Positions 1 through 64,000 of a stretch of 64,000 bases of DNA are shown piece after piece; the stretch's first letter is position 1; each line of letters opens with the position of its first letter. The notes beneath the pieces were generated by a model that did no database searches, was not told the DNA's origin, and worked only from the letters and a program-made list of their open reading frames with translations. Made by a program: the position numbers and the translations under genes. The stretch comes from Candidatus Magasanikiibacteriota bacterium. Its GTDB lineage: Bacteria; Patescibacteriota; Patescibacteriia; Magasanikbacterales; 2-02-FULL-50-9b. Where the stretch lies: contig CAITMK010000004.1 of the NCBI GenBank assembly GCA_903893485.1, positions 431 through 64,430 of the forward strand, in the 5' to 3' direction.

Positions 1-872
1 ACCAAATGTTTTGGACCATTTGCGTCTGAGGTAATAAATGGCTGGTTGATTTCAGTTTCCTGTGCGGTTGATAATTCGATTTTTGCTTTTTCTGCCGCGT
101 CCTTAATGCGCTGCAATGCTAAGGTGTCTTTGCTCAAATCAATCTGATTTTCTTTTTTGAATTCGTCGATGATCCACTGAATAATCACCTGATCGAAATC
201 ATCGCCACCTAAATGTGTGTCACCATTGGTTGCGCGAACTTCAACAGTGTCAGCGGATACTTCCAAAATTGAAATATCAAAAGTACCACCACCCAAATCG
301 TACACTGCAATTTTCTGATCAGCTTTTTTGTCGAAGCCGTATGCAAGTGCTGCTGCGGTTGGTTCGTTAATAATGCGCATCACTTTTAAGCCCGCGATTT
401 CACCGGCATCTTTGGTTGCCTGGCGCTGCGCGTCGTCGAAGTATGCGGGAACAGTAATTACTGCTTCAGTAATTTTTTCGCCCAAGCGCGCTTCGGCATC
501 TGCTTTTAATTTTTGCAACACCATTGCCGAAATTTCTTGTGGAGAAAAATCTTTGCCGCCCATGGTAATTTTTACCGCTTCACCAGATTTTACAATCTTG
601 TATGGCATGAGTTTTGCGTCACGCTGCACTTCGGTATCACCAAAACGGCGACCAATTAAGCGCTTGATTGAATACAAAGTATTTTCTGGATTCGTTACGG
701 CCTGGCGTTTTGCTGGCAAACCAACAACACGTTCGCCTGATTTTGACATCGCCACAATTGATGGCGTGGTGCGCATGCCTTCTGCATTTTCTAACACCTT
801 TGGTTGACCACCTTCGATGATGGCCATGCATGAGTTTGTTGTACCCAGATCAATACCCAAAATTTTTGACAT
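1..872 (-). CDS. dnaK: Molecular chaperone DnaK (Hsp70), N-terminal ~290 aa. The gene continues past the window start.
   Basis: Minus-strand translation from ATG at 870-872 reads [22 protein letters not shown]...[20 protein letters not shown]...[10 protein letters not shown]. It is absent from the ORF track because there is no stop inside the window. ORF 328..807(+) is its antisense shadow. Confidence 0.95.
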
Positions 873-882
873 ATTGTTTTAG

Positions 883-1371
883 TTAGTTTGTTTTTGTTTC
901 AGCCGCAACAATTACTTGCGCGGGTTTAATAATTTTTCCTGACATTTCGTAGCCGCCTGCAACTTCGGTAAGGACCGTGCCTGGCGCGACGCCCGCGGCA
1001 GATTCTTCTTTTACCGCTTCCATCCAACTTGGATCAAATGGTTTACCAACGGTTTCCATTTCGGTTACGCCGAGCTGCGAAAGCGTCTGTTTAAAAAGCT
1101 GAGCGATGTGGCCGGTGCCGGTCATCCAATTTTGCACGGCTGGCGATTGATCTTCTGCGGCTGGCACATGCGCCATCGCGCGTTTGAAGTAATCGTACAC
1201 GGGCAAGAATTTTTCCACGGCGTGCGCGGTGGCGAGCGTCATCATTTGGATGCGCTGCGCTGCTAAATCTTTTTGCAAATTTGCGTAATCAGCTTGCGCA
1301 CGAAGCGCTGCCGCTTTCCAGTCTGGTTCTTGAGGCGCTACAATTGGTTGTTCTTCTAATTCATCACTCAT
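883..1371 (-). CDS. grpE: Nucleotide exchange factor GrpE.
   Basis: 162-aa ORF with GrpE-like coiled-coil N-terminus and C-terminal beta domain. It sits between hrcA and dnaK as in the canonical operon. Confidence 0.85.
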   Translation of the reverse strand: MSDELEEQPIVAPQEPDWKAAALRAQADYANLQKDLAAQRIQMMTLATAHAVEKFLPVYDYFKRAMAHVPAAEDQSPAVQNWMTGTGHIAQLFKQTLSQLGVTEMETVGKPFDPSWMEAVKEESAAGVAPGTVLTEVAGGYEMSGKIIKPAQVIVAAETKTN

Positions 1372-2072
1372 AGATCTTGTTCAATTATTTTTTTCATAGC
1401 TTGAAGGAGCGCAAGGTTACGATCATAGCGCATGCGCATAAAGCCCAGAAGCGCGATGATTTTGTCCCCATCGCTCGTGGCAACTTTGGTCACGAGCATC
1501 GAAAGGTTGTCGTTAATCGGATTTTGTTTGCCGATTAGGATTTGCACGTCACCCGTGTGTTCGTAGGCGAGCGAGAAAACTTCGTCGAGCACTTCGTCAG
1601 TGCGATCCAGCGCGCGCGAGATGCTGCGCATAATGACCGCATCATGTGATTCTGGCGCGTCGTACATGTGGCTCATGCCAATGGCGTACAGTGAGCGCGG
1701 ATCCATGCCAACGACCACGACATTGCCCGCAAGCTCCGAAAGTTCCCGGGCAGCGCTACGGATTTTTTCTTCCGGCGTTGCACGTTCGATTTCGGTGTGA
1801 GCGGCCGCGGTTTCGCGGGTCACATTGCTAGGGCGAACAAACTCTTCGATGTACAGGCGGTACCCTTCTTCAGTTGGCACGCGGCCGGCCGATGTGTGCG
1901 GCTGGCGCAGGAGGCCTGCGCGTTCCAAGTCCAGAAGCTCGTTTCTGACCGTGGCGCTGCTCACATTTTCGTTGAGCCGCGAAACCACCCATTCACTAGC
2001 GATGGGCTGGCCTGTGGATATGTACCCCTCCACCACGATGCGGAAAATTTGGCTTTTTCTGGCTGAAAACAT
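1368..2072 (-). CDS. hrcA: Heat-inducible transcription repressor HrcA.
   Basis: 234-aa ORF with an N-terminal winged-helix. A CIRCE operator lies immediately upstream. The hrcA-grpE-dnaK order is retained and overlaps grpE by 4 nt. Confidence 0.9.
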   Translation of the reverse strand: MFSARKSQIFRIVVEGYISTGQPIASEWVVSRLNENVSSATVRNELLDLERAGLLRQPHTSAGRVPTEEGYRLYIEEFVRPSNVTRETAAAHTEIERATPEEKIRSAARELSELAGNVVVVGMDPRSLYAIGMSHMYDAPESHDAVIMRSISRALDRTDEVLDEVFSLAYEHTGDVQILIGKQNPINDNLSMLVTKVATSDGDKIIALLGFMRMRYDRNLALLQAMKKIIEQDL

Positions 2073-2096
2073 AGCCTTTTTGAGTCTTAAAACACA

Positions 2097-2123
2097 TTAG
2101 CACTCTGGAGTATAGAGTGCTAA
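2097..2123 (-). promoter_or_regulatory. CIRCE operator (HrcA binding site), TTAGCACTC-N9-GAGTGCTAA.
   Basis: The sequence ttagcactctggagtatagagtgctaa is a perfect 9-bp inverted repeat with a 9-nt spacer, 25 nt upstream of the hrcA start. Confidence 0.9.
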
Positions 2124-2162
2124 TGAAGGGTTGTCAAGTTGATTTTATCTAAAGAATATTTT

Positions 2163-4265
2163 TTAGATAGTCTCCGCAACAAAATCATCAAATTCCTGGC
2201 GAAATTCTTTTGATTTAATCATCCAGAGATCATCGAGGTCTTTAAATGGATCGATGAATTGCTCGCTACCCACATTCAATCTGTCATAAGTACTTGATGT
2301 ACCAGGAGCTTCTGTAAACCACTCATCTTGTTGATCTGTGGACACCCCAATCGCTTTTAAATCGTTCTTGTCACGCACCAGATGTGCCAATTGTCGCATC
2401 TGCCCTTCGATTGGCCGTACCTCATTTTTATACGCCTGATAATGACCTGCAATTTCTGCGAGTTTAGCTTTCCATTCTGGATTTGATTTGATCGCGCCAA
2501 AAAATTCTTGCTCAAACGGGTACTTCACCTCGTCTTCAATTGCGGAATATAACCACGTATTATTCAAGGTTGCCACATATCGATAGTCTTTTGCGGTATT
2601 CTCAATGGCTTTATTTGGATCTTGAAATAATTTTGGATGCGTACGACGAATTTCAGCGAGCATGTTCTGGACTGCGGTTCGGTCTTGGTTAAGAATTTCT
2701 GTGTGAGCTTTGAGTACCTTATTACGCTCCGCAAGAAGATCTGCGGTTTTTTGTTTCAGTTCTGTATAATTTTTTGGTTTATTTTTTTCAAATTCAGCGC
2801 TTGCCAATTGCCATCTGAAATTCCGCAAACGACTTTCAGCATCCATTTGCACCTGAGATGCATCAGACTGGATGGCATGAATAGCTTCTAATTTTTCATT
2901 GCCAAAAAATCCGGTAAGAGGTTTCTCACTTATTTTTGCTTCTTCTAGCAATGCTAACTCAAATGCGTGCTTTGCAGCTGTTGCCTTTTTTTGCGCCGCA
3001 CGCGCATCAAACTCCAAAAGAGATTCTTGCGCGGCTGGCGTTTCAGCGCGGGCTTCTGCGCGATAATGCTGAAGAACTTTGGCCTCAATTCGACTTCCAA
3101 CCCCAACATAGGTTGGATCCGTTCGAGCAAAAAGACGTACATGGTCGCGATTCAGATCAGTTAAACTTCGAATTGATTCTGCTTTATAGAATTCACCAGG
3201 TTGAAACTGCACCGGTTTTCGAGGACCTTTTGGCAAGAGTCCTTTCGCAATCAAATCTTGCATGAGTTTATCATCGATTTGCTTTGAGTCACCACTTGCC
3301 AGCGCAAAACTTCTAAGATCTTGATCATATGCGTTCACTTGACTTTCAAGCATTGCGAGACGTGCTTGGTATTGGGCACTCACGCGCACCGCATTAAAAA
3401 TTTCAGATTTAAGTATCGGATTTTTTTCAACATCTTCAATTACATGCGGCGCCACCTGCTCAACCATCACGGCAAATTCAGGATCAGTCATTGATCGTGT
3501 GCCCTTTTTTTTCAGCCATTCTTCATTGTGAGCGCTGCTATATTTTCGTTGAAGTGCAAATAATTTTTGGTTTGGAATATGCCCAGCGTCCCAAAATTCT
3601 GTTGACATCGTATAATCTCTAAATTCCTTTGCCGAATCCAGCAACGCTGCTTTTTCTGCCAAAATTGATTCGCGCGTCAATTCGGTTTCAACGGCACTTT
3701 CCGCTTCTGGATGTTGCGCGGCATTTGCTTCGGCCATGCGCACGGTCGCAGAAATTTGCAGATCCTTAAGCACTTCCGCGTCACCACTTTGCATCGCCGC
3801 ATCCATTTGAGCAACTTCTTCATCAGTAAGTGTCTCAAGCCGCTCTAGTAGAGCTGCTAAATTTTCATGCTCTGCGGCAGCGGTTCGTTTTGCATCAAAC
3901 GCTTCTTTTACACCCGGCACGTGAGCGCCACGCGCTGTTTCGCGCCGCACACCGTGCACTTCCTCTTCGGTGGTAACACCTTCTTGTAGCGCTTCATTCA
4001 ACGTCGGCATTACCTCGCCAACCGCTTCACGAACCTGTGCTTTATGCTGCGCCACCAATTCAGCATGCTGAGCCGCAGTATTTTGAGCAAGCTGATTATA
4101 AGTACTCGCTGACAAATGCAACGCATCGCGAACACGATCGCGAGTTACTGTGGCCTGCTGTTGTTTTGCTTTTGCTTCTTCGGCTGCTGTGGCAGCAGCA
4201 AGCTCAGCAGCCTCTCTTTCTCTTTTTGCGGTTAAACGTTGTTGGATATCTTCTAAGACGCTCAT
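2163..4265 (-). CDS. Large hypothetical alpha-helical/coiled-coil protein (700 aa). It shares an N-terminal motif with the neighbouring 383-aa protein.
   Basis: Long ORF with no recognisable catalytic motifs. N-terminal segment TVTRDRVRDALHLSASTYNQLAQ. Confidence 0.6.
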   Translation of the reverse strand: MSVLEDIQQRLTAKREREAAELAAATAAEEAKAKQQQATVTRDRVRDALHLSASTYNQLAQNTAAQHAELVAQHKAQVREAVGEVMPTLNEALQEGVTTEEEVHGVRRETARGAHVPGVKEAFDAKRTAAAEHENLAALLERLETLTDEEVAQMDAAMQSGDAEVLKDLQISATVRMAEANAAQHPEAESAVETELTRESILAEKAALLDSAKEFRDYTMSTEFWDAGHIPNQKLFALQRKYSSAHNEEWLKKKGTRSMTDPEFAVMVEQVAPHVIEDVEKNPILKSEIFNAVRVSAQYQARLAMLESQVNAYDQDLRSFALASGDSKQIDDKLMQDLIAKGLLPKGPRKPVQFQPGEFYKAESIRSLTDLNRDHVRLFARTDPTYVGVGSRIEAKVLQHYRAEARAETPAAQESLLEFDARAAQKKATAAKHAFELALLEEAKISEKPLTGFFGNEKLEAIHAIQSDASQVQMDAESRLRNFRWQLASAEFEKNKPKNYTELKQKTADLLAERNKVLKAHTEILNQDRTAVQNMLAEIRRTHPKLFQDPNKAIENTAKDYRYVATLNNTWLYSAIEDEVKYPFEQEFFGAIKSNPEWKAKLAEIAGHYQAYKNEVRPIEGQMRQLAHLVRDKNDLKAIGVSTDQQDEWFTEAPGTSSTYDRLNVGSEQFIDPFKDLDDLWMIKSKEFRQEFDDFVAETI

Positions 4266-4283
4266 AGTATATATTGATCATCT

Positions 4284-5435
4284 TTATATTTTCTTTACCA
4301 AATTCTGCTCAACCTCTCTTCTCCATTGACTAATAAACCCAACATCTCGATTATACTGAATGCTTGTAAAATTCTTCGGTTTTAGGATTGCACCCAACCC
4401 ACGATTTGATAGCGATCCAGGATGAGCAAAGTGAGTGTAGTCCAAATTTTCCACCTTTATGATTCCTGAATCTGTCGTGTGAATTTCCCCACCGGGATTT
4501 GATAAATAAAGATCTTGCTTCGGATCAAATCCATTTTCAAATGCAACAATAAGTTTGCCCGACTCTTTCATTCCCTGCTTTATTAACCAAATAAGTTCAA
4601 ACATCAAAGAGCAACTACCTGATGCGGCAGCTGTCTCAAATCGCTGCACAGCCTGCGGCATCACGCCCAACTTCGTAGCAATTTCTACGGCTAATCGTTC
4701 TGCGTTAAGAGGCACTTCCTTAAAACCCTCTCCATTTTTAAAGTGATTCCAATCTACCATATTACATAACTCAACAATTTGAGTGTCTAAATCTTCAAGC
4801 TTCGCTTTAAATTCAATCATCGCACCTGGGTGACTAAAGAGATGGCTGATTTGTCGTTCTTTATTTTTTAAATAAGTCATCTGCAATTCTGACTGTTTTT
4901 CGTATGGACGCACTCCACTAAAAGGCGGTGCAAAGGTTTTTATGGAGAATTCAAAATCAGGATTTTTATATGTTTCAGTATATAATCCATCAACGACGGT
5001 ATTTGTCATTTTATAGTCGCCCGATCGAAGCGCACGTTCAAGTGCGGCTGTTTCCTTCGGAGCCATGAGAGGTAATATTTCTATAGCTCGTCTTATGGTT
5101 TCTTGACGAACCATATCACGTTTCGATTCTGCCAGATTTTTCTTTAGCAACTCAAGCGTAGCATCCTTTGCTGCATGCAAGCCTTGATCGTACGCTTCAT
5201 TATTCAAAGGTTCGCCTTCGTCCAGAGCCCCATTAAACTTTTGACGAAAAGCCTGCGTTGATTCATCGCTTGCATTAAGTAAGGCCGCCTTTCTTTGAGC
5301 ACTCTCCCCCAAAGACTGTGTCAATCGCTCATGAGAAATATGAAGCGCTGCTCTCACATGATCGGCTGATACAGAATTGGTGTTAGTAGGTTGTTGGTTA
5401 TCAAGTGACTCTGACATATTTTTAGTGTTGTTCAA
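4284..5435 (-). CDS. Hypothetical protein (383 aa), possibly a papain-like cysteine peptidase fold (weak).
   Basis: N-terminal SVSADHVRAALHISHERLTQS motif, paralogous to the 700-aa neighbour. C-terminal AASGSCSLMFELIW followed by DYTHFAHPGS resembles a Cys/His catalytic arrangement. Confidence 0.55.
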   Translation of the reverse strand: MNNTKNMSESLDNQQPTNTNSVSADHVRAALHISHERLTQSLGESAQRKAALLNASDESTQAFRQKFNGALDEGEPLNNEAYDQGLHAAKDATLELLKKNLAESKRDMVRQETIRRAIEILPLMAPKETAALERALRSGDYKMTNTVVDGLYTETYKNPDFEFSIKTFAPPFSGVRPYEKQSELQMTYLKNKERQISHLFSHPGAMIEFKAKLEDLDTQIVELCNMVDWNHFKNGEGFKEVPLNAERLAVEIATKLGVMPQAVQRFETAAASGSCSLMFELIWLIKQGMKESGKLIVAFENGFDPKQDLYLSNPGGEIHTTDSGIIKVENLDYTHFAHPGSLSNRGLGAILKPKNFTSIQYNRDVGFISQWRREVEQNLVKKI

Positions 5436-5985
5436 TTTTCCCTAACAAAACATTTTCTACAAAAATGCCACGGGGAAAAAATATCCGCTCGAGTTCATTT
5501 TTGATTTCAGTTTCAATCATGTCGCGCTTCGTAAAGTTCATTTCTTCGTAGGTAAAGCGTGAAGCAATTAAACGAAAACGTGAACGAATCGTTGGGCGCA
5601 CAATTTTTTGTACAAATTCTTCGCCAATGGTTTGCCAAATTACGGGAATTTGATGCACGTCTAAACGCATGAGCACGGTACCTTGCATGGTGACATTTTC
5701 ATTATCTCGTGTGGTCGCTTCGATTGATTTATCACCAAGCGCGCGAATCATTTCTGGATTAAAATCATCATCAATGGTGTATTCCAAAGTTTGCACATTA
5801 AACAATTTCGCTTTCTGCCAAAATGGAATTTTTAAATGCAGGCCTGGCGTATACACACGCTTCAGCACGCCGCGACCTAAATCGTACACAGCCGCAACAT
5901 ATCCTGGTGGCACATAAATCGCAATGCCTTTAAGGACATCTTCCATGACAAACGAGTACATCATTTTATCGATTTCTTCTGACAT
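5422..5985 (-). CDS. SPFH/band-7 (prohibitin/HflC-like) domain protein.
   Basis: 187 aa. TRDNENVTMQGTVLMRL matches the SPFH core (TKDNV.v.vd..v.yrv). Confidence 0.5.
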   Translation of the reverse strand: MSEEIDKMMYSFVMEDVLKGIAIYVPPGYVAAVYDLGRGVLKRVYTPGLHLKIPFWQKAKLFNVQTLEYTIDDDFNPEMIRALGDKSIEATTRDNENVTMQGTVLMRLDVHQIPVIWQTIGEEFVQKIVRPTIRSRFRLIASRFTYEEMNFTKRDMIETEIKNELERIFFPRGIFVENVLLGKIEQH

Positions 5986-5991
5986 ATAATT

Positions 5992-6753
5992 TTAGTGATG
6001 AGCCGCACCTGCTTTTTTCTTTTTGAAAAAAGTCACACGGATAAGCGTGAGCAAGTACGAAAATAATAATGAAGTTAGAATAAACAAGGACTTAACCATT
6101 GGCAACCACCAGAGAAACAAAAATGAAAGCAGTGGAAATACAATTAAAAATGTTTTCTCCCGGCCCGTCATTTTTCCTTTTTTCCCCTGGCGACGAATCA
6201 AAATTTCGATGATAAGCACCGCCGCAACAATCGCTGGCCAAATAATACTCTGGTGGCCAACATCGAACACCAATGTTTGCGCTGCCGTTGGTCCATATGG
6301 CACCGAGAAAAACACCGTATTTAATTTGCCTGGATAATCAATGCCTGGATACAAAATACGCGCAAGCTGCGTACCCTGAATACCCGTAATAAATACTTGA
6401 TAAAGCAAAACCAAAACCAACAGCTGAATCGCCAATGCCGTGGTTTTTGCCCATGGACGAATTTTATACTTGCGCGCCAAATGACGCACGTACTCTTTTA
6501 AATAAACCGGATCCGCACGATGGCGCTTTTGCGCTTCAATAATTTTTTCTTCCATTTCTTCGTATGCCATGGCGTTACGTTCCGCCATAATTGAAAGTGG
6601 AAGCAAAAATATGCGTAATGCCAACGTAAGTGCCACCACCGCCCAACCCAAGTTTTGCTGGGCAATAGTGTTATAAAAATACACCAAAGCGTTTACCAGC
6701 GGTTGGTACAAAAACAGCTGCCAAAATGCAACCAGGTCATTCATATAGGTCAA
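5992..6753 (-). CDS. yidC: Membrane protein insertase YidC/Oxa1 family.
   Basis: 253 aa, polytopic. LPLSIMAERNAMAYEEMEEKIIEAQKRHRADP...KYKIRP matches the YidC C-terminal core. Confidence 0.8.
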   Translation of the reverse strand: MTYMNDLVAFWQLFLYQPLVNALVYFYNTIAQQNLGWAVVALTLALRIFLLPLSIMAERNAMAYEEMEEKIIEAQKRHRADPVYLKEYVRHLARKYKIRPWAKTTALAIQLLVLVLLYQVFITGIQGTQLARILYPGIDYPGKLNTVFFSVPYGPTAAQTLVFDVGHQSIIWPAIVAAVLIIEILIRRQGKKGKMTGREKTFLIVFPLLSFLFLWWLPMVKSLFILTSLLFSYLLTLIRVTFFKKKKAGAAHH

Positions 6754-6777
6754 AGTATATCATGTGTTTGGATTAAC

Positions 6778-8022
6778 CTACAACCGCGAGGTATCGCGGC
6801 GCATCAGTGCGCGCATGATCCAGTCAAGGCAAACCTTGGTACGATTTCTGAGGCTCCACATGCGCTGCAAAAAAACATAGCGGCGAATAATCCACATAAT
6901 CCTGCCCGAAAACCGAAATGCGCCCAGCTGCCCCACCGCAAACCAGTCGCCAATTGGCACAATGTCGCCTTTGCTTACAAACTTAAATGGTCGAACTGGC
7001 TGATGCGTCAACAAATTATACATATTTTGCGCCGCGTGTGCTGCCTCCGCGGTTGCGGCTTGTGCGGTTTGGGGAACCATAACTTTTTCCGGAAAAACAA
7101 TTTCTGCCACATCGCCAATCACAAACACCTCAGGATGTCCAACAAGCTGAAGCGATGCCGTTGTCGCTAACCCTCCATGTGCCGCAAGTAATTCGGCAGC
7201 AACCAAACCACGCACCGATGATTCCATGCCCGCAGCCCACACACGAAGGCCCGCACGCAATTCCCCACTACCCGCAACAGTCACACCATTTTTGGTGCAC
7301 CCTTCTACTTTTGCATTCAGCATTATTGTAACACCCATTTTTTGTAGACGCGCCGCGGCTGCTGCAGAAAGCGAAGGATGCATCTGACGAAGTAATCGAT
7401 CGCCCGCATCAATCAGCGTAATACTTGCCTCATGAATATCGACTTCTTGATACAATTCACGCAATTCGGTATGAATAAGGTCAGAAATCTGCCCTGCCAA
7501 TTCAACACCAGAGGGACCGCCGCCAATAATTATTGTTGCTAATAATTCCTTGCGTACTGCAGCATCTTTTTCACGTGCCGCTTTTTCAAAATGATCTATC
7601 AATTGATTCCGAACCACAACCGCATCATCAATCGATTTAAAAGTGGTGCAATTTTCATGCGCACCGGGAATGCCAAAATAATTTGGCCGCACACCCAGCG
7701 CGACGACAAGATAATCATAATTAATCTCACCACTATCGGTAACAAGTTTTTTTTGTGCAACATCAATTTTTTGAATCTGCGTTTCCGTGACAGTTTCAAC
7801 ACAGCAATTTACAATTTCACGCAGTGGTTGCGTAATATGATTTCGTTCAACAGAACCAGTTGCAACTTCGTGCAACATGGGGTAAAACAAAAAATAATTT
7901 TTATCGGAAACCATTTGAAACCGTACCGCCGGCGAACCGTGCAGTTTTTTGTGCAATGTCTTGTATAATTCAACACCGGCAAACCCACCTCCTGCAATAA
8001 CAATTTTTTTCATATTAGACAT
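6778..8022 (-). CDS. ndh: Type II NADH dehydrogenase (NDH-2), FAD-dependent pyridine nucleotide-disulfide oxidoreductase.
   Basis: N-terminal KKIVIAGGGFAGVE (GxGxxG) and a second dinucleotide site IIIGGGPSGVELAG. Confidence 0.85.
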   Translation of the reverse strand: MSNMKKIVIAGGGFAGVELYKTLHKKLHGSPAVRFQMVSDKNYFLFYPMLHEVATGSVERNHITQPLREIVNCCVETVTETQIQKIDVAQKKLVTDSGEINYDYLVVALGVRPNYFGIPGAHENCTTFKSIDDAVVVRNQLIDHFEKAAREKDAAVRKELLATIIIGGGPSGVELAGQISDLIHTELRELYQEVDIHEASITLIDAGDRLLRQMHPSLSAAAAARLQKMGVTIMLNAKVEGCTKNGVTVAGSGELRAGLRVWAAGMESSVRGLVAAELLAAHGGLATTASLQLVGHPEVFVIGDVAEIVFPEKVMVPQTAQAATAEAAHAAQNMYNLLTHQPVRPFKFVSKGDIVPIGDWFAVGQLGAFRFSGRIMWIIRRYVFLQRMWSLRNRTKVCLDWIMRALMRRDTSRL

Positions 8023-9046
8023 GTCGCCATTTTAATTTCCACCAGGTTGCCGCAATGATAATCAATTCAATACTACCACAAATACCACCCACGGTCGCGA
8101 TGATTCCCACAAATTCACGCGCGCCGATTGCAAAAATAAATGCAGGAACTATCATGGCCAGCGCCCAACTTGTAAAATGAGATAATCCAAAATCCCATTC
8201 ATACATGCGTTGCACTGCCAGTCCAATGGTAATAAAACTTGCGCCCATAAGTAGCGCTGCAAATGCATTTCCAATATGTGCCGCGGCAGGCCCAAGAACC
8301 ATGCCCAAACCCTCGGTTGCAACTTCGGTCGTTGCAATGCCCGTTAATCGAACTACGCCCCACACGAACAATAAATAAATAATAATTGGCACCGTTGAAC
8401 CAAGCACCACGGCGGTCAAAAAAGATTTGTGTGAGTGTTTTGTGAGTTCATGTACTTCAGCGATTGCTGCGGTGCCATGAAACGCAAAAAGCAAAACACC
8501 AAGTGGTAATAAAACAGAAATGTCAGTTTGTGGCAACAATGGCAAGTGCGTTCCGTGGGCAATACCCCACATACCAAAAGTCACCAGCACAATGATGGTC
8601 AGTGCATTGATCACTGAATCAATTGATGCAACTACTTTGATACCGCGATATACAATCGCTGCGCCGATTGCAAAAAAAATACAGGTCCACGCAAGTGAAG
8701 TGCCACCAAAAAGTAGCGACAGACTTTGCCCTTCTCCAATTAAATAGGCCGTGAGCGCACCGGTATGCAGTAATAAAAAAACCACGAGCATGAGTGACGC
8801 GGTTTTTTTTCCTAAAATTTTATTAACCACACCGGCCATTTGTAATCGGCCTTTGGTGTGTTCAAAAATATCAGCAAGCGCCAAATGCGTTACCAGCAAG
8901 AGTAATCCAACGCCGCAAATATATGCCGTACCCATGAGCAAGCCGGTGCGCGCAATTACCGAAGGTAATCCAAGTACCCCGGCACCCACAATTGTGGAAA
9001 ACAAAATTGCTGCTCCCCGCAGTGCGGGACGATTCAAAGAGCTCAT
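8015..9046 (-). CDS. Polytopic membrane transporter, amino-acid permease-like (aromatic amino acid/Aa_trans-type).
   Basis: 343 aa with 10-11 predicted TM helices and no ATP-binding motifs. Confidence 0.4.
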   Translation of the reverse strand: MSSLNRPALRGAAILFSTIVGAGVLGLPSVIARTGLLMGTAYICGVGLLLLVTHLALADIFEHTKGRLQMAGVVNKILGKKTASLMLVVFLLLHTGALTAYLIGEGQSLSLLFGGTSLAWTCIFFAIGAAIVYRGIKVVASIDSVINALTIIVLVTFGMWGIAHGTHLPLLPQTDISVLLPLGVLLFAFHGTAAIAEVHELTKHSHKSFLTAVVLGSTVPIIIYLLFVWGVVRLTGIATTEVATEGLGMVLGPAAAHIGNAFAALLMGASFITIGLAVQRMYEWDFGLSHFTSWALAMIVPAFIFAIGAREFVGIIATVGGICGSIELIIIAATWWKLKWRHV

Positions 9047-9058
9047 GCGTTTCGAAAA

Positions 9059-9895
9059 TTATGACTTCAGTATACCACGAAGCGCGGCTGCAGAAAATAA
9101 AATTGCGGACACCAAAACCACCGTTGGCCCCGTTGGTGTTCCAAATACAGCCGACGCAAATAATCCGCCAAGCATCGCAATTGCGCCGCATAAAACCGAA
9201 ACAATAACTAAACCACGAAATGATTTTGCAACATATTGCGCGGTCGCGGCAGGCAAAATCATGAGCGCGCCCATCAAGATGCCGCCAACCATGGTAAGAC
9301 CCGCGGTTACCACCATGGATAAAAGTAAAAGAAAAATAATTTCAACGCGACCAACGGGTACACCATCAACACGCGCCATGTCTTCGTGAACTGCCATGCG
9401 AGTAAGTTGTGTAAAAAGTGCAATGACGCCACAAATCACCACCACCAATAAAATTGCTGCAGTAATTACGTCGCTGGTGCGAAGCGTTAAAATATCGCCA
9501 AATAAATACATGAACAAGTTGCCGCGATACCGTGGCAACAACGTCATGAGTACCACACCAAATGCCAGCGCCGAAGAAAAAAGTACCCCAATAATCGTAT
9601 CAACATCGTGCGTGCCACTGCGTCGCAGCCGCGCGACCAACAAACCCATAAGCATACTCACCACCACCGCACCAATAAACGGATGCACCCCAATGAGTAG
9701 TGCAATCGCAACACCGGTAATACTTGCATGCGCAACCGCGTCAGTGAAAAATGCCATGCGGCGCACCACTACAAAAATACCAAGCAGCGCCGCGGCCACC
9801 GCCATCATGACGCCAACCAAAATTGCTCTTTGAAAAAATGGAAGAAAAAGTAAATCAAACATGTTGGTGTGTGTGAGTTTCGCCATCGTGGGCAT
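9059..9895 (-). CDS. Metal (Zn/Mn) ABC transporter permease, ABC-3 family.
   Basis: 278 aa. Hydrophobic ZnuB/MntB-like sequence. Confidence 0.8.
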   Translation of the reverse strand: MPTMAKLTHTNMFDLLFLPFFQRAILVGVMMAVAAALLGIFVVVRRMAFFTDAVAHASITGVAIALLIGVHPFIGAVVVSMLMGLLVARLRRSGTHDVDTIIGVLFSSALAFGVVLMTLLPRYRGNLFMYLFGDILTLRTSDVITAAILLVVVICGVIALFTQLTRMAVHEDMARVDGVPVGRVEIIFLLLLSMVVTAGLTMVGGILMGALMILPAATAQYVAKSFRGLVIVSVLCGAIAMLGGLFASAVFGTPTGPTVVLVSAILFSAAALRGILKS

Positions 9896-10622
9896 ACAGC
9901 GCGGTATGACTGCCGTACATACGCTCGATGTTTTCGGCGGTTAGAACCACGTGTGGTGATCCACGACAGATCATGCGCTTATCGATGCACACGACTTCAT
10001 CAGCATAGCGAAATACAATATCTAATTCGTGCGAAATTAAAATAATGGTGCGCTGCTCTTGCAGCGACAAATCCTTAAGCAAGCTATAAATCGTTTGTCC
10101 ACCGCCGATATCGATACCTGCAGCTGGTTCATCTAAGCACAAAACATTTGCATCATCAGCGAGCGCATATGCTATCATGACTCGCTGCAGTTCCCCGCCC
10201 GATAAAACCGCCAATTGCTTTTTAAATAAATTTTCCGCGCCAACGCGTGACAACCATTTTTTTGTATGCTCCGTTGCTTTGCCAGTGCGAAACCAAAATG
10301 CGCGTGTACCACGACGAAGCAAAAATAATTCTTCGACCGTTAACGGAAATGCGCGAGAAATAAAAACTTTTTGCGGCACATAGCCAATCCGCACACTTGG
10401 TGCCCACAAAACGGATCCGGTATGCGGTAACAGTCCGAGCAATGCCTTCATGAACGTAGTCTTGCCCGCGCCATTCGGGCCAACAATTGCCAGCACCTGC
10501 CCCACCGATAAATCAACTGAAATATTTTCAATTATTTTTGTTCCAAACAAAGAAACACTCACCTCTTTTGCGGTGAGCACATTTTTCGATTCTAAATTAT
10601 TTTGTTTTGGTAACTGGTGCAT
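9855..10622 (-). CDS. Metal ABC transporter ATP-binding protein (ZnuC-like).
   Basis: Walker A GPNGAGKTT, signature LSGGELQR, Walker B LCLDEP. Overlaps the permease gene. Confidence 0.85.
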   Translation of the reverse strand: MHQLPKQNNLESKNVLTAKEVSVSLFGTKIIENISVDLSVGQVLAIVGPNGAGKTTFMKALLGLLPHTGSVLWAPSVRIGYVPQKVFISRAFPLTVEELFLLRRGTRAFWFRTGKATEHTKKWLSRVGAENLFKKQLAVLSGGELQRVMIAYALADDANVLCLDEPAAGIDIGGGQTIYSLLKDLSLQEQRTIILISHELDIVFRYADEVVCIDKRMICRGSPHVVLTAENIERMYGSHTALYAHDGETHTHQHV

Positions 10623-11094
10623 TTGGAACGGTTACAATTTCAATGGCCGTTGCATGCACAATACGCTTTTTAGCGTCGTACACACCTTTGACTTGAATAC
10701 GATACCCAATATCCATGTTAGTAAAATCCTTTTCTTCTCCGTCTTTATTTGAAATTTTGGTGTCTGAGGTAATACGAACGCTGCGCTGATCAAATGCTTT
10801 GATATGATTAAGCACAGACGCTTCGGTGATTACCAAGCTTTTTTCGCCATCGTTAATACCAATTACGGTACCAGACCAACTGGTGGCTTTCGCAGAATTT
10901 GAATTATCCACACCCTCAGCGCGTGATTTGCAGCGAACGCAAACAGCAGCCTTTTTAACTGTTTTTTTAACAGTTTTTTTGGCAGAAGTTAGCTTAACTG
11001 AAGCAACCTTGGCCTTTGTGGCAGCCAAGGAAATTGATGGGGTTGTGAGCGTGAGAATCGTGGCGAAAATGGCTAAGATGAGCTTCTTTCGCAT
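10597..11094 (-). CDS. Secreted hypothetical protein (signal peptide, DUF5666/OB-fold-like).
   Basis: 165 aa. N-terminal MRKKLILAIFATILTLTTPSISLAA signal peptide. It occupies the position where a metal-binding substrate-binding protein would be expected. Confidence 0.45.
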   Translation of the reverse strand: MRKKLILAIFATILTLTTPSISLAATKAKVASVKLTSAKKTVKKTVKKAAVCVRCKSRAEGVDNSNSAKATSWSGTVIGINDGEKSLVITEASVLNHIKAFDQRSVRITSDTKISNKDGEEKDFTNMDIGYRIQVKGVYDAKKRIVHATAIEIVTVPNAPVTKTK

Positions 11095-11134
11095 ATAGTG
11101 AATAAACTATAGCACAATGACCTTTTGTAGTCAA

Positions 11135-11854
11135 TTAACGGAGCCAACCGTAATACAGAACAATAACCCAAGCTGCCGGAATAAGAAAAAGACCCATTGG
11201 CAGGCTGTCCCCGATTTTTTTATGCCCCAGCTTGAGCAAAACCCCCGCAACCACCGCTCCTGCGGTATGAGCTAACAAAAGCAGTAAACCCAACTGTGTT
11301 GGCGTTGCCGCAGCAGCACCAACGATTATTCCAAGACCGACATCACCATCGCCAACCCACTTTCCTCGTGAAATCGCGTAAAGAAAAAAGTAAAACGTGC
11401 AGCCCAAAATTGCAGTAAGCGCGACCATGAGCATGGAACCCGATGACCACTGCGCTAAAATTGTGATAAAAGCCGTGATTACTGCAAACGAACGTGGCAC
11501 CACCATCCAACGAACATCGATATAAAAAATCAAGAGCGTAAAAACCGCAAAAAGTGCCCACCAAATAAACTCTCGCGTTGTGGTAAATCGCCACGCACCA
11601 ATTCCAAGCAGCGCACCGCCAAGCAACTCCATGACAAAATCAGTTACAATAATTTCTGTGCCACAAGAACGACAGCGACCACCAAAACCAAGATACGAAA
11701 AAATCGGAATCAATTCCCACCATGCCTTTTTTCGACGACAGACATCACACGCGGTCATGGTATGGCCGCCCGGATGATCCATCAATGCGCGCCCTGCTAT
11801 GGCCGCAAACGATCCAATCAAAACACCAATAACTGCCCAAAGAACGATCATCAT
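11135..11854 (-). CDS. Type IV prepilin leader peptidase (A24 family).
   Basis: N-terminal CxxC...CxxC (CDVCRRKK...CRSCG) zinc motif, polytopic, GDGDVGL aspartyl motif. Confidence 0.8.
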   Translation of the reverse strand: MMIVLWAVIGVLIGSFAAIAGRALMDHPGGHTMTACDVCRRKKAWWELIPIFSYLGFGGRCRSCGTEIIVTDFVMELLGGALLGIGAWRFTTTREFIWWALFAVFTLLIFYIDVRWMVVPRSFAVITAFITILAQWSSGSMLMVALTAILGCTFYFFLYAISRGKWVGDGDVGLGIIVGAAAATPTQLGLLLLLAHTAGAVVAGVLLKLGHKKIGDSLPMGLFLIPAAWVIVLYYGWLR

Positions 11855-11855
11855 A

Positions 11856-12620
11856 TTATTTTATGAAGTAAAAAATCACGAGCGCAAAAACCACACGATA
11901 TGCGCCGAACCACCAAAAAATATTTGTGCGAATAAGCTGCAGGAATGCCCGAATCACGAGGAGTGCCGTAATGAATGCACCCACAAAACCAACGGCAAGG
12001 AGCATCCATTCGTTACCAGAAAAATGTAGCGGTGTTTTAACCAAATCAAGTCCGCTCGCCGCAAGCATGGTTGGAATCGCGAGCATGAATGAAAATTCAA
12101 TAGCCGCTTCACGTGTGAGACCGGAAAACATACCGCCGATAATGGTGGCGGCGCTGCGCGAAACGCCTGGAATCATTGATAAAATTTGAAATGTACCGAT
12201 AGCAGCTGCTTGTGGATACGTAACCGCTGCGGTGCCCCGCGGCTTTGCGCGTTTGTACCACGACTCAAACGCCATGATTGCAATACCGCCCAAAAGCAGC
12301 GACCATGCAACAACGTGTAAATTACCGAGCAAATAATGCTTGATAAGTTTATAGAGCAATAACCCCGCAATGCCCGTTGGCACAAACGCGGTACAAAGTT
12401 TTAAAAAAAGTGTTCGGTTGCTTAAAATACGTTTTGCGTACAAAACGATTGCTGCCCCGATTGAGCCGAGCTGAATGAAAATTTCAAAACTTTTTTGAAA
12501 TTCAGTTGCCGGAAGGCCGAGCAGTGCGGACGTGGCGATCAAATGACCAGTTGATGAAACTGGTAAAAACTCCGTGACCCCTTCGACGATAGATAAAATA
12601 ATAGCGTGCCAAATTTGCAT
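11856..12620 (-). CDS. uppP: Undecaprenyl-diphosphatase UppP/BacA.
   Basis: VEGVTEFLPVSSTGHL and PGVSRSAATIIGG motifs. Start placed at the internal MQIW Met. Confidence 0.85.
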   Translation of the reverse strand: MQIWHAIILSIVEGVTEFLPVSSTGHLIATSALLGLPATEFQKSFEIFIQLGSIGAAIVLYAKRILSNRTLFLKLCTAFVPTGIAGLLLYKLIKHYLLGNLHVVAWSLLLGGIAIMAFESWYKRAKPRGTAAVTYPQAAAIGTFQILSMIPGVSRSAATIIGGMFSGLTREAAIEFSFMLAIPTMLAASGLDLVKTPLHFSGNEWMLLAVGFVGAFITALLVIRAFLQLIRTNIFWWFGAYRVVFALVIFYFIK

Positions 12621-12639
12621 ATGCGATAAGTATATCATA

Positions 12640-12668
12640 TTGACAGTTTGGCGCATTTTGACTACCAT
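12640..12668 (+). promoter_or_regulatory. Sigma70-like promoter TTGACA-17-TACCAT.
   Basis: ttgaca, then a 17-nt spacer, then taccat. An AAGGAG Shine-Dalgarno lies 5 nt before the ATG at 12698. Confidence 0.5.
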
Positions 12669-12697
12669 TTGCTAGCACACAGCTGCAAGGAGTCAAC

Positions 12698-13243
12698 ATG
12701 CATCGGATATTGGGTTTACACGCACCAACAAAGCCCGCGAGCGATCGAACGGTTTTTACCGGATACACGGTTTTGCGCAAGGAAAGTGGCCATCTGCGCG
12801 AAATCAAGCCAGGCGATTCGGCGTTTTACGCCGAATGGGATCCGCGGAAAGATTCGCAATTCCCGCCCGTGACCGGCCAAGCTGAGATCGTACGCCCGGC
12901 GGATGGCGTGCGGTTTACACTTGAATTTGCAGTGTTCATTTGCTGGCGCGAGATGTGCTGTCACCAACAAACTATTCTCGGCAAATGGGTGACGCTGTGC
13001 GAAATGCCGCGCGAGGAAATGTTGCGGCAGATTGCTGAGCGTATTCGCGAGACTGCGGCCACGCCCCGATTCGAAAACAACCGTGACACCTTCGTGGAAA
13101 CGGATCGTGGCGGCAATCCACACGGCTTCGTTCAAACGCTTCATCACCAAGCGTTCAAGCAGGCAATCGACGATCGGCTGCAAAACCTTGGCTGCGCCCT
13201 GCTCCACACCGAGGCTGGTCTCAGCTGGAAACCGTTGCCGTAA
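12698..13243 (+). CDS. Hypothetical protein (181 aa) in GC-rich islet 1.
   Basis: Perfect SD AAGGAG. Local GC is about 57% against a ~45% background. The minus ORF 12716..13255 is a shadow frame. Confidence 0.55.
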   Translation: MHRILGLHAPTKPASDRTVFTGYTVLRKESGHLREIKPGDSAFYAEWDPRKDSQFPPVTGQAEIVRPADGVRFTLEFAVFICWREMCCHQQTILGKWVTLCEMPREEMLRQIAERIRETAATPRFENNRDTFVETDRGGNPHGFVQTLHHQAFKQAIDDRLQNLGCALLHTEAGLSWKPLP

Positions 13244-13253
13244 CGTCGGCAAC

Positions 13254-13301
13254 AAAAAACGCGCTCGCGAGGAACAACCCCTCGCGAGCGCGCCATTTTT
13301 T
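13254..13301. terminator. Bidirectional rho-independent terminator.
   Basis: A6, then a 12-bp GC stem gcgctcgcgagg/cctcgcgagcgc, then T6. It sits between the convergent 181-aa gene and ppa. Confidence 0.75.
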
Positions 13302-13303
13302 AT

Positions 13304-13819
13304 TTATGCTTTTGCAACAAAATTTGCCTGACACTGTTTGATGATTTCAAATGCTTTTGCTTTGTCGCCGTAGCCTTCAATTACACAAACCTTTTTTTCG
13401 AGATTTTTGTATGTTGCAAAAAATTCTGAGATTTCTGCTTTGAGGTGTTCGTTTACATCGCCAATATCATTGATGTGTTTAAAGCGTGGATCTGCTTTTG
13501 CAACTGCAATAATTTTTTCATCTTGGCCTTTGTCATCGCTCATGATGAGCACACCAACCGGGCGCACGTCAGCGGTGCAACCAGGAAAAAGTGGATTTGA
13601 AACGAGAACGAGTACATCGAGGGTATCGCCGTCGCCGCCCAAAGTTTCTGGGAAAAAGCCGTAATCGAGTGGGTATACCACCGAGCTAAAAAGTACGCGG
13701 TCGAGTTTGATGGTACCACTTGTTTCGTCAAATTCGTATTTGTTTTGGCTGCCGCGTGGGATTTCGATAACCGCGGTGCATAATTCTGGAGCTTTGCTGC
13801 CAATAGAAAAGTGTGACAT
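13304..13819 (-). CDS. ppa: Inorganic pyrophosphatase.
   Basis: 171 aa. YPLDYGFFPETLGGDGDTLDVLV pyrophosphatase signature. Confidence 0.9.
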   Translation of the reverse strand: MSHFSIGSKAPELCTAVIEIPRGSQNKYEFDETSGTIKLDRVLFSSVVYPLDYGFFPETLGGDGDTLDVLVLVSNPLFPGCTADVRPVGVLIMSDDKGQDEKIIAVAKADPRFKHINDIGDVNEHLKAEISEFFATYKNLEKKVCVIEGYGDKAKAFEIIKQCQANFVAKA

Positions 13820-13871
13820 AGAAAAATATTAGTGGGTGGATTTTAACACAATAAAATCCGTCGTGCAAGCC

Positions 13872-14600
13872 TTATTTTTTCTCAAAAATAACCACGTTTG
13901 CAACGGGGGTGTAGCTGTCGATGCTCTCGGTACCATTCGTACCGTGAACCGCAATTCCTGTTGACGCCCCACCATCTAAATTTATTGCCGTTACAATATG
14001 TGGCTGAAATTCGGCGAGTGCCTGCGAAAATTCGTACAACGAAATTTCTTTTTCATCGGCAATAATAATTACCACATTACCGGCTGCATCAAGCGCAATT
14101 GCAGTGCGACGTGCGATATGTGATGAATCTTTTTCAACCGCAGACTTACCCGCACGAATCAATATTGGATAACTCTGTATTGACTCTGGCGCTTGTAAAA
14201 AATTATTTTGCACCGCATCTTCGATCGTGATCGCACCATTATAAAATAATCCACCGCTTTTATCTTTATCAAATAACCGTTCTGAAATTTTTTTTCCACC
14301 TGATGCAACAAATCCTGCTGGTATAAAATCGATGCCCGCGAAGTAGCCGCCATTCACCACCACCGCTGGCGCAGCAGTAGTCACGGCCGCAACAGTTGAT
14401 GAAGTAACGGCGACGCGCATTGTAACCGCCTGAGATGGAACGCGCACAAATGTAAATGGAATTCCTTGTATTGTTGCGCGTTGGAGTTGAAAAAAATCGT
14501 GAATGCGTGGCTGAGTAGCAGTGTGTGCGAAAAAAATAATTATTCCAAAAATACCAGCACTGAGTACCGCATATGCATATCGCATATTAGCCGCCACCAC
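13872..14600 (-). CDS. Phosphodiester glycosidase family protein (DUF2233/NAGPA-like), membrane-anchored.
   Basis: N-terminal TM helix and an INLDGGASTG motif. Confidence 0.5.
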   Translation of the reverse strand: MVAANMRYAYAVLSAGIFGIIIFFAHTATQPRIHDFFQLQRATIQGIPFTFVRVPSQAVTMRVAVTSSTVAAVTTAAPAVVVNGGYFAGIDFIPAGFVASGGKKISERLFDKDKSGGLFYNGAITIEDAVQNNFLQAPESIQSYPILIRAGKSAVEKDSSHIARRTAIALDAAGNVVIIIADEKEISLYEFSQALAEFQPHIVTAINLDGGASTGIAVHGTNGTESIDSYTPVANVVIFEKK

Positions 14601-15891
14601 TCACGAACATGATGACTGCGGCAGCTCCCATTGCAACAAATGTGGTCCACACCAAAATATTTGATAACCATTTGCTGCGATATTCGCCCATAATTTTTTC
14701 GCTGCGTGCAATTTTAGCAATAAGAAAAACTAATGGCACTGCGGCAACTCCATTAAATACTGCGGTAAAAACTAGCGCTTTAATTGGATCAATCCCGACG
14801 TAGTTAATGAGCAATCCAATGAGGGTTGCAATGGTCACGACTCCATAAAATCCATGCGCACGACGAAATTTTAAATTTAATCCGTCGCGCCAATTTGCGG
14901 CTTCTGCAAATGCGTATGCCGCACTGCCAGATAATACTGGAATACCTAAAAAGCCCAATCCGATTACGCCGGTCGCAAAAATTGCTTTTGCTAAAAATCC
15001 TGCATGTGGAAAGGTGTGCACCAGTGGCTCGAGCGCGCGCGCTGCGTCAGCGGCGGTTGCGACATTGGTCAAGCCATTTTTGTGGAGCACGGTCGCGGCA
15101 ACCACAATAATACACCACGTGGTGATTTCTGAAGCAATCATGCCAACCGCATTGTCAACGCGCAGCAAATGCATAAAACGCTTCGTAATTTTGGGCTTCG
15201 CATTTTTTTGCAACATGTGATGTGCACGTTCTTCTTCGACTTCTTGAGATGCCTGCCAAAAAAACATGTACGGCGAAATTGTGGTGCCAAGCACACCGGT
15301 TATAATGAAAAAGAATTGAAAGTTTAATTCAATGTGCGGCACAAAGGTCGCAATAAAAAGTTCATGCCAATTGTGCTCGACAAGTAAAAAGGTAATGGGG
15401 TATGCGAGAAGCGTCAGCGCCGCATATTTTAAAATGCGTGCATATTTTTTGTACGATAAAAATATCTCGAGCAATAAAATAATTACCGTAAAGCTCAGCG
15501 TCAAAATGGTAAAATTGAGCGGAATAATTAATTGAAGCGCTGCGGCCATCGCCCCGATATCTGCGCCAATATTTATCGTATTCGCAATGAGTACAAGCGA
15601 CACGATCGCGAATAAAACTTTTTTACTATAATATTGACGAATCACGGCAGCGATTCCCTTGCCATTGACCGCACCGATACGCGCAACTGCCTCCTGCACT
15701 GCCATCATAAATGGCAGCATGAGCAGCGCGGTCCATAATTGACCAAACCCAAATTGCGCGCCAGTTTGGGTATAGGTTGCGATACCAGATGGATCGTCGT
15801 CTGCAGCGCCCGTCACGATACCAGGTCCAAACGACGTAAAAAGTTTTTTTGTTTTTGCAAAAATCGAAGGCATACAATTATGTAAAAACAC
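14587..15891 (-). CDS. mntH: NRAMP-family divalent metal cation transporter (MntH-like).
   Basis: GPGIVTGAADDDPSGIATYTQTGAQFGF consensus, about 11 TM helices. Confidence 0.85.
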   Translation of the reverse strand: MFLHNCMPSIFAKTKKLFTSFGPGIVTGAADDDPSGIATYTQTGAQFGFGQLWTALLMLPFMMAVQEAVARIGAVNGKGIAAVIRQYYSKKVLFAIVSLVLIANTINIGADIGAMAAALQLIIPLNFTILTLSFTVIILLLEIFLSYKKYARILKYAALTLLAYPITFLLVEHNWHELFIATFVPHIELNFQFFFIITGVLGTTISPYMFFWQASQEVEEERAHHMLQKNAKPKITKRFMHLLRVDNAVGMIASEITTWCIIVVAATVLHKNGLTNVATAADAARALEPLVHTFPHAGFLAKAIFATGVIGLGFLGIPVLSGSAAYAFAEAANWRDGLNLKFRRAHGFYGVVTIATLIGLLINYVGIDPIKALVFTAVFNGVAAVPLVFLIAKIARSEKIMGEYRSKWLSNILVWTTFVAMGAAAVIMFVSGGG

Positions 15892-15955
15892 TATATCATA
15901 TTTTTTTATTCTTACCTATAAAAATGCGCGGCCCCACTGAAGTGAAGACCGCGAC

Positions 15956-16351
15956 TTAATTGTCGTCATCAAGCGACTGGTAATCCTCCACAAAGACGAT
16001 CGCCCCAAGTGCAAAAAACACCAATGGAAACGCGGTGCAGTATGCGATAGGTGTGTGCCAGAGTGGCGCCACGTGAAACGGATTCAGCGCTGCATGAAAG
16101 GCGTCGAAGCCGTCCGTGCGCGTGGTGCCGACCGCCTCTGCCATCATCTCGCCGAGCGCGCCAAATTTCGGGCTTTGCAAGGCAAACGCTGCGTACAGCA
16201 GTATCGTCAGAATGGCGTAGATCAAAACTTCCCACCAGAGCGAATACCCGTTCCAGTGCAGCGCCGCGGCGACACTGACATATCCGAGCAGCGCGCCTGG
16301 AGCGCGAACGCACAGCATCCGCCACAAAACTTTTCCGATTTTTTCTTTCAT
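15956..16351 (-). CDS. Small hypothetical membrane protein in GC-rich islet 6.
   Basis: About 131 aa from ATG (MKEKIGKV), 3-4 TM helices, GC about 57%. The G9 tract lies immediately 5' of the ATG. The ORF-track start uses an upstream TTG. Confidence 0.4.
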   Translation of the reverse strand: MKEKIGKVLWRMLCVRAPGALLGYVSVAAALHWNGYSLWWEVLIYAILTILLYAAFALQSPKFGALGEMMAEAVGTTRTDGFDAFHAALNPFHVAPLWHTPIAYCTAFPLVFFALGAIVFVEDYQSLDDDN

Positions 16352-16355
16352 GGTT

Positions 16356-16364
16356 CCCCCCCCC
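16356..16364. repeat. Homopolymeric C9 (top strand), G9 on the minus strand, in the RBS/initiation region of the 15956..16351 gene.
   Basis: Nine consecutive C in a ~45% GC genome. Candidate slipped-strand phase-variation tract. Confidence 0.6.
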
Positions 16365-16377
16365 AAGTTCTGCAAGC

Positions 16378-16406
16378 TTTATACGGCATAAGTGGCTTTT
16401 TGTCAA
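16378..16406 (-). promoter_or_regulatory. Sigma70-like promoter TTGACA-17-TATAAA (minus strand).
   Basis: RC reads ttgaca aaaagccacttatgccg tataaa, about 20 nt upstream of the G9 tract. Confidence 0.5.
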
Positions 16407-16428
16407 TAGATACGATACAATCAATAGT

Positions 16429-17193
16429 ATGAAACAGTGGCAATCATTTTTTATTATTTTGAGTATTTTTTTTGGCATGCTAATGCCTAGTTTTTCTTTT
16501 GCAAAAACCACATCCCCCGCTGCGGATCGCTATTTGCCAATTTTAATGTATCACCACATCACCAAACGCGTTCCACAAAATCCTTATTTTGTATCTCCCC
16601 AGATTTTTGATCAGCAAATGGCATGGTTGCAGCAAAATAAGTATCAGGTAATTTCCATGGACGCCGCCGCAAGTGCGCTGAAAAATAACACACCGTTGCC
16701 AGAAAAATCAGTGGTGCTCACGTTTGATGATGGGCTGCGTGATCAATATGAAAATGCGTTACCAATTCTAAAAAAATATAATGACACCGCAACATTTTAT
16801 ATTATCACCGGATCCGTTGGCAAAAAAAGTTACCTAACCTGGGACATGATAAAAAAAATGCATGCCGCTGGCATGGAAATTGGCGCGCACACCGAAACAC
16901 ATCCAAATGTCGCACATCTTAGTGGAAATAAATTAACCGAAGAAATTGCCGGTTCTAAAAAAATGTTGGAATCCGAATTAGGAATTCCAGTTACCAGTTT
17001 TGCCTATCCGGGTGGCGCGTATAACGATCGTGCGATTGCAGAAGTTCATGCGGCTGGTTTTACAAATGCCGTATCAACCCGCCATCGTGTCATGCATTCA
17101 ACCACCGAAAATCCCCTCGCACTTGGTCGCATGCACATCGATGACGATATGATTTCGTTTGCGCTTTTTGTAACGGGAAAAAAATTAAACTAA
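16429..17193 (+). CDS. Polysaccharide deacetylase family (NodB homology domain) secreted protein.
   Basis: Signal peptide, then LTFDDGLRDQY (TFDDG motif) and His-rich metal site. Confidence 0.8.
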   Translation: MKQWQSFFIILSIFFGMLMPSFSFAKTTSPAADRYLPILMYHHITKRVPQNPYFVSPQIFDQQMAWLQQNKYQVISMDAAASALKNNTPLPEKSVVLTFDDGLRDQYENALPILKKYNDTATFYIITGSVGKKSYLTWDMIKKMHAAGMEIGAHTETHPNVAHLSGNKLTEEIAGSKKMLESELGIPVTSFAYPGGAYNDRAIAEVHAAGFTNAVSTRHRVMHSTTENPLALGRMHIDDDMISFALFVTGKKLN

Positions 17194-17645
17194 CGTTGGC
17201 GATTATATTTTCCCATGAGTTGGGCGTCTATAATGATATACTGCTCGGCCGCGGCAAGTACTTCTGCTTTAGTTGAGCCAGTTGGCAAATCGAGCTTTTC
17301 ACTAAGTGCAAATAATTTAAAAAAATATCGATGCTCACGATCCGGCGGACATGGCCCCGTATAGCCAGATACGCCACGCGTCGTCACTCCCATTTCACCG
17401 AGTGGCGCTTCCCCTGCGGCAATGTGGCGCGTCTCTGGTGGAATATTCCACAGCACCCAATGATCAAACATGCCGTCTGCTCGCAGATGAGTTGGTACAT
17501 CAGGATCTTCCATGATTAAAACTAAACTTTTTGCAGCCGCTGGCACGTCTAAAAAATCCAGCGGCGGATTATAATTTCCCCCATCACACGTAAATTCTGA
17601 CGGAATAGATGCATTCGGCGCAAATGCCGAACTAGCAAGCTGCAT
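17190..17645 (-). CDS. YbhB/YbcL family (PEBP/Raf-kinase-inhibitor-like) protein.
   Basis: PEBP motifs DPDVP, HW, HRYFFKLFAL. Confidence 0.8.
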   Translation of the reverse strand: MQLASSAFAPNASIPSEFTCDGGNYNPPLDFLDVPAAAKSLVLIMEDPDVPTHLRADGMFDHWVLWNIPPETRHIAAGEAPLGEMGVTTRGVSGYTGPCPPDREHRYFFKLFALSEKLDLPTGSTKAEVLAAAEQYIIIDAQLMGKYNRQR

Positions 17646-17648
17646 AGA

Positions 17649-17903
17649 TTATTTACTAAACAATTTTGAAAATCTGAGTTTCAAAATAGCAAACAAATAA
17701 ATAATTTCGAGGATACCGGCAGTGTTAATGAGTAGTAGTGCCACAAACCACCATTCTTGCCCGCGACGTCCCGCGTGCCAAAGTGCTAATCCTTTCCAGA
17801 GCAAGCTCCAGAGCATTAAAAAAATCATGCCCGTACCAAAGCCGTACATCATTGATGGACCACCAACGCCCGCGCCGTAGTAATTTGAACCAAAATTATA
17901 CAT
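17649..17903 (-). CDS. Small membrane protein (DUF5652-like).
   Basis: 84 aa with a Gly-rich N-terminus and two TM helices. CPR-typical family. Confidence 0.4.
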   Translation of the reverse strand: MYNFGSNYYGAGVGGPSMMYGFGTGMIFLMLWSLLWKGLALWHAGRRGQEWWFVALLLINTAGILEIIYLFAILKLRFSKLFSK

Positions 17904-17931
17904 ATGTCTTTAGTATATACCGTCCACCGTT

Positions 17932-18255
17932 TTATACTAGTGGGTAGCCAGCCGCGCGCCATGCTAAAATTCCGCTCGTTACATTATACAATTCAGCAGT
18001 CAGACCGGCTGCAGACAACATGGCGATCGCCATTTGACTACGGCCACCAGACAAACAGTTTATGTATATTTTTTTATAACCGCTCAGCGATTCAATTTTA
18101 TCCGCAAGTTCATCAACGGGAATATTTACCGCGCCAGAAATTGCACCCTTTGAAAATTCTTCGGGAGTGCGAACATCAAGAATTAAACTATCCGCTGGCA
18201 AACCCGCGGAAATGTACGCCTGCAACTGCTCTACCGAAATTTGTTCACCAACCAT
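17932..18255 (-). CDS. Rhodanese-like domain protein (sulfurtransferase).
   Basis: 107 aa with the active-site loop CLSGGRS. Confidence 0.8.
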   Translation of the reverse strand: MVGEQISVEQLQAYISAGLPADSLILDVRTPEEFSKGAISGAVNIPVDELADKIESLSGYKKIYINCLSGGRSQMAIAMLSAAGLTAELYNVTSGILAWRAAGYPLV

Positions 18256-18264
18256 ATCAAATAA

Positions 18265-21123
18265 TTACACCGCGACTCTACAAACTTTTCCATCAACTTC
18301 AAATTCTGCAGCACCCTCACCCGCCGGCGCGAATGCAAAATTACTTACCGTGGCCCGCGCAAATTCATCTGCATTGCGAGTAATCAACTCTTGAATTTCC
18401 TGAGGTGCTTCCATGTTGAAGGTCGTCATTTCGCCTGGCTTTAATCCACGCGTTTTACGAATCGCATTAATGTTGCGCACCAACTCGCGCACTAAACCTT
18501 TTTCGCGTAGCTCTGGCGTGATGTTCGTATCGAGCGCTAATTCTGCACCAATCAAAACGGTTTCAACATTTAATTCCTCTTTGATAATTTCAAAGAGCGG
18601 CTCAAGCGCGTTGACTGATGGTGGTACCGTGAGCGATGCAAGCGCTTGGCGAATTGGCACGCCAGATTTCGCGCGAAGCTCAAGCGCGCTGGAAACCAAT
18701 TCGCGCACCGCATCCATTTGCGTTAAAATTTCTGTGTTGACTGGTGCGGTTGCTGGCCATTCGGTCAGGTGTACAGAATTTTCAGCGCCGTTTAATTCGC
18801 GATACACCGCATCAGCAAACAATGGCGTGAATGGTGCAAATAATTTTGCAAGTGTGGCAAGTGTATGACGAAGCATGGCCGCTGCAGCAGCTGCATCGTC
18901 GCCGCCATTTTTGAAACGATTACGCGAACGGCGCACATACCATGTTGAAAGTTCATTAACAAATGCCATGAGTTCACGCGAAGCGTCCGTGATTTCACAA
19001 GTTTCCATTTTTTCGGTAACGATATTGATCGTTTTTTGAAGACGCGCCTCAAGCCATGCATCGAGCGGATGTGCGGTTGAAATTTCTGCCGCAACCGGAC
19101 CCGTATATAACTTATAAAATTCCAAGGTGTTCCACACGATAAGGAAAACTTTTTTCACAATTTCATCAACACCTTTTTTCTCGAAAATTTTAGTGTCGCC
19201 TGGTTGTGACATGGAATACAAATGCAAGCGAAGTGGATCCGCGCCAAACTCGCCAAAAATTTCCCACGGATCAACAATGTTACCTTTTGACTTCGACATC
19301 TTCTGCCCTTTGCCGTCCAAGATATGACCAAGACACACCACATTTTTGTATGGCGCCGGAAGATCGAGCAATGTTGCAACCGCAAGTAACGTATAAAACC
19401 AACCACGCGTTTGATCAATTGCTTCTGCAATATAATCAGCTGGGAAATGCGATTCAAAATTTTGTTTTGCGGTGCCTTCCTGGCCCCACTGGTAACCCCA
19501 TTGCGCAACAAACATGGCGCCAGAATCGTACCAACAATCCATAACTTCCTTCACACGGGTGCGCGTGCCACCACAATCACATGCGTATGACAATTCATCT
19601 ACAAATGGGCGATGCAAATCTTCGGGCGCTTGCATGCCGCGTGCGTCAATTTCAGCTTTAGATCCGAGCACATCAAACTTGGCGCACGTGCCGCACTGCC
19701 AAATCGGAAGCGGCGTACCCCAATAACGTTCACGCGAAATTGCCCAATCTTTTACGTTCTTAATCCATTCACCAAAACGACCATCGCGGATGTGCTCTGG
19801 ATTCCAATGCACGGTTTGATTTCTTTTTTGAAGCTCTGCCGATAATGCAGACATCTTAATGAACCACGAATTTTTTGCGTAATACAAAAGTGGTGTTGAG
19901 CAGCGCCAACAAAATGGATATTCATGTTCGTAATTTTCTGCGCGAAGCAAAAGACCACGCGAATTTAAGTCGCTAATAATTTCTTTAGCAATGGTGTCTG
20001 ATTTTACAAATTTACCAGCCCACTGTGTTACGAATGGTAAAAATTTTCCATCTTCGGCAACCGTATGAATTCGTGGCAAGCCAACCTTCAAACCAAGTGC
20101 ATAATCATCTTCACCGTACATAACTGCTGTATGCACGATACCCGTACCATCGGTTGTGGTTACAAAATCTGCGGCATATACTTTGTACGATGCGGCGCGC
20201 TGCTCAGGAGACATCTGATCGGCAAGATATTGAAAGAGTGGTGTATATTCCAAACCGACTAACGCGGCGCCTGAAACTTTTTCCAAAATTTTCGCATCCG
20301 CACCAAGCACCTTTTCAACAAGCGCCTCAGCTACAATAAAAATTTCTTCGCCAACTTGTGCGCGCACATACGTAATTTTTTCGCCAACGGCAAGCGCGAC
20401 ATTACCTGGTAATGTCCATGGCGTTGTAGTCCAGCCCAAGAAAAAAGTTTTTGGATCGGTAACCAGTGCAAATTTCACAAAAACCGACTCATCAGTGACC
20501 GTTTTATATCCTTGTGCAACCTCATGACTCGACAAACCGGTGCCGCAACGTGGGCAATGTGGTACGACTTTATAACCCTGATACAAAAATCCACGCGCAT
20601 CGACTTCTTTAAGTACACTCCACAGCGATTCAATGTATTCGTTTTGATACGTAATGTACGGATTTTTGAGATCCACCCAATAACCCAAACGGCGCGTCAT
20701 TTTTTCCCAATCAACCAAATATTCCCACACGCTTTCTTTACATTTTTTGTTAAATTCAATAATACTTGCACGAACATCGCCTTCCACCAAATTTTCAATT
20801 TGTGGCTTTCCAGAAATGCCGAGTGCTTTTTCTACTTGCAATTCAACAGGCAATCCATGTGTATCCCAACCACCTTTGCGATCCACACGGCGACCACGCA
20901 TCGATTGAAAACGTGGAATCACATCTTTAAACGAACGCGACAATGCATGATGCACACCCGGCTTACCATTCGCGGTTGGTGGCCCCTCGAAAAAAACAAA
21001 TGGAACACCATCTTTATTTTTTTCGTTTACTTTTTCAAATAAATTTTCTGCTTCCCACGTAGCAAGCATTTTTTCTTCTAATTCTGGAAATTTTGGAGCT
21101 GGCATAAAGATGTTGATTGCCAA
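18265..21123 (-). CDS. ileS: Isoleucine--tRNA ligase.
   Basis: 952 aa. HIGH-type PTANGKPGVHHALS, KMSKS present, zinc-binding Cys clusters. Confidence 0.95.
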   Translation of the reverse strand: MAINIFMPAPKFPELEEKMLATWEAENLFEKVNEKNKDGVPFVFFEGPPTANGKPGVHHALSRSFKDVIPRFQSMRGRRVDRKGGWDTHGLPVELQVEKALGISGKPQIENLVEGDVRASIIEFNKKCKESVWEYLVDWEKMTRRLGYWVDLKNPYITYQNEYIESLWSVLKEVDARGFLYQGYKVVPHCPRCGTGLSSHEVAQGYKTVTDESVFVKFALVTDPKTFFLGWTTTPWTLPGNVALAVGEKITYVRAQVGEEIFIVAEALVEKVLGADAKILEKVSGAALVGLEYTPLFQYLADQMSPEQRAASYKVYAADFVTTTDGTGIVHTAVMYGEDDYALGLKVGLPRIHTVAEDGKFLPFVTQWAGKFVKSDTIAKEIISDLNSRGLLLRAENYEHEYPFCWRCSTPLLYYAKNSWFIKMSALSAELQKRNQTVHWNPEHIRDGRFGEWIKNVKDWAISRERYWGTPLPIWQCGTCAKFDVLGSKAEIDARGMQAPEDLHRPFVDELSYACDCGGTRTRVKEVMDCWYDSGAMFVAQWGYQWGQEGTAKQNFESHFPADYIAEAIDQTRGWFYTLLAVATLLDLPAPYKNVVCLGHILDGKGQKMSKSKGNIVDPWEIFGEFGADPLRLHLYSMSQPGDTKIFEKKGVDEIVKKVFLIVWNTLEFYKLYTGPVAAEISTAHPLDAWLEARLQKTINIVTEKMETCEITDASRELMAFVNELSTWYVRRSRNRFKNGGDDAAAAAAMLRHTLATLAKLFAPFTPLFADAVYRELNGAENSVHLTEWPATAPVNTEILTQMDAVRELVSSALELRAKSGVPIRQALASLTVPPSVNALEPLFEIIKEELNVETVLIGAELALDTNITPELREKGLVRELVRNINAIRKTRGLKPGEMTTFNMEAPQEIQELITRNADEFARATVSNFAFAPAGEGAAEFEVDGKVCRVAV

Positions 21124-21207
21124 AGTACTTTAGCGAAAATGTGGGTTTTTGTCTAGTTAAAAAATCCGCCCTGCCCCACCAGCTTACCTGGGGAACAAAG
21201 CGGACGA

Positions 21208-21720
21208 TCACGGGTCCGATGCAATGGCAGCAAGCATGCGTCGAAACACGCCAAGCGCCTGATCAGGGTTGATCAGAATACCCGGTGGTACACCCGACGC
21301 AAAATTTGTTGGCGGCGACGCAGCGTAGTACCGCCAACCATCAGCATCCCTCCAAATAAGTCGGGCGGGCTCCTTGTAATCTCCCGCTACCTGCAAAGCC
21401 GCGGCCAAGAAAATTGGGCGGGCCAACGGCAGGCCAATGATGACACGCGGAACTTCTATATCATCTGACGGAGCTGCCATGATCACATGACCTTGCTTCA
21501 CGGTGCGCGCGAGCGTGGCCGAAGTGATCCATCCGCCGGGCGGCGTATCTTCTCCTCGGTCAGACCGAAACGACTGAATATGCGCATTCGGCATGATGCG
21601 TTGCATCGCATTCAGAAGCAAGCTGAGCGTTTTGTGAGCAAGCGGCCGGTTCACCATGCTCGGCGATTCCAAGTCGCTCTGCAAATCGGACAATTTCACA
21701 ACGTTATATTTTGTTGACAC
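21208..21720 (-). CDS. Hypothetical protein (170 aa), GC-rich islet 2, GTG start.
   Basis: GGAGG SD 5 nt upstream of GTG. GC about 58%. Confidence 0.45.
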   Translation of the reverse strand: MSTKYNVVKLSDLQSDLESPSMVNRPLAHKTLSLLLNAMQRIMPNAHIQSFRSDRGEDTPPGGWITSATLARTVKQGHVIMAAPSDDIEVPRVIIGLPLARPIFLAAALQVAGDYKEPARLIWRDADGWRYYAASPPTNFASGVPPGILINPDQALGVFRRMLAAIASDP

Positions 21721-21747
21721 GACTTCCTCCGGTTGGAAACTTAAAAC

Positions 21748-21776
21748 AATGTATCGAATTACTCATTAAAAGTCAA
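21748..21776 (-). promoter_or_regulatory. Sigma70-like promoter TTGACT-17-TACATT (minus strand).
   Basis: RC reads ttgact tttaatgagtaattcga tacatt, upstream of the 21720 GTG start. Confidence 0.4.
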
Positions 21777-21891
21777 TAAAGCAGCCATACATATTTTATC
21801 CACCAGTTTTCCACCATTGACATTATTTATAATCTGTGGAACCCAGTAGATGACCGCGTTGAAGCGGTCCAACAAAGTACCGGAGGTCATC

Positions 21892-22515
21892 GTGTATTAT
21901 TTGGTCGGCACCATTTCGTTCATGAGTGCGTTTGTGTTGGTTTGTGTTTTTAATAGCTGCACTGCTGAGTGCCCCCACTTGGCCACCGATGCGGCGATTA
22001 GCAATGCCGCCGACGCACCAACACCGCCCGATATCACAATTGCAATCGACAATGATGGCGATGGCGTTTTCCCTCCCGAAGACTGCAACGATCACGACCC
22101 AAACGTGTACCCTGGCGCCTATGAGTATTGCGATTTTCAGGACAATGATTGCGACGGCGAGACTGATGAAACGTGGAAGTCACTTTGGGGTGGTTTGTAC
22201 GGAACTCCCTGTTCAGTTACCGACACGAACGGCTGCGTCTCCGTTGGTCGCTGGGGTTGCGACATGGATCATGATTGGCTCGCGTGCAATGCGTCACCTG
22301 TCGTGGCGCATGTTGAAAAATGCAATGGTGCAGATGATGATTGTGACGGCGTCACGGACAACGGCCAGGGATGGCCGATGATCGGTACTGTCTGCACGAT
22401 TATGGCTGGCACATGCACGGTGCCTGGGCTCTGGGCATGCAGCAGCTACACTGAGATGCCCTACTGCACCGCGGAAGATATTCCGTTTCCAGAAACAACC
22501 TGCCTGGAAAACTAA
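21892..22515 (+). CDS. Secreted/lipoprotein-like cysteine-rich protein with MopE-type putative metal-binding repeats.
   Basis: GTG start after GGAGG. N-terminal hydrophobic segment. Repeats CNDHDPNVYPGAYEYCDFQDNDCDGETDE and CNGADDDCDGVTDNG. GC-rich. Confidence 0.55.
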   Translation: MYYLVGTISFMSAFVLVCVFNSCTAECPHLATDAAISNAADAPTPPDITIAIDNDGDGVFPPEDCNDHDPNVYPGAYEYCDFQDNDCDGETDETWKSLWGGLYGTPCSVTDTNGCVSVGRWGCDMDHDWLACNASPVVAHVEKCNGADDDCDGVTDNGQGWPMIGTVCTIMAGTCTVPGLWACSSYTEMPYCTAEDIPFPETTCLEN

Positions 22516-22556
22516 AAATGGCGGCCCGGGAAACCCCAGGCCGCCACGAATTTAAA

Positions 22557-24005
22557 TTAGTATGACTTAGCGAATAACACACGCTTGCTTGACGGCTTTC
22601 CGGTTTTAATACAAACACCGGATTCTTCAGGCTGGCTAAATGGAATACAACGAATTGTTGCGCCTGTTTCCTCTTTGATCAAAGCTTCTGTGGCAGCGTC
22701 ACGATCCCAATGTGCCAAGACAAAATTCCCCGCTTCAATAGCTGCAACAAATTCTTCCCAGGTGTTCACGGATTTTGTTTTTTCTTTTTGATATTCGAGC
22801 GCGCGATTAAACAAGTTTGATTGAATTTCAACGAGTAGCGCTGAAATCTCTGTCGGTGCATCAACTAATGCAACCGATTTTTTGTCGCCCGTATCACGAC
22901 GTACTAATACGCACGTACCGGCAGCAACATCTTTTGGCCCAATTTCCACACGAACAGGCACACCTTTCTTTTCCCATGCAAAAAACTTTTCACCCGGGCG
23001 AATCTCGCGAGAGTCCACGCGAGTTTTAATTCCCACTGTTTTTAATGCTACAGACAATTCATTTGCCGCGGCAGTTACCACCGTAGCAGCTTCAGGATTT
23101 GGTGCGATTGTCGTAATAATAGCCTGGATTGACGCAATGCGCGGTGGCATCACCAACCCTTTATCATCGCTGTGAGTCATGATCAAACCACCAATCGAAC
23201 GAGTTGATAATCCCCAACTTGTTTGCCAACCAAATTGTTCAGTATTATTTTCATCCAAAAATTTAACATTAAATACTTTGGCAAAGTTTTGGCCCAAGTT
23301 GTGTGACGTTGCAAACTGCAATGCTTTGCCATCTTGCATCATTGGTTCCAACGTATAAGTCTGTGCCGCACCTGCAAATTTTTCTGAATCTGATTTAACG
23401 CCAGGGATCACCGGAATTGCCATGTAATTTTCTGCAAACTCACGATAGACTTCTTGCATTTGGCGAGCACGTGCATCAGCTTCTTCGTTGGTTGCATGCA
23501 CGGTGTGGCCTTCCTGCCACAAAAATTCTGTGGTGCGCAAAAATAAACGCGTGCGCAGTTCCCAACGAACCACGTTTGCCCATTGATTAATTAAAAGTGG
23601 TAAATCGCGGTATGAATGAATCCAATTAGAAAAAACTTCGTAAATAATTGTTTCCGAAGTTGGGCGCACCACCAGTGGCTCATCTAATTTTTTACCGCCC
23701 GCATGAGTTACCATCGCAACTTCAGGCGCAAAACCTTCAACGTGCGCTTCTTCGCGCTTCAATAAGCGTTCAGGAATGAGCAATGGAAAATATGCATTTT
23801 CAACACCGCTTTCTTTGAATTTTTCATCCAGCGTTTTTTGAATTGCCTCCCAAATGGCATAGCCGTACGGCTTAATCACCATACAACCCTTCACGGGCGA
23901 ATGCTCCGCGAGTTCTGCAGCATCAATAACATCAAGATACCACTGCGAATAGTCCTCGGCGCGGGGGGTGATTTTTTTGTCGGCAAATTTGTCCATAGTG
24001 GGCAT
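22557..24005 (-). CDS. proS: Proline--tRNA ligase (archaeal/eukaryotic-type class II).
   Basis: 482 aa with class II motifs and the C-terminal zinc domain ending in Y. Confidence 0.9.
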   Translation of the reverse strand: MPTMDKFADKKITPRAEDYSQWYLDVIDAAELAEHSPVKGCMVIKPYGYAIWEAIQKTLDEKFKESGVENAYFPLLIPERLLKREEAHVEGFAPEVAMVTHAGGKKLDEPLVVRPTSETIIYEVFSNWIHSYRDLPLLINQWANVVRWELRTRLFLRTTEFLWQEGHTVHATNEEADARARQMQEVYREFAENYMAIPVIPGVKSDSEKFAGAAQTYTLEPMMQDGKALQFATSHNLGQNFAKVFNVKFLDENNTEQFGWQTSWGLSTRSIGGLIMTHSDDKGLVMPPRIASIQAIITTIAPNPEAATVVTAAANELSVALKTVGIKTRVDSREIRPGEKFFAWEKKGVPVRVEIGPKDVAAGTCVLVRRDTGDKKSVALVDAPTEISALLVEIQSNLFNRALEYQKEKTKSVNTWEEFVAAIEAGNFVLAHWDRDAATEALIKEETGATIRCIPFSQPEESGVCIKTGKPSSKRVLFAKSY

Positions 24006-24101
24006 AGCTTAACATAATACATTTGTGCAGGCAAATAAAAAACACCCGCTGCCCCAGCAATTTTGTGCCGGTGCAGAAGGTGCCGCTGCCCGCGATGCGA
24101 A

Positions 24102-24644
24102 TCAAGCCGCGAGTAGTGTGTTGCCCGTGATCGCCTTAATCTGCTGCGCGAGATTGCCGCCGCCGAAACCAGGCATGCGGCCAAAGAGCTCGACCGCGAA
24201 GGCCTCGTCCACGATCGCCGTGGCGCCAGAAAACGAGAGGATTAAATCGTAATCTCTTGTTTTCAACCGCACCGCACCCGGCCACTTGTCTTCGGCTTCG
24301 CACCGGCTCTCAAAGCTGGTCAGGTGCTTGTGGTTGCTGGCAAGCCGCACCGCCTTTTCAATGGCAAGTGCAGCATACCGGGCATATTTTTCTGGCACTT
24401 CAACTTCGCCAACCTGCATGAGCAGGATGAGCCGCGGCGCGACGCCGTTGCCGTGGGAATACATGGCGTCGTAGAGCGCAAGATAACCGCCACTTCGCCA
24501 AGCCATTCCCTCGTAATTGCGCCCCAGGAATTCTTCGAACAAACATTCCGCCAAAAACGGCAGATTCATCTCTCGAAGCCTTCCATGCAAACGCAATTGA
24601 CGCCCTCGTTCTGGTGAAATCGAACCTCTCATTATAGCCCCCAT
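24102..24644 (-). CDS. Hypothetical protein (about 155-180 aa), GC-rich islet 3. Start uncertain.
   Basis: GC about 60%, coding-like composition. The probable start is an internal Met (MNLPFLAECLF) after GAAGG. Confidence 0.4.
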   Translation of the reverse strand: MGAIMRGSISPERGRQLRLHGRLREMNLPFLAECLFEEFLGRNYEGMAWRSGGYLALYDAMYSHGNGVAPRLILLMQVGEVEVPEKYARYAALAIEKAVRLASNHKHLTSFESRCEAEDKWPGAVRLKTRDYDLILSFSGATAIVDEAFAVELFGRMPGFGGGNLAQQIKAITGNTLLAA

Positions 24645-24743
24645 CCGTAGCGGAAATTATCGCTCGGTTACTAAACAGGCTACTCAAAAAAAAATCGTTT
24701 GTCAATACTCGACAATTGAGGCCACATGCGCTATCCTAATCAT

Positions 24744-25973
24744 ATGAAAATCGCAATCATTGGTGGCGGCGCCGCAGGCCTCATGGCTGCCGCAACAATT
24801 TTAGAAGAAAACGCCGATGCAGAAGTTTTTTTAATTGAACAAAATACCGGCCTTGGAAAAAAGGTTTTGATTTCTGGTGGCGGCCGTTGTAATGTCACCA
24901 CGGGCATTCGCAACATGAAATTTTTATTCACGCGCTATCCACGCGGCGCAAAATTTTTATCCTCAGCGCTTTACAATTTTCCACCCGAAGCCGTGTACGA
25001 ATGGTTTGAGTCGCATGGCGTGCCATTAAAAATCGAAGAGGATTTACGCGTCTTCCCTATTTCTAACGATGGCCACGATGTGGTTCGTGCGTTTGAAAAA
25101 ATATTTACCAAATCGCGTGCGCACATTTTGCTTTCACATGCGGCAAATAAAATTGAACGTGCTGACGAACAATTTGTAATACATTTTAAAATTGATCCCG
25201 CAATCACCGTGGACAAAATTATTTTAACCACCGGCGGTCAAGCATATCGTCACACTGGCTCAACGGGCGATGGCTACGCTTTCGCGGAATCTCTTGGCCA
25301 TACCATCACGCCGCTCGCTGCCAGCCTGAGTTCATTTATTGCCCGCGACGCATGGGTCAAAAGTTTAGCTGGCGTTTCTTTTGAATACGTCGGGCTTCAC
25401 ACCGATCGTGGCCCGTTACCAACGCCAATCGAAGGTCCAATACTTTTTACACACCATGGCATTACCGGCCCCGCGGTGTTTGCATTTTCGGCGCTCAAAG
25501 CCTTTGAGCTAGCAACTCCAAAACAACCGCTCACCATTTTCTTAAATTTATTTCCTGACAAATCGCCGGAAGCTTTTTTTACACAGCTACAAGTGGCGTG
25601 CCAATGTAATGCCAAGCGATCGATAGAAAATACCATCGCAACCCTGGTTCCAAAATCAGTTGCAAAAATTTTGTGCACGCTTGCCGCAATTGAAAGCGAA
25701 CGGCACGCGGCTGAAATTTCAAAAAAAGAATTGGAGGGCTTGCGCAGCCTCATGCAAAATTTACCAGTGCACACGATTGGCCGCGGCGCGGGCGATGAAT
25801 TTGTAACCGCGGGCGGCATAACTTTGTCTGAGGTAAATCCAAGCACCATGGAATCTAAAATTACCCCTGGACTATTTTTTGCAGGCGAAATTTTAGACAT
25901 TGACGGATTTACCGGCGGGTTCAATCTGCAAGCATCCTGGGCAACAGGGCGTTTGGCGGGAAAAAGTATATAA
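24744..25973 (+). CDS. HI0933/BaiN-family NAD(P)/FAD-dependent oxidoreductase.
   Basis: MKIAIIGGGAAGLMAA Rossmann motif and GGGRCNVT. Confidence 0.8.
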   Translation: MKIAIIGGGAAGLMAAATILEENADAEVFLIEQNTGLGKKVLISGGGRCNVTTGIRNMKFLFTRYPRGAKFLSSALYNFPPEAVYEWFESHGVPLKIEEDLRVFPISNDGHDVVRAFEKIFTKSRAHILLSHAANKIERADEQFVIHFKIDPAITVDKIILTTGGQAYRHTGSTGDGYAFAESLGHTITPLAASLSSFIARDAWVKSLAGVSFEYVGLHTDRGPLPTPIEGPILFTHHGITGPAVFAFSALKAFELATPKQPLTIFLNLFPDKSPEAFFTQLQVACQCNAKRSIENTIATLVPKSVAKILCTLAAIESERHAAEISKKELEGLRSLMQNLPVHTIGRGAGDEFVTAGGITLSEVNPSTMESKITPGLFFAGEILDIDGFTGGFNLQASWATGRLAGKSI

Positions 25974-25976
25974 AAC

Positions 25977-26003
25977 AAAAAGGGCCTTGAAGGGCCCTTT
26001 TTG
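25977..26003 (+). terminator. Rho-independent terminator.
   Basis: aaagggccttgaagggcccttttt, directly after the stop codon. Confidence 0.7.
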
Positions 26004-26169
26004 AGACGCTGTAATTATGCAGCTGCTTCTTCTGAAGCAACTTCTTCTGCAGCAGCTTCTGGAGCTACTACGATTTCTTCTTCTGTCATAGTGATCTTCG
26101 TAAGTGAGTAAAACAGCGTCTAATATCCGCTGTTCGGGACTATACCTTACAAAGCGATTCCTGTCAAGC

Positions 26170-26559
26170 TTATTTCCCTTTGATTAGAGAAAATTTGCCA
26201 CCTCCCGCGAGCACGAGTGCTACACTTGCGAATAAAAAGATCGATGGCGACATAAGCGACTTAAGATCTTTTGGCACTACAAAAATAGCAACTGCCATGG
26301 TAATGGTCAAAAAGATTGAGGCGATGCGAGTTCCAATACCAAGTAATACCGCCAAACCACCTACTATTTCTGCAGCGATTGCCATATAGGTCCAAAATGG
26401 GTTAAAGCCCATGTGTGCAAAACCTGCAACCGTTCCGCTTAAATTAGTGATCTTTTCCCAGCCGGCAAGGAACATAAATACGCCCACACCGATGCGAAGC
26501 ACCAGCAATCCAGCGTCAGTGCTCTTCCATGAACATTTCTTACAAAGTGTATTGAACAT
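26170..26559 (-). CDS. DoxX family membrane protein.
   Basis: 129 aa, 4 TM helices, DoxX-like. Confidence 0.6.
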   Translation of the reverse strand: MFNTLCKKCSWKSTDAGLLVLRIGVGVFMFLAGWEKITNLSGTVAGFAHMGFNPFWTYMAIAAEIVGGLAVLLGIGTRIASIFLTITMAVAIFVVPKDLKSLMSPSIFLFASVALVLAGGGKFSLIKGK

Positions 26560-26630
26560 AAAAAAATTTATTCGCCCCCATCATACCGCACCTGTACCTT
26601 TCTTGCCATACCCTGTACTATACAAGCACT

Positions 26631-27200
26631 ATGAGTATTCGAACCGCAACCTTCGTCAAAGGCGTCCGTGGCCCTGATGCCATCTTATCTGATGGCCATG
26701 ATCAATACGCCATGATTGGCCGCTCAAATGCAGGCAAATCAAGCCTCATCAATTCCCTAACCAACCAAAAAGGACTTGCCAAAACAAGTTCGTTTCCTGG
26801 CCGCACTCAGGAGCTTAACTTTTTTTTGATCAATAAGAAATTTTATTTAGTTGATTTGCCGGGCTATGGCTATGCAAAACTTGGTCATGAAAAACGCAAT
26901 AAACTGCAAGACCTATTGAACTGGTATTTTTTTGAATCTGGTACCGAAATAAAAAAAGTAATCTTAATTATCGACGCAGAACTTGGCCCAACCGCCAGCG
27001 ACATCGAAATGCTTCATGCGCTTATGTTGGCAGACAAAGATATTATTGTGGTGGCAAATAAAATTGATAAAATCAAAAAACCGTCGCAAGCAAAACAGCT
27101 TGAAAAAATTAAAAGTTTAATTGGTAGTCATCCAATTATTCCGTACTCATCGGAGCGCCGGACCGGGATGAACGAACTTTTAAAAGAGATGCTCGCATAA
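26631..27200 (+). CDS. engB: Ribosome biogenesis GTP-binding protein EngB/YsxC.
   Basis: GRSNAGKSSLINSL G1 motif, DLPGYG, NKIDK. Confidence 0.85.
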   Translation: MSIRTATFVKGVRGPDAILSDGHDQYAMIGRSNAGKSSLINSLTNQKGLAKTSSFPGRTQELNFFLINKKFYLVDLPGYGYAKLGHEKRNKLQDLLNWYFFESGTEIKKVILIIDAELGPTASDIEMLHALMLADKDIIVVANKIDKIKKPSQAKQLEKIKSLIGSHPIIPYSSERRTGMNELLKEMLA

Positions 27201-28317
27201 GAAATGCGCAAGCTCGAACGATCCCCCGAATATTTGCATACAATAATTTTTTGTCATACCACGGAATAAACCGCCAACGACCGCCCACATTAAAAATCCA
27301 TTTTGAGATTTCGATTACTTTAAAATTACGCAGCGACCACATGATGTGGCGTGAAAAAATACAAATGAAGATTCCCGTGGCCGTAGGCCGAAGCAGCTCT
27401 TTTTTTTGTACAAAACAGTTGCGAAGCGCTTCAGAAAAATCCATGCCCGCAAATTCCGCCAATCGAAACCAGGCATTCGCACGTAAATCTGCTTCGACTA
27501 AATAAAATTCTTTGGTTTCTGCGTGCTGCAAATAGGTCATCGATGCAAGACCGTGTATTGTGAGTGCATTTCCCGCTGCCTGAATAATAGATTCAAGCTC
27601 GGGGCACACAAAATATTCTCGTTCAACCGAAACTGCAAACGCACTGCCCGAGGTATGAACGACTTTTGAACACACGTATCCCCGAAGTTCCCCCGCATCA
27701 AATATTGCCTCAACGCCGATCGTCTCTCCTGGAATGTATGCTTGAATTAGTAAATTATTTTTTTGTGTTTCAGAAAGCGACGCGATTTTTTCTTGAGCCT
27801 CAACAGCAGTATTACATAAAAAAACGCCGCGCCCGCCTCCGCTAAAATCAATTTTTAACAAAAGAGGAAATCCGATTTTTTCAAATGTTGCATTCAAATT
27901 AAGATCGTCCGCATATATTACAAATTGCGGCGTCTGAATACCATACGTCTGACACAAAATAGAAAGTCCCGATTTTGAACCAAGCATGATTCTATTGTTC
28001 AAGTTTGTAACAGGCAAAATTTTAGTCGCCAACACCTCGTCTTTAATTTCATTATTCATGATATGTAGCGCTGACTCATCGGTCAAAATTACTCGATCAT
28101 AATCACCTACCGTAACAAGCGCTTCAAGCTGCGACGCAAATTTTTCTGGAGATTCATCATGCGAATCATGCCACACTGCCCAATATTTATTTTTTTTAAG
28201 CCAGGATTTGTTTGAACAATAGACATCGACCACCGCACCAGCGCGATGAAATAAATATGGAATTTCAGATGAAACTTCTGAATTTTTATAATCTACCAAC
28301 AGCACCCAATATTTCAT
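27136..28317 (-). CDS. ATP-grasp domain protein.
   Basis: ATP-grasp core LLLKIDFSGGGRGVFLC...EAIF. The 3' end overlaps engB convergently by about 65 nt. Confidence 0.55.
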   Translation of the reverse strand: MKYWVLLVDYKNSEVSSEIPYLFHRAGAVVDVYCSNKSWLKKNKYWAVWHDSHDESPEKFASQLEALVTVGDYDRVILTDESALHIMNNEIKDEVLATKILPVTNLNNRIMLGSKSGLSILCQTYGIQTPQFVIYADDLNLNATFEKIGFPLLLKIDFSGGGRGVFLCNTAVEAQEKIASLSETQKNNLLIQAYIPGETIGVEAIFDAGELRGYVCSKVVHTSGSAFAVSVEREYFVCPELESIIQAAGNALTIHGLASMTYLQHAETKEFYLVEADLRANAWFRLAEFAGMDFSEALRNCFVQKKELLRPTATGIFICIFSRHIMWSLRNFKVIEISKWIFNVGGRWRFIPWYDKKLLYANIRGIVRACAFLMRASLLKVRSSRSGAPMSTE

Positions 28318-28327
28318 ACAAAACTTT

Positions 28328-29854
28328 TTACACAAAACCTGGGAAAAAATCAGTCTTTATTTTATTTTTATGCACGCCCATTTTTACCAAAATAGTTTCA
28401 AACGCCGTGACCATTCCATGAGGCCCTGAAATGTAAAAAACTCTTTGTTTAAAATCAGGAATTTTTGCCGCGATCATTTCCGCCGTAATCGGCCCAACCT
28501 GCCCTTTCCAATCAGCGGGCACGCTTGCGGTATCAGTAATCGTATAAATAGCTTTCATTCCAAAAACTTTTACGGCCGTATCAAAAATGTCTGCATATGC
28601 AATTTCTGAGACATTTTTATTACTATACAGCAACGTAATGTCTCGTGGATCATCTGAATCGATTAAATATTTGACCATACTACGAAATGGCGTAATACCA
28701 ATTCCACCCGCAATAAATACGCTCTTTTCTTTTTTATCTTTTGGCAGTGTAAAATCACCTGCTAACTGACCGCTTAATATTTGTTCACCTGGCTGCATCG
28801 CCAACATGGTTTGTTTATAACTACTTGCGGGCTCATAAAACTTTACGCCCATAATAATTTCAGATTCTGTTGGCGAAGATGCAATCGTAAAATACCGTCG
28901 ATTGCCTCGATTATCTGGATGATCATGACCCACGGTCCATTCCAGATATTGGCCCGCGCGAAAAGATAATTTAGTATCAGGTGTAAAAATAAAATTATAC
29001 ATGTTCGGACCAATCAAAACTTTTTCTTTAAACGTGAGCAGCAATTTCTTTTTGGGACTTACCGCATACGAAAAAATATTTCCTGCAAGTAACGCTAATT
29101 CTGGTGTAAAGAAAAAGGAGCCCACATGTGCCTGCGGTACAAAAAGTGCACCTACCAATGCGCCGTATGCAATTTGCAATCCACGCGTTGGCGGCGTGGT
29201 GAGCGGCTCGCTGAGCATGACAAATGCAAAGAAAAAAAGTGGCGAACTAAGTAAAAACTTTTGCGTCGCCGGGCCAACGGGAAACCCCGCAAGAAAGTCG
29301 AGAGCAATAAATGTACCGAGTGCCACAATAAAAAAACTAAGCATGAGATCCCACCGTCTCATTTTTCTGATAAGCAAAAAACCACCAATTACAACAAATG
29401 GAAGCAGCGCGGCCGTGCCGACCCACCAGCTTGCAGACTGATTTATCACCAGTGCGGTAACAGCCACCGAAAATGCCACGGGGTTAAAAATATGCTTACG
29501 ATAAATTGCCAAAATATATTTTGATGCCTGCGACAAAACTGCAGCCCAAATAATAAATCCAAAATAAGCGACATCTGGCGTTTTAATCGGTGAAATAATA
29601 AGCGCCAAAATCAATGCCGTTATGTAAACCGATTCAACATTTGTTGGCACCTTAAAAATCCATGATGAAATCGTGTTTGCAAGCCAACACAAAAGTGTAA
29701 TCAGTATGGTTGAATACAAAAGGCTAATCGGCCCAAATGGCATGAGGCCAAACACACTTAAAATAAAAGCGGCGATTAACAACCCAATTACGTAATACAA
29801 AACCAACCGATACATGGTGATCTTATTCAAAAAATTATCGATGGAGGTAAACAT
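28328..29854 (-). CDS. Polytopic membrane protein fused to a C-terminal FAD/NAD(P)-binding ferredoxin-reductase-like domain.
   Basis: About 9 N-terminal TM helices, then RRYFTIASSP (RxYS FAD motif) and GGIGITP (NAD site). Confidence 0.65.
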   Translation of the reverse strand: MFTSIDNFLNKITMYRLVLYYVIGLLIAAFILSVFGLMPFGPISLLYSTILITLLCWLANTISSWIFKVPTNVESVYITALILALIISPIKTPDVAYFGFIIWAAVLSQASKYILAIYRKHIFNPVAFSVAVTALVINQSASWWVGTAALLPFVVIGGFLLIRKMRRWDLMLSFFIVALGTFIALDFLAGFPVGPATQKFLLSSPLFFFAFVMLSEPLTTPPTRGLQIAYGALVGALFVPQAHVGSFFFTPELALLAGNIFSYAVSPKKKLLLTFKEKVLIGPNMYNFIFTPDTKLSFRAGQYLEWTVGHDHPDNRGNRRYFTIASSPTESEIIMGVKFYEPASSYKQTMLAMQPGEQILSGQLAGDFTLPKDKKEKSVFIAGGIGITPFRSMVKYLIDSDDPRDITLLYSNKNVSEIAYADIFDTAVKVFGMKAIYTITDTASVPADWKGQVGPITAEMIAAKIPDFKQRVFYISGPHGMVTAFETILVKMGVHKNKIKTDFFPGFV

Positions 29855-29855
29855 A

Positions 29856-30596
29856 TTAGGTAATCACGTATTTTTGAAAATGAGATGTCTGCGTTGCAAT
29901 TCCTTTTGCATCAATACTATAGCCTTCAAGCCCGGGCATTGCTTCGATAAAATTTATTCCTGCGCGGCCCATGGCAAAAGCGGCTGTTGCAAAACGATCA
30001 GCTTCGTATACATTTGGTCCAACAACCGTAAGACTCACGATATCGGTAATTGGCTGCTCTGGACTCTTGGGGTTGTAAATATGAGACCCGCGTTCATACG
30101 TACCAGACGTTGCGACACCTTCGGTGGTAATTCGCAAAATCTTAATCACTTCTTCTTTTTTAAACGGATTACGAATGCCCACGCGCCACTCGTGCAATTC
30201 ATCGGGCACTCTTGCTTGAATATCGCCGCCCGCATCGATGAAAAAATAATCATGGCCAGCTTGTTTCAAGATGTCACTTGCCTTCCAAATTGCCCACCCT
30301 TTTACCACGCCAGATGGATCACAAAAACCATTTGGCGCGCACATATCAAAATAACCATTACTTTCTTTTTTTGTTTGCGCGGCACATTTAAAAATCTCTT
30401 GCATGTCCGCACTATAGGCATCCGGCGCAATTTCACCCCGATTAATTTTACTTATTTCGCTATCCGATTTATACGTGCTAAATTTTTCATCGATGTAAGT
30501 GAGGTATGCAAAAACGGATTCGCAGCCCCCCTTTTCATCGCCGCCGCGAATATCAACAGTTACATGCATTCCCATGAGATCTTTGGTTTGTTGCAT
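29856..30596 (-). CDS. apbE: FAD:protein FMN transferase (ApbE family).
   Basis: LMGMHVTVDI and DPSGVVKGWA ApbE motifs. Abuts the FMN-binding gene. Confidence 0.75.
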   Translation of the reverse strand: MQQTKDLMGMHVTVDIRGGDEKGGCESVFAYLTYIDEKFSTYKSDSEISKINRGEIAPDAYSADMQEIFKCAAQTKKESNGYFDMCAPNGFCDPSGVVKGWAIWKASDILKQAGHDYFFIDAGGDIQARVPDELHEWRVGIRNPFKKEEVIKILRITTEGVATSGTYERGSHIYNPKSPEQPITDIVSLTVVGPNVYEADRFATAAFAMGRAGINFIEAMPGLEGYSIDAKGIATQTSHFQKYVIT

Positions 30597-30599
30597 AGA

Positions 30600-31253
30600 T
30601 TAGCTCTTTGCCTGCGACAACGCAGCACCGAGCGACTGCTGAAACGCCTGACTCGTATCAGTTGCACCTGACACAATATCGACGTTTGCATTCTGCGCTG
30701 AAATAGCTTCTGAGATCAAATACGGCATTGCATAATTATTGATACTAATCGAATGGTTGCGATCATTTGGATATTGCAAAAAAGCAACGTTCGAAATTTT
30801 CCCCCCAGATATGGTGACGCGAACTTGGACAATGCCATAATACGCATCCGCCTGACTACCCGTATATTGCCCGTCTGTGTACATCCCCTTTGGTTTTGGT
30901 GGCACAATAGGTGCTGGTGGAGGAGGTGGCGCTTTAGCAGGTACCACCGGCTTTGGTGGAGCCGCTACCACGGGTGTTTTAACAACCTTTGGGACTGGTG
31001 CTGAAATTGGTGTTGGGACTACCGGTACTGGAATTGGCGTTGGCGCTGGCGCCGGTTGTGGCGCTTGTACTGGAGCTGGTATTGGGGTCGGCGTTGGTGC
31101 TAGCACTGGCGTTGGCTGCGGCGCAGTGGCAACTACAACAGGAGCGGCCGAATGAACGATTGATACACTAAGATCTTGGCTTAATCCGCCTTGATACGCA
31201 GCATATGCGGCGAAACTTAAAATTATTACGGATGCGTAAATGAATTTCTTCAT
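30600..31253 (-). CDS. Secreted FMN-binding domain protein with a long Pro/Thr/Val-rich linker.
   Basis: Signal peptide, about 80-aa PT-rich linker, C-terminal FMN_bind domain with flavinylation motif VDIVSGATDTS. Confidence 0.7.
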   Translation of the reverse strand: MKKFIYASVIILSFAAYAAYQGGLSQDLSVSIVHSAAPVVVATAPQPTPVLAPTPTPIPAPVQAPQPAPAPTPIPVPVVPTPISAPVPKVVKTPVVAAPPKPVVPAKAPPPPPAPIVPPKPKGMYTDGQYTGSQADAYYGIVQVRVTISGGKISNVAFLQYPNDRNHSISINNYAMPYLISEAISAQNANVDIVSGATDTSQAFQQSLGAALSQAKS

Positions 31254-31258
31254 ATTTA

Positions 31259-31636
31259 TTAATCATCAAGATCGCCAACTTGGCGTTTCGGAGCCCGAAT
31301 TTTCGTGTTTTTATGTGTAACACCTTTAGGTATACTACGTATTTTTTTTACAATAGGTGCATTTTTTTTAACTACATTTTCATTCTTTTTGATCAAAACA
31401 GGCTGATTTACCGCACCTGTCGCGACAAATGCAATGGGGGCATCTGAAATACCAACTGCCATGGTCCGCACCGGTTTTTGTGAAAAAATATAAGGTCGCA
31501 ACAAAATAAGTACGGCCAAATCTAGGCAGACCAGCAATACTTTTCCAATCTGTGCGGGCGAATACAAATTATTTCGTTTCATATTTCTATTATGCCCGAT
31601 AATCATCATTTTGCAAAATTTTGCATCATTACTCAA
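31259..31636 (-). CDS. Hypothetical basic membrane-anchored protein.
   Basis: 125 aa with one TM helix. Overlaps the upstream MFS gene by 8 nt. Confidence 0.35.
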   Translation of the reverse strand: MSNDAKFCKMMIIGHNRNMKRNNLYSPAQIGKVLLVCLDLAVLILLRPYIFSQKPVRTMAVGISDAPIAFVATGAVNQPVLIKKNENVVKKNAPIVKKIRSIPKGVTHKNTKIRAPKRQVGDLDD

Positions 31637-33149
31637 CGTGCACCTTCACCCCAACTTTTTCTCGATCAACACGAATCCAAAAAGCGCCGATCGCTCCAAC
31701 CAAAACCACGAGTGAGGCGATGAAAAAAACCGTGTCGTAAGCAGAAACCTGCGCTTTTAAAATAATTAATTGCACAAACGTTGCATAATCTGCTGGATGC
31801 GTGCTGTGTAAAACACTATTTTGCCCAATCGCGATAATATTATTTTCTGTGGTGCTATTTAAAATAGTGCCGAAAATTGCAATACCAAATGCACCCGCCA
31901 AATTACGTGCCAGCGCAAGTACCGATGATGCAATACCAATTTCATGCGCATCAACAATTGACGCAATAATATTGGTGCGCTGCGCCATACCAAAACCCAT
32001 GCCAAATGCCATAATGGTTAGTGGTATAGTAATATCAGATGCAGTTGAACCGGGATCAATAAAAACCGAAAACAAATAAATACCAAACGCACAGACAATC
32101 GTACTTGCCGCAATCACATATTGTGGTTTTACTTTGCCCACAAGCGCACCACCGAGTGGCGCCGCAAACATCATCCCTGCTGCCATGGGAATAAATAATA
32201 TGCCACTTTGTGTTGCGTTATATCCCAAAAAAGTTTGTGCAAAAATTGGAATTAAAAACACACTGCCCATGAGTCCCATGAACACGATAAAATTATTTGC
32301 AAGCGTGTTTACAAATGCAGGAATTTTGAAAAACTTTAAATCAACAATCGGCTCTTTTGCCCGTTGCTCAACCTGAATAAAAATCCAAGTAAACAAAATG
32401 GTGATTGCGTAACAGATTATTGAATTCACCGAAATCCAATTCCACTCCATGCCTTTATCAAGCACCAATACCAAAGTACTGAGCGCAATACCCAAGGTAA
32501 CAGAACCCCACCAATCAAAATGATACACTTTATTTTCTTTCACCGATTCTTTTACAAAAGTCATTGCCATGAGCAACCCAATAATACCGATTGGTAAATT
32601 AATTAAAAACACACTGCGCCAACCAAAATTATCAATCAGCGGACCACCGATGAGCGGACCAAAAACCGCGGCAGCTGCAAATGATGCGGACCAAATACCG
32701 AGCGCTTGCGAACGTTCTTTTTCTTCACGAAATGTCATGGCCAAAATTGCCATTGCCGTTGGATAATCGGCGCTGCCCGCAATCGCTTGAATCACACGAA
32801 ATACAATCATGGAACTCAAATTCCACGCAAGACCCGCCAAGATAGAGCCCACAATAAAAATTGAAAAACCTAAAATATAGACTTTTTTCTGCCCCCACAT
32901 GTCGCCGAGCTTGCCCCAAATTGGTACAAAAATTGCATTCGCTAAAATGTATGCCGTTGCGATCCACCCTGCTGCCGAAACTGAAATGCCAAAATTATCA
33001 ATAATTTTTGGCAATGCCAAATTAACAATTGTCTGATCAAGACGCCCTAAAAAAGTACCGATGATGACGGTAAGTAAAATCCACCAACGCAAATTCGATG
33101 GCGCAGATTTTTTTTCTTCTACGGGTTGCACTGCGGCGATCATTTCCAT
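31629..33149 (-). CDS. MFS transporter, DHA2 (EmrB/QacA) 14-TM drug:H+ antiporter family.
   Basis: 506 aa, 14 TM helices, MFS motif A, LPKIIDNFGIS start typical of EmrB. Confidence 0.8.
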   Translation of the reverse strand: MEMIAAVQPVEEKKSAPSNLRWWILLTVIIGTFLGRLDQTIVNLALPKIIDNFGISVSAAGWIATAYILANAIFVPIWGKLGDMWGQKKVYILGFSIFIVGSILAGLAWNLSSMIVFRVIQAIAGSADYPTAMAILAMTFREEKERSQALGIWSASFAAAAVFGPLIGGPLIDNFGWRSVFLINLPIGIIGLLMAMTFVKESVKENKVYHFDWWGSVTLGIALSTLVLVLDKGMEWNWISVNSIICYAITILFTWIFIQVEQRAKEPIVDLKFFKIPAFVNTLANNFIVFMGLMGSVFLIPIFAQTFLGYNATQSGILFIPMAAGMMFAAPLGGALVGKVKPQYVIAASTIVCAFGIYLFSVFIDPGSTASDITIPLTIMAFGMGFGMAQRTNIIASIVDAHEIGIASSVLALARNLAGAFGIAIFGTILNSTTENNIIAIGQNSVLHSTHPADYATFVQLIILKAQVSAYDTVFFIASLVVLVGAIGAFWIRVDREKVGVKVHVE

Positions 33150-33158
33150 ATCGCCAAA

Positions 33159-33791
33159 TTATTTGGTGAAGATGGTCATTTTCGCTGACATGCCATTCTT
33201 TACATTCGGATTTTGCGCCAGATCAAACCGAACTTTAATACTGAATTGCTGGGTTGCTCGTTTATCAGAAATATTAAATGTAAGTCCTGATGCGTTTGCG
33301 ACCGGACTAATTTCGTCAACTAAACCGTGATATTGTGCGCCACCAAATGCGTCGATAGTAAAGGTTACCTGCTGCCCTACTTGAATTCGATCAAGCCCTT
33401 TATTTTCGTCGATCGTTCCTACAATACGAAGTTGCGTCGGATCAATCATCGCAACGACTTGCTCACCTGGATTAATATTTTTGCCAATATTATTTTGCAC
33501 CGCGGTGATTATTCCTTTTACTTTTGTTTTAATAAGACTTGTCCCAACTTGCGCAACAACCGTATTCGCATCAACAGAATCACCTTCTGAAACAAAGGTT
33601 TGTTGCAATGCGCCAGGCGTGGTCGACGACAAACTAATCGTTGGTGCGCTTACCAATGAAGCGTCAATACTCACCTCATTTTGCGACATTTCAAAGTACA
33701 AAAATCCAACCGCGCAGACTAAAACCGCGACAACAATTCCCCCGCTTTGCACCCATTTATTTTGAAGTATGTGTTTTTTATCTAATGACAT
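33159..33791 (-). CDS. HlyD-family periplasmic adaptor (EmrA-like).
   Basis: N-terminal TM anchor followed by biotin-lipoyl-like and beta-barrel segments. Confidence 0.6.
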   Translation of the reverse strand: MSLDKKHILQNKWVQSGGIVVAVLVCAVGFLYFEMSQNEVSIDASLVSAPTISLSSTTPGALQQTFVSEGDSVDANTVVAQVGTSLIKTKVKGIITAVQNNIGKNINPGEQVVAMIDPTQLRIVGTIDENKGLDRIQVGQQVTFTIDAFGGAQYHGLVDEISPVANASGLTFNISDKRATQQFSIKVRFDLAQNPNVKNGMSAKMTIFTK

Positions 33792-33797
33792 ATTTTT

Positions 33798-35342
33798 TTA
33801 TTTACCAAAATAAGCAACTTGATCGCCCTCTGAAACTCCTGAGATAATTTCAACAGAACCAGCAACACTGGTGATTCCGACAGTAACTTTCTGATCCGCA
33901 AACGACCCATCTAAATTACGCTTTAGAACAAACACGTCCGCATCTTTTTTAATTAGTGCCGTTGCGGGTACGGTGAGTACGTTTGTCTTTGTTTGATTGG
34001 TGATAGTTACATTTGCACCCATACCATCTTTAATACGCGCATCCTCGTTCGTAAACCGCAACGTCACTTTGTATGCTGAAGCGCCATTCACTACACTTGC
34101 GCCCGGATCAATGGCAACCACGCTCGCAGGAAATAATTCGCCATTGCCATAGGCATCAAGCGTTACGGATGCCACATCACCAACCGCAACTTTTGCCAAA
34201 TCATTTTCAGAAATAAATAATTGAACTTGATAGTTGCCTGATGAAATGACCGAGATTTGTGGTGCTCCTGGTGAAACGGTTTGTCCAATTTTTGCAACAA
34301 CCGAAGAAACAACACCGTCGATCGGCGAGATGATTGCGGTTTTAGAATACAAACTTTGTGCAAGCGCCAATTGTGCGTGAGCACTCGCAAGGCCTGCGTT
34401 TGCTGCCGCAACGTCTTCGGGGCGCGCCGCTGAAACCTGTAGCGAAAGAGCGGCTTCGGCTTGTGCCAAAGCGCTTTGCGCACTGTTTACCTGGCCTTCG
34501 GCAACTGAAATTTGTGTGTCGCGTGTTTTCAATGCAGATGAATAACTATTTTGATTTGAAATAAATGCTGGCGCATTTGTATTTGGAATCGTTACCGTCC
34601 ACGCGTCCGATGCAGCAGGCACCGCCGCAAACTGAATTGAAAGTCCGGTATCACCGAGTGGTACTGGCGAATTACGAACAGCGCCAAAAAAAACTTTTGG
34701 ACCTGACGCCTGGAATTGCGCACCGGATCCTGTTTCATTAATACTAATTGCGTACGTCGCAGCATCAGTTCCTTCGTATGCGCCGGTAAAAATTGGTTGA
34801 ACCGCGTCAGCGTTTGTCACCGCAGGCACACCCGTAATTGCAGAATTAAACAATGCGGTTTGCGCATTTTGCACCGCGGTATTTTGCGCGGCGCGCACCG
34901 CATCTAAATTAATTTTTGCGTTATCAAGTGCGGTTTGCGCGCTTGCAACAGCTGCTTTTGAAACGTCAATTTGAGCGCCTGTGGCGCCAGATAAAACTTT
35001 TTCATAATTCGCTTGTGCAATCGCGACGCTCGCATTTGCCTGAGCAATTGCCGCTGCCGCATCCAATGCATTGAGCGATGCAAGGAGTTCGCCATGATGC
35101 ACCACTTGACCCACCTGTACCGGTACTGCTGCAACCGTACCATTCGCCTGAAACGAAAGACTGATATTTTGCGCCGCAGTAACCATGCCGCTTGCTGTAA
35201 CTCCTTCTGTGATAGAAGTTCGCGAAACGGACGCGGTGGTATATGCAGGGCGCTGCGCCAACGAATGGCTCACGGCAAAAGTAATCCCTGCAATTACGAC
35301 GATTGACGCGCTAATAAAAATTTGATGTTTGGTTAATGTCAT
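33798..35342 (-). CDS. HlyD-family membrane fusion protein with an extended coiled-coil.
   Basis: 514 aa. TM anchor, Ala/Gln-rich coiled coil, C-terminal beta domain. Confidence 0.6.
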   Translation of the reverse strand: MTLTKHQIFISASIVVIAGITFAVSHSLAQRPAYTTASVSRTSITEGVTASGMVTAAQNISLSFQANGTVAAVPVQVGQVVHHGELLASLNALDAAAAIAQANASVAIAQANYEKVLSGATGAQIDVSKAAVASAQTALDNAKINLDAVRAAQNTAVQNAQTALFNSAITGVPAVTNADAVQPIFTGAYEGTDAATYAISINETGSGAQFQASGPKVFFGAVRNSPVPLGDTGLSIQFAAVPAASDAWTVTIPNTNAPAFISNQNSYSSALKTRDTQISVAEGQVNSAQSALAQAEAALSLQVSAARPEDVAAANAGLASAHAQLALAQSLYSKTAIISPIDGVVSSVVAKIGQTVSPGAPQISVISSGNYQVQLFISENDLAKVAVGDVASVTLDAYGNGELFPASVVAIDPGASVVNGASAYKVTLRFTNEDARIKDGMGANVTITNQTKTNVLTVPATALIKKDADVFVLKRNLDGSFADQKVTVGITSVAGSVEIISGVSEGDQVAYFGK

Positions 35343-35343
35343 A

Positions 35344-35769
35344 TTAATTAATGTGAATCATTTTTTCGAGCAGCTGAAATAGTGTCTCGCGATCTTTTTG
35401 ATTTAAATTATCAAGTAATGCCTCAAGCTTAATACGTCGTGTTAACAAAGCCTTACGAAGAATATCCTTCCCTTTTTTGGTAAGTTGCACCACCACCGAG
35501 CGACGACTGGCAGAATCTTGATCACGCAAAACCAAATCAAGTCGCACTAATCGATCGATCAATACCGTTGCCGAAGGAGCGGCAATCGACAAAAAAGAAC
35601 CCACTTCCTTCATGGTTACTTTTTTTTGCTCACCAATATACCGCAGCGCTTCAAGTTGTGCGATGGTAACCTCCTGCCGCAATGTTTGATCGATTTCACA
35701 TCGTTGCCGCATTTGTCTGCCAATCGCCAAAAATGAAGAGATAATATCGTCGGTTTGTTTTTTCTGCAT
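35344..35769 (-). CDS. MarR family transcriptional regulator.
   Basis: 141 aa with a winged helix. First gene of the marR-adaptor-adaptor-MFS operon. Confidence 0.8.
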   Translation of the reverse strand: MQKKQTDDIISSFLAIGRQMRQRCEIDQTLRQEVTIAQLEALRYIGEQKKVTMKEVGSFLSIAAPSATVLIDRLVRLDLVLRDQDSASRRSVVVQLTKKGKDILRKALLTRRIKLEALLDNLNQKDRETLFQLLEKMIHIN

Positions 35770-36041
35770 ACCGGATTATTAGCCTATCTAACTATTAGGT
35801 TTAAATGATATCAGAATAATGAGTGGCTGTCAATTGCAATTATGGCGCGCCACATGATACGTGTTAGACCCTATTTGACGACTTTATTTGTAGCTGCTAT
35901 GTTAGATATATGAATATCATTCTTACTTCAAGTTGGCATCATATCAACGGGCTTCATTGGCGCGCCGGTTTTTTGCTATAAGTAAGTACCCTCACTTATT
36001 TTCCAAACACCTTCTCGCCGAAGGTGTTTTTTATATCCTCT

Positions 36042-36695
36042 ATGAAAAATATCAAAATGGTTTTATTCGATATCGATAAGACACTCGTATTTGGTGAAAA
36101 TGCAATTCAATTTTATCGCCAATATTCAGAAATACTAGAAAAGACGCTCGCGAGACTCCTACAAGTAGATACCATAACAAGCAAAAAAATTGCCGATGAA
36201 CACCGCGCCGCATTTGATGGACGAGGCGAACTGGCATTTCGAACACATCATCTTGATTTTGGGCAGTGGCATGACGCGCTGACACAATTATCACCTTCGC
36301 AGTTCCTCACGCCATTACCGAACACACAAGCACTGCTACAAGAACTAAAATCAAAAAAATATATTGTCGGTGCCATCACCGATGGTCCACGACCACTCGT
36401 AGAAAAAATATTAGGCGCTACAAAAATTGATTCCACCATATTTGATTTTATTATCGGCTGGGAACGTGGCAAGCAAATGCCTAAATATGGCTCGACCAAA
36501 ATATTTACGCAGATTTGTATGGAGCGTGGCATTCCACCTCAAGAAACGGTCATGATTGGCGATTCGCTTTCATCAGATATTTTACCCGCCATTGCTGCCG
36601 GATTGCACGCGATTTATATCAATCCAAACCAAGTTGTTGAACAAAAAAAATACCGATCAATTACTAATATCACTCAATTATCATCTCTTTTATGA
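36042..36695 (+). CDS. HAD-superfamily hydrolase.
   Basis: MVLFDIDKTLV (DxD motif I), GDSLSSD motif IV. Confidence 0.75.
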   Translation: MKNIKMVLFDIDKTLVFGENAIQFYRQYSEILEKTLARLLQVDTITSKKIADEHRAAFDGRGELAFRTHHLDFGQWHDALTQLSPSQFLTPLPNTQALLQELKSKKYIVGAITDGPRPLVEKILGATKIDSTIFDFIIGWERGKQMPKYGSTKIFTQICMERGIPPQETVMIGDSLSSDILPAIAAGLHAIYINPNQVVEQKKYRSITNITQLSSLL

Positions 36696-37615
36696 AATCC
36701 TTATCAAAAATTCCACTTATTATTGATACTGATCCGGGGCACGATGATGCGCTGGCGATTATGTTACTGATAAAATCCGAGCGCTTCGATATTCAAGCGG
36801 TTACCACGGTTGCAGGAAATACGACCATCCAAAATACAACAAATAATGCACGCTATATTTTAGACCTGCTTCAAAGCAGCATACCATTGTATTCCGGCGC
36901 TGCAGCGCCACTGAGGCAGAAATTAATTTGTGCAAACGTACACGGAGAAAATGGACTTGCGGGCGCGCAGATCACCAAAAAAGAACTGCTAAATAATTTA
37001 GCGGTTACAAAAATAATTGAATTAGTGCGCACCGCACCAAGCAAGGTTTCCCTGCTCGTTATTGGGCCGCAGACAAATATTGCGCTCGCGTTTAAGCAAG
37101 ATCTGGAACTACCGAAATTGATTAAACAAATTGTGATCATGGGTGGCGCCATAGCCGTACCGGGTAATAAAAATGCGGTCGCCGAATTTAATATTTTCGT
37201 TGATCCAGAAGCAGCGGATATCGTATTTCGCGCACCAGTTAAAAAAATCGTTATCCCCCTCGATGTCTGCAATGACATATTTTTAACGCTTGCCGATTTT
37301 CGCCGCCTCAAAAAATCTAAACTCTATCGCCCCATCATGGCAATGATGAAGCATTACATTCAAGGAATTAAAATTTTTGAACGTACGAAAGGCGCCCTCA
37401 TGTATGATCCGCTTGCGGCGTATTATTTATTAAATCCTCGCGCATATGAAACCAAAAAAATGGATGTCCGTATTGAAACTACGAGTGATCTAACTCGTGG
37501 CATGTCCGTGGCTGATCGACGAAATTGGGGCGAGAAAAAATATAACGCTCACGTGGTGACAAAAATTAATCGCGATCAATTTGTTGAAGACTTTATTAAC
37601 ACGCTTAACACATAA
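36692..37615 (+). CDS. Ribonucleoside hydrolase (IU-NH family).
   Basis: IIDTDPGHDDALAI aspartate cluster motif. Confidence 0.85.
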   Translation: MKSLSKIPLIIDTDPGHDDALAIMLLIKSERFDIQAVTTVAGNTTIQNTTNNARYILDLLQSSIPLYSGAAAPLRQKLICANVHGENGLAGAQITKKELLNNLAVTKIIELVRTAPSKVSLLVIGPQTNIALAFKQDLELPKLIKQIVIMGGAIAVPGNKNAVAEFNIFVDPEAADIVFRAPVKKIVIPLDVCNDIFLTLADFRRLKKSKLYRPIMAMMKHYIQGIKIFERTKGALMYDPLAAYYLLNPRAYETKKMDVRIETTSDLTRGMSVADRRNWGEKKYNAHVVTKINRDQFVEDFINTLNT

Positions 37616-37616
37616 T

Positions 37617-38345
37617 ATGAATACCATTTTATGTATTGGCGCTACGCACGGTGATGAACCAATTGGCGTATGCGCACTTCAGATACTTGAAAAGCGAGTC
37701 GATAATTTTGATTGGATTATTGGAAATGAAAAAGCATATGAACAGAATACCCGTTGTTTTGAGGGTGATCTAAATCGAAGCGCCCCGGGCATCTTTGGCG
37801 CACCAAATTATGCATCACGTCGCGCGGCAGAAATAATTGCACTGGCACAAAATTACAAATACACTATTGATTTGCATGGCACTACCGCCGGGACAGGTAT
37901 TTTTACCATTATTAGCAGAGCCACCGATAAAAATATCACGCTCGCTATGCAACTTGGGATTAAAAATATTATCATATGGCCGGCAATCAACGCTTCGCTC
38001 AAAGGACCACTGAGTGAATACACTCCCTGCGGATTAGAAATTGAATGCGGACCAAAAGACTCACTGGAAATTCAAAATGAATTAATCGATATTTTAGAGC
38101 GCTTCATAAAACTGCAAATGCAGCCTGAAATAAATATGCCGGTGGCCAAACCGAACTGCTTTTCCTTTTATGAGGTATACAGCGAACTACGAAAGCCTGA
38201 AATCGCTCCACAGCTTTCAGAATTTTGTGAAATCACCACCGATAATGAAACTTTTTTTCCACTTCTTATCGGACGGTATCAAGATATCACCTGTTACAAA
38301 ATGAAGCGAGTAGAATATGTCTCAATAAAAATACAACGCGATTAA
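37617..38345 (+). CDS. Succinylglutamate desuccinylase/aspartoacylase (AstE/AspA) family zinc hydrolase.
   Basis: ATHGDEPIG, DLNR, IDLHGT motifs. Confidence 0.65.
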   Translation: MNTILCIGATHGDEPIGVCALQILEKRVDNFDWIIGNEKAYEQNTRCFEGDLNRSAPGIFGAPNYASRRAAEIIALAQNYKYTIDLHGTTAGTGIFTIISRATDKNITLAMQLGIKNIIIWPAINASLKGPLSEYTPCGLEIECGPKDSLEIQNELIDILERFIKLQMQPEINMPVAKPNCFSFYEVYSELRKPEIAPQLSEFCEITTDNETFFPLLIGRYQDITCYKMKRVEYVSIKIQRD

Positions 38346-40243
38346 GCTACTGCAGCCTCTTTTTGGGCCTGCCGCATTGCATTTAATTCAAGCATCCGCA
38401 TTTTAAGTGGGTCATCGCTGCTTTGTTTTAGTTTTTTCTTAAATGATGTGGTAAGCGCAGCAATCGCTTCCTCTTTTGTGGTAGCGCCTCGCATACCATC
38501 GACAAATTTATTCATGACATCATGATTCTTTGTAATTTTTTCAACTTCAATTTCAGACAGGTCTGCACCATAACCTCTTTCAGCTACCAATTGTACAAAA
38601 GTATCCTCATCAAGAGTATTCACCGGGTGTTGAAAAAAAATAGCAACAATCTTTTCAATTAGTTTTTTATTTTTTTCTCTCTGTTCATCTTCTTTTTTTA
38701 GCATTTCAGCTTTGATTGCCGCGTATTTGTCGGCAACTGGACCACCGTCGACAACGATTTTATCAATAAGTTTTTGAGCGGCTAATTCTATTGATTCCTC
38801 AGGAAATATTTTTTTCAAACGTTCAACAATTTTTGTTCGTAATTCAATAAGCTCCGGATCTTTCAAAAAGATATCAGATGCCAAATCTTCGACGCCAATC
38901 ATTTTCTTCGCAAATAACTGCAGCTCGGTGTCATCCAACAGTGCAGCATCTTTTATAGTAAATAGTTTTTTTAAAGCATCCGCTGACCCCGCTTGGTGAG
39001 CAACAAATTCCTGTAACCCCTTTCTAAGGCCTTCCAGATACAAAACGTATTCAGGATCTTCACCCACTACACCTTTATTTTCTGTTAACAACCCTGCCAA
39101 GCGAATTCTCTCTTGACCATGCCCCGCACCCACGTCTGTTCTGGCAGAAAATCGATCAGCACTCAGAACTTTTACATCTGGAGCATCGATAATCTTACCA
39201 ATCTGCGATAATCGCCTTCCGAATTCAGGATCTTCGCCGCCGCCAATTTTAGGAACCCCACCAACTAATGCAGCTTCGAATGCTCGGCTCGCCATATTTG
39301 CACCGGAAAAAGAAACCGCTTTTGTCTCTGGCTTTTCAACTTTATCCGATACACCATATAAATATAATTCGAGAACTTTTCTGTAATTATATTGCAACTC
39401 CGAATAGTTTGAAATATTTTCAAACAAATCTCCTTGCTCCGTTTGCTCAAAATCTAATCCACCTGCAATGCCAACAATAGCAGGGTTATCATGAAATACC
39501 TTTATTACATTAAAAACATAATTTTCATCAAGTTTTGTATCCGCGTCAGTCTGCCCAATAATACCATTTGATTTTTTTTGTTCGTAAAAACGAGCCGCTG
39601 CTTCTGCAACACCACGATTTCTCGCACCACCCACATTTGCTTCGCCTGGTGGTAATTCATTTCCTGGTGTAGCTTTATCGATTGCGTAAATTTTTATTCC
39701 CTGCGTTTTAATTTTATCGATAATTTTTCTTTCAGCATCGCTTAAATCTGGAGCGTCACTTCCCCCATTAATAAATTCAATGATACGCAAACAAATTTGA
39801 TTTTCTTCAAGCGCGGTGTGATAGTGCGCCAGCGATCTTTCGTAATCTGCATCACTCATGTTTTGCTTTCTTTGTGGCACACCAGCCGGATTATTAATCA
39901 CAAAAATCGCCTCAAATGATTGAGGTGCGACAGGTGTTTGATTCGCAAGCGACTCGAGTGGACGAAAAATTGCATCTCGCTCCCCGTATGCAGGGATTAC
40001 AATTGAGACTTCACACAATGCGTCCATCGGCGTCTGAATTCGATGTTCACTTGCGGGCAAATTTTCTTGTAGATACCCCTCGATCTTCTGGTTCATCTGG
40101 TCACGTTGTCTATCTACATTTCTATCTACCTGCAGCGCCGCTTGTACACGCACACTATCGACTGGCGCACTTTGATTCAGCACTGGCAGTTCTGCGTCCA
40201 CACGGGCCGCTTCGTTTGTAATTATTTTTGGATCCCCTGTCAT
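38342..40243 (-). CDS. Large hypothetical protein with an internal GT-A fold glycosyltransferase (GT2-like) domain and a C-terminal helical region.
   Basis: N-terminal PVDSVRVQAALQV motif shared with the 700- and 383-aa proteins. SIVIPAYGERD ... QTDADTKLD (DxD) GT-A signature. Confidence 0.6.
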   Translation of the reverse strand: MTGDPKIITNEAARVDAELPVLNQSAPVDSVRVQAALQVDRNVDRQRDQMNQKIEGYLQENLPASEHRIQTPMDALCEVSIVIPAYGERDAIFRPLESLANQTPVAPQSFEAIFVINNPAGVPQRKQNMSDADYERSLAHYHTALEENQICLRIIEFINGGSDAPDLSDAERKIIDKIKTQGIKIYAIDKATPGNELPPGEANVGGARNRGVAEAAARFYEQKKSNGIIGQTDADTKLDENYVFNVIKVFHDNPAIVGIAGGLDFEQTEQGDLFENISNYSELQYNYRKVLELYLYGVSDKVEKPETKAVSFSGANMASRAFEAALVGGVPKIGGGEDPEFGRRLSQIGKIIDAPDVKVLSADRFSARTDVGAGHGQERIRLAGLLTENKGVVGEDPEYVLYLEGLRKGLQEFVAHQAGSADALKKLFTIKDAALLDDTELQLFAKKMIGVEDLASDIFLKDPELIELRTKIVERLKKIFPEESIELAAQKLIDKIVVDGGPVADKYAAIKAEMLKKEDEQREKNKKLIEKIVAIFFQHPVNTLDEDTFVQLVAERGYGADLSEIEVEKITKNHDVMNKFVDGMRGATTKEEAIAALTTSFKKKLKQSSDDPLKMRMLELNAMRQAQKEAAVA

Positions 40244-40246
40244 AAA

Positions 40247-40696
40247 TTATGGATATACCTGAGCCAATATCGAAATCAATTTCACCACCTTATCTTTATC
40301 CGATCCAATAACCACAATATATGATTCTTTTGTGGAGATACTTGCTTTTGTTCTGCCCGATACATCTTGGACTTGCATTTGACCATTATTAAACGTCCAA
40401 CTTGGATCAAATTTTTTACCAGCCGAGATATTTATTACATTCGCGATATCTCCCCAGCCAGTTGCATTAAGCACCGTTTCATTTGCTCTAAAATATTGTT
40501 CTGGCGGCTGAAATTTTCCTCCTTGCTGATTAATGATGCTTACGTTTGTAAATCCTGCATCAACGACAAGCGCCTTCATATCTTCCATTGATTTAGGCAT
40601 TTGATAGGTCGCCGCGTGAACCTGTGTGCGTAGAACAAATAGCGCTATGCCAAAAATAATAAGTGGTAGAGAGCTATATTTTAATAATTTTTGCAT
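40247..40696 (-). CDS. Secreted hypothetical protein (signal peptide).
   Basis: 149 aa. N-terminal MQKLLKYSSLPLIIFGIALFVLRTQVHAATYQ. Confidence 0.45.
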   Translation of the reverse strand: MQKLLKYSSLPLIIFGIALFVLRTQVHAATYQMPKSMEDMKALVVDAGFTNVSIINQQGGKFQPPEQYFRANETVLNATGWGDIANVINISAGKKFDPSWTFNNGQMQVQDVSGRTKASISTKESYIVVIGSDKDKVVKLISILAQVYP

Positions 40697-40749
40697 AAAA
40701 TAATCACTTGTTTGTAGATTAACGCTATTATAGCGTTAATCATGAGCAA

Positions 40750-41550
40750 TCACGCTATAAACTTTTTAGCACTTTTTGCTAATCGCAAGGCGAGCATTTC
40801 ATCGCCATTTAAAATGATTGCGAGGCCAGGATATAATTTCTTAACGACATCAACACCGTCGCGCTGATAAAAAGTTACCAATCTGCCACGATCTTCTCTT
40901 TCTACTGGTATCAGACCTTCTTGAGTAAGACTATCATAATCTAATTCGTTTGCACCCGCAAAATAAAGCTCTCCACTTTTACAAACCCCAAAACCATGCC
41001 CCATAATTGCCATATGCAAGAATGCATCTGACTCTGAAAATGGCACATCATCTTTTAAAACAAACTTTATTGCAGCGTCAGCGTGAATAGATTTCGTGGC
41101 TTCAAGTAAAACCCCCTCACCCCCGACAAACGCAGCGGTCAATTCATTTTTAATCCGTTCAACATCGGCTAAATAACTTTTTGCATCGAGATCATGATCA
41201 CTCACCTCATGACATGCGCGTACAAGCAGCATCCATAACTGCACCTCTGGACGTTCCCCCTCACCAAGATCCTGAGCTCGGCTCCAAATAGCACCAACAT
41301 GCAATTCTTTAGTGAGTGTGTCTACCGCATCCATAGATACACCAGCACTAGAAGCAATTTTTTCAACAATCTGACGAACCTCTTTTACCGCAAGCATGCC
41401 AGCGGGATCAAGACCGCGCACAATACGCCCCTCAAGACCGCGAAGTCCATATGCCCGAAGCTGCTCCCCATGCGCTTCGATTTGTTTTGCCTCTTGTTCT
41501 TGGGTAGAATGATTTTGAACTATTGTTGCCCCCATCATCGATTCTGACAT
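40750..41550 (-). CDS. Hypothetical protein (266 aa), first gene of the 266/149/633 operon.
   Basis: No recognisable domain. SMDAVDTLTKELHV loosely resembles the shared N-terminal motif. Confidence 0.45.
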   Translation of the reverse strand: MSESMMGATIVQNHSTQEQEAKQIEAHGEQLRAYGLRGLEGRIVRGLDPAGMLAVKEVRQIVEKIASSAGVSMDAVDTLTKELHVGAIWSRAQDLGEGERPEVQLWMLLVRACHEVSDHDLDAKSYLADVERIKNELTAAFVGGEGVLLEATKSIHADAAIKFVLKDDVPFSESDAFLHMAIMGHGFGVCKSGELYFAGANELDYDSLTQEGLIPVEREDRGRLVTFYQRDGVDVVKKLYPGLAIILNGDEMLALRLAKSAKKFIA

Positions 41551-41843
41551 AAAATATGCGATTGATTATTTTCATCTATTATAGCAAATCTGACACAGAT
41601 TTTTAGCACAATACCAAAGTTTTTTCAACTTATTCAATAGATCGGCCCCATAGGACCATCAAAAATAATAAGGCCCATAATTGCGTCGCGTAGCGAATGA
41701 CCTTCTTTTGCCTTTATGCCATAGCCTGCGCGCCAATTATATGGGCTTATTTTTTTATCTTCCTGCAATAAAATAAAACAAGTATGCGAATAAACTAGTC
41801 ATAAAAAATGATACTTTTCTTAGTATACACGTATTATCCATAA

Positions 41844-41867
41844 ACAAAAAACAGGGCTCTCGCCCTG
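41844..41867 (-). terminator. Rho-independent terminator downstream of the RT fragment.
   Basis: cagggcgagagccctg hairpin, then U6 on the minus strand. T-run also on the top strand (bidirectional). Confidence 0.65.
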
Positions 41868-41952
41868 ATTTTTGGTGGCACACCGTAGTGGAGGAAGTCA
41901 GGAAAAATTGCGTGAATGAAATGTATACGCACACAGAGGTAAAAATGCTTAA

Positions 41953-42537
41953 TTAATTTTTATCCGAAAGCAGCCAATCCAAATTCATTAGTTCCCTCTG
42001 AACTTTCAAAGTGTTCCCATGTCGCAACAATCCTCGATATGACTGTATTCGACCCTCAACACCCTGAACCAGTATCCGCCGAAACATTCGCTGTTTTGAC
42101 GCTCTACGCAATATGCGATGTTTTGGAAAATTAACCCATCCTAAAAAATCAACGCCCAAAACGATTGATTGAAGATAAATTTTATCTGGGTGAATTACCA
42201 GCCCAAGCTCCGACTGCAAAAAATTATCCATCAACCGAAGTTGTCCCTCTAGCCATGCACGGTCATGTGACATCACAACGAAATCATCGGCGTATCGAAT
42301 ATAAAACCGCGCCTTCAGTTTATGCTTCACAAACTGATCGAACACATTCATATACACGTTGGTGAATAGCTGTGATGTTAAGTTACCAAGTGGTAAACCT
42401 ACACCCGCAGATGTCTCAAAACTTTTTATAATATGTTCCAGCAGATCCATGATCCGTTCATCAGGAATATAGCACCTTAAAATCTTAATGAGCCGTGCGT
42501 GATCGATGTTTGCGAAAAACTTCCGAATATCACATTT
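41953..42537 (-). pseudogene. 5'-truncated reverse transcriptase with DGR-type motif 4.
   Basis: Minus frame reads VLKCDIRKFFANIDH (motif 3), GLPLGNLTSQLFTNVYMNVFD ([ILV]GxxxSQ is DGR-specific), IRYADDFVV (motif 5), FLGW (motif 7). No motifs 1-2 in any frame upstream. The ORF-track N-terminal 45 aa are an out-of-frame readthrough of the neighbouring GC-rich gene. Confidence 0.7.
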
Positions 42538-43177
42538 CAAAACCGGGCTGTTTCCATAAAGAGTTGCGAACGGCGAGAAACCGATAGTTGCCGTTCCAGC
42601 TGTTGCTCCACCAGAACAGGTCCAGCTTCCGCTCGTCACCGTTCCGGTAGAGGTACGGGGCACGGCGGTCGTCACCGTGACCCCAGATCGAACCCAAGCC
42701 CATGATCGCGTACTTGCGCTGTTCGTCGGGATTTTTCACGGCGTAGGCCAGGAGTTCGCGCAACGTCGCAGGACGGAAGCCATCTTTGTCCATCGCCGAA
42801 ACGACGTCCTTGGACGACATGTCCTTGCCGAAGTGGTAGAGCTTGACCTGGAGGTTCTGCTCGCCCGTCTCATGCGCCTGGTTCGGGAAGTTCTTCTCGA
42901 CGATGTCGTCGTACTTCCAGTCGAACGCGGCGGCCGTGATGGCGTCGATCAGCTTGAGCGCGTAATCGACCGAAAGCACTTCGCAGCCGTCGGGAATGGT
43001 GATCCCGCGCTCAGCCATGATCTGCTTGGCGATCTCAGTGGCCAGCTTCTTGTCCTTGAGGATGCGCAGGATGTCTTCATCGTTGCCGCCCATGTCGAGC
43101 ACGGCGTTGACGAGCACCTTCACGACCTCGAACATTTTGCCAAAGTTCTTGAGCAATTCACTTACAGGACGAGCCAT
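42530..43177 (-). CDS. Hypothetical protein (215 aa), GC-rich islet 4, occupying the position of the RT 5' half.
   Basis: GAGAGG SD. GC about 58% from about 42545 to 43270 with an abrupt drop at both edges. The + strand ORF 42677..43348 is a shadow. Confidence 0.5.
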   Translation of the reverse strand: MARPVSELLKNFGKMFEVVKVLVNAVLDMGGNDEDILRILKDKKLATEIAKQIMAERGITIPDGCEVLSVDYALKLIDAITAAAFDWKYDDIVEKNFPNQAHETGEQNLQVKLYHFGKDMSSKDVVSAMDKDGFRPATLRELLAYAVKNPDEQRKYAIMGLGSIWGHGDDRRAPYLYRNGDERKLDLFWWSNSWNGNYRFLAVRNSLWKQPGFEM

Positions 43178-43341
43178 TTTGAGCCTCTCACTTCTGTGTG
43201 GCCTACCGCTTATCCCGAGTCACCCGACCCAAGACCTACGGCTTACCAACTGCCAACCGATTTGGCTGCAGTAATTAAATTTGCTCTGTTGAGAGAAAAC
43301 CTAGTTATTGCGGCTAAATTAGGTACTGTTATTGACTATCA

Positions 43342-43370
43342 TTTATAGCACGATTTGGTGATTTTGTCAA
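43342..43370 (-). promoter_or_regulatory. Sigma70-like promoter TTGACA-17-TATAAA (minus strand).
   Basis: RC reads ttgaca aaatcaccaaatcgtgc tataaa. It lies in AT-rich DNA between tRNA-Trp and the GC-rich cassette, about 145-nt leader. Confidence 0.5.
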
Positions 43371-43414
43371 GGTGATGGCTCAAAATTTGGCTAATTAGTG
43401 AGTGAAAATCAAAA

Positions 43415-43438
43415 ACCCCACTTTCGTGGGGGTCTCGA
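43415..43438 (-). terminator. Rho-independent terminator after tRNA-Trp.
   Basis: RC reads cccccacgaaagtggggg followed by ttttt. Confidence 0.6.
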
Positions 43439-43439
43439 G

Positions 43440-43510
43440 CACGGGATGAGGGAATCGAACCCCCGCCAAAGGTTTTGGAGACCTTCGTTCTACCATTAAA
43501 CTAATCCCGC
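43440..43510 (-). tRNA. tRNA-Trp (anticodon CCA).
   Basis: RC folds as GCGGGAT-TA-GTTT/AATGGTA/GAAC-G-AAGGT/CTCCAAA/ACCTT-TGGC-GGGGG/TTCGATT/CCCTC-ATCCCGT-G. 3' CCA is not encoded. Confidence 0.85.
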
Positions 43511-43515
43511 ATACT

Positions 43516-44289
43516 TTATTTTCCTGACTTTGCTTGCAACATCGCAACGCGAAGTGTCACACTACTGTACACGATGAGCGCAATTGTTTCAATAAGATCT
43601 GCACCACCATATCCACCAACAGACAAAATGGTCCAAAGAAGCAATGGCCCCGTCATTGCTGCCATGTTGAGCCGAAATGCCTGGGCAAATCGAATCGGTT
43701 GTGCCTTTGCCATTTTATGTGCAAACACCACAAGCAAACTCCACAGCATCACTACCACCAAAGACAATGCCAGCTTCCATGCGCACATAACCACAAATAG
43801 TACCACGGTAATACCCGCTGCCAATTTCCCCTGGTATGAGCCCCACACAGCTTTAACACCGCTGCCAGTGAGTGCAAAATCTTGGTTACCGCCCCACAGC
43901 ATTTGCTGTGAATTTTGCGGAGTCACCAGCTGAATCGCGGTGCGTGAAACAGAAATACCTTGCGTCACTGCACCCAACGTGCTCGTACTGGTATCAATTT
44001 TTAACGCGAAATCCTTATCTTGAAACGCAAATGGCTGTGCAATTCCCGCAATGGTCAAATCATCGCCTTTTTTGGTTGCACTAATACCATCGGGAATTTT
44101 GTGCACGTAATATCCAACTTGGTTAAGGCCACCAGCAATTGCCGGCGCCATGGTTGCCACCACGATTGCGACCGCCAAAATATGCGTCTGAAACCAAAAA
44201 GACCATGGAGTCTTGTACTCCGGTCTCAGTAGTAGCGCAAGGGATTCAACGTCACTCGCCCATTTCCACAGCCGACGAAAGAACTCCAT
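43516..44289 (-). CDS. Hypothetical polytopic membrane protein.
   Basis: About 257 aa from the MEFFRRLWKW start, which avoids overlap with rpmG. 6-7 TM helices. Confidence 0.35.
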   Translation of the reverse strand: MEFFRRLWKWASDVESLALLLRPEYKTPWSFWFQTHILAVAIVVATMAPAIAGGLNQVGYYVHKIPDGISATKKGDDLTIAGIAQPFAFQDKDFALKIDTSTSTLGAVTQGISVSRTAIQLVTPQNSQQMLWGGNQDFALTGSGVKAVWGSYQGKLAAGITVVLFVVMCAWKLALSLVVVMLWSLLVVFAHKMAKAQPIRFAQAFRLNMAAMTGPLLLWTILSVGGYGGADLIETIALIVYSSVTLRVAMLQAKSGK

Positions 44290-44297
44290 ACCAAAAA

Positions 44298-44453
44298 TTA
44301 TTTGGTTTCTTTGTGGAGCGTGTGCTTGAGGCAGTGTTCGCAATGCTTCTTAAGCTCAAGACGGTTCTTGATCTTCTTTTTATTTTTATGAGTGTAATGC
44401 GTAACTCGCTTGCATTCGGTGCACTCGAGCTTGATGAGATTGTCTTGTGACAT
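44298..44453 (-). CDS. rpmG: 50S ribosomal protein L33.
   Basis: [51 protein letters not shown] (CxxC...CxxC). The upstream part of ORF 44298..44636 runs through a tRNA and is spurious. Confidence 0.9.
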
Positions 44454-44485
44454 ACAATAAATTATTATCCGAACAATTTTCCGAA

Positions 44486-44558
44486 AGCCAGCAGAGGGAT
44501 TCGAACCCACGACCTTCGCTTTACAAAAGCGCTGCTCTACCAACTGAGCTATGCTGGC
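44486..44558 (-). tRNA. tRNA-Thr (anticodon TGT).
   Basis: RC reads GCCAGCATAGCTCAGTTGGTAGAGCAGCGCTTTTGTAAAGCGAAGGTCGTGGGTTCGAATCCCTCTGCTGGC with loop TTTGTAA. Confidence 0.8.
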
Positions 44559-44559
44559 C

Positions 44560-44645
44560 TGGTGGGTGGAGAAGGATTCGAACCTTCGAAGGCGAAAGCC
44601 AACAGATTTACAGTCTGCCGTGTTTGACCGCTTCACTATCCACCC
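44560..44645 (-). tRNA. tRNA-Tyr (anticodon GTA), long variable arm, CCA encoded.
   Basis: RC reads GGGTGGATAGTGAAGCGGTCAAACACGGCAGACTGTAAATCTGTTGGCTTTCGCCTTCGAAGGTTCGAATCCTTCTCCACCCACCA. Confidence 0.85.
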
Positions 44646-44807
44646 GATGAATAGAACGGATATATACTATCAATTTCACGCAAATAAATCAAGAGCTGGG
44701 GAAAAAACCGCGGATTTTGATTATTTCCCTTATTTTTGAGGTTTTTGGCTTTGCTGCGCGCCAAGGTGAAAATAAAAAAACTGCAACAGAATTGCAGTTT
44801 TTTTAAC

Positions 44808-44883
44808 TGGAGCCGTTAATCGGGATTGAACCGATGACCTCGTCCTTACCAAGGACGTGCTCTACCAACTGAGCTACAACGGC
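44808..44883 (-). tRNA. tRNA-Thr (anticodon GGT), CCA encoded.
   Basis: RC reads GCCGTTGTAGCTCAGTTGGTAGAGCACGTCCTTGGTAAGGACGAGGTCATCGGTTCAATCCCGATTAACGGCTCCA. Confidence 0.85.
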
Positions 44884-44992
44884 GTAGTGAGAAAGAAATT
44901 TGAGCGCTCGCGCTCGAAATTTCTTTCGAACGGAGCCGCCAAGCCCGAGCGCCAAAGGCGCGAAGGAGCTGGAACGGCGAATGACGCTTAAT

Positions 44993-45892
44993 TTAAAGAT
45001 TCCGAATCCTTTCGACCCACTCCCCTAACTTCTGATTTTCGGGGTTTACTGTCTGAAGATCGGCAAGGGCTTGCGAAGCAAGACTCTTGTCGCCTGATAT
45101 TATACTGATTTCTATGAGATGGTCAAGTATCTTTGGATTATGAGGTTCTTTTTCAGCTGCTTTTTGATATGCAGACTTTGCTTTTTCAACATTTCCAAGG
45201 GTTTCGTAACATTCACCAAGATCAACCCAGCGTTTAGCCAAGGAGTCGTCCAGCGCCGCCGCACGGCCGAATGCTGCCGTTGCCTCGGCCCACTTCCCTG
45301 ACGCCTTCAGAGTGCGCCCTAGGAAGCCCCAGGCGCGTTCGTGACCCGTGTCTAAGGTTTCGACTACATGACGCAATGCCTCTTCCGCCTCCTGCCATTT
45401 TTCGGCTCGGAAGTACGATTTGCCAAGGCCAAGATATGCGTTTACATTACGCGGATCAAGCGTAATGATTTCGATATATTTTTTTTCAGCTTCGTCAAAA
45501 TTTTCTGCGCGACGTGCCTGGTCAGCGGTATCCAAAAGCGCAAGCAAATGCGCGCGACGTTCTCCCCGGCTTCGCCCGCGCCATTCATTCCATTTTTCTT
45601 TCCACTGCATGGTACGGTGTTGGTCTGCAATATGATTTGCTAAATCACGAAACCCTTTTTGCACCGCAACCCAGCCGGTATATACCGGACCCATTTTTTG
45701 AAGTGTGGTAAGCGTGGTGCGCTGAATATTACGAACCAAACGCGCGGCAACCAATTCCGTTTTCATTTGTTTTTCTTGCGCGCGAGGAATACTTGAAACA
45801 TCAAGCGCCACAAGCGCCGCACGATGCCGCGCAATAATAGCACTCAGTACCACGAGCGCCACGATAAGCATGATGATCCAAAATACTAACAT
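44993..45892 (-). CDS. Membrane-anchored TPR-repeat protein.
   Basis: N-terminal TM helix, then a helical region and 5-6 TPR-like repeats. Confidence 0.55.
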   Translation of the reverse strand: MLVFWIIMLIVALVVLSAIIARHRAALVALDVSSIPRAQEKQMKTELVAARLVRNIQRTTLTTLQKMGPVYTGWVAVQKGFRDLANHIADQHRTMQWKEKWNEWRGRSRGERRAHLLALLDTADQARRAENFDEAEKKYIEIITLDPRNVNAYLGLGKSYFRAEKWQEAEEALRHVVETLDTGHERAWGFLGRTLKASGKWAEATAAFGRAAALDDSLAKRWVDLGECYETLGNVEKAKSAYQKAAEKEPHNPKILDHLIEISIISGDKSLASQALADLQTVNPENQKLGEWVERIRNL

Positions 45893-45893
45893 A

Positions 45894-46622
45894 TTATTTT
45901 GCGTTTTTTATGCATGCCGCAAGCGATGCAAATTTGGCAGACGCGCCACCAATTAATACGCCATCAATATTTTTTTCTGCGAGTAGCGCCGCGATATTTT
46001 CTGGCGATACAGAGCCGCCATAACAAACACGCACTGGCGCATTTGCCAAATCTTTTATGTACGCATGAATTTGCGCTGCATCTTCTGGTGCAACGGCGGT
46101 GCCCATGCCAATTGCCCAACGTGGTTCGTAAGCAAAAATTAACTCAGAAGGATCTTTAACCGCGCTCAGTGCGGCGCGGACCTGCGCACCAACCACCACG
46201 CGTGTTTTTTTAGCCGCACGCTCTGCCGCGGTTTCACCAACGCACACGATTGGTGTTACTTTTGCGGCGCGCGCTGCTTTTATTTTTTCTGCAATCAATG
46301 CGTCGGTTTCAAAATATTCCGCGCGACGTTCGCTGTGACCTAGAATTACGTGCGTTGCACCAAGGATACGTAAATCAGTTGGTGATACCGCGCCGGTGTG
46401 CGCCCCAACAAGTGTCGCGCCGCAATCTTGCGCGGCAATTTTAATTTTTGTTTTCGCGGCATCGAGCACGGGCAGCGCAACAAAACTTGGTGCAATAATC
46501 AAATCAACGCCGTTCATTTTGCTATCGCGATCGAGCTGCAAAAGCTGCGCAAATAATTTTGCAGATTCTTTGATGCTTAAATATTGTTTCCAGTTTGCAA
46601 TGATGAATGGTTTCATAGCCAA
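45894..46622 (-). CDS. tpiA: Triosephosphate isomerase.
   Basis: ANWK, ILGHSERR, CVGET motifs. Confidence 0.9.
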   Translation of the reverse strand: MAMKPFIIANWKQYLSIKESAKLFAQLLQLDRDSKMNGVDLIIAPSFVALPVLDAAKTKIKIAAQDCGATLVGAHTGAVSPTDLRILGATHVILGHSERRAEYFETDALIAEKIKAARAAKVTPIVCVGETAAERAAKKTRVVVGAQVRAALSAVKDPSELIFAYEPRWAIGMGTAVAPEDAAQIHAYIKDLANAPVRVCYGGSVSPENIAALLAEKNIDGVLIGGASAKFASLAACIKNAK

Positions 46623-47911
46623 GGAAGATCTGCGATTTTAAGAAATTCATCCGCGGATTTAAACGGACCGATCACGCCCATCTTTGCATGGTTGAATTTG
46701 AAAATTTCTTTCGCCGCCGCATGCACATCTTTTGGTGTCAGTTTCATGATGCGCGTAAACTTTTCTTCTGGCGTTTCCATTTTTTTCATAAGCAATTTTT
46801 GCTGACCAAAAAAATCTGCAACGCGCGCTGAATCTTCGAATTGCAACGTCATCTTCCCGGCCAAATGATCTTTTGCCATCTGCACTTCTGCATCAGTCAC
46901 ACCATGTTCAACCACGTTTTTCAATTCATCGTAAATCACTTGCATCGCTTCTTTGACGCGTGATTTGTCGAGGCCTGACGTAATGGTAAATGCGCCCGCA
47001 TCACCATAATTGGTGAGGCCGGTGCGAATTAAATAGCAAAGTCCTTTGCGTTCGCGAACACCGATAAATAAGCGCGAGCTCATGGTGCCGCCCAAAATTA
47101 CGTGGAGCAAAAGTAATGCGGCGTTACGTGGATCATCATAATTAAATGCGGGAAATCCAAGCACCGCATGAATTTGATCGGTTTGTTTGAACATGACTTT
47201 AACCGGTGCCTTTTCTGCTTTGCGCGCTGCGTTCCAAGAAAATTCTTTGTACGAACTGCGCGTAGCGCCATGTTTTTTTTCTTTGCCAAAATATTTTTTT
47301 ATTTGGTCGCGCGTTTGTTTGTTGATTTTGCCAGCTAACACCAACACCAAATGTTCTGGTGCGTAAAATTTATTTTTAAATGCAATTAAATTTTTTAAAT
47401 TCATTGCTTTAATATTTTCGGTTGGGCCACCAATGCGAAGCCCGAGGGTATTCCCTGCAAAAATATGTTCCTCGAAAACTTCTTCAACTTTCATGGTTGG
47501 ATTGTCTTCGTACATATTTAATTCTTCAACAATCACACCACGTTCACGTTCAAATTCGCCGGCGTCAAACTTGCTGTTGTAAATCATGTCGGACAATAAA
47601 TCGAGTGCAAGTTCAGTGTGACGCGCGTCAATTTTAATGTAGTACGCGGTGTGATCTTTGCTGGTGTACGCATTGTAATCTGCACCAACCGCGTCGAGCT
47701 GTTTGGACAAAAATTCAGTGGTTGGGCGCTTTTCAGTGCCTTTGAACATCATGTGTTCAATAAAATGTGATCCGCCCCAGAGCGCCTTTGGCTCATAGCG
47801 ACTGCCAACGCCAAAATACGCAAGTGCAGTGACCGCCGCGGTATCTTTGCTTGGCGCAATTACAACTCGCGTCCCGTTTGAAAGCGTGAATGATTCGTAA
47901 GATTTACTCAT
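46613..47911 (-). CDS. M16 family (insulinase/pitrilysin-like) zinc peptidase.
   Basis: Inverted zinc motif HFIEHMMFKGT (HxxEH). Confidence 0.85.
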   Translation of the reverse strand: MSKSYESFTLSNGTRVVIAPSKDTAAVTALAYFGVGSRYEPKALWGGSHFIEHMMFKGTEKRPTTEFLSKQLDAVGADYNAYTSKDHTAYYIKIDARHTELALDLLSDMIYNSKFDAGEFERERGVIVEELNMYEDNPTMKVEEVFEEHIFAGNTLGLRIGGPTENIKAMNLKNLIAFKNKFYAPEHLVLVLAGKINKQTRDQIKKYFGKEKKHGATRSSYKEFSWNAARKAEKAPVKVMFKQTDQIHAVLGFPAFNYDDPRNAALLLLHVILGGTMSSRLFIGVRERKGLCYLIRTGLTNYGDAGAFTITSGLDKSRVKEAMQVIYDELKNVVEHGVTDAEVQMAKDHLAGKMTLQFEDSARVADFFGQQKLLMKKMETPEEKFTRIMKLTPKDVHAAAKEIFKFNHAKMGVIGPFKSADEFLKIADLPWL

Positions 47912-49272
47912 AGGCGTGAAGAAATATAATGGGCGACATCGGGAATTGCGACGCGTACTTGTTCCATGGTGTCACGGTCGCGAATCGTTACCGCACCATC
48001 GGTGATGGTGTCAAAATCGTACGTCACGCAAAACGGCGTGCCAATCTCATCTTGGCGACGATAGCGTTTGCCGATGGATTGTGTTTCATCATAATCAACC
48101 GCCAAATCTGCTTCACGAAGTTGTTGCGCGAGCATGCGTGCGGGCACCGACAACTCTTCTTTTTTAGAAAGTGGGAGCACTGCAACTTTCACTGGCGCCA
48201 TCCAATATGGAAAACGCATTACAATGCGAAGTTCGTTGTCCGCAATATCTTCGTGGTAAGCTTCGAGCATTGCAACGAGCAATGTGCGATCAACACCAAA
48301 CGACGGTTCGATTACGTGCGGTACAATTTTTTCTTTTTGGTCATCAGGATTGGTGAATTTTAAATCCTGGCCACTGTGTTGTTCGTGTTTGCTCAAATCG
48401 TAATCCGTGCGATACGCCAAACCGTATAATTCTTTTTGACCAAACGGATAATCGTATTCAACATCAACCGTGCGCTTGGAATAAAACGCACGATCTTCTT
48501 CTGAAATATCAACAAAATGCAAACGCTCTGGTGCCACACCAATTTTGGTGAGCCACTTTTTCATTGCATCAAGCCAATGTTCAAACTGCTCTGCACTTTC
48601 TTCTTCGCGAATAAAATATTCGATTTCCATTTGTTCAAATTCGCGCTGGCGAAAAATAAAATTGCCCGGCGTAATTTCGTTGCGAAACGCTTTCCCGATT
48701 TGTGCAATACCAAATGGCAAACGGCGACGTGTGGTTTCCAAGACATTTTTAAAATCAACAAACATTGCCTGCGCGGTTTCCGGGCGCATGTACACCACTG
48801 ATGTCTCATCTTGCACGGGGCCCAGATGTGTTTGCAGCATCATGTTGAATTGACGTGGCACACCAAAATCTTTTTTGCCACAGACCGGACATTTTGCGCC
48901 AGAAATATTCCATCCGCCTTCGGCGCCGGCATCCATTACTGCGCCTTCTAAATTATCGACGCGAAGTCGTGCGTGACACGCTTTACATTCCACCATTGGA
49001 TCAGAAAAAGTTGCCACATGCCCCGTTGCAACCCATACTTTTGGATTCATGAGCAGCGCGGCGTCGATACCCACCATGTCGCCACGGCGTTGCACAAACA
49101 TTTTCCACCACATTTGCTTAATGTTGTTTTTTAATTCAACGCCAAGTGGACCGTAGTCCCAAGAATTTGCGAGGCCGCCGTAAATTTCACTGCCTGGATA
49201 AATAAATCCGCGTCGCTTACAGAGCGATACTAATTTCTCCATGAGTTCTGGGCCTCGCAAATTTTCTGCCAT
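47908..49272 (-). CDS. glyQS: Glycine--tRNA ligase (dimeric GlyQS type).
   Basis: 454 aa. N-terminal MAENLRGPELMEKLVSLCKRRGFIYPGSEIYGG is typical of alpha2 GlyRS, with class II motifs. Confidence 0.9.
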   Translation of the reverse strand: MAENLRGPELMEKLVSLCKRRGFIYPGSEIYGGLANSWDYGPLGVELKNNIKQMWWKMFVQRRGDMVGIDAALLMNPKVWVATGHVATFSDPMVECKACHARLRVDNLEGAVMDAGAEGGWNISGAKCPVCGKKDFGVPRQFNMMLQTHLGPVQDETSVVYMRPETAQAMFVDFKNVLETTRRRLPFGIAQIGKAFRNEITPGNFIFRQREFEQMEIEYFIREEESAEQFEHWLDAMKKWLTKIGVAPERLHFVDISEEDRAFYSKRTVDVEYDYPFGQKELYGLAYRTDYDLSKHEQHSGQDLKFTNPDDQKEKIVPHVIEPSFGVDRTLLVAMLEAYHEDIADNELRIVMRFPYWMAPVKVAVLPLSKKEELSVPARMLAQQLREADLAVDYDETQSIGKRYRRQDEIGTPFCVTYDFDTITDGAVTIRDRDTMEQVRVAIPDVAHYISSRL

Positions 49273-49282
49273 ACATCCAAAA

Positions 49283-49831
49283 TTAGATAGTCATGATTTC
49301 TTTTGATTTGTCTTCGGCGATTGATTTTAATTTTTCATTAAATTCCTTAACTGCAGCGTCGAGTTGATCGCAAAACATGTAGCGATTATCTTCGGGAAGT
49401 TCGCCCGATTCTTCTGCGGCAATAATTGAAGTACGAATTTCATCGCGAACTTTGCGAACACGAATGCGCGCTTCTTCTTCTTTTTGACCAACAATTTTCA
49501 CCAGCGCTTTGCGATTATCTTCGGTCATTGGTGGCATGTTAATACGAATTGCCTTGCCATCGTTCACTGGATTGATACCTAAGTTTGCATTACGAATTCC
49601 CTCTTCGATTGCTTTCATGAGTGATTTGTCCCATGGTTCAATTGCCAATGATTTTGCGTCGGTAACACTAATTGAAGCAACGCCTTTGATTGCCATTGGC
49701 GCGCCGTATGCGTCGATGATGATATTTTCAACCAAAGCTGGTGATGCGCGGCCCGTGCGAAGTTGTGATAATTCTGCGTTCAAAAATTCAACAACGTCTT
49801 GAAGTCCTTCCTTTGCGGTTTCGATGTACAT
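49283..49831 (-). CDS. frr: Ribosome recycling factor.
   Basis: Frr-like sequence. Start placed at the internal Met (MYIETAKEG), which abuts the upstream gene. Confidence 0.85.
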   Translation of the reverse strand: MYIETAKEGLQDVVEFLNAELSQLRTGRASPALVENIIIDAYGAPMAIKGVASISVTDAKSLAIEPWDKSLMKAIEEGIRNANLGINPVNDGKAIRINMPPMTEDNRKALVKIVGQKEEEARIRVRKVRDEIRTSIIAAEESGELPEDNRYMFCDQLDAAVKEFNEKLKSIAEDKSKEIMTI

Positions 49832-49832
49832 A

Positions 49833-50939
49833 TTATTGAGCCGGATTCCACGCAGCGAGCCAAATAAGGTCTGAATCTGCAACGCCAGCGGCGCCTTTCA
49901 AATTCTGAACATTGAGCTGTTTTACCACGCGAGCCGTTGGAATACGCTTGGTTGTCCAGGTGTTTCCCCCGTCAACTGAGCGATAAAATGCCTTTGGCGT
50001 GCCGTAATAAATGTGCGCTGGATTAACCGGATTTATTGCTAATGAGATAATTTGGGTTTCATTTGGGGCGGTCAAAAGCTGATAAGCCTCCCATGAAGCG
50101 CCCCCGTCTTCGGAGTGCAAAATACCATAAGCCGTGCCAATGAGCAAGGCGTCTTCTTTGGTTGGATCAATCGCAATTGCGAATACGTCATCGGCACCAC
50201 GGAACTTTTTAGAATCCTCGGTACGTGCCCAAGTTACACCCGCGTCTGATGTTTTCCATAAACCACCTTGTGCGGTACCCACATAGACCACGCCATCCTT
50301 TGTTGGATGTGGCACAATCGAACGAATACGCTTGCCCGCGAAGCTGGTAAGTTTTACCCACGACTGCCCACCGTTGTCGGTGCGAAACATGTCGCCTGCT
50401 GAATTACCTAAGTAAATTTGCAACCGATTTTTTGGATTAATGGCAATCGCGCCAAATTGTTGCGCTGCAATTTCGCTGGTGCTGAGCATGCCCCATGAGC
50501 GACCACAGTTAATGGTGCGCACCACGTAACTTGCACCAGCTGGATTTGTTGTTGCGGCATACACCACACAACTATTTGCCGGATCAACTGCAATTGCGTT
50601 TACGCGCGAGGTGGTAAGTTGCAATTCTGCAGGGGCATAATTTTTTGCAATCTGCCAACCTTCGCCGCCGTCTGATGAATATAAAATGCCGTTCGCCATG
50701 GTGCCAGCCCACAGAGATTTTGAATCTGATGGATCGATTGCAAAGGTGTTAATGTCGAGCGTTGCAAAAGACATTGGCGCGCCCGTTGAGAACAAGCTGC
50801 TTTTTGCAAGCCATGTGGTGCCTGAATCGCCGGATACAAACATGCCACCATCAGGAAGCACCGGAGCCGTTGAGCAGCCAGCGCCCAAAAGCACCAGCGC
50901 GGCGCCCAAAAGCGCAAAAGAAACGTATTTTTTTTGCAT
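49833..50939 (-). CDS. Lipoprotein with BNR/Asp-box (sortilin/Ycf48-like) beta-propeller repeats.
   Basis: Lipobox LLGAGCS. Repeated S-x-D-x-G-x-T-W motifs (SGDSGTTW, SSDGGEGW, TDNGGQSW, SEDGGASW, SVDGGNTW). Confidence 0.7.
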   Translation of the reverse strand: MQKKYVSFALLGAALVLLGAGCSTAPVLPDGGMFVSGDSGTTWLAKSSLFSTGAPMSFATLDINTFAIDPSDSKSLWAGTMANGILYSSDGGEGWQIAKNYAPAELQLTTSRVNAIAVDPANSCVVYAATTNPAGASYVVRTINCGRSWGMLSTSEIAAQQFGAIAINPKNRLQIYLGNSAGDMFRTDNGGQSWVKLTSFAGKRIRSIVPHPTKDGVVYVGTAQGGLWKTSDAGVTWARTEDSKKFRGADDVFAIAIDPTKEDALLIGTAYGILHSEDGGASWEAYQLLTAPNETQIISLAINPVNPAHIYYGTPKAFYRSVDGGNTWTTKRIPTARVVKQLNVQNLKGAAGVADSDLIWLAAWNPAQ

Positions 50940-50971
50940 ACAAAATAACTAAAATTAGTGGGGCAAGTATA

Positions 50972-51847
50972 TCACGAGCGCAGTGCAATCACAATTCGCT
51001 CGGCAATGAGCCGTGGATGCATATTTTGAAACAAGAGCGGGTGCAATTTTGCAATTGTTGCAATTGCCATGTGGCCTGGTTTTTTTTCGGTCAGCCATTG
51101 CATCCACCATTCAAACATTTCGCCCAAGTTTTGACGCGCCTCTATGTGGCGATCCTTTTTTTCAAATAAATCGGCGAGCCGTTTTTCGGCGGCAATAAAA
51201 CTTTCGGCGCCGAGTACATCAAAAAACCGTGCACGTTCATTGGTGTAGCGTTCACGAAACGAGGTGTCTTCCATAAACTTAATTGCAACGCCTGGGCGGC
51301 CTGCCGCGGCGCGCACCGCGTCGGGAATCATGAGCGACGACGCACCTGATGCACGAAGCCCTTCGGTAAGCGTGGCGTCGGGCACACCGCTGAGGCGAAA
51401 CATTGCCGCGCGCGACCTGATTGTTTGCAACACATTATCCTCGTGGCTGGCGAGCACAAAAAAATAGAGTTGGCGGCCTGGCTCTTCGAGAATTTTTAAA
51501 AGCGCGTTACCTGATTCTGCCTGCAACTCTTCGGCGCGTTCAATAATAATGATGAACGGTGTTCCCTGCGCAAGATGAAATAAATGGCGAATGCTACGAA
51601 CTTCAGCAACCGGGATCGCAGCACGTGGCGTGCCGGTTTTTGGATCCTCACCCGCCCGCAGACGAAAAATCGCCGGATGCGTTGTTGCGGCTTCGTACGA
51701 AATATTCAAAAGGCGCGCTGCCAAAAATGTTGCAAACGTATTTTTACCAACGCTTGGCGGCCCAACAAAAACAGTGGTTTGGGCCAGCGCGTCTGGTTTT
51801 ATATTTTCAAAATATTTTTGAATGCGTTCGTTGCCAATTAAATTCAT
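50972..51847 (-). CDS. holB: DNA polymerase III delta-prime subunit (clamp-loader AAA+).
   Basis: VFVGPPSVGK Walker A, LLKILEEP motif, SRA sensor-like. Confidence 0.65.
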   Translation of the reverse strand: MNLIGNERIQKYFENIKPDALAQTTVFVGPPSVGKNTFATFLAARLLNISYEAATTHPAIFRLRAGEDPKTGTPRAAIPVAEVRSIRHLFHLAQGTPFIIIIERAEELQAESGNALLKILEEPGRQLYFFVLASHEDNVLQTIRSRAAMFRLSGVPDATLTEGLRASGASSLMIPDAVRAAAGRPGVAIKFMEDTSFRERYTNERARFFDVLGAESFIAAEKRLADLFEKKDRHIEARQNLGEMFEWWMQWLTEKKPGHMAIATIAKLHPLLFQNMHPRLIAERIVIALRS

Positions 51848-52920
51848 AGTGCCCGGTAGGTCAACGCGGCGGTTTTTTCCCATGAAAAATTTTGCAGGCG
51901 TTCGCGGCCACGCGAAATTAATTCATGACGCGCGGTTTCATTTTGTAACAATGTGATTACGGCTGCTGATAATTCATCTTCCGATGAAACAATTTTTGCA
52001 GCTTCATCTGCAACCTCACACACTGAGCCCGAATCCCACGCAACAACCGGCACGCTTGCCGCAAACGCTTCGAGCAGTGGCAAGCCAAAACCTTCGTAGC
52101 GCGTGGGGAAAACAAAAACCGCAGCGTGTTCATATAATGCCGCGCGCGTTGCATTATCGACAAAGCCTAATTCGTGAATGGCGCTGTGCGCGGGGCTTGC
52201 AGCGATTTGCAATTTTATTTTTTCATAGCCAACTCCTGGCGGACCAGCTAACAAAAGCTGCGCGCCCGTTGCTGTATTTATTTTTTCAAACGCGCGAACA
52301 AGGCGATCAATTCCCTTTTTATATTCCACACGGCCTACCGCCAAAATGTAACGCGCCGCAGCAACCGCGGGCAAAAAAGCACTTGGCTCTGCGGCGATTG
52401 GTAACGCCAATGGCGTTACCACGATTTTTTCTGGCGCGACGTGTAATAATTCTATCAATTTATTTTTTGTTTCGTTTGATGGCACTAATATTTTCTTCGC
52501 ACAAAAAATATTTCGGCGCGTCATTAGTTTTGCAAATAATTTTTCCGACCATGAATAACTTTCAGAGTCCCAAAAAAATGCGATATCGTGAATGGTGATT
52601 ACTAAATTACGCGGCGCAAAAAATGGTGCCACATGACCGGGTGTAAAAAAAACTTTTTTTGTTTTTGTTCGCGCGGCACGTGCCCATGCAAAACTCAAAC
52701 AAACTTGCGTCCACAAATATTTTGGTGGCCAAGGCAAAAATTTCCACGATACATTTGGCGTATCAATACATTTTTCTGATTTTGCCCACGCTGGTGCATA
52801 CAAAAAAAATTGATCCTCTGGGTGCGCGGCAACAAGTGCCCGAATAATTTCACACACATAAATCCCCACGCCCGTTGGCGCGCTCACACAGGCACGTGAA
52901 GCATCCACGTGAATCTCCAT
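51844..52920 (-). CDS. GT4-family (GT-B fold) glycosyltransferase.
   Basis: EGFGLPLLEAFAASVPVV motif. Start placed at the internal Met to avoid overlapping mreB. Confidence 0.75.
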   Translation of the reverse strand: MEIHVDASRACVSAPTGVGIYVCEIIRALVAAHPEDQFFLYAPAWAKSEKCIDTPNVSWKFLPWPPKYLWTQVCLSFAWARAARTKTKKVFFTPGHVAPFFAPRNLVITIHDIAFFWDSESYSWSEKLFAKLMTRRNIFCAKKILVPSNETKNKLIELLHVAPEKIVVTPLALPIAAEPSAFLPAVAAARYILAVGRVEYKKGIDRLVRAFEKINTATGAQLLLAGPPGVGYEKIKLQIAASPAHSAIHELGFVDNATRAALYEHAAVFVFPTRYEGFGLPLLEAFAASVPVVAWDSGSVCEVADEAAKIVSSEDELSAAVITLLQNETARHELISRGRERLQNFSWEKTAALTYRAL

Positions 52921-52921
52921 A

Positions 52922-53929
52922 TTATTTTGTTGCCAAAATACTGCGCTTGTATGCGTCCAAATTTTCGAGTGCAATACCCGTGCCCTTAACCACACACAAA
53001 AGTGGCTCATCAGCCACGTGCGCTGGCACACCAGTGGATTCCGTCAACAACACATCCAAATTACGAAGCAAGCTGGTACCGCCAGATAAAACCATTCCTT
53101 TTTCCATCACATCCGCAGAAAGTTCTGGCGGCGTTTTGTACAACACATCTTTCACCGCTTGCACAAAACCTTCGAGCTCGTGCTGAATCGCATCAGTTAC
53201 ATCGTCACTCGTGACCGTCAAAATGCGCGGCAAGCCTGAAACCATATCGCGACCCTTAATTTCGATAGATAATTTCTTTTCCAAATACATGGCGCTCCCA
53301 ACTTCAATTTTAATTTCTTCTGCGGTGCGCTCGCCCACAGCCAAACCGTATTTACGACGGATGTGTTCGGCGATTGCTGCGTCCAATTTATTACCACCAA
53401 TACGCACGGAACCGCTGGACACAATACCGCCAAGCGAAATAACTGCAATTTCTGCAGTGCCACCACCGGTGTTTACAATCATATGGCCACTTGCCGACCC
53501 GATTGGAATGTCCGCGCCAATTGCAGCCACAATTGGCTCTTTAATAATGTACGCAGCTTTTGCACCAGCTGCGAGCGTTGCATCAATAACCGCGCGACGT
53601 TCAGTTGAAGTAATGCCACCTGGCACCGAAACCATAACTTCAGGGCGAAACAATCGCATGCCGCCAACCGCTTTATTAATAAAATAGCGAAGCATTGCTT
53701 CGGTCACGCGATAATCCGCGATCACACCATCTTTGAGTGGGCGCAGCGCAACAATGGTGTCTGGCGTACGACCAAGCATGTCTTTTGCTTCTTTGCCCAC
53801 GGCCAAAACTTTTTTATCTACTTTTGAAATTGCAACCACGGATGGTTCATTAATAATGATGCCGCGTTTTGGCACATACACCAAAATATTTGTCGTTCCT
53901 AAATCAATACCGATTTTTGCAACCATCAT
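52922..53929 (-). CDS. mreB: Rod shape-determining actin homologue MreB.
   Basis: [14 protein letters not shown] phosphate-1 motif. Confidence 0.9.
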   Translation of the reverse strand: MMVAKIGIDLGTTNILVYVPKRGIIINEPSVVAISKVDKKVLAVGKEAKDMLGRTPDTIVALRPLKDGVIADYRVTEAMLRYFINKAVGGMRLFRPEVMVSVPGGITSTERRAVIDATLAAGAKAAYIIKEPIVAAIGADIPIGSASGHMIVNTGGGTAEIAVISLGGIVSSGSVRIGGNKLDAAIAEHIRRKYGLAVGERTAEEIKIEVGSAMYLEKKLSIEIKGRDMVSGLPRILTVTSDDVTDAIQHELEGFVQAVKDVLYKTPPELSADVMEKGMVLSGGTSLLRNLDVLLTESTGVPAHVADEPLLCVVKGTGIALENLDAYKRSILATK

Positions 53930-53941
53930 ACCGTTCGAATA

Positions 53942-55378
53942 TTACCATTGTACCGAAAAATTTTGATCAGTTTTGAGCGTGCCCTGCCAATCGTACGCAC
54001 CATCACCAAAATGTGCGGGCGCTTCTGGTGGCGTTGCCTGTCCTAGGGTTGTACCAAAATCATCGTGTATCGTCAAATCAAATTGTGGCAAACCAAGTTG
54101 CTTTTGAACAAACAACCTATAGTGATGTGCGGCAATTGCCTGTAAAACCTCTGGCGCTGGGGTAAAACGAAATGTTACGGTGTGCGAAGTGCCCGGCTCG
54201 ACCGAAACAAACGCACCAACTGACAAAAATCCATCTTCATGTTCCTGCCCAAACTCGCCAGGCTTTGTTATTTTGTCGCCCGACATCGCACCATCGCCGC
54301 CTAAAAAGGTTGCGTTGCCCGGCACGAACACACGCAAATACGTTCGGTAACGCGTAGTGCGATAATCAAAGCTGCCCGTGTGTTTATATGTTACCGCAAC
54401 CGATTCTTCCCACGCACCAGTTTTATTTTGAGCAAGTGAAACTACCGCGGAGCGATCAATTACACGATCTGTTTTAAGCGCGGCCAAATTCGCATCAACA
54501 ATTTGCAACTTATCGGGCGTTCCTGGCAGCATGCGGCCAGACCATTGCAACGCATCGAGCGAGCGCTGCACTGCTGGATCAATATCATATATCATGACAT
54601 GACGATTTTTAATAAGTTCAAATCCATCTTGCAAAAGCGCACCCCAACTTGTTGGCGAAATTACTGCCATGCGCTGCGCAAGTACGCCGGCCAACTTTCC
54701 CAAAATTTCTTTTCGCTTTTCTGTTGGAATTTGTTTGTGCGTAAAATCAACTTCAACCGAATATTCAAGTAAATCTGAAATCGTATCTGAGGTAAATGTA
54801 ACGTCATCAATCGTAATTGGCCCGGTATATTTCATGAGCGTTTGCAAAACCTCTGGTGTGATTGCAACAACCGTATGCACATCGGCTGCCTGCGCACCAC
54901 CTTCTGCGGCATAAAATTGCAACGCACGTTGCGCATCTGTTACAAAATCTGGCGACCAATTTGAATCACGAAAAAACCAACGCGTTGATTGTAAATATGT
55001 TTGTAATGCCTGTGGTGGTGCAACTTCAAAACTTCCCGGCGCTGCATCATCAATTTTTTCAGTGCCTTCGATTTTCATTTTTGTTGGCACACCATGATCA
55101 AATGTCACTAATCCGTACGAACCAATAAATCCACCGCCCGGACGCAATTCAGTATTATTTAAAAACAAAAATAAAACCGTATTCGGATGATCAATGCCAA
55201 GCACCCGCGGCACGACTCCTCCAACGGGCAGTGCTGAAGGATTTGTTTTCTCAATTACGGAATCAATGATGCGGGCCGCAAACACGCTGCTGTGCGTAAC
55301 TGCCCACAAGGAGCCCGCACCAGTAGCCCCAACAATTACGGCCAAGCCAAGTGCGATAAAGAGCGATTTTTTTTTCAT
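53942..55378 (-). CDS. DUF4012 domain secreted/membrane-anchored protein.
   Basis: N-terminal anchor. RPGGGFIGSYG motif characteristic of DUF4012. Confidence 0.6.
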   Translation of the reverse strand: MKKKSLFIALGLAVIVGATGAGSLWAVTHSSVFAARIIDSVIEKTNPSALPVGGVVPRVLGIDHPNTVLFLFLNNTELRPGGGFIGSYGLVTFDHGVPTKMKIEGTEKIDDAAPGSFEVAPPQALQTYLQSTRWFFRDSNWSPDFVTDAQRALQFYAAEGGAQAADVHTVVAITPEVLQTLMKYTGPITIDDVTFTSDTISDLLEYSVEVDFTHKQIPTEKRKEILGKLAGVLAQRMAVISPTSWGALLQDGFELIKNRHVMIYDIDPAVQRSLDALQWSGRMLPGTPDKLQIVDANLAALKTDRVIDRSAVVSLAQNKTGAWEESVAVTYKHTGSFDYRTTRYRTYLRVFVPGNATFLGGDGAMSGDKITKPGEFGQEHEDGFLSVGAFVSVEPGTSHTVTFRFTPAPEVLQAIAAHHYRLFVQKQLGLPQFDLTIHDDFGTTLGQATPPEAPAHFGDGAYDWQGTLKTDQNFSVQW

Positions 55379-55379
55379 A

Positions 55380-56909
55380 TTATTTGGTAGCGATGGATGC
55401 TAAATCTTCGGCATGCATACGCTTCTTCTGTGATACATTAAACCCTAAATAGCGGCCGAACAGCAAGCGCGTCGTTGCGTCGAGCGCTGGAAGTGCTGAG
55501 AAAAAAATCATGGACACGGGCACTAAAATCCACTGCAAAAACATAAACAACCACGCGTGCTTTTTTGCATGTCGTGGCGGCGGCGGCAATAATTTGGTGG
55601 ATAAAATAATACTCAGTACAATGCCACTCATGGAAATAATCATGAGCCATTCCAAAATATGCGGCGTGTTTTGAAATAACACGGTGCGGCGTACTTCATC
55701 GCCCGCAACGAGTAGCGGTAAACGACCAAAAACTAAAATGAAAATTGAGGTGGTGCACCAAGAAAATTTACCTTCCCACTGCACGAAAATTTTATGCACG
55801 CGTTCCCAAAATGGAATCTCATGATGTTTTGGAAAATGCCACAGCATAAATGGAATATGCTCCGCGCCCCATGCCCAGCGACGTTGCTGTTTGTACAAAT
55901 TCACCACCGATTTTTTGAACGAACGATCCGCAACCGTATCCATGGAAACTGGAATATACATTGGTACCACTTCATAGTTGCCGCCATATTTTAAATAGCA
56001 CTGCAACATGATACGCGAATCTTCACTCACAATATTTTTTTGCCAAAAACCAACATCAACCAGCGCCTCAAAACTCATGCTGTGCGATGAAAATGTACCC
56101 AAAAGTTCTGGTCGCGCAAACGCAAAAAGTAAATAAAACGTGGTACCAAACGCCATAATGCGCAGCGGCGCCGCAGATTCCCAAATATTATTATTGTACA
56201 GCGCAACCGGCTGAAACGATGCGTGTGTTGGATTTGGATGCGTGGCATACATGTATGTGAGACATGCAAAATACGATGGATGAATAATCGTATCGATATC
56301 GAACGCGGACACAATAATATTTTTGTACACAATCCCGCGTGCATCAAACCATTTTTGAACTTCATGCCCCGCGTAATGCAAATTCGACCCCTTGCCTGGA
56401 ATTTCGCCAGGTAAATTTTTTGGATGCACCGTAAGCACAAAACCAAAAAAATGTTTTTCGTATTCTTTTTGAATGTGTTCTGCGAACGTGTGAAAATGTT
56501 CCGCCTGACGCTCTTCGCCCGCAAGCACCACGACCATGCGATTTGATGGAAATTTAGAACTCAATAATGCATCAAGTGTAGTACGAACCACTTCTTCATC
56601 TTCATTATAGATCGGCAAAAAAATACAGTGCACGTAATTTTCGGTGGCCGTGCCCAAACTTTTTACGCGCGCCATCCAATCGGTGCGACGAGAAACTTCA
56701 AATTCGCGCCATGATGAGAGCAAGAAAAAAATATAATACACCACGCGGAATACCCAATATAAATCGAATAAAAGAATCGCGTAGATCACCCAGAGCGGAC
56801 GCACAAAACTACAAATTGTAGCACCAATTAAAGATCCCCACACCAAAAGACCTGGAAGCATTTCGTACAAACGATATTTTTGATAGTTGGTCAATCGAAA
56901 CGAAATCAT
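55380..56909 (-). CDS. Processive GT2 glycosyltransferase (cellulose/chitin-synthase-like) membrane protein.
   Basis: DxD motifs and QQRRWAWG (QxxRW). N- and C-terminal TM clusters. Confidence 0.75.
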   Translation of the reverse strand: MISFRLTNYQKYRLYEMLPGLLVWGSLIGATICSFVRPLWVIYAILLFDLYWVFRVVYYIFFLLSSWREFEVSRRTDWMARVKSLGTATENYVHCIFLPIYNEDEEVVRTTLDALLSSKFPSNRMVVVLAGEERQAEHFHTFAEHIQKEYEKHFFGFVLTVHPKNLPGEIPGKGSNLHYAGHEVQKWFDARGIVYKNIIVSAFDIDTIIHPSYFACLTYMYATHPNPTHASFQPVALYNNNIWESAAPLRIMAFGTTFYLLFAFARPELLGTFSSHSMSFEALVDVGFWQKNIVSEDSRIMLQCYLKYGGNYEVVPMYIPVSMDTVADRSFKKSVVNLYKQQRRWAWGAEHIPFMLWHFPKHHEIPFWERVHKIFVQWEGKFSWCTTSIFILVFGRLPLLVAGDEVRRTVLFQNTPHILEWLMIISMSGIVLSIILSTKLLPPPPRHAKKHAWLFMFLQWILVPVSMIFFSALPALDATTRLLFGRYLGFNVSQKKRMHAEDLASIATK

Positions 56910-57271
56910 GTTGGCATGGTGATATGTGCCTCACGCTGATATGAAAACGTGCTAGCATGTGCCAGCGCAAATGCAATTTGTTCTGGCGTTTCAATTTCGC
57001 TTTCGACAAAATGAATTGGTGTGCTGCGCGTTGCCGCAAACACATTTGCCGCAACGAGCGCTGCGCGGCTTGCTGAAAACGACCCAATATGTGCGCGCAC
57101 TATAACCGCGGTGAATTTTTGGCGCACGCGAGCCACGGTTGCAATTACATCCCCGCCCTGCGGCACTACTTCAGAAAAAGGAAATTTATTTTTTGCAAGC
57201 ACCCGCACTAACATGCCACCTTCGGCGCGCGGTTCAAGTACTAAATAAATTGGATCTGCTATTTTTTTCAT
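56906..57271 (-). CDS. Short TsaB/YeaZ-like (inactive Kae1 homologue) protein.
   Basis: 121 aa. HIGSFSASRAALVAANVFA resembles the GPGSFTGxRIG region. Shorter than typical TsaB. Confidence 0.35.
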   Translation of the reverse strand: MKKIADPIYLVLEPRAEGGMLVRVLAKNKFPFSEVVPQGGDVIATVARVRQKFTAVIVRAHIGSFSASRAALVAANVFAATRSTPIHFVESEIETPEQIAFALAHASTFSYQREAHITMPT

Positions 57272-57861
57272 AAAATAGTATTAATCGCTTTTTCATGGCG
57301 CGAATCAAGCACTTCGTAAATAAAACGATCCATGAGTTGGCGGCGTTCTTCGAATTCGCGCAGCGGCATAATCGCATAACGCACAGCGATTCCATGATCG
57401 TGTTCAAATTCATTCATGATTTTTGTTAGCTCGTGTGCAGGCACCGTACCAACGATGAGCATGTCGACTGAAGTATTTGCATTCGTAAATGATCCGGTAA
57501 AAAGCAAAAGTTTAATATCACCCAAACCAACAATTTGATTACGCAAAGAATCTTCGCCAAGCACATGTGATTTTAAAAGTAGCGCGCGCAATTCTGGATA
57601 CAGTGGTGACGCCTCGTTCAATCGATAATATTTTCGTTTTGCTTCGTGTGCATCTTCGGCCTCGCCGGTAAGATTCTCTGGCGCATCAACCGCAGCAATA
57701 ATTCCTGAATTGGTTAAATGCGTCAGTTCACGGCGAACTGCGTTAATCTGTGTATCTGCCAAACGGGTCAATTCGCGCACAAAAAAATGCCTTTGCGGTT
57801 CACGATAAAAAAGGCGGAGAAGTTTGACGCGAGTTCTGGAGCCAAAAAGATGGTCAAGCAT
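57268..57861 (-). CDS. Winged-helix plus nucleotidyltransferase-fold hypothetical regulator.
   Basis: 197 aa. N-terminal HTH (FVRELTRLADTQINAVRRELTHL), C-terminal NTase-like region. Confidence 0.35.
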   Translation of the reverse strand: MLDHLFGSRTRVKLLRLFYREPQRHFFVRELTRLADTQINAVRRELTHLTNSGIIAAVDAPENLTGEAEDAHEAKRKYYRLNEASPLYPELRALLLKSHVLGEDSLRNQIVGLGDIKLLLFTGSFTNANTSVDMLIVGTVPAHELTKIMNEFEHDHGIAVRYAIMPLREFEERRQLMDRFIYEVLDSRHEKAINTIL

Positions 57862-57904
57862 GTGTATCTATAGTATACTTGGGGCAAGCCCCCTGGTCAA
57901 TGGT

Positions 57905-59968
57905 ATGAATGAACGACTTTCCCTTCAAATTAACGATTTTTTAATCGAGGGACGTGACGAAGAAAAATCGCACGTCATCCTAGAAATCGCAAAACCCGTG
58001 CCCGAGGAACTCCTCACACACGGGCATTTTATTGCTTTGGCTGAAATGGCCGGCGCAACCCCAAAAACAATCAACATGGTTCGCGCCTGGGTTGAATTTG
58101 CGATTGATGCATTTTACGGATCCGTTCCAAGCAACCTTGAACAACATTTTGAAGATTTGCTGCAGCGTTTAAATACACAAAGTTCATTATATTTAAAACA
58201 ACACCCCGAAACACAGCTGCACATGGCGATTTTGGCCATTCGTGGTACCGATGTGCTTCTTTCATTTCATGGCGCACCAAGTGTGCTTCTTTTATATCGC
58301 AAACAAGATTCGTGGCATTCCATGAATTTAGCTGAAGCCGATGCAGCGCCTGCTGCCCTGTTTTCGAACGTGCTTACGGGCACACTGCGCCCCGGCGATC
58401 GTATGTGTCTTGCATCAGGCCGTGTCATCGAATTTTTCTCGGCCGATCGCATTGCAAAACTGTGCGAAACAAAATCAACTGCCGAAGTAGCCGAGCACAT
58501 GGCACGGATTTTAAACGATCTTGCAGCCGACGTTTCTTTTGCAGGCGCGTGTATTGAGTTGGAAAAAATTATCGAACCAGAACCCGAAGCGGAATTACCC
58601 GCACGCGTTGCTGAAGCGCCACAAAAAAAATCAATTCATTCGATGAAAGAGTTGTTGCAAAAAACTACATCCACCGAATCTCTTTTATCGCCGCCGGTTA
58701 TTTCAATTTCAAAAGATAAAGTGGTAACCGATACTTTGCGCATTGTGCAGCGTGGTGCGGTTGCGGTTGGACGCGTCACGGTTGGTGCAATTCAAAGTAC
58801 TGCCACATTTACCAAACGTAGCACGCCGCATGTTTCACGCGTCTGTCGTTCTACCTGGCAACATGTTCATAAGTTTTTAGACGCGCGCGCTCCAAACTCG
58901 CGCAAAAATATTCAAATTGGCGTTGGCGCAATTGCCGCAATTTTACTTATTGGTGGTGGTGTTTTATTTTATCGGAGCCACGCCGCGGGTATTGCCGCCG
59001 ATCGAGCAGCACTTGCAGAAATTCAAAATGGTGTACAAGCAGCAGATGGTGCAATTACGTTTCAAAATTCAAGCCGCGCAATCGAATTAATTACCACCGC
59101 GCGCAGCCAATTTAATTTACTTTCAAAAAATGCACAGTCCGGCACTGATGGTGTTGCACTTGAGGCGTCGATCACGAACGAAGAATTAAAAATTTATCGC
59201 GTAACACCCGTTGCATTTGAGCAAGTTGCGCCGCATACCGACGCAACACAAATTGCCGTTGTGCGTTCAACACCATTTACACTTTCTGTGGATGGCGCGC
59301 TCAGCACCATGCGCAACGGCGCGCTCACCGCGGCAATTTCAGTGCCTGCAAAAACCAACATGTTGTTCGATCCTGATGGCGATCGATTATTATTCCCTGG
59401 CTTAGACGGCTCAATTAAGGCGGTTGCATCGCGCACCATGGTGGCGACTGATTTAAAAATTGATCATCCTGCAGAGCAAACACATTTTGATGCAATGCAA
59501 ATTTATTCTGGGCGCTTGTACGTGTACGACAGTGCGCTACAAAAAATTTATCGCTACGACAAAACGCCAACTGGTTTTGGCAATGGTACTTCGTGGATTA
59601 AAGATAGTGGCAAACCGATGGGCGTAACCGCGCTACAAGCCGACACCTCGCTGTGGATGCTCACCAACGTTGGCGCACTTTTGAAATACACTGCCGGTAA
59701 GGCGCAACTTTTTCACCCAAGCGGCGCGGTGCCCGAATTGCAACACATCGATTCGTTTCAACTTGGTGGCGGCTCAAATAATTTGTATATTTTGGATCAC
59801 GCAAATAATCGCATTGCGGTTTTGGATCGCAGTGGCGCGCTGGTTAAGCAATATCGCTTCCCTGCAGGCAGCAATTTGCGCGCGTTTGATATTGATGATA
59901 AAGAAACGACGATTTTTGGGATTTCGGATGATGGAAAGTTAATTAAATTTGCAGTTTCGGCGCAGTAA
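57905..59968 (+). CDS. Large hypothetical membrane protein. Cytoplasmic N-domain, single TM, extracellular beta-propeller (NHL/YVTN-like) domain.
   Basis: TM helix IQIGVGAIAAILLIGGGVLFY. C-terminal repeats such as NNLYILDHANNRIAVLD. Start at MNERL avoids overlap with the upstream gene. Confidence 0.5.
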   Translation: MNERLSLQINDFLIEGRDEEKSHVILEIAKPVPEELLTHGHFIALAEMAGATPKTINMVRAWVEFAIDAFYGSVPSNLEQHFEDLLQRLNTQSSLYLKQHPETQLHMAILAIRGTDVLLSFHGAPSVLLLYRKQDSWHSMNLAEADAAPAALFSNVLTGTLRPGDRMCLASGRVIEFFSADRIAKLCETKSTAEVAEHMARILNDLAADVSFAGACIELEKIIEPEPEAELPARVAEAPQKKSIHSMKELLQKTTSTESLLSPPVISISKDKVVTDTLRIVQRGAVAVGRVTVGAIQSTATFTKRSTPHVSRVCRSTWQHVHKFLDARAPNSRKNIQIGVGAIAAILLIGGGVLFYRSHAAGIAADRAALAEIQNGVQAADGAITFQNSSRAIELITTARSQFNLLSKNAQSGTDGVALEASITNEELKIYRVTPVAFEQVAPHTDATQIAVVRSTPFTLSVDGALSTMRNGALTAAISVPAKTNMLFDPDGDRLLFPGLDGSIKAVASRTMVATDLKIDHPAEQTHFDAMQIYSGRLYVYDSALQKIYRYDKTPTGFGNGTSWIKDSGKPMGVTALQADTSLWMLTNVGALLKYTAGKAQLFHPSGAVPELQHIDSFQLGGGSNNLYILDHANNRIAVLDRSGALVKQYRFPAGSNLRAFDIDDKETTIFGISDDGKLIKFAVSAQ

Positions 59969-59970
59969 TT

Positions 59971-60107
59971 TTTCTTTTATCCTCTGAGGAGACGCGTCAG
60001 TTTCCCCGGCGGGAAACTGCGCTCGGCCTCGGCGCGGCTCGTCTTGGCTTCGCCAAGACTCCGGCCCGCCGCGCCTGCGGATGCTCCTCAGCGAACAAAA
60101 GAAAAAC
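59971..60107 (+). repeat. Structured GC-rich palindromic repeat, copy A.
   Basis: Flanking IR tttcttttat..ctgaggag / ctcctcag..aaaagaaaaac. Core hairpins cagtttccc-cggc-gggaaactg and gtcttggc-ttc-gccaagac. About 91% identical to copy B. Confidence 0.8.
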
Positions 60108-60199
60108 TTGCCCCAAAAAAATGCAAACGCCCACGCCGCCGTAAAGAAAGTTAGGAAATTTGTATACAGCATGTTTATGTGAACACGGGGGCAATCAAT

Positions 60200-60964
60200 T
60201 CATTTAACCGATTCCATCGACTTGTCTTTATTATTGTATAATTTTCTAATCAACTTTCCAATTTCCATTCTCATTTCATTTGTAATCCCAACTGTTGACT
60301 GGAGATTGTTGCTCCATGCATAAATCTTAATTATTTTGGTTGATAGTGACAAATCAAATTCATAAATGTCACAAGTCTTTTTTGCAACCAGTAGTTTTTC
60401 ATGCCTGATCGGTGTCGGCTTAAAATAGTTTTTAAAAATCTCTGTTGCTTCTTTGCCATTTATTAACAAAATTTCAACCCTTTCTTCTATAAGCTGCCTC
60501 TCCAAAAAGATAATATTACTTTGGATAAGCTGTTTTTTTGTTAAATAATCTAAACTTCTCCAAATTGGATCTGTCGCCCATTGAATAATATCTAAATGGC
60601 AGGCCGTACCTGTATAATAAGAAACAGAAAAACCTTTAAGAATATTGTTTTCTAATTGGTCGAACCATTTTTTATACGGATTATTTTGGAAATACTTTAA
60701 ACAAGTGTCAAATACTTTTTCAGCTTGTGCCTGTGTTAAACTTGATAAACTGTTTGCATTAAGAGAACTTAATGTTTCAAGCCTTCTTTGTTTTTCGACT
60801 AATTCTTTGCCGTCTTTTTGAAACTCATTTTTGCTTGGATTTATTCCAAGCGTTGCAACGGTTGCGTTTTTAATATTTCCAAAAAACACAATCGGAGTCG
60901 ACCCACCTACAATAAATGAATTGTTTGCATTTGTCCTAATTCTTAATTCTGTGATTTTTTTCAT
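60200..60964 (-). CDS. AT-rich hypothetical protein (254 aa), possible UDG-superfamily fold.
   Basis: About 33% GC. FFGNIKNATVATLGINPSKNEFQKDGKELV aligns to UDG family-4/MUG motif A (vFGEGnpdAklmivGEgPGeeED.tG.PFv, GINPG in MUG). Bracketed by inverted repeat copies A and C. Confidence 0.45.
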   Translation of the reverse strand: MKKITELRIRTNANNSFIVGGSTPIVFFGNIKNATVATLGINPSKNEFQKDGKELVEKQRRLETLSSLNANSLSSLTQAQAEKVFDTCLKYFQNNPYKKWFDQLENNILKGFSVSYYTGTACHLDIIQWATDPIWRSLDYLTKKQLIQSNIIFLERQLIEERVEILLINGKEATEIFKNYFKPTPIRHEKLLVAKKTCDIYEFDLSLSTKIIKIYAWSNNLQSTVGITNEMRMEIGKLIRKLYNNKDKSMESVK

Positions 60965-61176
60965 AATTTATTCAAGAATGAAGAAGAGGTTGGGTCCACA
61001 TGCAGCTCGCAATATTACCTTCTTACCATACTGCTATAGCCTTGTAGAAGACTTTTTATTTGCTCTGTCTCGGTTGATTTTGTAATTACTTCCCCGTAGC
61101 CGCAGTCTATCATATGTTATCCGTATAATACAAAAAGGAAATAAGCCTCCCTGAAGGATTTTTATTTTGAGGTTCA

Positions 61177-61318
61177 TTTTTCTCTTTTGTTTTTTTCGGA
61201 GATATCCGGAGGCGCGGCGGGCTGGTGTCTTGCCGAAGGCAAGACGAGCCGAGCCGGGGTTAAGCGCAAAATCGCGCTGGCGATTTTGACGCGGCTCCGA
61301 AAAAAACAAAAGAGAAAA
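61177..61318 (-). repeat. Structured GC-rich palindromic repeat, copy C, opposite orientation to A and B.
   Basis: Perfect 24-bp terminal IR ttttctcttttgtttttttcggag / ctccgaaaaaaacaaaagagaaaa. RC core retains the ggag-cgcgtca start. Hairpins caaaatcgc-cagc-gcgattttg and gtcttgcc-ttc-ggcaagac covary with A and B. Confidence 0.8.
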
Positions 61319-61379
61319 TTCGTAGCGCAAAACAAAAAACCGCCCTTTCGAGCGGCCTTTTTGTTTCGGAAAAGAAAAA

Positions 61380-61781
61380 TTATTTAACAGCTACCTTAGC
61401 ACCTGCTTCTTCCAATTTCTTTTTCAATTCTTCTGCTTCTGCTTTGCCAACTGCTTCCTTAACAGCCTTTGGAGCTGCGTCTACGAGGCCTTTAGCTTCT
61501 GCGAGACCCAAACCGGTTACTTCGCGAACTACTTTAATAACACCGATTTTGTTTGCACCTGCTTCGAGGAGTTCAACAGTAAATTCTGTTTTTTCTTCTG
61601 CTGCAGCTGCTGGACCTGCTGCTGGACCTGCCATCATCATGGCTGGAGCTGCTGCAGATACGCCGTAGTGATCTTCAAGAACTTTAACAAGTTCTGAAAG
61701 GTCGAGAACTGAGAGCTTGTCGATTGATTCGATCAAACCAGCAAATTTTGCTGGGATTTCTTTCTTTGTTTCGTCTGACAT
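61380..61781 (-). CDS. rplL: 50S ribosomal protein L7/L12.
   Basis: 133 aa with an Ala/Pro hinge and C-terminal [17 protein letters not shown]...[10 protein letters not shown]. Confidence 0.95.
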
Positions 61782-61792
61782 ATATAATTAGA

Positions 61793-62320
61793 TTAAGCTT
61801 GAGCTTTTTTTTCTTCGATTGCGTGAAGCGCGGTAACAAAACCACGAGTAACGCCAGCAAGTGTACCCACGAGGCCAGACAATGGCGCATTGATAACGCC
61901 AACGAGCTGTCCGAGGAGCTGCTGTTTGGTTGGAAGTGCGGCGAGTGCTTTCACACCTGCTGCGTCAATGAATTTACCCTCGAGCAAACCGCCCAAGATT
62001 TGAATCGTTGTTACTTCTTTACCGATGTTTGCAATAAGTGTAGCGGCGCTGATTTCATCGTTCATGCCAAATGCGACTGCAACGTTGCCGTCCATAGCTT
62101 TTGCGTTGATTTCATAGCCTGCTGCTTTTGCTGCCAGTGTGATGAGTGTCTTTTTTGCCACTACATAATCAACACCAACTTTTTCTGCACCGCGACGTAC
62201 TTTTGATACATCTTTTACGGTGACGCCTTTGTAGTTTACAAAAACCACGGCTTTTGATTTCTTAAAAGCTTCGGTCAGTTCTGCAAGGGCGACTTCTTTT
62301 TGTGAGCGTGTTTTTGCCAT
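61793..62320 (-). CDS. rplJ: 50S ribosomal protein L10.
   Basis: Start at MAKTRSQKEVALAEL. The upstream 31 codons of the ORF-track call are likely leader. Confidence 0.9.
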   Translation of the reverse strand: MAKTRSQKEVALAELTEAFKKSKAVVFVNYKGVTVKDVSKVRRGAEKVGVDYVVAKKTLITLAAKAAGYEINAKAMDGNVAVAFGMNDEISAATLIANIGKEVTTIQILGGLLEGKFIDAAGVKALAALPTKQQLLGQLVGVINAPLSGLVGTLAGVTRGFVTALHAIEEKKAQA

Positions 62321-62470
62321 ACAAAAAATTTGCGGCTTAACCGCAAACGTGAGATCACCCCGACCTTTACCTAAAAGTGTAGAGTGGATGGCCTCGGCGG
62401 GACTTATGGGCATTTTTTGGCGCCCAGCCTGCTGTCTGCGGTAGTGAGGACATATTACCGAATTAAGTTG
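62321..62470 (-). promoter_or_regulatory. Probable rplJ (L10) leader / autoregulatory 5' UTR.
   Basis: About 150-nt structured untranslated region immediately upstream of rplJ (ggccatccactctacactttt...gtcggggtgatctcacgtttgcggttaagccgcaaa). By analogy with L10-leader elements, not sequence-verified. Confidence 0.3.
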
Positions 62471-62477
62471 CTTGTGT

Positions 62478-62620
62478 CAAGTCTGAAAGTTCCCTCTGGC
62501 ACACGTGTCAGTTTGCCCGGCGGCAAACTGCACTCGGCCTCGGCGCGGGCTCGTCTTGGCTGCGCCAAGACACCGGCCCGCCGCGCCTGCGGATGGTGCC
62601 AGAGGGAACTTTCAGACTTG
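62478..62620 (+). repeat. Structured GC-rich palindromic repeat, copy B.
   Basis: Perfect 25-bp terminal IR caagtctgaaagttccctctggcac / gtgccagagggaactttcagacttg. Core hairpins cagtttgcc-cggc-ggcaaactg and gtcttggc-tgc-gccaagac. Confidence 0.85.
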
Positions 62621-62652
62621 AGTAACTCAATCCGGTAATTAACCACAAAATA

Positions 62653-62681
62653 TTGACAAAATGGCTAAAATGTGATATATT
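62653..62681 (+). promoter_or_regulatory. Near-consensus sigma70 promoter TTGACA-17-TATATT.
   Basis: ttgaca aaatggctaaaatgtga tatatt, 75 nt upstream of the 62757 ATG. GGAG SD at 62747-62750. Confidence 0.6.
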
Positions 62682-62756
62682 GCTACGTTGTGCGATTAAG
62701 CGGTTATGCACGACCTGAGCAACAAAACCGCGAGAAATTGAAAATTGGAGGCTTTA

Positions 62757-63128
62757 ATGGATACGAGTACTACAACTACGGCGCCCTGGCATAGCCCGGA
62801 CGGAAAGGCGGATCGCATCAAGGCGATCTGGGGCGACAATGTCCCCGATTACCTCTGGTACGCGGTTTTGAACCCGCTCACGAAGGAGCAGCAGCTCGAA
62901 ATCATCGCGCTCGTCGAAAACGAGATGTTCGCGGCCGATAACCGTCCTGATTTCGGCAGCATCGAGTGGCATTTTGGCAAAGTGCCCGCTACCGAAGGCA
63001 AAACGGAACTTCGCGTGCGCGGCGCCGACAAGCTCCTGCTTTCCCTGGAAATCAAAGGAGTGACGCTGCCGCTGCATGTCGTCGGCCACAAAAGACAGCC
63101 CGCGACGCGCATCGACTTCACGGCGTAG
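62757..63128 (+). CDS. Hypothetical protein (about 123 aa), GC-rich islet 5.
   Basis: ATG start MDTSTTTTAPW after GGAG. GC about 60%. Minus-strand ORFs 62754..63455 and 62849..63145 are shadows. Confidence 0.55.
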   Translation: MDTSTTTTAPWHSPDGKADRIKAIWGDNVPDYLWYAVLNPLTKEQQLEIIALVENEMFAADNRPDFGSIEWHFGKVPATEGKTELRVRGADKLLLSLEIKGVTLPLHVVGHKRQPATRIDFTA

Positions 63129-63158
63129 CGCGCCCCGCCCGGCAATCACGCCGACCAA

Positions 63159-63203
63159 CCCCATCCCGCTTCGGTCATCGACTGGAGTGGGGTGTTTTAT
63201 TTT
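63159..63203 (+). terminator. Probable rho-independent terminator.
   Basis: ccccatcc...ggagtgggg stem followed by tgttttatttt. Confidence 0.45.
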
Positions 63204-63604
63204 ACAAAAATTTAAATAAAAAAACACCTCATACTCCTGGGCCCAGGAATATGAGGCATGGTGTGCGATCAGCTTGGCTGAGGTTTGTCGGAGGGTTTCC
63301 CTTTCCGAATACGCGACACCGTCTGTTTCGTGGAGGTATTTGCACCCCGCTGTTGCATATTGAGCTGCTTGTGGCGGGCAGAAACTTGCGCTCCTGCTGA
63401 GAGTGCGCAAAGGGTACCCAGTTAACCACAGCACTGTTTCGTGCAGCCCATACAACCGAACCCACCGACAAGGAGTTTAACCCTGTCATCGCAACTGCAC
63501 GTCCCACAAGGGGTTCGATGCACTGCGCGATTTGCCCGCACGGACACCATCGGTGGTTTTTCAGACTGTTAAAATAGTACGTTACTTTTGGGATAGCGTC
63601 AAGA

Positions 63605-63633
63605 TTGACAAATACCCTATTCTGTTGTAGTGT
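63605..63633 (+). promoter_or_regulatory. Sigma70-like promoter TTGACA-17-TAGTGT.
   Basis: ttgaca aataccctattctgttg tagtgt. AGGAG SD before the ATG at 63674. Confidence 0.5.
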
Positions 63634-63673
63634 TTGGGCGACCGAATCGTTCCGACACAAACAGGAGAACACC

Positions 63674-64000
63674 ATGAAACGTAACTGGTCCGTGATCAAT
63701 CTGCTCGGAGACGACGAGCTGTGGAAAAGACTGGCTTTTGAGCTCGACCCCAAGAATCTTGCGGAGCTGCAGCGACAGTACCCCATGTTTTTCATGGAAG
63801 GCGCGGACGACGGGCCGCGGCGGTTTCCGCTGTCGCAGCTGCGCGCACTGGCAAGAACAGACCCGAAAATGCCATCGAACTGCTCCATCCTTGTTCGCGA
63901 GAAAAAAACAGCGAAATACCCCAAGCGTGTTACCGAGTATCCGCACGTTTCGTATCGCGGCGATATTGAGGGCATGCGTCCACCCTACGACCTTGTTGAC
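63674..64000 (+). CDS. Hypothetical protein, 5' part only. The gene runs off the window end.
   Basis: MKRNWSVINLLGDDELWKRLAFELDPKNLAELQRQYPMFFMEGADDG... is open to the window end. Good SD. GC-rich. The minus ORFs over this span are compositional shadows. Confidence 0.5.
   Translation, partial: MKRNWSVINLLGDDELWKRLAFELDPKNLAELQRQYPMFFMEGADDGPRRFPLSQLRALARTDPKMPSNCSILVREKKTAKYPKRVTEYPHVSYRGDIEGMRPPYDLVD

What the first reader, a model, noticed from the sequence alone, without database searches (positions are those of the whole stretch)
2163..5435. Two adjacent large hypothetical proteins share an N-terminal V-x-x-D-x-V-R-x-A-L-H-x-S motif
The 700-aa and 383-aa proteins both carry the motif about 30-45 residues from the N-terminus, after a Gln/Asn-rich stretch. 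The 700-aa protein has TVTRDRVRDALHLSASTYNQLAQ and the 383-aa protein has SVSADHVRAALHISHERLTQSLG. The same motif appears in the 633-aa GT-A protein at 38342-40243 (PVDSVRVQAALQV). A weaker version appears in the 266-aa protein at 40750-41550.

Downstream of the motif the sequences are unrelated.

The motif could be a shared targeting or secretion signal, or a chaperone-binding module, for a family of diversified effector-like proteins.
Basis: seen in the sequence. Interest (0 to 1): 0.6.

Follow-up and report, generated by a model that had tools for sequence, protein, structure and literature searches.

The report
New helical domain family beside SPFH

Summary
The V-x-x-D-x-V-R-x-A-L-H-x-S motif is present in both adjacent minus-strand proteins: 700 aa, and 383 aa (more likely 377 aa from the ATG at 5417). 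It is not an isolated signal. The two proteins are homologous over about 165 N-terminal residues (Smith-Waterman score 96 against 36±6 for shuffles; still 73 against 31±6 with the motif removed).

A profile search of 1.84 billion proteins found only nine relatives. Seven carry the domain at their own N-terminus, ahead of unrelated or loosely related all-helical C-termini of 261-859 aa. V-R-x-A-L is invariant, and RDRVRDALHLS is the most conserved 11-mer.

AlphaFold predicts a long antiparallel helical hairpin with the motif at the start of helix 1. No Pfam, NCBIfam, PHROGs, PADLOC or PDB relative was found.

In 8 of 11 informative loci the gene lies 4-17 nt downstream of a highly conserved 187-aa SPFH gene (yidC-SPFH-X | CIRCE-hrcA-grpE-dnaK). 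It occurs only in the Magasanikbacteria sub-clade whose SPFH ends in 'LLGK'.

The GT-A protein (38342-40243) and the 266-aa protein (40750-41550) score at chance level and are not members.

Best reading: tandem paralogs of a lineage-specific cytoplasmic coiled-coil family whose N-domain is a docking or oligomerisation module, probably working with the SPFH scaffold. A secretion signal is not supported, but it is not excluded either.

The parts
2163..4265 (-). p700: 700-aa family member, all-alpha and acidic, with no TM segment or signal peptide.
   Evidence: The ORF is. The exact protein is in NCBI/ENA (P0001). An HMM built only from the 8 external members gives E 2.7e-32. AlphaFold predicts an all-helical protein. 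It is 28% identical over 412 aa to P0007 (E 1e-24), which looks like its ortholog.
3696..4265 (-). N-terminal domain of p700 (residues 1-190). It consists of the 'MSVLEDIQ' N-terminal helix, an Ala/Glu/Lys-rich linker, the motif, the helical hairpin and the SGD segment.
   Evidence: It matches profile positions 1-186. The alignment is A3.
4110..4148 (-). Motif V40-S52 of p700 (VTRDRVRDALHLS).
   Evidence: V45, R46, A48 and L49 are invariant. This is the highest-information 11-mer of the domain.
3276..3473 (-). Second conserved module of p700 (residues 265-330: IEDVEKNPILKSEIF...LESQVNAYDQDLR...GDS).
   Evidence: It is shared with P0007 and P0013 (P0013 is 42% identical over 55 aa, E 8e-12).
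2415..2543 (-). Internal repeat of that module in p700 (residues 575-617).
   Evidence: Residues 195-450 against 450-700 score 64 against 35.4±5.8 for shuffles.
4284..5435 (-). p383/p377: the divergent tandem paralog. The start is probably the ATG at 5417 (377 aa).
   Evidence: The ORF is. The external-member HMM gives E 8.3e-6 over residues 19-147. The 377-aa form is the sequence held in the public collections (P0014). The start context is TAA-AAAT-ATG.
4935..5435 (-). N-terminal domain of p383 (residues 1-167).
   Evidence: AlphaFold pLDDT is 83-92 for residues 21-150. Predicted elements are helices 24-72, 79-123, 126-138 and 141-152, then a beta-hairpin at 153-166.
5334..5372 (-). Motif V22-S34 of p383 (VSADHVRAALHIS).
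   Evidence: It forms the first turns of predicted helix 1.
5422..5985 (-). 187-aa SPFH/Band_7 protein without a TM segment, immediately upstream of the family genes.
   Evidence: Pfam Band_7 E 8e-25. It is 83-86% identical across the family-bearing genomes. It has the clade-specific C-terminal tail 'VENVLLGK..Q.'.
5992..6753 (-). yidC (60KD_IMP), the first recognisable gene of the tightly packed yidC-SPFH-p377-p700 run.
   Evidence: Pfam. The gap to the SPFH gene is 6 nt.
2095..2137 (-). hrcA promoter (TTGACA-17-TATACT) overlapping a perfect CIRCE operator (TTAGCACTC-N9-GAGTGCTAA). It marks the 3' boundary of the p700 transcription unit.
883..2072 (-). hrcA (1368-2072) and grpE (883-1371), the downstream heat-shock operon. 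dnaK follows beyond the start of the window.
   Evidence: Pfam annotations of the identical genes in L001/L002.

Best explanation
**What it is (shown).** The two genes are old tandem paralogs of an undescribed, narrowly distributed, fast-evolving protein family.
- The family is found in one sub-clade of Candidatus Magasanikbacteria (Patescibacteria/CPR), with a few occurrences elsewhere.
- It is defined by an N-terminal all-alpha domain of about 165-190 residues.
- The gene is the distal part of a tightly packed yidC-SPFH-X(-X') gene run. It is separated from hrcA-grpE-dnaK by hrcA's own promoter and CIRCE operator.

**Domain layout, in order.**
1. A short 'M-x-x-F/L-L-D-x-I-K' helix.
2. An Ala/Glu/Lys-rich spacer of variable length.
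3. The motif R-D-R-V-R-x-A-L-H-L-S, which opens helix 1 of a predicted antiparallel helical hairpin about 45 residues per arm.
4. Two short helices that carry an invariant Glu and an invariant S-G-D Asp.

**How it most likely works (inferred).**
- The proteins are cytoplasmic.
- The base of the hairpin (motif, Glu and SGD) is a conserved docking or oligomerisation surface.
- That surface ties the variable helical C-terminal arms to a constant partner at the inner face of the membrane, most likely the co-encoded TM-less SPFH scaffold.
- The N-domain is therefore a structural anchoring module, not a secretion signal.
- The GT-A protein and the 266-aa protein are unrelated.
For: **Homology of the pair**
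-.
- Independent membership test: an HMM built only from the 8 external members gives p700 E 2.7e-32 and p383 E 8.3e-6. The next window ORF is at E 2.9.

**The family**
- Ten proteins reach E<=1e-3 among 1.84 billion. Seven match profile positions about 3-190 at their own N-termini.
- Alignment A3 shows invariant V-R-x-A-L, E150 and D162.

**Fold**
- pLDDT is 83-92 for p383 residues 21-150, predicted as a helical hairpin.

**The hairpin base as the functional core**
- L020's 327-aa member keeps the N-terminal helix, linker and motif, fused directly to the TDEE...SGD...LK segment (profile positions 1-61 plus 135-185). It has lost the hairpin arms.
- L017's positional homolog keeps RQDRVREALRV even though the rest is barely alignable.

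**Link to SPFH**
- The family gene lies 4-17 nt downstream of the 187-aa SPFH gene in the window and in L007/L019, L011/L012, L013, L015, L017, L018 and L020.
- The SPFH protein is 83-86% identical across these genomes. The family N-domains are 21-49% identical to the central member P0008.
- All loci whose SPFH ends in 'LLGK' carry the gene. None of the roughly 70 other Magasanikbacteria loci, whose SPFH has an 'LLSE...' tail and is usually followed directly by hrcA, carries it.

**Cytoplasmic and membrane-proximal**
- No member has a signal peptide or TM segment, except P0009. P0009 carries the domain on a C-terminal two-TM anchor.

**Transcription unit**
- A perfect CIRCE element and a TTGACA-17-TATACT promoter lie between p700 and hrcA.

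**Precedent (literature)**
- In B. subtilis a cytosolic SPFH protein (YdjI/SamI) tethers a helical-hairpin protein (PspA) to the membrane (PMC8581546; bioRxiv 10.64898/2026.02.06.704340).
Against: - The SPFH link rests on gene order within what is essentially one clade, so phylogenetic inertia cannot be separated from functional coupling.
- The SPFH|hrcA junction also hosts unrelated insertions in other clades: PP2C, and unknown 407- and 458-aa proteins. It may simply be a permissive spot.
- Three members are not next to an SPFH gene: P0006, P0009 and P0005.
- P0006 sits in a genome whose YidC is only 25-29% identical to the clade's YidC. That hints at lateral spread of an accessory gene.
- No physical interaction could be modelled, because no multimer prediction was available.
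- The p700 model gives lower confidence for the N-domain (pLDDT 43-83).
- Foldseek finds only generic hairpins.
Confidence: 0.5

Rival explanations
1. The N-terminal domain would be a trafficking, secretion or chaperone-binding module. It would deliver a polymorphic set of effector-like C-terminal regions out of the cell, for example to the host of this episymbiont. The logic resembles LXG or other N-terminal delivery domains of polymorphic toxins.
For: - The architecture is a conserved N-terminus with highly variable C-termini of 261-859 aa.
- There are two paralogs here, and apparently two in another population.
- The proteins diverge much faster than their neighbours.
- There is possible lateral spread to a distant genome.
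- LXG-type delivery domains are also elongated helical N-terminal domains (own knowledge).
Against: - No signal peptide is present.
- No toxin, enzyme or any other known domain is found in any C-terminus with Pfam, PHROGs, PADLOC or NCBIfam.
- No member gave a Pfam match to any delivery-domain family such as LXG.
- There is no consistent small immunity-like gene downstream.
- There is no adjacent secretion apparatus. The conserved neighbours are yidC, SPFH and hrcA-grpE-dnaK.
- P0009 anchors the domain by a C-terminal TM pair, which fits a cytoplasmic-face location.
Confidence: 0.13
2. The family would be a fast-evolving cytoplasmic coiled-coil (cytoskeleton-like or stress-protective) protein. 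Its N-domain mediates self-assembly only. Its position after the SPFH gene is an accident of insertion at a permissive junction, with no functional tie to SPFH.
For: - The proteins are all-alpha, acidic and low in complexity.
- The SPFH|hrcA junction carries unrelated insertions in other Magasanikbacteria clades.
- P0005, P0006 and P0009 are not next to an SPFH gene.
Against: - The gap to the SPFH stop codon is 4-17 nt and on the same strand in every one of 8 distinct genomes.
- Presence of the gene coincides with a clade-specific change of the SPFH C-terminal tail.
Confidence: 0.25
3. The proteins would be divergent PspA/IM30/Vipp1 (ESCRT-III) membrane-remodelling proteins. This is suggested by the short N-terminal helix followed by a long helical hairpin, and by the known link between PspA and a cytosolic SPFH protein in Bacillus.
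For: - The predicted helical hairpin follows a short 'MxxFLDxIK' N-terminal helix.
- Vipp1 filaments appear among the weak Foldseek hits (E 0.9-1.1, probability 0.2-0.4).
- There is a literature precedent for a PspA-SPFH link.
Against: - No member matches Pfam PspA_IM30.
- hhalign of the family profile against E. coli PspA gives a probability of 0.08%.
- The Foldseek hits are non-significant and generic.
- Family members are much longer than PspA and have unrelated C-termini.
Confidence: 0.05
4. The motif match would be a chance resemblance between two compositionally similar helical proteins.
For: Both proteins are rich in Ala, Glu and Gln. The single BLASTP comparison gives only E 0.035.
Against: - Shuffle tests give z scores of about 9.6 with the motif and 7.3 without it.
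- The external-member HMM hits both proteins and nothing else in the window.
- The motif is invariant in homologs from other genomes.
Confidence: 0.01

Closest known systems
PspA-YdjGHI (SamGHI) module of Bacillus subtilis (ESCRT-III homolog PspA plus the cytosolic SPFH protein YdjI/SamI)
   Same: - One operon holds an SPFH protein that lacks its own TM segment and a cytoplasmic protein built on a long helical hairpin with a short N-terminal helix.
- The SPFH protein localises the hairpin protein at the membrane (PMC8581546; bioRxiv 10.64898/2026.02.06.704340).
   Different: - There is no sequence or profile similarity to PspA.
- No YdjG/H-like membrane proteins are encoded alongside.
- The gene order is SPFH first.
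- Members are 261-859 aa with variable C-termini.
- The interaction with SPFH is inferred here, not shown.
SPFH-NfeD operons (for example qmcA-ybbJ, yuaF-floT)
   Same: A conserved SPFH gene is tightly paired on the same strand with a partner gene. In general, SPFH proteins work with an operon-encoded partner (own knowledge).
   Different: NfeD proteins are membrane proteins with an OB-fold domain. The present family is soluble and all-alpha, and no member gave a Pfam match of any kind above noise.
N-terminal delivery domains of polymorphic toxins (for example LXG domains of type VII secretion substrates)
   Same: A conserved elongated helical N-terminal domain of about 200 residues is followed by highly variable C-termini, with multiple paralogs.
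   Different: - There is no Pfam match to LXG or any other family.
- No toxin domain is recognisable.
- No immunity gene is present.
- No type VII secretion genes are seen in the window.
- The genes sit in a housekeeping neighbourhood.
Bacterial coiled-coil-rich proteins (crescentin-, FilP- or Scy-like scaffolds)
   Same: These are also all-alpha, low-complexity, rapidly diverging and lineage-restricted cytoplasmic proteins.
   Different: Those families lack this defined N-terminal domain and motif. No homology was detected, and no periodic heptad architecture was established here.

Membership tests
New N-terminal helical-hairpin domain family (defined here, alignments A3/A6) | A significant match to a profile built only from members outside this window. 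| tested here: met
   p700 gives E 2.7e-32 (106.6 bits). p383 gives E 8.3e-6 (20.2 bits). The next window ORF is at E 2.9.
New N-terminal helical-hairpin domain family (defined here, alignments A3/A6) | The invariant V-R-x-A-L core, together with the downstream Glu (E150) and the Asp of S-G-D (D162). | tested here: met
   All are present in both p700 and p383.
New N-terminal helical-hairpin domain family: membership of the GT-A protein (38342-40243) and the 266-aa protein (40750-41550) | A match to the domain profile or to the motif profile. | tested here: not met
   The domain HMM gives E 14 and E 39. The motif HMM gives 1.1 bits overall and -2.8 bits at GT-A residues 32-39. Pairwise shuffle tests give p about 0.1 to 0.7. 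The GT-A protein has Q at the invariant R position.
New N-terminal helical-hairpin domain family (defined here, alignments A3/A6) | The gene lies immediately downstream of the 187-aa SPFH gene whose product ends in 'LLGK'. | tested here: met
   This holds in the window and in 7 other genomes. It is not universal: P0005, P0006 and P0009 lie elsewhere.
PspA/IM30/Vipp1 (ESCRT-III superfamily) | Sequence or profile similarity to PspA_IM30. | tested here: not met
   There is no Pfam hit at E<=1 for p700 and p383, nor at E<=0.01 for 9 relatives. hhalign against E. coli PspA gives a probability of 0.08%.
PspA/IM30/Vipp1 (ESCRT-III superfamily) | An N-terminal amphipathic helix followed by the helix 1/helix 2 hairpin. 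| tested here: inconclusive
   A hairpin is predicted. The Foldseek matches to Vipp1 have E 0.9-1.1 and are no better than those to other hairpins.
LXG or other polymorphic-toxin delivery domains | A Pfam match to the delivery domain together with a recognisable C-terminal toxin domain. | tested here: not met
   There are no Pfam, PADLOC, PHROGs or NCBIfam matches.
LXG or other polymorphic-toxin delivery domains | Co-occurrence with the cognate secretion system in the genome. | not testable with these tools
   Only a 64-kb window of the genome is available. None of the window genes scanned matched a type VII secretion family.
NfeD (the canonical SPFH operon partner) | TM segments and an NfeD OB-fold domain. 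| tested here: not met
   No TM segment is present. No member gave a Pfam match.
Sec/Tat-secreted proteins | An N-terminal signal peptide with a hydrophobic core. | tested here: not met
   The highest 19-residue Kyte-Doolittle hydropathy in p700 and p383 is 0.51 and 1.14, neither at the N-terminus. The N-termini are charged. No dedicated signal-peptide predictor was available.

The most novel reading that the evidence does not exclude
The N-terminal hairpin domain would be a previously unknown trafficking module. It would route leaderless, rapidly diversifying helical proteins out of CPR cells, or onto their surface, for interaction with the host. The SPFH/YidC neighbourhood would then reflect a membrane export platform rather than a cytoplasmic scaffold.
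Probability: 0.1. Interest if true: 0.75.

Novelty: new variant of a known kind. Interest (0 to 1): 0.38.

Why it matters
CPR/Patescibacteria genomes are full of unannotated, fast-evolving proteins, and very few have any structural or contextual handle.

Here a motif noticed by eye resolves into three things:
- a definable domain;
- a rare family (ten proteins among 1.84 billion cluster representatives);
- a conserved gene partnership with a TM-less SPFH scaffold next to yidC and the heat-shock operon.

If the partnership is functional, it would be a new kind of SPFH partner, alongside NfeD and the PspA-SamGHI link. It would also offer a way into how minimal-genome episymbionts organise or protect their membrane.

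If the partnership is not functional, the result is still useful. It gives a clean family definition and it corrects two false memberships.

The biological impact is limited by the narrow distribution and by the lack of any functional assay in uncultivated organisms.

Tried and rejected
1. **Word-indexed homolog searches.** p700 found only itself and p383 found nothing. The public 377-aa form of p383 sits in a 90% cluster whose representative is a 50-aa fragment.
2. **Third word-indexed search with the domain alignment A3.** That search was wasted.
3. **HrcA as a synteny probe in GTDB genomes.** No confirmed locus was found. The SPFH alignment worked instead.
4. **JGI metagenome scan with the domain alignment.** It returned only the two contigs already known.
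5. **IMG/VR viral scan.** It found none, so there is no sign of a phage origin.
6. **Sequence search of the PDB with the domain profile.** The best E-value was 0.19.
8. **PspA hypothesis.** Rejected by Pfam and hhalign.
9. **Defence-system hypothesis.** No PADLOC hit for the SPFH protein or the family.
10. **A diversity-generating retroelement around the RT fragment at 41953-42675.** This might have explained the 'diversified' proteins near the GT-A gene. No template/variable repeat pair was found.
11. **Synteny between the GT-A/149-aa/266-aa block and the neighbourhood of P0009 in a related genome.** No homologs were found.
12. **Recent gene conversion as the cause of the shared motif.** Rejected, because the DNA is 45% identical with synonymous differences.


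Full report
**1. The observation**

The region holds two minus-strand ORFs, 2163-4265 (700 aa, 'p700') and 4284-5435 (383 aa from a TTG start, 'p383').
- The sequence after the upstream stop codon reads TAA-AAAT-ATG.
- The 377-aa form starting at the ATG at 5417 is the one present in NCBI, ENA and Logan. The protein is therefore probably 377 aa.
- Residue numbers for p383 below use the 383-aa frame.
- p700 carries TVTRDRVRDALHLS at residues 39-52. p383 carries SVSADHVRAALHIS at residues 21-34.
- In the six-frame translation of the whole window, the loose pattern V[RQK]xAL[HQ] occurs only three times: in these two proteins and in the GT-A protein at 38342-40243.

**2. Is it more than chance, and how far does it extend?**

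- Smith-Waterman scores of the two N-terminal 180-residue stretches are 96 against 35.9±6.3 for 1000 shuffles. No shuffle reached the observed score.
- With the motif cut away, p700[62:200] against p383[44:175] still scores 73 against 31.3±5.7.
- The similarity is therefore a domain of about 165 residues, not a motif. A second shared landmark is S-G-D, at p700 residues 160-162.
It holds only for the C-terminal parts (40 against 35.3±5.0).
- Against every ORF in the window, the p700-p383 pair (97) stands far above the background maximum of 49.
- The DNA under the two motifs is only 31/69 identical, with synonymous codon differences such as CGC/AGA and TTG/CTT. The duplication is old and conservation acts on the protein.

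**3. The GT-A protein and the 266-aa protein are not members**

- Their N-termini score at chance against p700 and p383 (p about 0.1 and 0.5-0.7).
- The family domain HMM gives E=14 and E=39.
- A motif-only HMM gives the GT-A site -2.8 bits.
- The GT-A site has Q where the family has an invariant R.

**4. Relatives elsewhere**

Word-indexed searches found only p700 itself. An exhaustive profile search of 1.84 billion cluster representatives, using p700 plus the p383 N-domain, found ten proteins at E<=1e-3. One of them is p700 itself.
- Seven match profile positions about 3-190 at their own N-termini: P0005 (407 aa), P0006 (521), P0008 (342), P0009 (261), P0010 (621), P0011 (375) and P0012 (859).
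- P0007 (601 aa) also carries the N-domain. In addition it aligns with p700 over 412 residues (28% identity, E 1e-24). It is p700's ortholog-like relative.
- P0013 (271 aa) shares a second p700 module (residues 265-330). That module is also repeated inside p700 at residues 575-617.

In the ten-sequence alignment the invariant columns are V45, R46, A48, L49, E150 and D162.
- The 11-mer with the highest information content is RDRVRDALHLS (3.40 bits per column), just ahead of IKGxTVEGLK.
- An HMM built only from the eight external members recovers p700 (E 2.7e-32) and p383 (E 8.3e-6). Nothing else in the window scores better than E 2.9.
- Most members start with M-x-x-F/L-L-D-x-I-K, followed by an Ala/Glu/Lys-rich spacer of variable length.
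- From its ATG start, p383 reads MSESLDNQ. This looks like a vestige of that N-terminal helix, and p383 has no spacer.

**5. Fold**

With the shallow family alignment, AlphaFold2 predicts p383 residues 21-150 at pLDDT 83-92.
- The predicted elements are two long antiparallel helices (24-72 and 79-123), two short helices (126-138 and 141-152) and a beta-hairpin (153-166).
- The motif forms the first turns of helix 1.
- Helix 2 runs back towards the start of helix 1. The invariant Glu and the SGD Asp on the short helices should therefore lie near the motif at the base of the hairpin. This is an inference, because I could not read the model coordinates.
- A natural deletion variant supports it. 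The 327-aa protein in L020 keeps the N-terminal helix, spacer and motif (LRERVRNALHLS), fused directly to F..MTDDE...SGD..LK (profile positions 1-61 plus 135-185). It has lost both hairpin arms.
- The barely alignable positional homolog in L017 still contains RQDRVREALRV.
- p700 is predicted to be all-helical at moderate confidence.
- The C-terminal half of p383 is predicted at low confidence.
- Foldseek against the PDB found nothing below E 0.4 for either model. The hits are generic hairpins such as the dynein stalk, EmrA and Vipp1.
- No Pfam, NCBIfam, PHROGs, PADLOC or PDB sequence match exists for any member.

**6. Genomic context**

*Organism.* The window comes from a Candidatus Magasanikbacteria genome (Patescibacteria/CPR).
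- All 80 GTDB loci recovered with the neighbouring SPFH protein are Magasanikbacteria-type MAGs.
- Window genes such as DUF4012 and an archaeal-type ProRS fit a CPR genome.

*Gene order.* The local order on the minus strand is yidC (5992-6753), SPFH/Band_7 (5422-5985, 187 aa, no TM), p377/383, p700, then hrcA-grpE-dnaK.
- The gaps are 6 nt, 4 nt (or a 14-nt overlap from the TTG start) and 18 nt.
- Between p700 and hrcA lie a TTGACA-17-TATACT promoter and a perfect CIRCE operator, TTAGCACTC-N9-GAGTGCTAA.
- The family genes therefore belong to the upstream yidC-SPFH run, not to the heat-shock operon.

*Conserved adjacency.* A family gene lies 5-17 nt after the 187-aa SPFH gene, followed by hrcA where the contig extends that far. 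This is seen for:
- P0008 (L007/L019);
- P0010 (L011/L012);
- P0011 (L013);
- P0012 (L015);
- the positional homologs in L017, L018 and L020.

*Rates of divergence.*
- The SPFH proteins of these genomes are 83-86% identical.
- YidC, HrcA and GrpE are 53-67% identical.
- The family proteins are 24-37% identical over partial alignments.
- The family therefore evolves much faster than its neighbours.

*Distribution within Magasanikbacteria.*
- In the other 70 or so Magasanikbacteria loci the SPFH protein is 66-71% identical to the query. It has a longer 'VENVLLSEI...' tail and is usually followed directly by hrcA.
- All loci whose SPFH ends in 'VENVLLGK..Q.' carry a gene at the junction.
- The junction can also hold unrelated genes in other clades: PP2C, and unknown 407- and 458-aa proteins.

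*Exceptions to the adjacency.*
- P0006 lies in the order pyrG | P0006 | nusA | yidC, in a genome whose YidC is only 25-29% identical to the clade's.
- P0009 sits in a different neighbourhood of a related genome and has a C-terminal pair of TM segments.
- P0005 has opposite-strand neighbours.
- P0009 and P0012 come from the same three samples, so one population probably has two paralogs at two loci.

*Rarity.* Scans of JGI metagenomes and IMG/VR found no further members.

**7. Mechanism**

*Shown:*
- a real, rare, rapidly diverging family with a conserved N-terminal helical domain;
- tandem paralogs in this window;
- tight same-strand packing behind a conserved TM-less SPFH gene;
- no signal peptide, TM segment or known domain.

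*Inferred:*
- The proteins are cytoplasmic.
- The hairpin base (motif, Glu and SGD) is a conserved contact surface for a constant partner or for self-assembly.
- The variable helical C-termini are the lineage-specific 'business end' or merely spacer arms.
- The most economical partner is the co-encoded SPFH scaffold.

*Precedent.* In Bacillus subtilis the cytosolic SPFH protein YdjI/SamI localises the helical-hairpin protein PspA to the membrane (PMC8581546; bioRxiv 10.64898/2026.02.06.704340). The family is nevertheless not PspA. P0009, in which the same domain is tethered by C-terminal TM helices, fits action at the inner face of the membrane.

*Weakness.* The evidence for the SPFH link is gene order within essentially one clade, at a junction that tolerates other insertions.

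*Rival readings:*
- a self-assembling coiled-coil protein with no SPFH tie (about 0.25);
- a PspA-like protein (about 0.05);
- chance (about 0.01).

**8. Novelty and verdict**

- The motif is genuine and marks a protein family and domain with no entry in Pfam, NCBIfam, PHROGs or PADLOC and no solved or recognisable fold relative.
- Conceptually it is a new variant of things already known: a lineage-specific coiled-coil protein, or an operon partner of an SPFH scaffold. It is not a new category of system.
- It is narrowly distributed and has no testable phenotype at present, so interest is moderate to low (0.38).
- The proposed secretion or targeting role is unsupported.

Noticed in passing
window 2095-2137 (minus strand): A textbook CIRCE operator (TTAGCACTC-N9-GAGTGCTAA) overlaps the -10 region of a near-consensus TTGACA-17-TATACT promoter in front of hrcA. 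This HrcA is unusually short, 234 aa in all related genomes.
   Followed up: partly
L017-L096, position about 6560-8000 (the SPFH|hrcA junction): The junction between SPFH and hrcA is a hot spot for lineage-specific insertions across Magasanikbacteria. Insertions include a PP2C phosphatase (L023, L029, L033, L042), unknown 407/458-aa proteins (L044, L045) and small ORFs (L038, L068). L038's 168-aa ORF starts MSSMLDRLE, which resembles the family's N-terminal helix.
   Followed up: partly
L020 585-1568: This 327-aa family member is a natural deletion variant. The motif is fused directly to the TDEE...SGD segment and both hairpin arms are missing. It is followed by a further 276-aa ORF of unknown function before hrcA.
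   Followed up: partly
L003 2402-3967 (P0006): This family member has an N-domain 40-51% identical to those of the Magasanikbacteria members. Its genome's YidC is only 25-29% identical to theirs, and the gene context differs (pyrG | X | nusA | yidC). This suggests lateral transfer or a patchy wider distribution.
   Followed up: partly
window 41953-43177 (minus strand): A 240-aa ORF matches only the distal two thirds of the reverse-transcriptase domain (RVT_1 positions 66-203). It overlaps a 215-aa ORF whose C-terminus is rich in Trp, Asn and Tyr (..LFWWSNSWNGNYRFLAVRN), which is reminiscent of retroelement-diversified target proteins. No template/variable repeat pair was found within 36-46 kb.
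   Followed up: partly
window 2415-2543 and 3276-3473 (minus strand): p700 contains an internal repeat of a module of about 43 residues (IED..K.P...E.F.A.......+A.LA.......AY..++R). The module recurs in P0007 and P0013, and in looser form in other members' C-termini. The C-termini are therefore modular rather than wholly unrelated.
   Followed up: partly
locus titles (for example L018, L021-L023, L057): Many GTDB representative MAGs titled 'uncultured Gammaproteobacteria bacterium' (binchicken and SRP co-assemblies) carry a Magasanikbacteria-type SPFH-hrcA locus. One of them is a 1.23-Mb single-chromosome assembly (OZ246405.1). The record titles look like placeholder or incorrect taxonomy.
   Followed up: no
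window 4284-5417; cluster of P0014: The 90%-identity cluster that holds the 377-aa protein is represented by a 50-aa fragment (P0015). This may be why the word-indexed homolog search returned nothing for this gene, not even the gene itself.
   Followed up: yes
window 57824-59968 (plus strand): A 714-aa ORF has no Pfam domain and only a sub-threshold match to an LAVTG sortase-sorting motif model (NCBIfam, E 0.007). It lies next to a glycosyltransferase/DUF4012 cluster at 53942-56909.
   Followed up: no
window 38342-40243 (minus strand): The 633-aa 'GT-A' protein reaches Glycos_transf_2 only just below the Pfam threshold (22.8 against 23.3 bits), and only over residues 80-118. It is a singleton cluster in the 15-billion-protein collection. 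The neighbouring 149-aa and 266-aa proteins are likewise without relatives in the related genome L008/L009.
   Followed up: partly

Follow-up and report, generated by a model that had tools for sequence, protein, structure and literature searches.

GC-rich single-gene islets in a Magasanikbacteria genome: candidate accessory-gene modules and a decayed diversity-generating retroelement

RESULTS AND DISCUSSION

GC-rich islets in a backbone of lower GC

In a 64,000-nucleotide stretch (the window; mean GC, 0.453) of the small genome of an uncultured member of the Magasanikbacteria (45% GC), eight short GC-rich genes are distributed over six islets of 0.4 to 1.6 kb, each with one or two genes. We regard it as rather probable, though well short of certain, that these islets are self-contained accessory-gene modules belonging to a pool exchanged among Patescibacteria (CPR bacteria). 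Such a module would comprise one short open reading frame (ORF) equipped with a Shine-Dalgarno sequence, a sigma70-type promoter of its own, and usually an intrinsic terminator, and would have been inserted among housekeeping genes from the flexible gene pool of Patescibacteria. The promoter would be part of the module and not host DNA, and the GC richness would belong to the gene body and be retained by a family wherever it resides. The case is built on ISL4 and ISL5, whose families could be traced; ISL1, ISL2, ISL3a, ISL3b, ISL6a, and ISL6b would be modules of the same kind.

All six segments that the initial annotation had singled out for raised GC are genuine peaks (0.55 to 0.65 in 200-nt windows). 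The third-position GC (GC3) of the islet genes, 0.585 to 0.81, is disjoint from that of 56 backbone genes (0.392 ± 0.046; maximum, 0.484), with z-scores of 4.2 to 9.0 and a Mann-Whitney P of 3e-6 for the 8 islet versus 56 backbone genes. Codon usage is shifted throughout (e.g., ATC, 0.62 versus 0.22; AAG, 0.54 versus 0.19), which bears out the claim that these genes are compositionally foreign to the backbone. AT richness is the usual condition of acquired genes and ORFans. Highly expressed native genes are low in GC3 (L7/L12, 0.278; L10, 0.393; presumed dnaK, a 700-aa gene upstream of hrcA named by its position, 0.351), and since the islet genes are unlike them, the objection that islet codon usage is simply that of highly expressed genes does not hold. 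Some other GC peaks have different origins: those at 59.9 to 60.2 kb and 62.35 to 62.7 kb are copies of one structured repeat and not genes, and that at 30.8 to 31.2 kb is a Gly-rich repeat within a native gene of GC3 0.39.

The coordinates of the islet genes are those of the ORF map, with start codons adjusted by eye. ISL1 (12698 to 13243, plus strand; 181 aa; GC3, 0.615) follows an AAGGAG Shine-Dalgarno sequence and is an ORFan, and ISL2 (15956 to 16351, minus strand; 131 aa; GC3, 0.667) encodes a hydrophobic product that is probably a membrane protein. No family match was obtained for ISL3a (21208 to 21720, minus strand; 170 aa; GC3, 0.585), which has a GTG start 3' of GGAGGA, or for ISL6a (62757 to 63128, plus strand; 123 aa; GC3, 0.742), which follows GGAGG. 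The Cys-rich product of ISL3b (21850 to 22515, plus strand; 221 aa; GC3, 0.599) combines a hydrophobic N-terminal anchor with a MopE-type metal-binding motif (PF11617). ISL4 (24102 to 24632, minus strand; alternative ATG at 24644; 176 aa; GC3, 0.633) and ISL5 (42530 to 43177, minus strand; 215 aa; GC3, 0.81) are considered below. ISL6b (63674 to 64000, plus strand; GC3, 0.657) runs past the window end, so that codons 1 to 109 of 174 lie within it and the remainder was taken from L123; its strain variants differ at two third codon positions and by one in-frame indel, which supports the coding strand. Contigs covering islets 1 to 4 and 6 were found again in independent assemblies at 99 to 100% identity, and these islets are therefore not assembly chimeras; the exact ISL5 protein is recorded on seven contigs.

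Although the six segments stand, the stretch from 63165 to 63600 within islet 6 holds no convincing ORF, and a ninth GC-rich gene is to be added. This is hrcA (minus strand; gene, 1368 to 2072; with promoter, 1368 to 2137; GC3, 0.62), which lies outside the range of the initial annotation. Its promoter, TTGACA-N17-TATACT, is of the same type as those of the islets, and a perfect CIRCE operator lies at 2097 to 2123. For the composition and promoter of hrcA, an expression- or selection-linked cause fits at least as well as mobility.

Promoters and terminators

The pattern TTGACW-N17-TANNNT was observed 10 times against 0.86 expected, and TTGAC[AT]-N17-TAnnn[TA] occurs at most 220 nt upstream of seven of the eight islet genes versus 3 of the 56 backbone genes (Fisher P = 1.5e-6). 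Five of the islet promoters start with TTGACAAA. On the plus strand, the promoters are those of ISL1 (12640 to 12668; TTGACA-N17-TACCAT), ISL6a (62653 to 62681; TTGACA-N17-TATATT with TG), and ISL6b (63605 to 63633; TTGACA-N17-TAGTGT); on the minus strand, they are those of ISL2 (16378 to 16406; TTGACA-N17-TATAAA), ISL3a (21748 to 21776; TTGACT-N17-TACATT), ISL4 (24677 to 24705; TTGACA-N17-TAGCCT), and ISL5 (43342 to 43370; TTGACA-N17-TATAAA with TGn). The generalization that every islet gene has a near-consensus promoter and a good Shine-Dalgarno sequence, such as those of ISL1 and ISL6a, fails for ISL3b, upstream of which we found neither a consensus -35 element nor a clear Shine-Dalgarno sequence. 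The islet genes would be predicted to be transcribed from these consensus promoters. The bidirectional intrinsic terminator annotated 3' of ISL1 is present at 13258 to 13294, between ISL1 and a pyrophosphatase gene, with 13 to 17 pairs.

ISL5 and a dead diversity-generating retroelement

Sequence comparisons show that ISL5 encodes the variable (target) protein of a diversity-generating retroelement (DGR). The search identified 24 homologues, whose C termini are hypervariable and end in ...WWSxxWxGxxRFLAVRKS. In L086 and L087, the homologue adjoins bAvd (PF22296) and RT genes, the TR is 84 to 87% identical to the VR, and the VR departs from the TR at 21 and 25 TR adenines, respectively. In the window, the left boundary of the cassette is a tRNA-Trp gene (43439 to 43510, minus strand), and the promoter given above is followed on the same strand by a 5' leader (43178 to 43341) that is partly conserved in L088. 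The 3' portion of the cassette comprises, again on the minus strand, a VR::TR hybrid repeat (42545 to 42694), with A-to-N differences in its 5' part and with its 3' part and flank identical to the L086 TR flank, and a 5'-truncated RT remnant (41953 to 42544; GC3, about 0.43) that begins at about codon 105 and shares 95% protein identity with the L086 RT. DNA identity to L086 is 91% over 43460 to 42560 and 96% over 42544 to 41880, and the two target genes differ at 6 of 82 four-fold sites; for the same genome pair outside the cassette, identity falls to 69% for IleRS and 30% for the neighboring DUF1189 gene. The tRNA-Trp gene is the left neighbor in both genomes, and L086 also carries a second, incomplete copy of the tRNA 3' end. 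These comparisons argue strongly that the cassette entered whole beside tRNA-Trp, with promoter, leader, target, TR, avd, and RT.

Of the repeated foreign acquisition that had been proposed, ISL5 thus provides one recent horizontal case (cassette, 91 to 96% DNA identity versus 69% for IleRS). The companion proposal, that the islet promoters are native, does not hold for ISL5, because its promoter and 165-nt leader (~99% identical to L086) moved together with the gene; its ACCTTGACAAAA...TGCTATAA promoter is likewise found upstream of a homologue that shares only 39% identity.

The cassette subsequently decayed. The stop codon of ISL5 itself is gone, its last eight codons run into the RT remnant, and no second repeat copy was found in the window. 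The ISL5 3' end has 16 mismatches to the L086 TR versus 35 to the L086 VR; beyond it, the sequence is that of the TR flank and then, abruptly, that of the RT from codon 105. This arrangement points clearly to VR-TR recombination accompanied by a deletion of ~0.8 kb, with loss of the target stop codon, avd, and RT codons 1 to 104. Hence, while the ISL5 homologues share the target, TR, bAvd, and RT cassette and the adenine-specific TR-to-VR differences of known DGRs (mtd/avd/TR/brt of Bordetella phage BPP-1 and CPR DGRs), the window copy is dead: with avd, a separate TR, and the first 104 RT codons lost and the VR fused to the TR, it has lost the capacity to diversify.

ISL4 and a divergent DUF336/GlcG-like family

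The structural model of ISL4 (pLDDT, 93) identifies it as a divergent protein of the DUF336/GlcG/HbpS/EfgA/PduO-C haem- or ligand-binding fold (PF03928). Foldseek matched the model to EfgA (6bws), ORFY (2a2l), 4nkp, PduO-C (5cx7), and NahX (9jth) with probabilities of 0.91 to 1.0 and target-normalized TM-scores of 0.54 to 0.63, whereas no sequence match was found in Pfam or PDB. ISL4 differs from these proteins in its low sequence identity (9 to 14%), an additional N-terminal helical pair, and a family motif of its own (EKAxRL..HxSSWQSR..KWGGAIR..SFSGLPELADEA). The family comprises at least 337 clusters and sits in contigs of 33 to 53% GC, next to unrelated neighbors (SecY, PilB, Ddl, a tRNA-binding protein, and saccharopine dehydrogenase). 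Of 23 family loci, 10 carry a TTGACA-type promoter 63 to 107 nt before the start codon, a further indication that the promoters are not native and stay with the gene.

A GC excess that persists within families

In both families, comparison with other genomes shows that there, too, the gene body exceeds its flanks in GC. Four ISL5 homologues have GC3 values of 0.82, 0.66, 0.845, and 0.74, against 0.38, 0.20/0.21, about 0.58, and 0.37 to 0.39, respectively, in their own RT/Avd or neighbor genes; across ISL5-family cassettes, the ranges are 0.66 to 0.85 for targets versus 0.20 to 0.49 for RT and Avd. Distant ISL5 members differ at 60 to 65% of four-fold sites, with C/G exchanges the commonest or second-commonest class. 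In 20 of 23 loci, the ISL4-family gene is GC-richer than the ORFs beside it (mean, +0.13), and the excess lies only within the gene body, between positions +100 and +450; loci L091 to L117 are metagenome contigs. In the subclade of L102, L107, and L111, GC3 is 0.56 to 0.65 versus 0.31 to 0.34 for the hosts, with 49 to 63% of four-fold sites differing. The excess is not universal in the ISL4 family, since other subclades have host-like GC3 (0.28 to 0.41).

Import on a single occasion from a GC-rich donor is inadequate as an explanation, because the excess is a standing property in other low-GC genomes and because GC-rich targets stand beside AT-rich RT and Avd genes in intact DGRs. We suggest instead that a gene-specific force, such as synonymous-site selection or biased repair or conversion, may uphold it, and that it is not an unameliorated donor signature; this persistent excess is the interesting residue of the analysis. 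Horizontal transfer and atypical GC content have been documented for DGRs (PMC5758913), while two surveys of these elements (PMC5758913 and PMC8144416) contain no description of a GC contrast between target and RT/Avd within a cassette.

Comparison with known mobile gene contexts

The islets resemble tRNA-adjacent islands and islets in their atypical composition, their sharp boundaries, and, for ISL5, the tRNA-Trp junction in two genomes. They differ in being small (0.4 to 1.6 kb) and GC-rich, nearly all with their own consensus promoter, and searches of the window for an integrase, a transposase, or direct repeats flanking the islets were negative throughout. As in integron gene cassettes, we see single promoter-proximal ORFs of unknown function, which would form a mobile accessory pool; unlike them, the islets lack attC-like repeats, an integrase, and an array, are scattered among housekeeping genes, and have their own promoter in nearly all cases and a terminator in most.

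Origin of the islets

Large protein databases were queried with three of the eight proteins (ISL1, ISL4, and ISL5), and these queries found no homologue from a high-GC organism and, for ISL1, no homologue at all. The five ISL5-homologue loci whose context we examined lie on small-genome, low-to-mid-GC contigs, one of them a Magasanikbacteria-like genome in which the cassette is likewise beside tRNA-Trp; ISL5 thus comes close to having a syntenic homologue within its own CPR lineage. Among sister sequences, L006 to L008 have IleRS 73 to 74% identical and little synteny, and the remaining contigs are of the same strain (99 to 100%).

These results weigh against the initial proposal of repeated capture from a high-GC host or neighbor (e.g., Actinobacteria or Myxococcota) under strong native symbiont promoters, which we now consider improbable, although single islets among ISL2, ISL3a, ISL3b, ISL6a, and ISL6b may have a host origin. 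GC3 and codon usage distant from both the backbone and highly expressed native genes, and raised GC1 and GC2, as expected from a long stay in a GC-rich genome, would suit such capture; the ORFan ISL1 is compatible with an unsampled donor, and PF11617 motifs, such as that in ISL3b, are frequent among high-GC Myxococcota. However, the ISL5 promoter and leader lie within the transferred DNA, and its cassette is shared with a second Magasanikbacteria-like genome and carries an AT-rich RT. Both traceable families are GC-elevated in contigs of 33 to 54% GC at saturated synonymous divergence, a GC3 of 0.20 for RT and Avd in the L087 cassette is incompatible with a GC-rich cassette donor, and ISL1, ISL3a, and ISL6a gave no matches in phage, plasmid, and viral collections. 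More remote still is the idea that the islets are structured noncoding RNAs or assembly or contamination artifacts. It draws on full-length ORFs on both strands of several islets, on gene callers that split over the strand of islet 6, and on the ~340 nt from 63225 to 63565, which have a promoter-like site and a terminator without a convincing ORF. It is largely refuted by the lack of Rfam matches, properly positioned Shine-Dalgarno sequences and start codons, GC1 > GC2 < GC3 in the proposed frames, the confident ISL4 model, the large ISL4 and ISL5 protein families, the ISL6b strain variants, and the same junctions in independent assemblies.

A more serious contender, although we think it unlikely, is that the islets are resident, vertically inherited genes whose GC has been raised by an expression-linked, gene-specific force (e.g., codon or mRNA selection on strongly transcribed monocistronic genes or local GC-biased repair or conversion), with mobility incidental. 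This would accommodate hrcA, a core regulator of similar GC3 and promoter type, as well as the strong link of islets with consensus promoters, the restriction of the excess to the gene body, and the GC3 that two families in low-GC genomes keep despite saturation of their four-fold sites. Against it, horizontal transfer of ISL5 is directly evident, the ISL4-family loci are nonsyntenic, some ISL4 subclades are not GC-rich, and L7/L12, L10, and the presumed dnaK are highly expressed yet low in GC3. Nor does mRNA folding relative to dinucleotide shuffles set the islets apart (mean z, -0.41 versus -0.45 in controls; P = 0.43), with the ISL4 mRNA (z = -4.7) as the exception.

Composition and coding status of the islets

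The window has a GC content of 45.3% and comes from a strain whose IleRS shares 73 to 74% identity with the enzymes of three Candidatus Magasanikbacteria MAGs and at most about 50% with those of other Patescibacteria; around this gene there is almost no synteny with the three nearest species-level genomes (L006 to L008). Several independent ENA assemblies hold contigs that match parts of the window exactly or at 99.9% identity, and the junctions described here are therefore not assembly artifacts. In exact-protein look-ups every match was to the same strain (99 to 100% identity), variation usable for dN/dS was limited to a few ISL6b variants, and the 90% identity clusters of ISL3a, ISL6a, and ISL6b contain this strain only.

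Sliding-window analysis reproduced every GC peak listed in the initial annotation. Eight genes lie in these peaks (ISL1, ISL2, ISL3a, ISL3b, ISL4, ISL5, ISL6a, and ISL6b), seven of them wholly inside the window; ISL6b runs past its end, and the full 174 aa were taken from another contig (L123). The islet genes have a GC3 of 0.585 to 0.81 versus 0.392 ± 0.046 (maximum, 0.484) for the 56 other, backbone genes, such that the two ranges are disjoint (Mann-Whitney P = 3 × 10−6), and their codon choice departs from that of the backbone for almost every amino acid. In both composition and codon usage the islets are atypical for the genome, as genomic islands are. The initial annotation had held likeness to highly expressed native genes to be incompatible with its proposal of acquired high-GC genes; no such likeness is present, as GC3 is low in L7/L12 (0.278), L10 (0.393), and the presumed dnaK (0.351; named from position only). 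A further peak at 30776 to 31225 was rejected as an islet: it results from amino acid composition, namely, tandem Gly-rich repeats (GGTGCTGG...) in a gene for an FMN-binding protein with a GC3 of 0.39. The other GC peaks outside the islets are three copies of a structured repeat (see below).

Several observations bear on whether the islets are protein-coding genes. An Rfam search of the islets gave no match at gathering or E ≤ 1 thresholds, and known noncoding RNAs were accordingly rejected. Good Shine-Dalgarno sequences precede the start codons (ISL3b excepted), and the proposed frames show the pattern GC1 > GC2 < GC3. Relative to the window, two ISL6b strain variants carry one in-frame 3-nt deletion and two substitutions, each of which falls at a third codon position in the plus-strand frame. 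At the protein level, ISL4 and ISL5 belong to large families, and the structure model of ISL4 has a pLDDT of 93. Long antisense open reading frames (ORFs) are also present, and some gene-calling pipelines chose them in islet 6 (public calls at 62754 to 63164 and 63229 to 63975, minus strand, of 136 and 248 aa, across ISL6a and ISL6b); near-full-length ones occur in ISL1, ISL2, and ISL5 as well. These are a side effect of the avoidance of A-ending codons by the islet genes.

Promoters of the islets and of hrcA

The pattern TTGACW-N17-TANNNT occurs 10 times in the window versus 0.86 expected (about 12-fold enrichment). A promoter with A or T at its last position is found within 220 nt upstream of 7 of the 8 islet genes versus 3 of the 56 backbone genes (P = 1.5 × 10−6). 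With TTGACA and TATAAT-like hexamers and a 17-nt spacer, these upstream sites are predicted promoters of the sigma70 type, and five of them begin with TTGACAAA. The initial annotation had given each islet gene a near-consensus promoter with a 17-nt spacer and a good Shine-Dalgarno sequence; the promoter part holds for seven of the eight, the exception being ISL3b, which has neither a clear −35 element nor a clear Shine-Dalgarno sequence. The bidirectional terminator reported after ISL1 was recovered. The islet upstream regions show no similarity beyond the promoter hexamers, and a common mobile-element end at these positions was therefore rejected.

One gene missed by the initial annotation, hrcA (1368 to 2072, minus strand), has a GC3 of 0.62, an islet-type promoter (TTGACA-N17-TATACT), and a perfect CIRCE operator (2097 to 2123) in the hrcA/grpE region (883 to 2137, minus strand). 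Thus, a core regulator carries the islet signature too. CIRCE operators were also sought at the other islet promoters and were found at hrcA only. GC3 is raised to a lesser extent in grpE (0.47) and stands at 0.35 in the 700-aa gene directly upstream of hrcA, the presumed dnaK.

A defunct diversity-generating retroelement in islet 5

ISL5 (42530 to 43177, minus strand) is the variable-protein, or target, gene of a diversity-generating retroelement (DGR). It has 24 relatives, whose last 45 or so residues mix invariant with hypervariable positions and end in ...RFLAVRKS; in alignment A1 the variable positions of this region, which may be C-type-lectin-like, are interleaved with invariant W, G, F, L, and V residues. 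The family profile found no PDB sequence match below E = 0.1. Directly downstream lies a reverse transcriptase (RT) ORF (41953 to 42544, minus strand) that starts only at about motif A (RVT_1, 1.4 × 10−15; phrog_1423, 1.4 × 10−60). This remnant is 95% identical to the RT of an intact DGR in a Magasanikbacteria-like genome (locus L086) but lacks codons 1 to 104. Both L086 and a second intact locus, L087, encode an ISL5 relative followed by the template repeat (TR), bAvd (PF22296), and a full RT, and mismatches between the variable repeat (VR) and the TR fall at TR adenines (21 in L086 and 25 in L087), which is the signature of a DGR.

In the window, no second repeat copy that could serve as a TR was found, and the single copy is a VR::TR hybrid in place of a separate pair. 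The accessory variability determinant (Avd) is also absent from the window, the lost interval being L086 4024 to 4824. The 3′ 150 nt of ISL5 are nearer the L086 TR (16 mismatches) than the L086 VR (35 mismatches); the sequence then runs on into the TR flank and jumps to RT codon 105, such that the ISL5 frame now extends by eight codons into the RT remnant. VR-TR recombination together with a deletion of about 0.8 kb would have removed the target stop codon, avd, and the 5′ end of the RT gene. The element is no longer able to diversify, and the window would thus document the death of a DGR, with VR-TR recombination followed by loss of avd and the RT 5′ end.

Transfer of the islet 5 cassette

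The window and L086 are 91 to 96% identical at the DNA level over an interval that begins at the end of tRNA-Trp and closes 72 nt after the RT stop codon; the 165-nt ISL5 leader is about 99% identical, and only 6 of 82 four-fold sites of the target gene differ. In the same two genomes, IleRS is 69% and the neighboring DUF1189 genes are 30% identical at the protein level. Among the islets, such near-identical DNA in a distantly related genome was shown for ISL5. The L087 cassette, whose target protein is 39% identical, also begins with ACCTTGACAAAA...TGCTATAAT. These comparisons indicate that ISL5 moved as a whole cassette, promoter included, and that the exchange partner was another CPR (Patescibacteria) genome. 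The strong promoter that the initial annotation took to be native is thus part of the mobile DNA. That DGRs undergo horizontal transfer and can be atypical in GC content has already been documented (PMC5758913).

The leader (window 43178 to 43341, minus strand; L086 2752 to 2915) outdoes the coding region in conservation with L086 (about 99% versus 91%), and its 3′ 125 nt can still be aligned in a further locus, L088 (about 6056 to 6180), whose protein is 65% identical. This suggests that it functions as a 5′ untranslated region.

Integrative elements leave partial duplicates of tRNA 3′ ends behind. L086 contains such a partial duplicate: at 2423 to 2650, about 130 nt beyond a complete tRNA, 22 nt of its 3′ end are repeated directly ahead of the DGR cassette, an arrangement that looks like an att-type scar. 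The DNA that separates the tRNA from the duplicate is similar to a portion of a different tRNA, encoded on the other strand. Within the window, neither integrase nor transposase domains were found at the islets, which also share no flanking repeats and no extended similarity upstream. Among viral contigs, the ISL5 family had one match and the ISL4 family had none; with a single such match in all, a phage origin of these families is not supported.

A DUF336-fold family in islet 4

An exhaustive search with ISL4 recovered 337 cluster representatives (E ≤ 1 × 10−3), mostly of 145 to 200 aa, with the common motif EKAxRL..HxSSWQSR..KWGGAIR..SFSGLPELADEA. ISL4 and 43 relatives had no Pfam match (PF03928 included), and a PDB sequence search with the family profile found nothing below E = 0.1, the two matches at E values of 0.6 to 0.7 being at chance level. 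The ten best Foldseek PDB matches of the ISL4 model are all of the DUF336 type (probability, 0.91 to 1.0), and the model resembles the DUF336/GlcG-type proteins EfgA, ORFY, PduO-C, an HbpS-like protein, and NahX. On the strength of this model, ISL4 is predicted to have a DUF336 fold, and its relatives would add a large uncharacterized family to that fold.

Locus scanning was based on alignment A3, A2 being too diverse. In 10 loci a TTGACA-type promoter lies 63 to 107 nt upstream of the start of the family member, and the neighbors (SecY, PilB, Ddl, a tRNA-binding protein, and others) differ at every locus examined. In two metagenome contigs, genes with elevated GC3 (+0.24 to +0.27), one of them HlyD-like, adjoin the family member (L103 1 to 420; L108 2140 to 2625 and 2919 to 3752); thus, small GC-rich gene clusters occur too.

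The remaining islets

A word-seeded search of 5.8 billion proteins found no relatives of ISL1, and the single-sequence AlphaFold model of this protein (pLDDT 37) is unusable. ISL2 is hydrophobic. ISL3b matches the MopE-type Cys-rich motif PF11617 in two stretches (E = 1.8 × 10−13; 50.9 bits versus a curated cutoff of 27) and is hence predicted to be a member of that family. ISL3a, ISL6a, and ISL6b have no match in Pfam, PADLOC, or PDB (nothing below E = 0.1 in the last), nor do ISL3a and ISL6a in PHROGs, NCBIfam, or a phage collection; the RT was the only match in the PHROGs, NCBIfam, and PADLOC searches. With tblastn, nothing was found in the phage collection (ISL3a and ISL6a), in a plasmid collection (ISL1), or, for the other islet proteins, in 1.5 Mb of fetched loci. 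No paralogy among the islet proteins was detected within the window.

GC excess as a family trait and the origin of the islets

Four ISL5 relatives have GC3 values of 0.82, 0.66, 0.845, and 0.74 in contigs of 47, 37, 54, and 43% GC, respectively. In the same cassettes, the RT and Avd genes have GC3 values of 0.38 and 0.49 (L086) and of 0.20 and 0.21 (L087). Distant members of the family differ at 60 to 65% of four-fold sites, with C/G exchanges the commonest or second-commonest class; the synonymous sites are saturated and yet remain G or C. In the ISL4 family, 23 of the 27 metagenome loci carrying a member were analyzed: GC3 of the gene exceeds that of the flanking ORFs in 20 of the 23 (mean difference, 0.13; largest, 0.44), and the excess is limited to the gene body. 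One subclade keeps a GC3 of 0.56 to 0.65 despite four-fold differences of 49 to 63%, in hosts with a GC3 of 0.31 to 0.34; other subclades have host-like GC3. The excess thus persists in two unrelated families, in many low-GC genomes, and even within a DGR cassette with AT-rich RT and Avd genes.

The initial annotation was right about the GC-rich islets, and its interpretation finds support only in part. Its proposal of host-to-symbiont transfer from a high-GC lineage now seems quite improbable: the relatives of ISL4 and ISL5 sit in contigs of 33 to 54% GC, ISL1 has no relatives, and none of these provides a nearest homolog in such a lineage. Nor does a GC-rich donor of the cassette account for the pairing of a GC-rich target with an AT-rich RT in the ISL5 family, because RT and target have diverged together (51 and 39% identity, respectively, between the window and L087). 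An unusual GC content is commonly taken to mark foreign, here host-derived, DNA; in this case that reading would have misled, because the promoter moves with the gene, the partner is a CPR genome, and the GC excess persists in two families. Purely resident genes whose composition is linked to expression would accommodate hrcA, and this is a less remote though still unlikely account, given the transfer of ISL5, the fact that GC3 is low in other highly expressed genes, and the lack of extra mRNA structure (mean folding z against dinucleotide shuffles, −0.41 for the islets versus −0.45 for controls). Selection for mRNA structure as the cause of the GC excess is not supported, ISL4 excepted: its mRNA (24102 to 24632, minus strand) has a minimum free energy of −193.6 kcal/mol per 450 nt (z = −4.7), which sets it apart from the rest of the islets and from the 14 control genes.

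We therefore lean, by a modest degree, toward a reading of the islets as accessory modules that are self-contained and come from a flexible gene pool shared across CPR, with a GC-rich gene body that is intrinsic and maintained. A dead DGR, a new DUF336-fold family, and several ORFans are elements of known kinds, and the family-level GC excess stands apart from them. We tentatively raise the broader possibility that a class of small accessory genes of Patescibacteria, with DGR variable-protein genes and the DUF336-fold family among its members, moves as promoter-ORF-terminator modules, and that an undescribed gene-specific force actively keeps the GC3 of their gene bodies 20 to 45 points higher than that of the host genome and of their own retroelement partner genes. 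Selection at synonymous sites or targeted GC-biased repair or conversion could act in this way. Were this the case, a GC-rich islet in one of these genomes would point to a functional class of genes and not to foreign ancestry, compositional detection of horizontal transfer in CPR would need recalibration, and DGR target genes may be subject to a new constraint.

Structured repeats and other features of the window

The structured repeat is present in three GC-rich copies of about 100 to 145 nt: at 59969 to 60082 (plus strand), just after a 714-aa gene (57824 to 59968); at 61204 to 61317 (minus strand), about 60 nt downstream of rplL; and at 62477 to 62621 (plus strand), upstream of the rplJ promoter. 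It has no Rfam match and folds into an outer stem with two inner hairpins, of which 16 of 44 predicted pairs stay paired through two-sided changes; in the third copy, the inverted arms match perfectly over 26 nt. Inverted copies, with 114-nt arms that are 76% complementary, flank a 254-aa gene (60200 to 60964, minus strand; GC, 0.31; GC3, 0.28) that lacks Pfam and PADLOC matches and may be an acquisition of opposite compositional sign.

Between ISL6a and ISL6b lies a GC-rich stretch (63225 to 63565, minus strand; fold z score, −3.2) with no convincing ORF. On the minus strand, it is bracketed by a promoter-like TTGACG-N17-TACTAT (63602 to 63574) and a 16-pair terminator (63259 to 63224), making the stretch a candidate for a small RNA with a length of about 340 nt. 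Five substitutions among strains lie close together at 63522 to 63618. A subthreshold match to the ribosomal protein L10 leader (62313 to 62459, minus strand; 33.5 bits versus a gathering threshold of 44; E = 0.12) lies just upstream of, and overlaps, the rplJ start. The Nramp gene (L002/L119; window 14587 to 15891) was called as 235 plus 181 aa in one metagenome versus 428 aa, which reflects either a frameshift variant or a sequencing error.

Follow-up and report, generated by a model that had tools for sequence, protein, structure and literature searches.

An NQR/RNF-like three-gene module with a predicted leaderless ApbE in a CPR bacterium: a probable flavin-only route for electron export

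An "NQR/RNF-like system" was defined by Méheust et al. 2021 in eLife (PMC8238504), and a model of it was presented by Huang et al. 2024 (PMC10979944). In its operational definition, an N-terminal PF03116 domain and a C-terminal PF00175 domain are joined in one protein, which is encoded no more than five genes away from an ApbE or FMN_bind gene (PMC8238504). The RnfD/NqrB-FNR fusion with ApbE and the FMN_bind protein has been proposed to oxidize NAD(P)H in the cytosol, to conduct electrons through the membrane, and to pass them to a flavoprotein on the outside (PMC8238504, PMC10979944). The first report counted 127 clusters (PMC8238504), and reports of the system came mainly from Actinobacteria and CPR (PMC8238504, PMC10979944). 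Neither the two defining papers nor a full-text search for later work yielded an experiment on it. Bacterial MsrQ-like and PepSY-like fusions with PF00175 are also often clustered with apbE and FMN_bind genes (PMC8238504).

We analyzed a 64-kb window (64,000 nucleotides) of a genome that IleRS homologues place in CPR (Patescibacteria), in which an ORF check placed three adjacent genes on the minus strand, the strand of all module features given below. The first gene (30600..31253) encodes a 217-aa FMN_bind protein (PF04205, E 6e-8, residues 138-212), the second (29856..30596) an ApbE-family FAD:protein FMN transferase with an ORF of 246 aa (PF02424, E 6e-39), and the third (28328..29854) a 508-aa membrane/FNR-like fusion protein. 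The fusion gene directly adjoins the ApbE gene, and the ApbE gene adjoins the FMN_bind gene; the two spacers are 3 nt and 1 nt. The initial annotation had described these genes as one flavinylation module with an ApbE-family FMN transferase and a polytopic membrane protein fused to an FNR-like domain, and our results bear out each of these points.

The locus has the same defining fusion as the published system, PF03116 followed by PF00175, with apbE and an FMN_bind gene alongside. The flavinylation Thr of NqrB/RnfD is likewise unconserved, the CPR host is within the reported range, and the same one-way flow is proposed, with NAD(P)H as the donor and an extracytosolic flavin as the recipient. 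We found no essential difference, and the module is a further example of an architecture already described in 2021 and 2024. We consider it probable that the three genes encode a two-subunit, flavin-only transmembrane electron-transfer complex together with its maturation enzyme, by which electrons are exported. The family is larger than the first report indicated: it has at least 8000 clusters at 90% identity, and 375 clusters at 50% identity with E<=1e-30. It is also highly conserved, with 50-70% identity across phyla.

To see which genes belong together, we compared 80 related loci from several phyla. The FMN_bind gene was present in 72 of them, upstream of the fusion gene, and the ApbE gene in 63. 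The exact order FMN_bind, ApbE, fusion was kept in 55 loci; by the median, the genes there were 4 nt apart or overlapped by 4 nt. This three-gene grouping is far beyond chance. The tight, translationally coupled order was kept in CPR, Chloroflexota, Alphaproteobacteria, Acidobacteriota and Verrucomicrobiota-like MAGs. In the window, the FMN_bind and ApbE ORFs share a reading frame, with TAA and one codon between them, and stop-codon readthrough could join them. We rejected readthrough because a shared frame occurs in only 13 of the 55 loci, fewer than chance would give, and because each of the three stop codons is in use.

Only two kinds of gene recurred beside the module among the 80 loci: a response regulator, present at 33 loci that are mostly from Alphaproteobacteria, and VIT1-like genes, present at 6 loci and matching the eLife survey (PMC8238504); no other recurrent partner was found. 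As parts of the system we also considered a small ORF (31259-31636), an ATP-grasp gene (27136-28335), and the MFS, HlyD, DoxX and NDH-2 genes of the window. None was co-conserved, with the exception of MFS/HlyD in one locus (L005). No DGR-type repeats were found near the RT ORF of the window.

The N-terminal part of the fusion protein (residues 1-268; 29051..29854) barely passes the PF03116 NQR2_RnfD_RnfE profile, with 28.0 bits against a cutoff of 27.7. A comparison with NqrB/RnfD, suggested in the initial annotation, was positive. When a family profile of the domain was searched against PDB sequences, only RnfD (1e-5) and NqrB (7e-3) matched. A Foldseek search with the full-length fusion model gave a list swamped by FNR domains, and therefore the membrane domain was modelled separately (AF2; pLDDT 86, pTM 0.83). 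The top 15 Foldseek matches of this model were all RnfD/NqrB, with TMq of 0.56-0.69. By profile and modelled fold, the domain is an RnfD/NqrB homologue.

The membrane domain departs from NqrB and RnfD at the flavinylated loop. In the alignment, only about 18 residues of the fusion protein stand opposite NqrB residues 206-271, by which the loop with NqrB Thr236 is reduced. A short loop predicted on the outer face, NQSASWWVG (residues 138-147; 29414..29443), stands in for the flavinylated loop of NqrB (Thr236) and RnfD, and its position 142 is S, T, D or N in the family. A motif search over the full length of the fusion protein found no [ST]GA[ST]. As aligned, the flavinylated loop is lost, in agreement with Huang et al. 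2024 (PMC10979944). The modelled fusion has ten helices. One side of the model holds the C-terminal FNR domain together with two K/R-rich loops (119-121 and 163-167), and the opposite side holds the loop replacing the NqrB Thr236 loop. There are only two His in the membrane domain, and it presumably serves as a flavin-type conduit independent of quinone.

The C-terminal part (residues 270-508; 28331..29047) matches PF00175 with E 1e-14. The sequences RRYFTIASSP (residues 319-328) and GGIGITP (383-389), which had been noted in the initial annotation, are both present. NCBIfam matches to Fre, flavohaemoprotein and NqrF span residues 282-504, and Foldseek returned the NqrF FAD domain, Fre, b5 reductase and flavohaemoglobin with E values of 1e-13 to 1e-16, the NqrF FAD domain being among the best fold matches. 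From these matches, the domain is an FNR-like FAD/NAD(P)H-binding domain, predicted to be cytosolic; its family suggests NAD(P)H as the substrate. Bacterial NOX was also among the Foldseek matches, via the FNR domain. The MsrQ-like and PepSY-like fusions and the NOX/ferric reductases share with our protein a transmembrane conduit with a C-terminal cytosolic FNR-like NAD(P)H domain. However, their conduits are di-haem helical bundles, whereas the conduit here has the RnfD/NqrB fold, two His and presumably flavins.

Compared with the RnfC-RnfD-RnfG arm of Rnf and NqrF-NqrB-NqrC of Na+-NQR, the module shares the RnfD/NqrB membrane fold (TMq up to 0.69), an FNR-like domain that resembles the FAD/NADH domain of NqrF, and an FMN_bind subunit flavinylated by ApbE, here by prediction. 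In contrast to the six subunits of those pumps, two are found here. The module does not contain RnfA/E or NqrD/E, Fe-S centres, RnfB/RnfC or NqrA; its NAD(P)H domain is fused straight onto the RnfD-like domain; the flavinylated loop is deleted, with no covalently flavinylated Thr in the RnfD/NqrB-like part; and its electron path is presumed to be one-way, unlike their looped path. That the membrane domain is homologous to RnfD/NqrB and the FNR domain to NqrF would also be expected of a remnant or accessory of a full Rnf or Na+-NQR pump with the remaining subunits (RnfA/E/B/C or NqrA/D/E) elsewhere in the genome. We regard such a remnant as very improbable. The three-gene unit recurs alone in many phyla, without a nearby Rnf/Nqr subunit, and neither the window ORFs scanned with Pfam nor the recurrent neighbours of the 80 loci included RnfA/RnfE, NqrD/NqrE, RnfB/C or NqrA/F subunits. 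The deleted loop carries the flavinylation that defines NqrB/RnfD. Moreover, the published model has direct contact between the NqrC-like and NqrB-like subunits, which sets it apart from NQR and RNF (PMC10979944).

The FMN_bind protein contains the SGAT motif that had been reported for it, VDIVSGATDTS at residues 191-201, with a match to the consensus Dxx[ST]GA[ST] at 192-198. The motif (D/N)x(V/I)SGA(T/S) lies some 19 residues before the C-terminus in nearly all homologues, and Dxx[ST]GA[ST] is conserved in about 70 of them. The closest solved relative is SaFMN3-D2 (8p2a; E 1.7e-13), in which the covalently flavinylated Thr aligns with T198. Thus Thr198 (codon 30660..30662), in DIVSGAT, is the predicted site of FMN attachment through a phosphoester. 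A search of PDB sequences gave no match to NqrC or RnfG chains, and by its closest relative the domain is of the small SaFMN3/PplA-like type. The protein shares this type, the Thr motif, an N-terminal membrane anchor and flexible linkers with the multi-flavinylated secreted proteins SaFMN3 and CbFMN4 (PDB 8P2A, 8P2B; PMC10339131). It differs from them in having one FMN_bind domain, where they have three or four, and in its genetic coupling to a dedicated membrane reductase.

The N-terminus of the FMN_bind protein is MKK followed by a hydrophobic helix of about 19 residues (residues 1-23; 31185..31253), and the pattern MKKxxLSxxVIxxFxxY recurs in homologues of CPR, Chloroflexota and Alphaproteobacteria. 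Hydropathy and charge suggest, by the positive-inside rule, a signal-anchor oriented N-in/C-out. Because the helix sequence is conserved across phyla, it fits a retained membrane anchor as in NqrC and RnfG. The protein is probably membrane-anchored, and its earlier description as secreted was probably wrong. The protein has no cysteine and hence no lipobox, and therefore it is no PplA-like lipoprotein. Between the helix and the FMN_bind domain is a Pro/Val/Ala-rich low-complexity tether (about residues 37-122; 30888..31145). An 80-aa PT-rich linker had been described here; a linker is indeed present, but it is about 86 aa long with 40% Pro, many Val and Ala and only 7 Thr, and so is not strictly PT-rich. 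Linker length ranges from 19 to 190 aa among the homologues, and no tandem DNA repeat encodes the linker in the window.

In the alignment of the module ApbE to E. coli ApbE, the flavin/metal-site motifs TSGTY, SHIYNP (His) and EADxxAT are retained. What the module ApbE lacks is the lipoprotein leader and an internal stretch of about 45 residues, equivalent to E. coli 105-150. Hydropathy detected no signal peptide and no hydrophobic segment. There is no room for a signal peptide, since a TAA stop is found one codon upstream of the start; the public annotation begins still later, at Met10, giving 237 aa. We looked for a hidden upstream start or leader and rejected it: stop-to-stop extensions were short or consisted of Arg-rich out-of-frame sequence. 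About 60 loci from different phyla share the leaderless start, and every one of the top 120 homologues measured 234-281 aa. As predicted from these sequences, the module ApbE belongs to a short leaderless subfamily. The absence of a leader was not mentioned in the initial annotation, and the two papers describing the system do not discuss the conserved leaderless ApbE (PMC8238504, PMC10979944). An N-terminal signal or lipoprotein leader is typical for ApbE but not universal. ApbE enzymes move FMN from FAD to a Thr/Ser of their target in a Mg2+-dependent reaction, and the predicted activity here is such a transfer onto Thr198 of the FMN_bind protein.

The predicted lack of a leader conflicts with the extracytosolic flavinylation assumed in the current model and is a specific inconsistency in it: because ApbE carries no export signal in this module or at about 60 related loci, how the FMN would be attached on the outer face is left unexplained. 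One way out is to turn the complex inward. A cytosolic FMN_bind protein, flavinylated there by the leaderless ApbE, would shuttle electrons from the FNR FAD to a cytosol-side flavin/quinone site of the RnfD/NqrB-like domain, and the complex would be a reductase from NAD(P)H to quinone or another membrane acceptor, with no electron export. The ApbE without leader or hydrophobic segment across phyla agrees with this, as does the fusion protein, which has no Fe-S or other relay from FAD to the membrane; known leaderless ApbEs act on cytosolic targets, such as Klebsiella fumarate reductase (review PMC12052999). We nevertheless think an inward-facing complex quite unlikely, since the MKK and helix of the FMN_bind protein predict N-in/C-out, and variable Pro-rich linkers of such lengths are typical for envelope-spanning tethers. 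To our knowledge, quinone biosynthesis is generally absent from CPR bacteria, which is also against a quinone reductase. The published AlphaFold-multimer model places the flavinylation site where the covalent FMN of NqrB sits, with the subunit drawn extracytosolic (PMC10979944).

A second way out keeps the export of electrons. The leaderless mini-ApbE might flavinylate the FMN_bind protein in the cytoplasm, followed by translocation of the flavin-loaded protein; because FAD is available in the cytoplasm, no FAD exporter would be needed. The two-subunit, flavin-only complex could then be the main means by which a respiration-less CPR cell re-oxidizes NAD(P)H, with an acceptor outside the cell or on a host surface, and ion translocation through a retained NqrB/RnfD-type channel might even be coupled to it. 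This combined proposal is speculative, and we would give it only a small chance of being correct.

CPR/Patescibacteria are generally regarded as fermenters that mostly lack electron-transport chains and often live as episymbionts. The module is a concrete candidate for a route by which such a cell disposes of reducing equivalents, with NAD(P)H oxidized and electrons delivered outside. In the electron-exporting complex that we favour, the cytosolic FNR-like domain with its FAD would oxidize NAD(P)H. Non-covalent flavin(s) in the fused ten-helix RnfD/NqrB-like domain would carry the electrons across the membrane, a cofactor content suggested by RnfD/NqrB and the Huang 2024 model and placed in a fold that has its own support. 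The acceptor on the outer face would be FMN held covalently by Thr198 of the FMN_bind subunit, put there by ApbE from FAD. The conserved N-terminal helix would anchor this subunit, and the 86-residue Pro-rich linker would tether its flavin domain. The linker could let the domain swing between a docking site, which replaces the lost flavinylation loop of NqrB, and a distal acceptor. Electrons would flow outward only, without the looped path of NQR and RNF, and in a CPR bacterium this would re-oxidize NAD(P)H at the expense of an acceptor outside the cell. The route calls for just three genes, its soluble or expressible parts can all be identified, and the predicted flavinylation site is named.

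The logic of flavin-based extracellular electron transfer (EET) had been proposed for this locus. It holds in that a cytosolic NAD(P)H domain, a conduit and an outside FMN_bind protein served by ApbE are predicted, as published for the NQR/RNF-like system. It does not extend to the EET of Listeria monocytogenes (FmnB, PplA, Ndh2, EetA/B, DmkA/B), with which the module shares an ApbE-type transferase and an extracytosolic FMN_bind protein passing cytosolic reducing power outward. The membrane step here is different and would be quinone-independent, PplA is a lipoprotein and the FMN_bind protein here is not, and no Ndh2 with a TM helix is linked to the cluster. The ApbE here is leaderless, whereas FmnB acts extracytosolically (PMC9973259).

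An NDH-2 gene had also been pointed out in the window (6778-8022). It is real (Pyr_redox_2, 4.5e-45; NDH2_C, 29.1 bits), and together with the ApbE-like enzyme and the FMN_bind protein it might suggest a Listeria-type chain from Ndh2 through demethylmenaquinone and EetA/EetB to PplA, with FmnB as the flavin transferase. However, the gene is 20 kb from the module, beside YidC and an amino-acid permease, and is linked to the module in no related locus. Its maximum 19-residue hydropathy is 1.34, indicating no TM helix, which is the key EET marker of the eLife survey (PMC8238504). The FMN_bind protein without Cys, the adjoining RnfD-FNR conduit and window scans in which no EetA/EetB/DmkA-type families appeared also argue against this chain, and we judge it extremely improbable. 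Apart from NDH-2, no respiratory complex was seen in the 64-kb window.

For the exporting complex, the final acceptor may be O2, Fe(III) or some other oxidant, either soluble or on a surface. In its reduced form, SaFMN3 reacts with O2 (PMC10339131). In the window, the module has no linked gene that relates to an acceptor. If Fe(III) is the specific acceptor, the module would be an assimilatory ferric reductase, reducing extracellular Fe(III) for uptake. A VIT1/CCC1-like gene adjoins the module in 6 of the loci compared here, and the eLife survey likewise has 6 clusters with such a gene; PF00175 fusions of the analogous MsrQ-like and PepSY-like kinds have been tied to iron reduction (PMC8238504), and an Nramp and an ABC-3 metal importer are also encoded in the window. 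These metal transporters, however, are 13-20 kb off and unlinked to the module. Iron genes are absent from the surroundings of most loci, among them those of every close CPR relative, and MsrA/MsrB or ECF sigma factors are found instead at other loci. A dedicated role in iron uptake is therefore unlikely, though less so than an inward-facing complex.

In the promoter and terminator scan, counts were not above shuffled expectation. The sole strong promoter-like site was located upstream of the MarR gene, at about 35805-35833.

The three genes of the module lie together on the minus strand, with the boundaries proposed in the initial annotation and spacers of only 3 nt and 1 nt. They encode a 217-aa FMN_bind protein (31253 to 30600; Pfam FMN_bind, E 6e-8), a 246-aa ApbE (30596 to 29856; Pfam ApbE, E 6e-39) and a 508-aa fusion protein (29854 to 28328; Pfam NAD_binding_1, E 1e-14). 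Residues 282-504 of the fusion align with Fre, flavohaemoprotein, NqrF and other FNR-type reductases (NCBIfam), and residues 152-262 give a marginal Pfam match to NQR2_RnfD_RnfE (28.0 bits vs. a cutoff of 27.7). The motifs quoted in that annotation are also present, at residues 191-201 of FMN_bind and at residues 319-328 and 383-389 of the fusion (reductase motifs). Méheust et al. (eLife 2021, PMC8238504) defined the NQR/RNF-like system as a flavinylation-associated gene cluster encoding a PF03116-PF00175 fusion. The window module has this gene content, with both domains in the fusion and apbE and FMN_bind genes as neighbours, and it is a typical member of this already described family. The electron-export logic of flavin-based EET proposed earlier was right, but the system named, the Listeria-type one, was wrong. 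The NDH-2 gene which had been noted at 6778-8022 is genuine. This NDH-2 has no TM helix, lies between YidC and an amino-acid permease, and is unlinked to the module in the window or in any related locus; it gives no ground for a Listeria-type EET locus. Of the window ORFs of at least 120 aa, nearly all were scanned with Pfam. The scans found housekeeping, envelope and transporter genes, no respiratory complex besides NDH-2, and no genes for the biosynthesis of quinones or flavins. The IleRS of the window has its relatives in Magasanikbacteria and other Patescibacteria (73-85% identity), which places the host in the CPR.

The membrane domain of the fusion was compared with NqrB and RnfD, as had been suggested, and the outcome was positive by both profile search and Foldseek. 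A profile built from the first 275 fusion residues of 42 loci matched only RnfD of A. vinelandii (E 1e-5) and V. cholerae NqrB (E 0.007-0.02) among all PDB sequences. AlphaFold2 gave pLDDT 87 and pTM 0.73 for the full-length fusion, and pLDDT 86, pTM 0.83 and ten helices for residues 1-275 alone. In a Foldseek search of the PDB with the isolated domain, the top 15 matches were NqrB and RnfD of three organisms (E 7e-6 to 5e-3, TMq 0.56-0.69), followed by urea transporters at E>0.3. By these profile and predicted-fold matches, the domain is judged a genuine RnfD/NqrB homologue. The covalent flavin site of RnfD/NqrB has been lost: the NqrB segment that holds the flavinylated Thr236 (residues 206-271) shrinks to only about 18 residues in the alignment, the position equivalent to Thr236 is S, T, D or N across the fusion family, and no [ST]GA[ST] was found in the window fusion. 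The same absence was described for the NqrB/RnfD-like subunit of the Ktedonobacter racemifer complex, modelled by AlphaFold-multimer (Huang et al. 2024, PMC10979944). In that model, the NqrC/RnfG-like subunit docks with its FMN at the flavin site, where binding is now non-covalent. The membrane domain contains only two His and the whole fusion only one Cys, which makes wiring by haem or Fe-S unlikely; the cofactors are expected to be flavins. From the number of helices and the distribution of charge, both termini would lie inside, with the K/R-rich loops 119-121 and 163-167 facing the cytoplasm, the FNR domain in the cytosol, and the shortened loop 138-147 facing outward.

All FMN_bind homologues share a layout of basic N-terminus and helix, low-complexity linker, and FMN_bind domain of about 95 residues, in which (D/N)x(V/I)SGA(T/S) is placed about 19 residues before the C-terminus. 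In the window protein the flavinylation motif Dxx[ST]GA[ST] reads DIVSGAT, within residues 191-201, and Thr198 is the predicted site. The hydrophobic helix keeps the pattern MKKxxLSxxVIxxFxxY; this conservation suggests a retained membrane anchor packing against the partner subunit rather than a cleaved signal peptide. Homologue linkers vary greatly in length (19-190 aa). The window linker of 86 residues, described earlier as PT-rich, is indeed rich in Pro (40%) but has only 7 Thr, with Val and Ala instead; no DNA tandem repeat was found in the region encoding it. The closest match of the domain is SaFMN3-D2 (8P2A; E 1.7e-13), whose Thr aligned to Thr198 bears FMN in the crystal structure; reduced SaFMN3 is re-oxidised by O2. 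Since the FMN_bind sequence detected no NqrC or RnfG chain among PDB sequences at E<=10, kinship to these subunits is limited to the Pfam-family level. We regard the following path as the most likely mechanism, with fairly good confidence. Electrons from NAD(P)H would enter the FAD of the FNR domain, pass to one or more non-covalent flavins in the RnfD-like domain, move on to covalent FMN on the predicted Thr198 of the tethered subunit, and finally reach some external acceptor.

Only the conserved leaderless ApbE is at odds with the published NQR/RNF-like model. Compared to E. coli ApbE, the window protein has no lipoprotein leader and lacks about 45 internal residues, while TSGTY, SHIYNP and EADxxAT are retained. 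Its ORF starts one codon past the TAA stop of the FMN_bind gene, and no hydrophobic segment was found in it. About 60 related loci share this start residue, none of them offering a usable extension upstream of it, and the best 120 homologues are all 234-281 aa long. Judged on these sequences, the module ApbE is one of a leaderless subfamily of short proteins (about 245 aa), kept across CPR, Chloroflexota, Alphaproteobacteria and others. ApbEs are for the most part secreted lipoproteins, and those known to be leaderless serve cytosolic targets (PMC12052999). A leaderless enzyme conflicts with the assumed extracytosolic flavinylation of the neighbouring FMN_bind protein. Export of ApbE as a readthrough fusion was rejected after comparison of stops and frames in 55 ordered loci. 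The FMN_bind protein may be flavinylated in the cytoplasm and then translocated, or the role of the module ApbE may differ. The site of ApbE action is discussed in neither paper describing the system (PMC8238504, PMC10979944). These papers contain no experiments on it, and a full-text library search for later work gave only the two papers and reviews; the conserved leaderless ApbE merits experiment.

Homologues of the fusion fall into at least 8000 90%-identity clusters, the best being 55-70% identical over the full length. An exhaustive search with the membrane domain gave 375 50%-identity clusters at E<=1e-30 and 804 at E<=1e-10, most of them about 490-515 aa and therefore fusions. The 2021 survey (eLife, PMC8238504) discarded clusters in which no target gene had a predicted signal peptide, and this filter may explain its low count of 127. 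We compared 80 loci from named genomes. They include loci with Patescibacteria labels (Doudna-, Sacchari-, Uhr-, Levyi-, Ames-, Kaiser-, Peregrini- and Gracilibacteria) and others from Ktedonobacteraceae, Acidobacteriota-labelled MAGs and Alphaproteobacteria such as Mesorhizobium; the nearest relatives of the window module are Patescibacteria/Doudnabacteria MAGs. FMN_bind is present in 72 and ApbE in 63 of the 80, and 55 have the exact order FMN_bind, ApbE, fusion. In these ordered loci adjacent genes are typically 4 nt apart or overlap by 4 nt (ATGA), a spacing that suggests coupled translation. Searches begun from three distant mini-ApbE proteins returned to the same gene cluster. ApbE precedes FMN_bind in three loci (L012, L022, L052). 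About a dozen loci (L003, L004, L008, L025, L026, L029 and others) have FMN_bind directly upstream of the fusion, and no ApbE was found in their fetched flanks, the closest Doudnabacteria relatives included. In L085 (4550-7996) ApbE lies between two FMN_bind genes, preceded by a 2036-aa protein without Pfam match. No other consistently linked gene was found around the module loci. A response regulator recurs in 33 loci, mainly alphaproteobacterial, and VIT1-like genes in 6. ECF sigma factors adjoin the module in L083 (7300-7878) and L084, the latter also with MsrA/MsrB (2033-3667), a sign that the module may be tied to envelope or oxidative stress in certain lineages.

The window flanks are not co-conserved with the module elsewhere, except for MFS/HlyD in a Saccharibacteria-labelled MAG (L005). 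Just upstream of the window module lie co-directional minus-strand genes for MarR, two HlyD-type membrane-fusion proteins and an MFS transporter (31629-35769), and the best promoter-like site (35805-35833) precedes MarR. In L005 (2186-4438) the same MFS (74% identity) and HlyD (60%) likewise precede the module, so that the genes may be syntenic, or have been transferred, as a block. A small minus-strand ORF (31259-31636; 125 aa, 107 aa in the public annotation), which stops 5 nt short of the FMN_bind start, encodes a single hydrophobic segment and a Lys-rich tail; neither a Pfam match nor a homologue in any related locus was found for it. Downstream, a minus-strand ATP-grasp/RimK-like gene (27136-28335) shares 8 nt with the 3' end of the fusion gene and is thus possibly co-transcribed with it; it is not conserved beside the module in other loci. 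Two redox-type genes lie within 4 kb of the module, an HI0933-like flavoprotein (24726-25973, plus strand) and a DoxX-family membrane protein (26170-26559, minus strand).

Large ORFs of 700, 383 and 714 aa (2163-5435, 57824-59968) had no Pfam match at E<=1e-4. A 240-aa reverse-transcriptase ORF (RVT_1, E 1e-15) lies within 41953-43177 on the minus strand, near tRNA-Trp (43439-43510). It is overlapped upstream by a 215-aa ORF without Pfam match, and more unannotated ORFs occur at 40247-41550. The region may represent a retroelement, whether group II intron, retron or DGR; a search of 38000-44500 for template and variable repeats of at least 40 nt found no such pair. A 221-aa protein encoded on the plus strand (21850-22515) carries a MopE-type putative copper/metal-binding motif (PF11617, E 2e-13). 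Divalent-metal uptake genes, for an ABC-3 permease with its ATPase and an Nramp transporter, lie 13-20 kb from the module (9059-10622 and 14587-15891) and would be relevant only if the module were a metal reductase.
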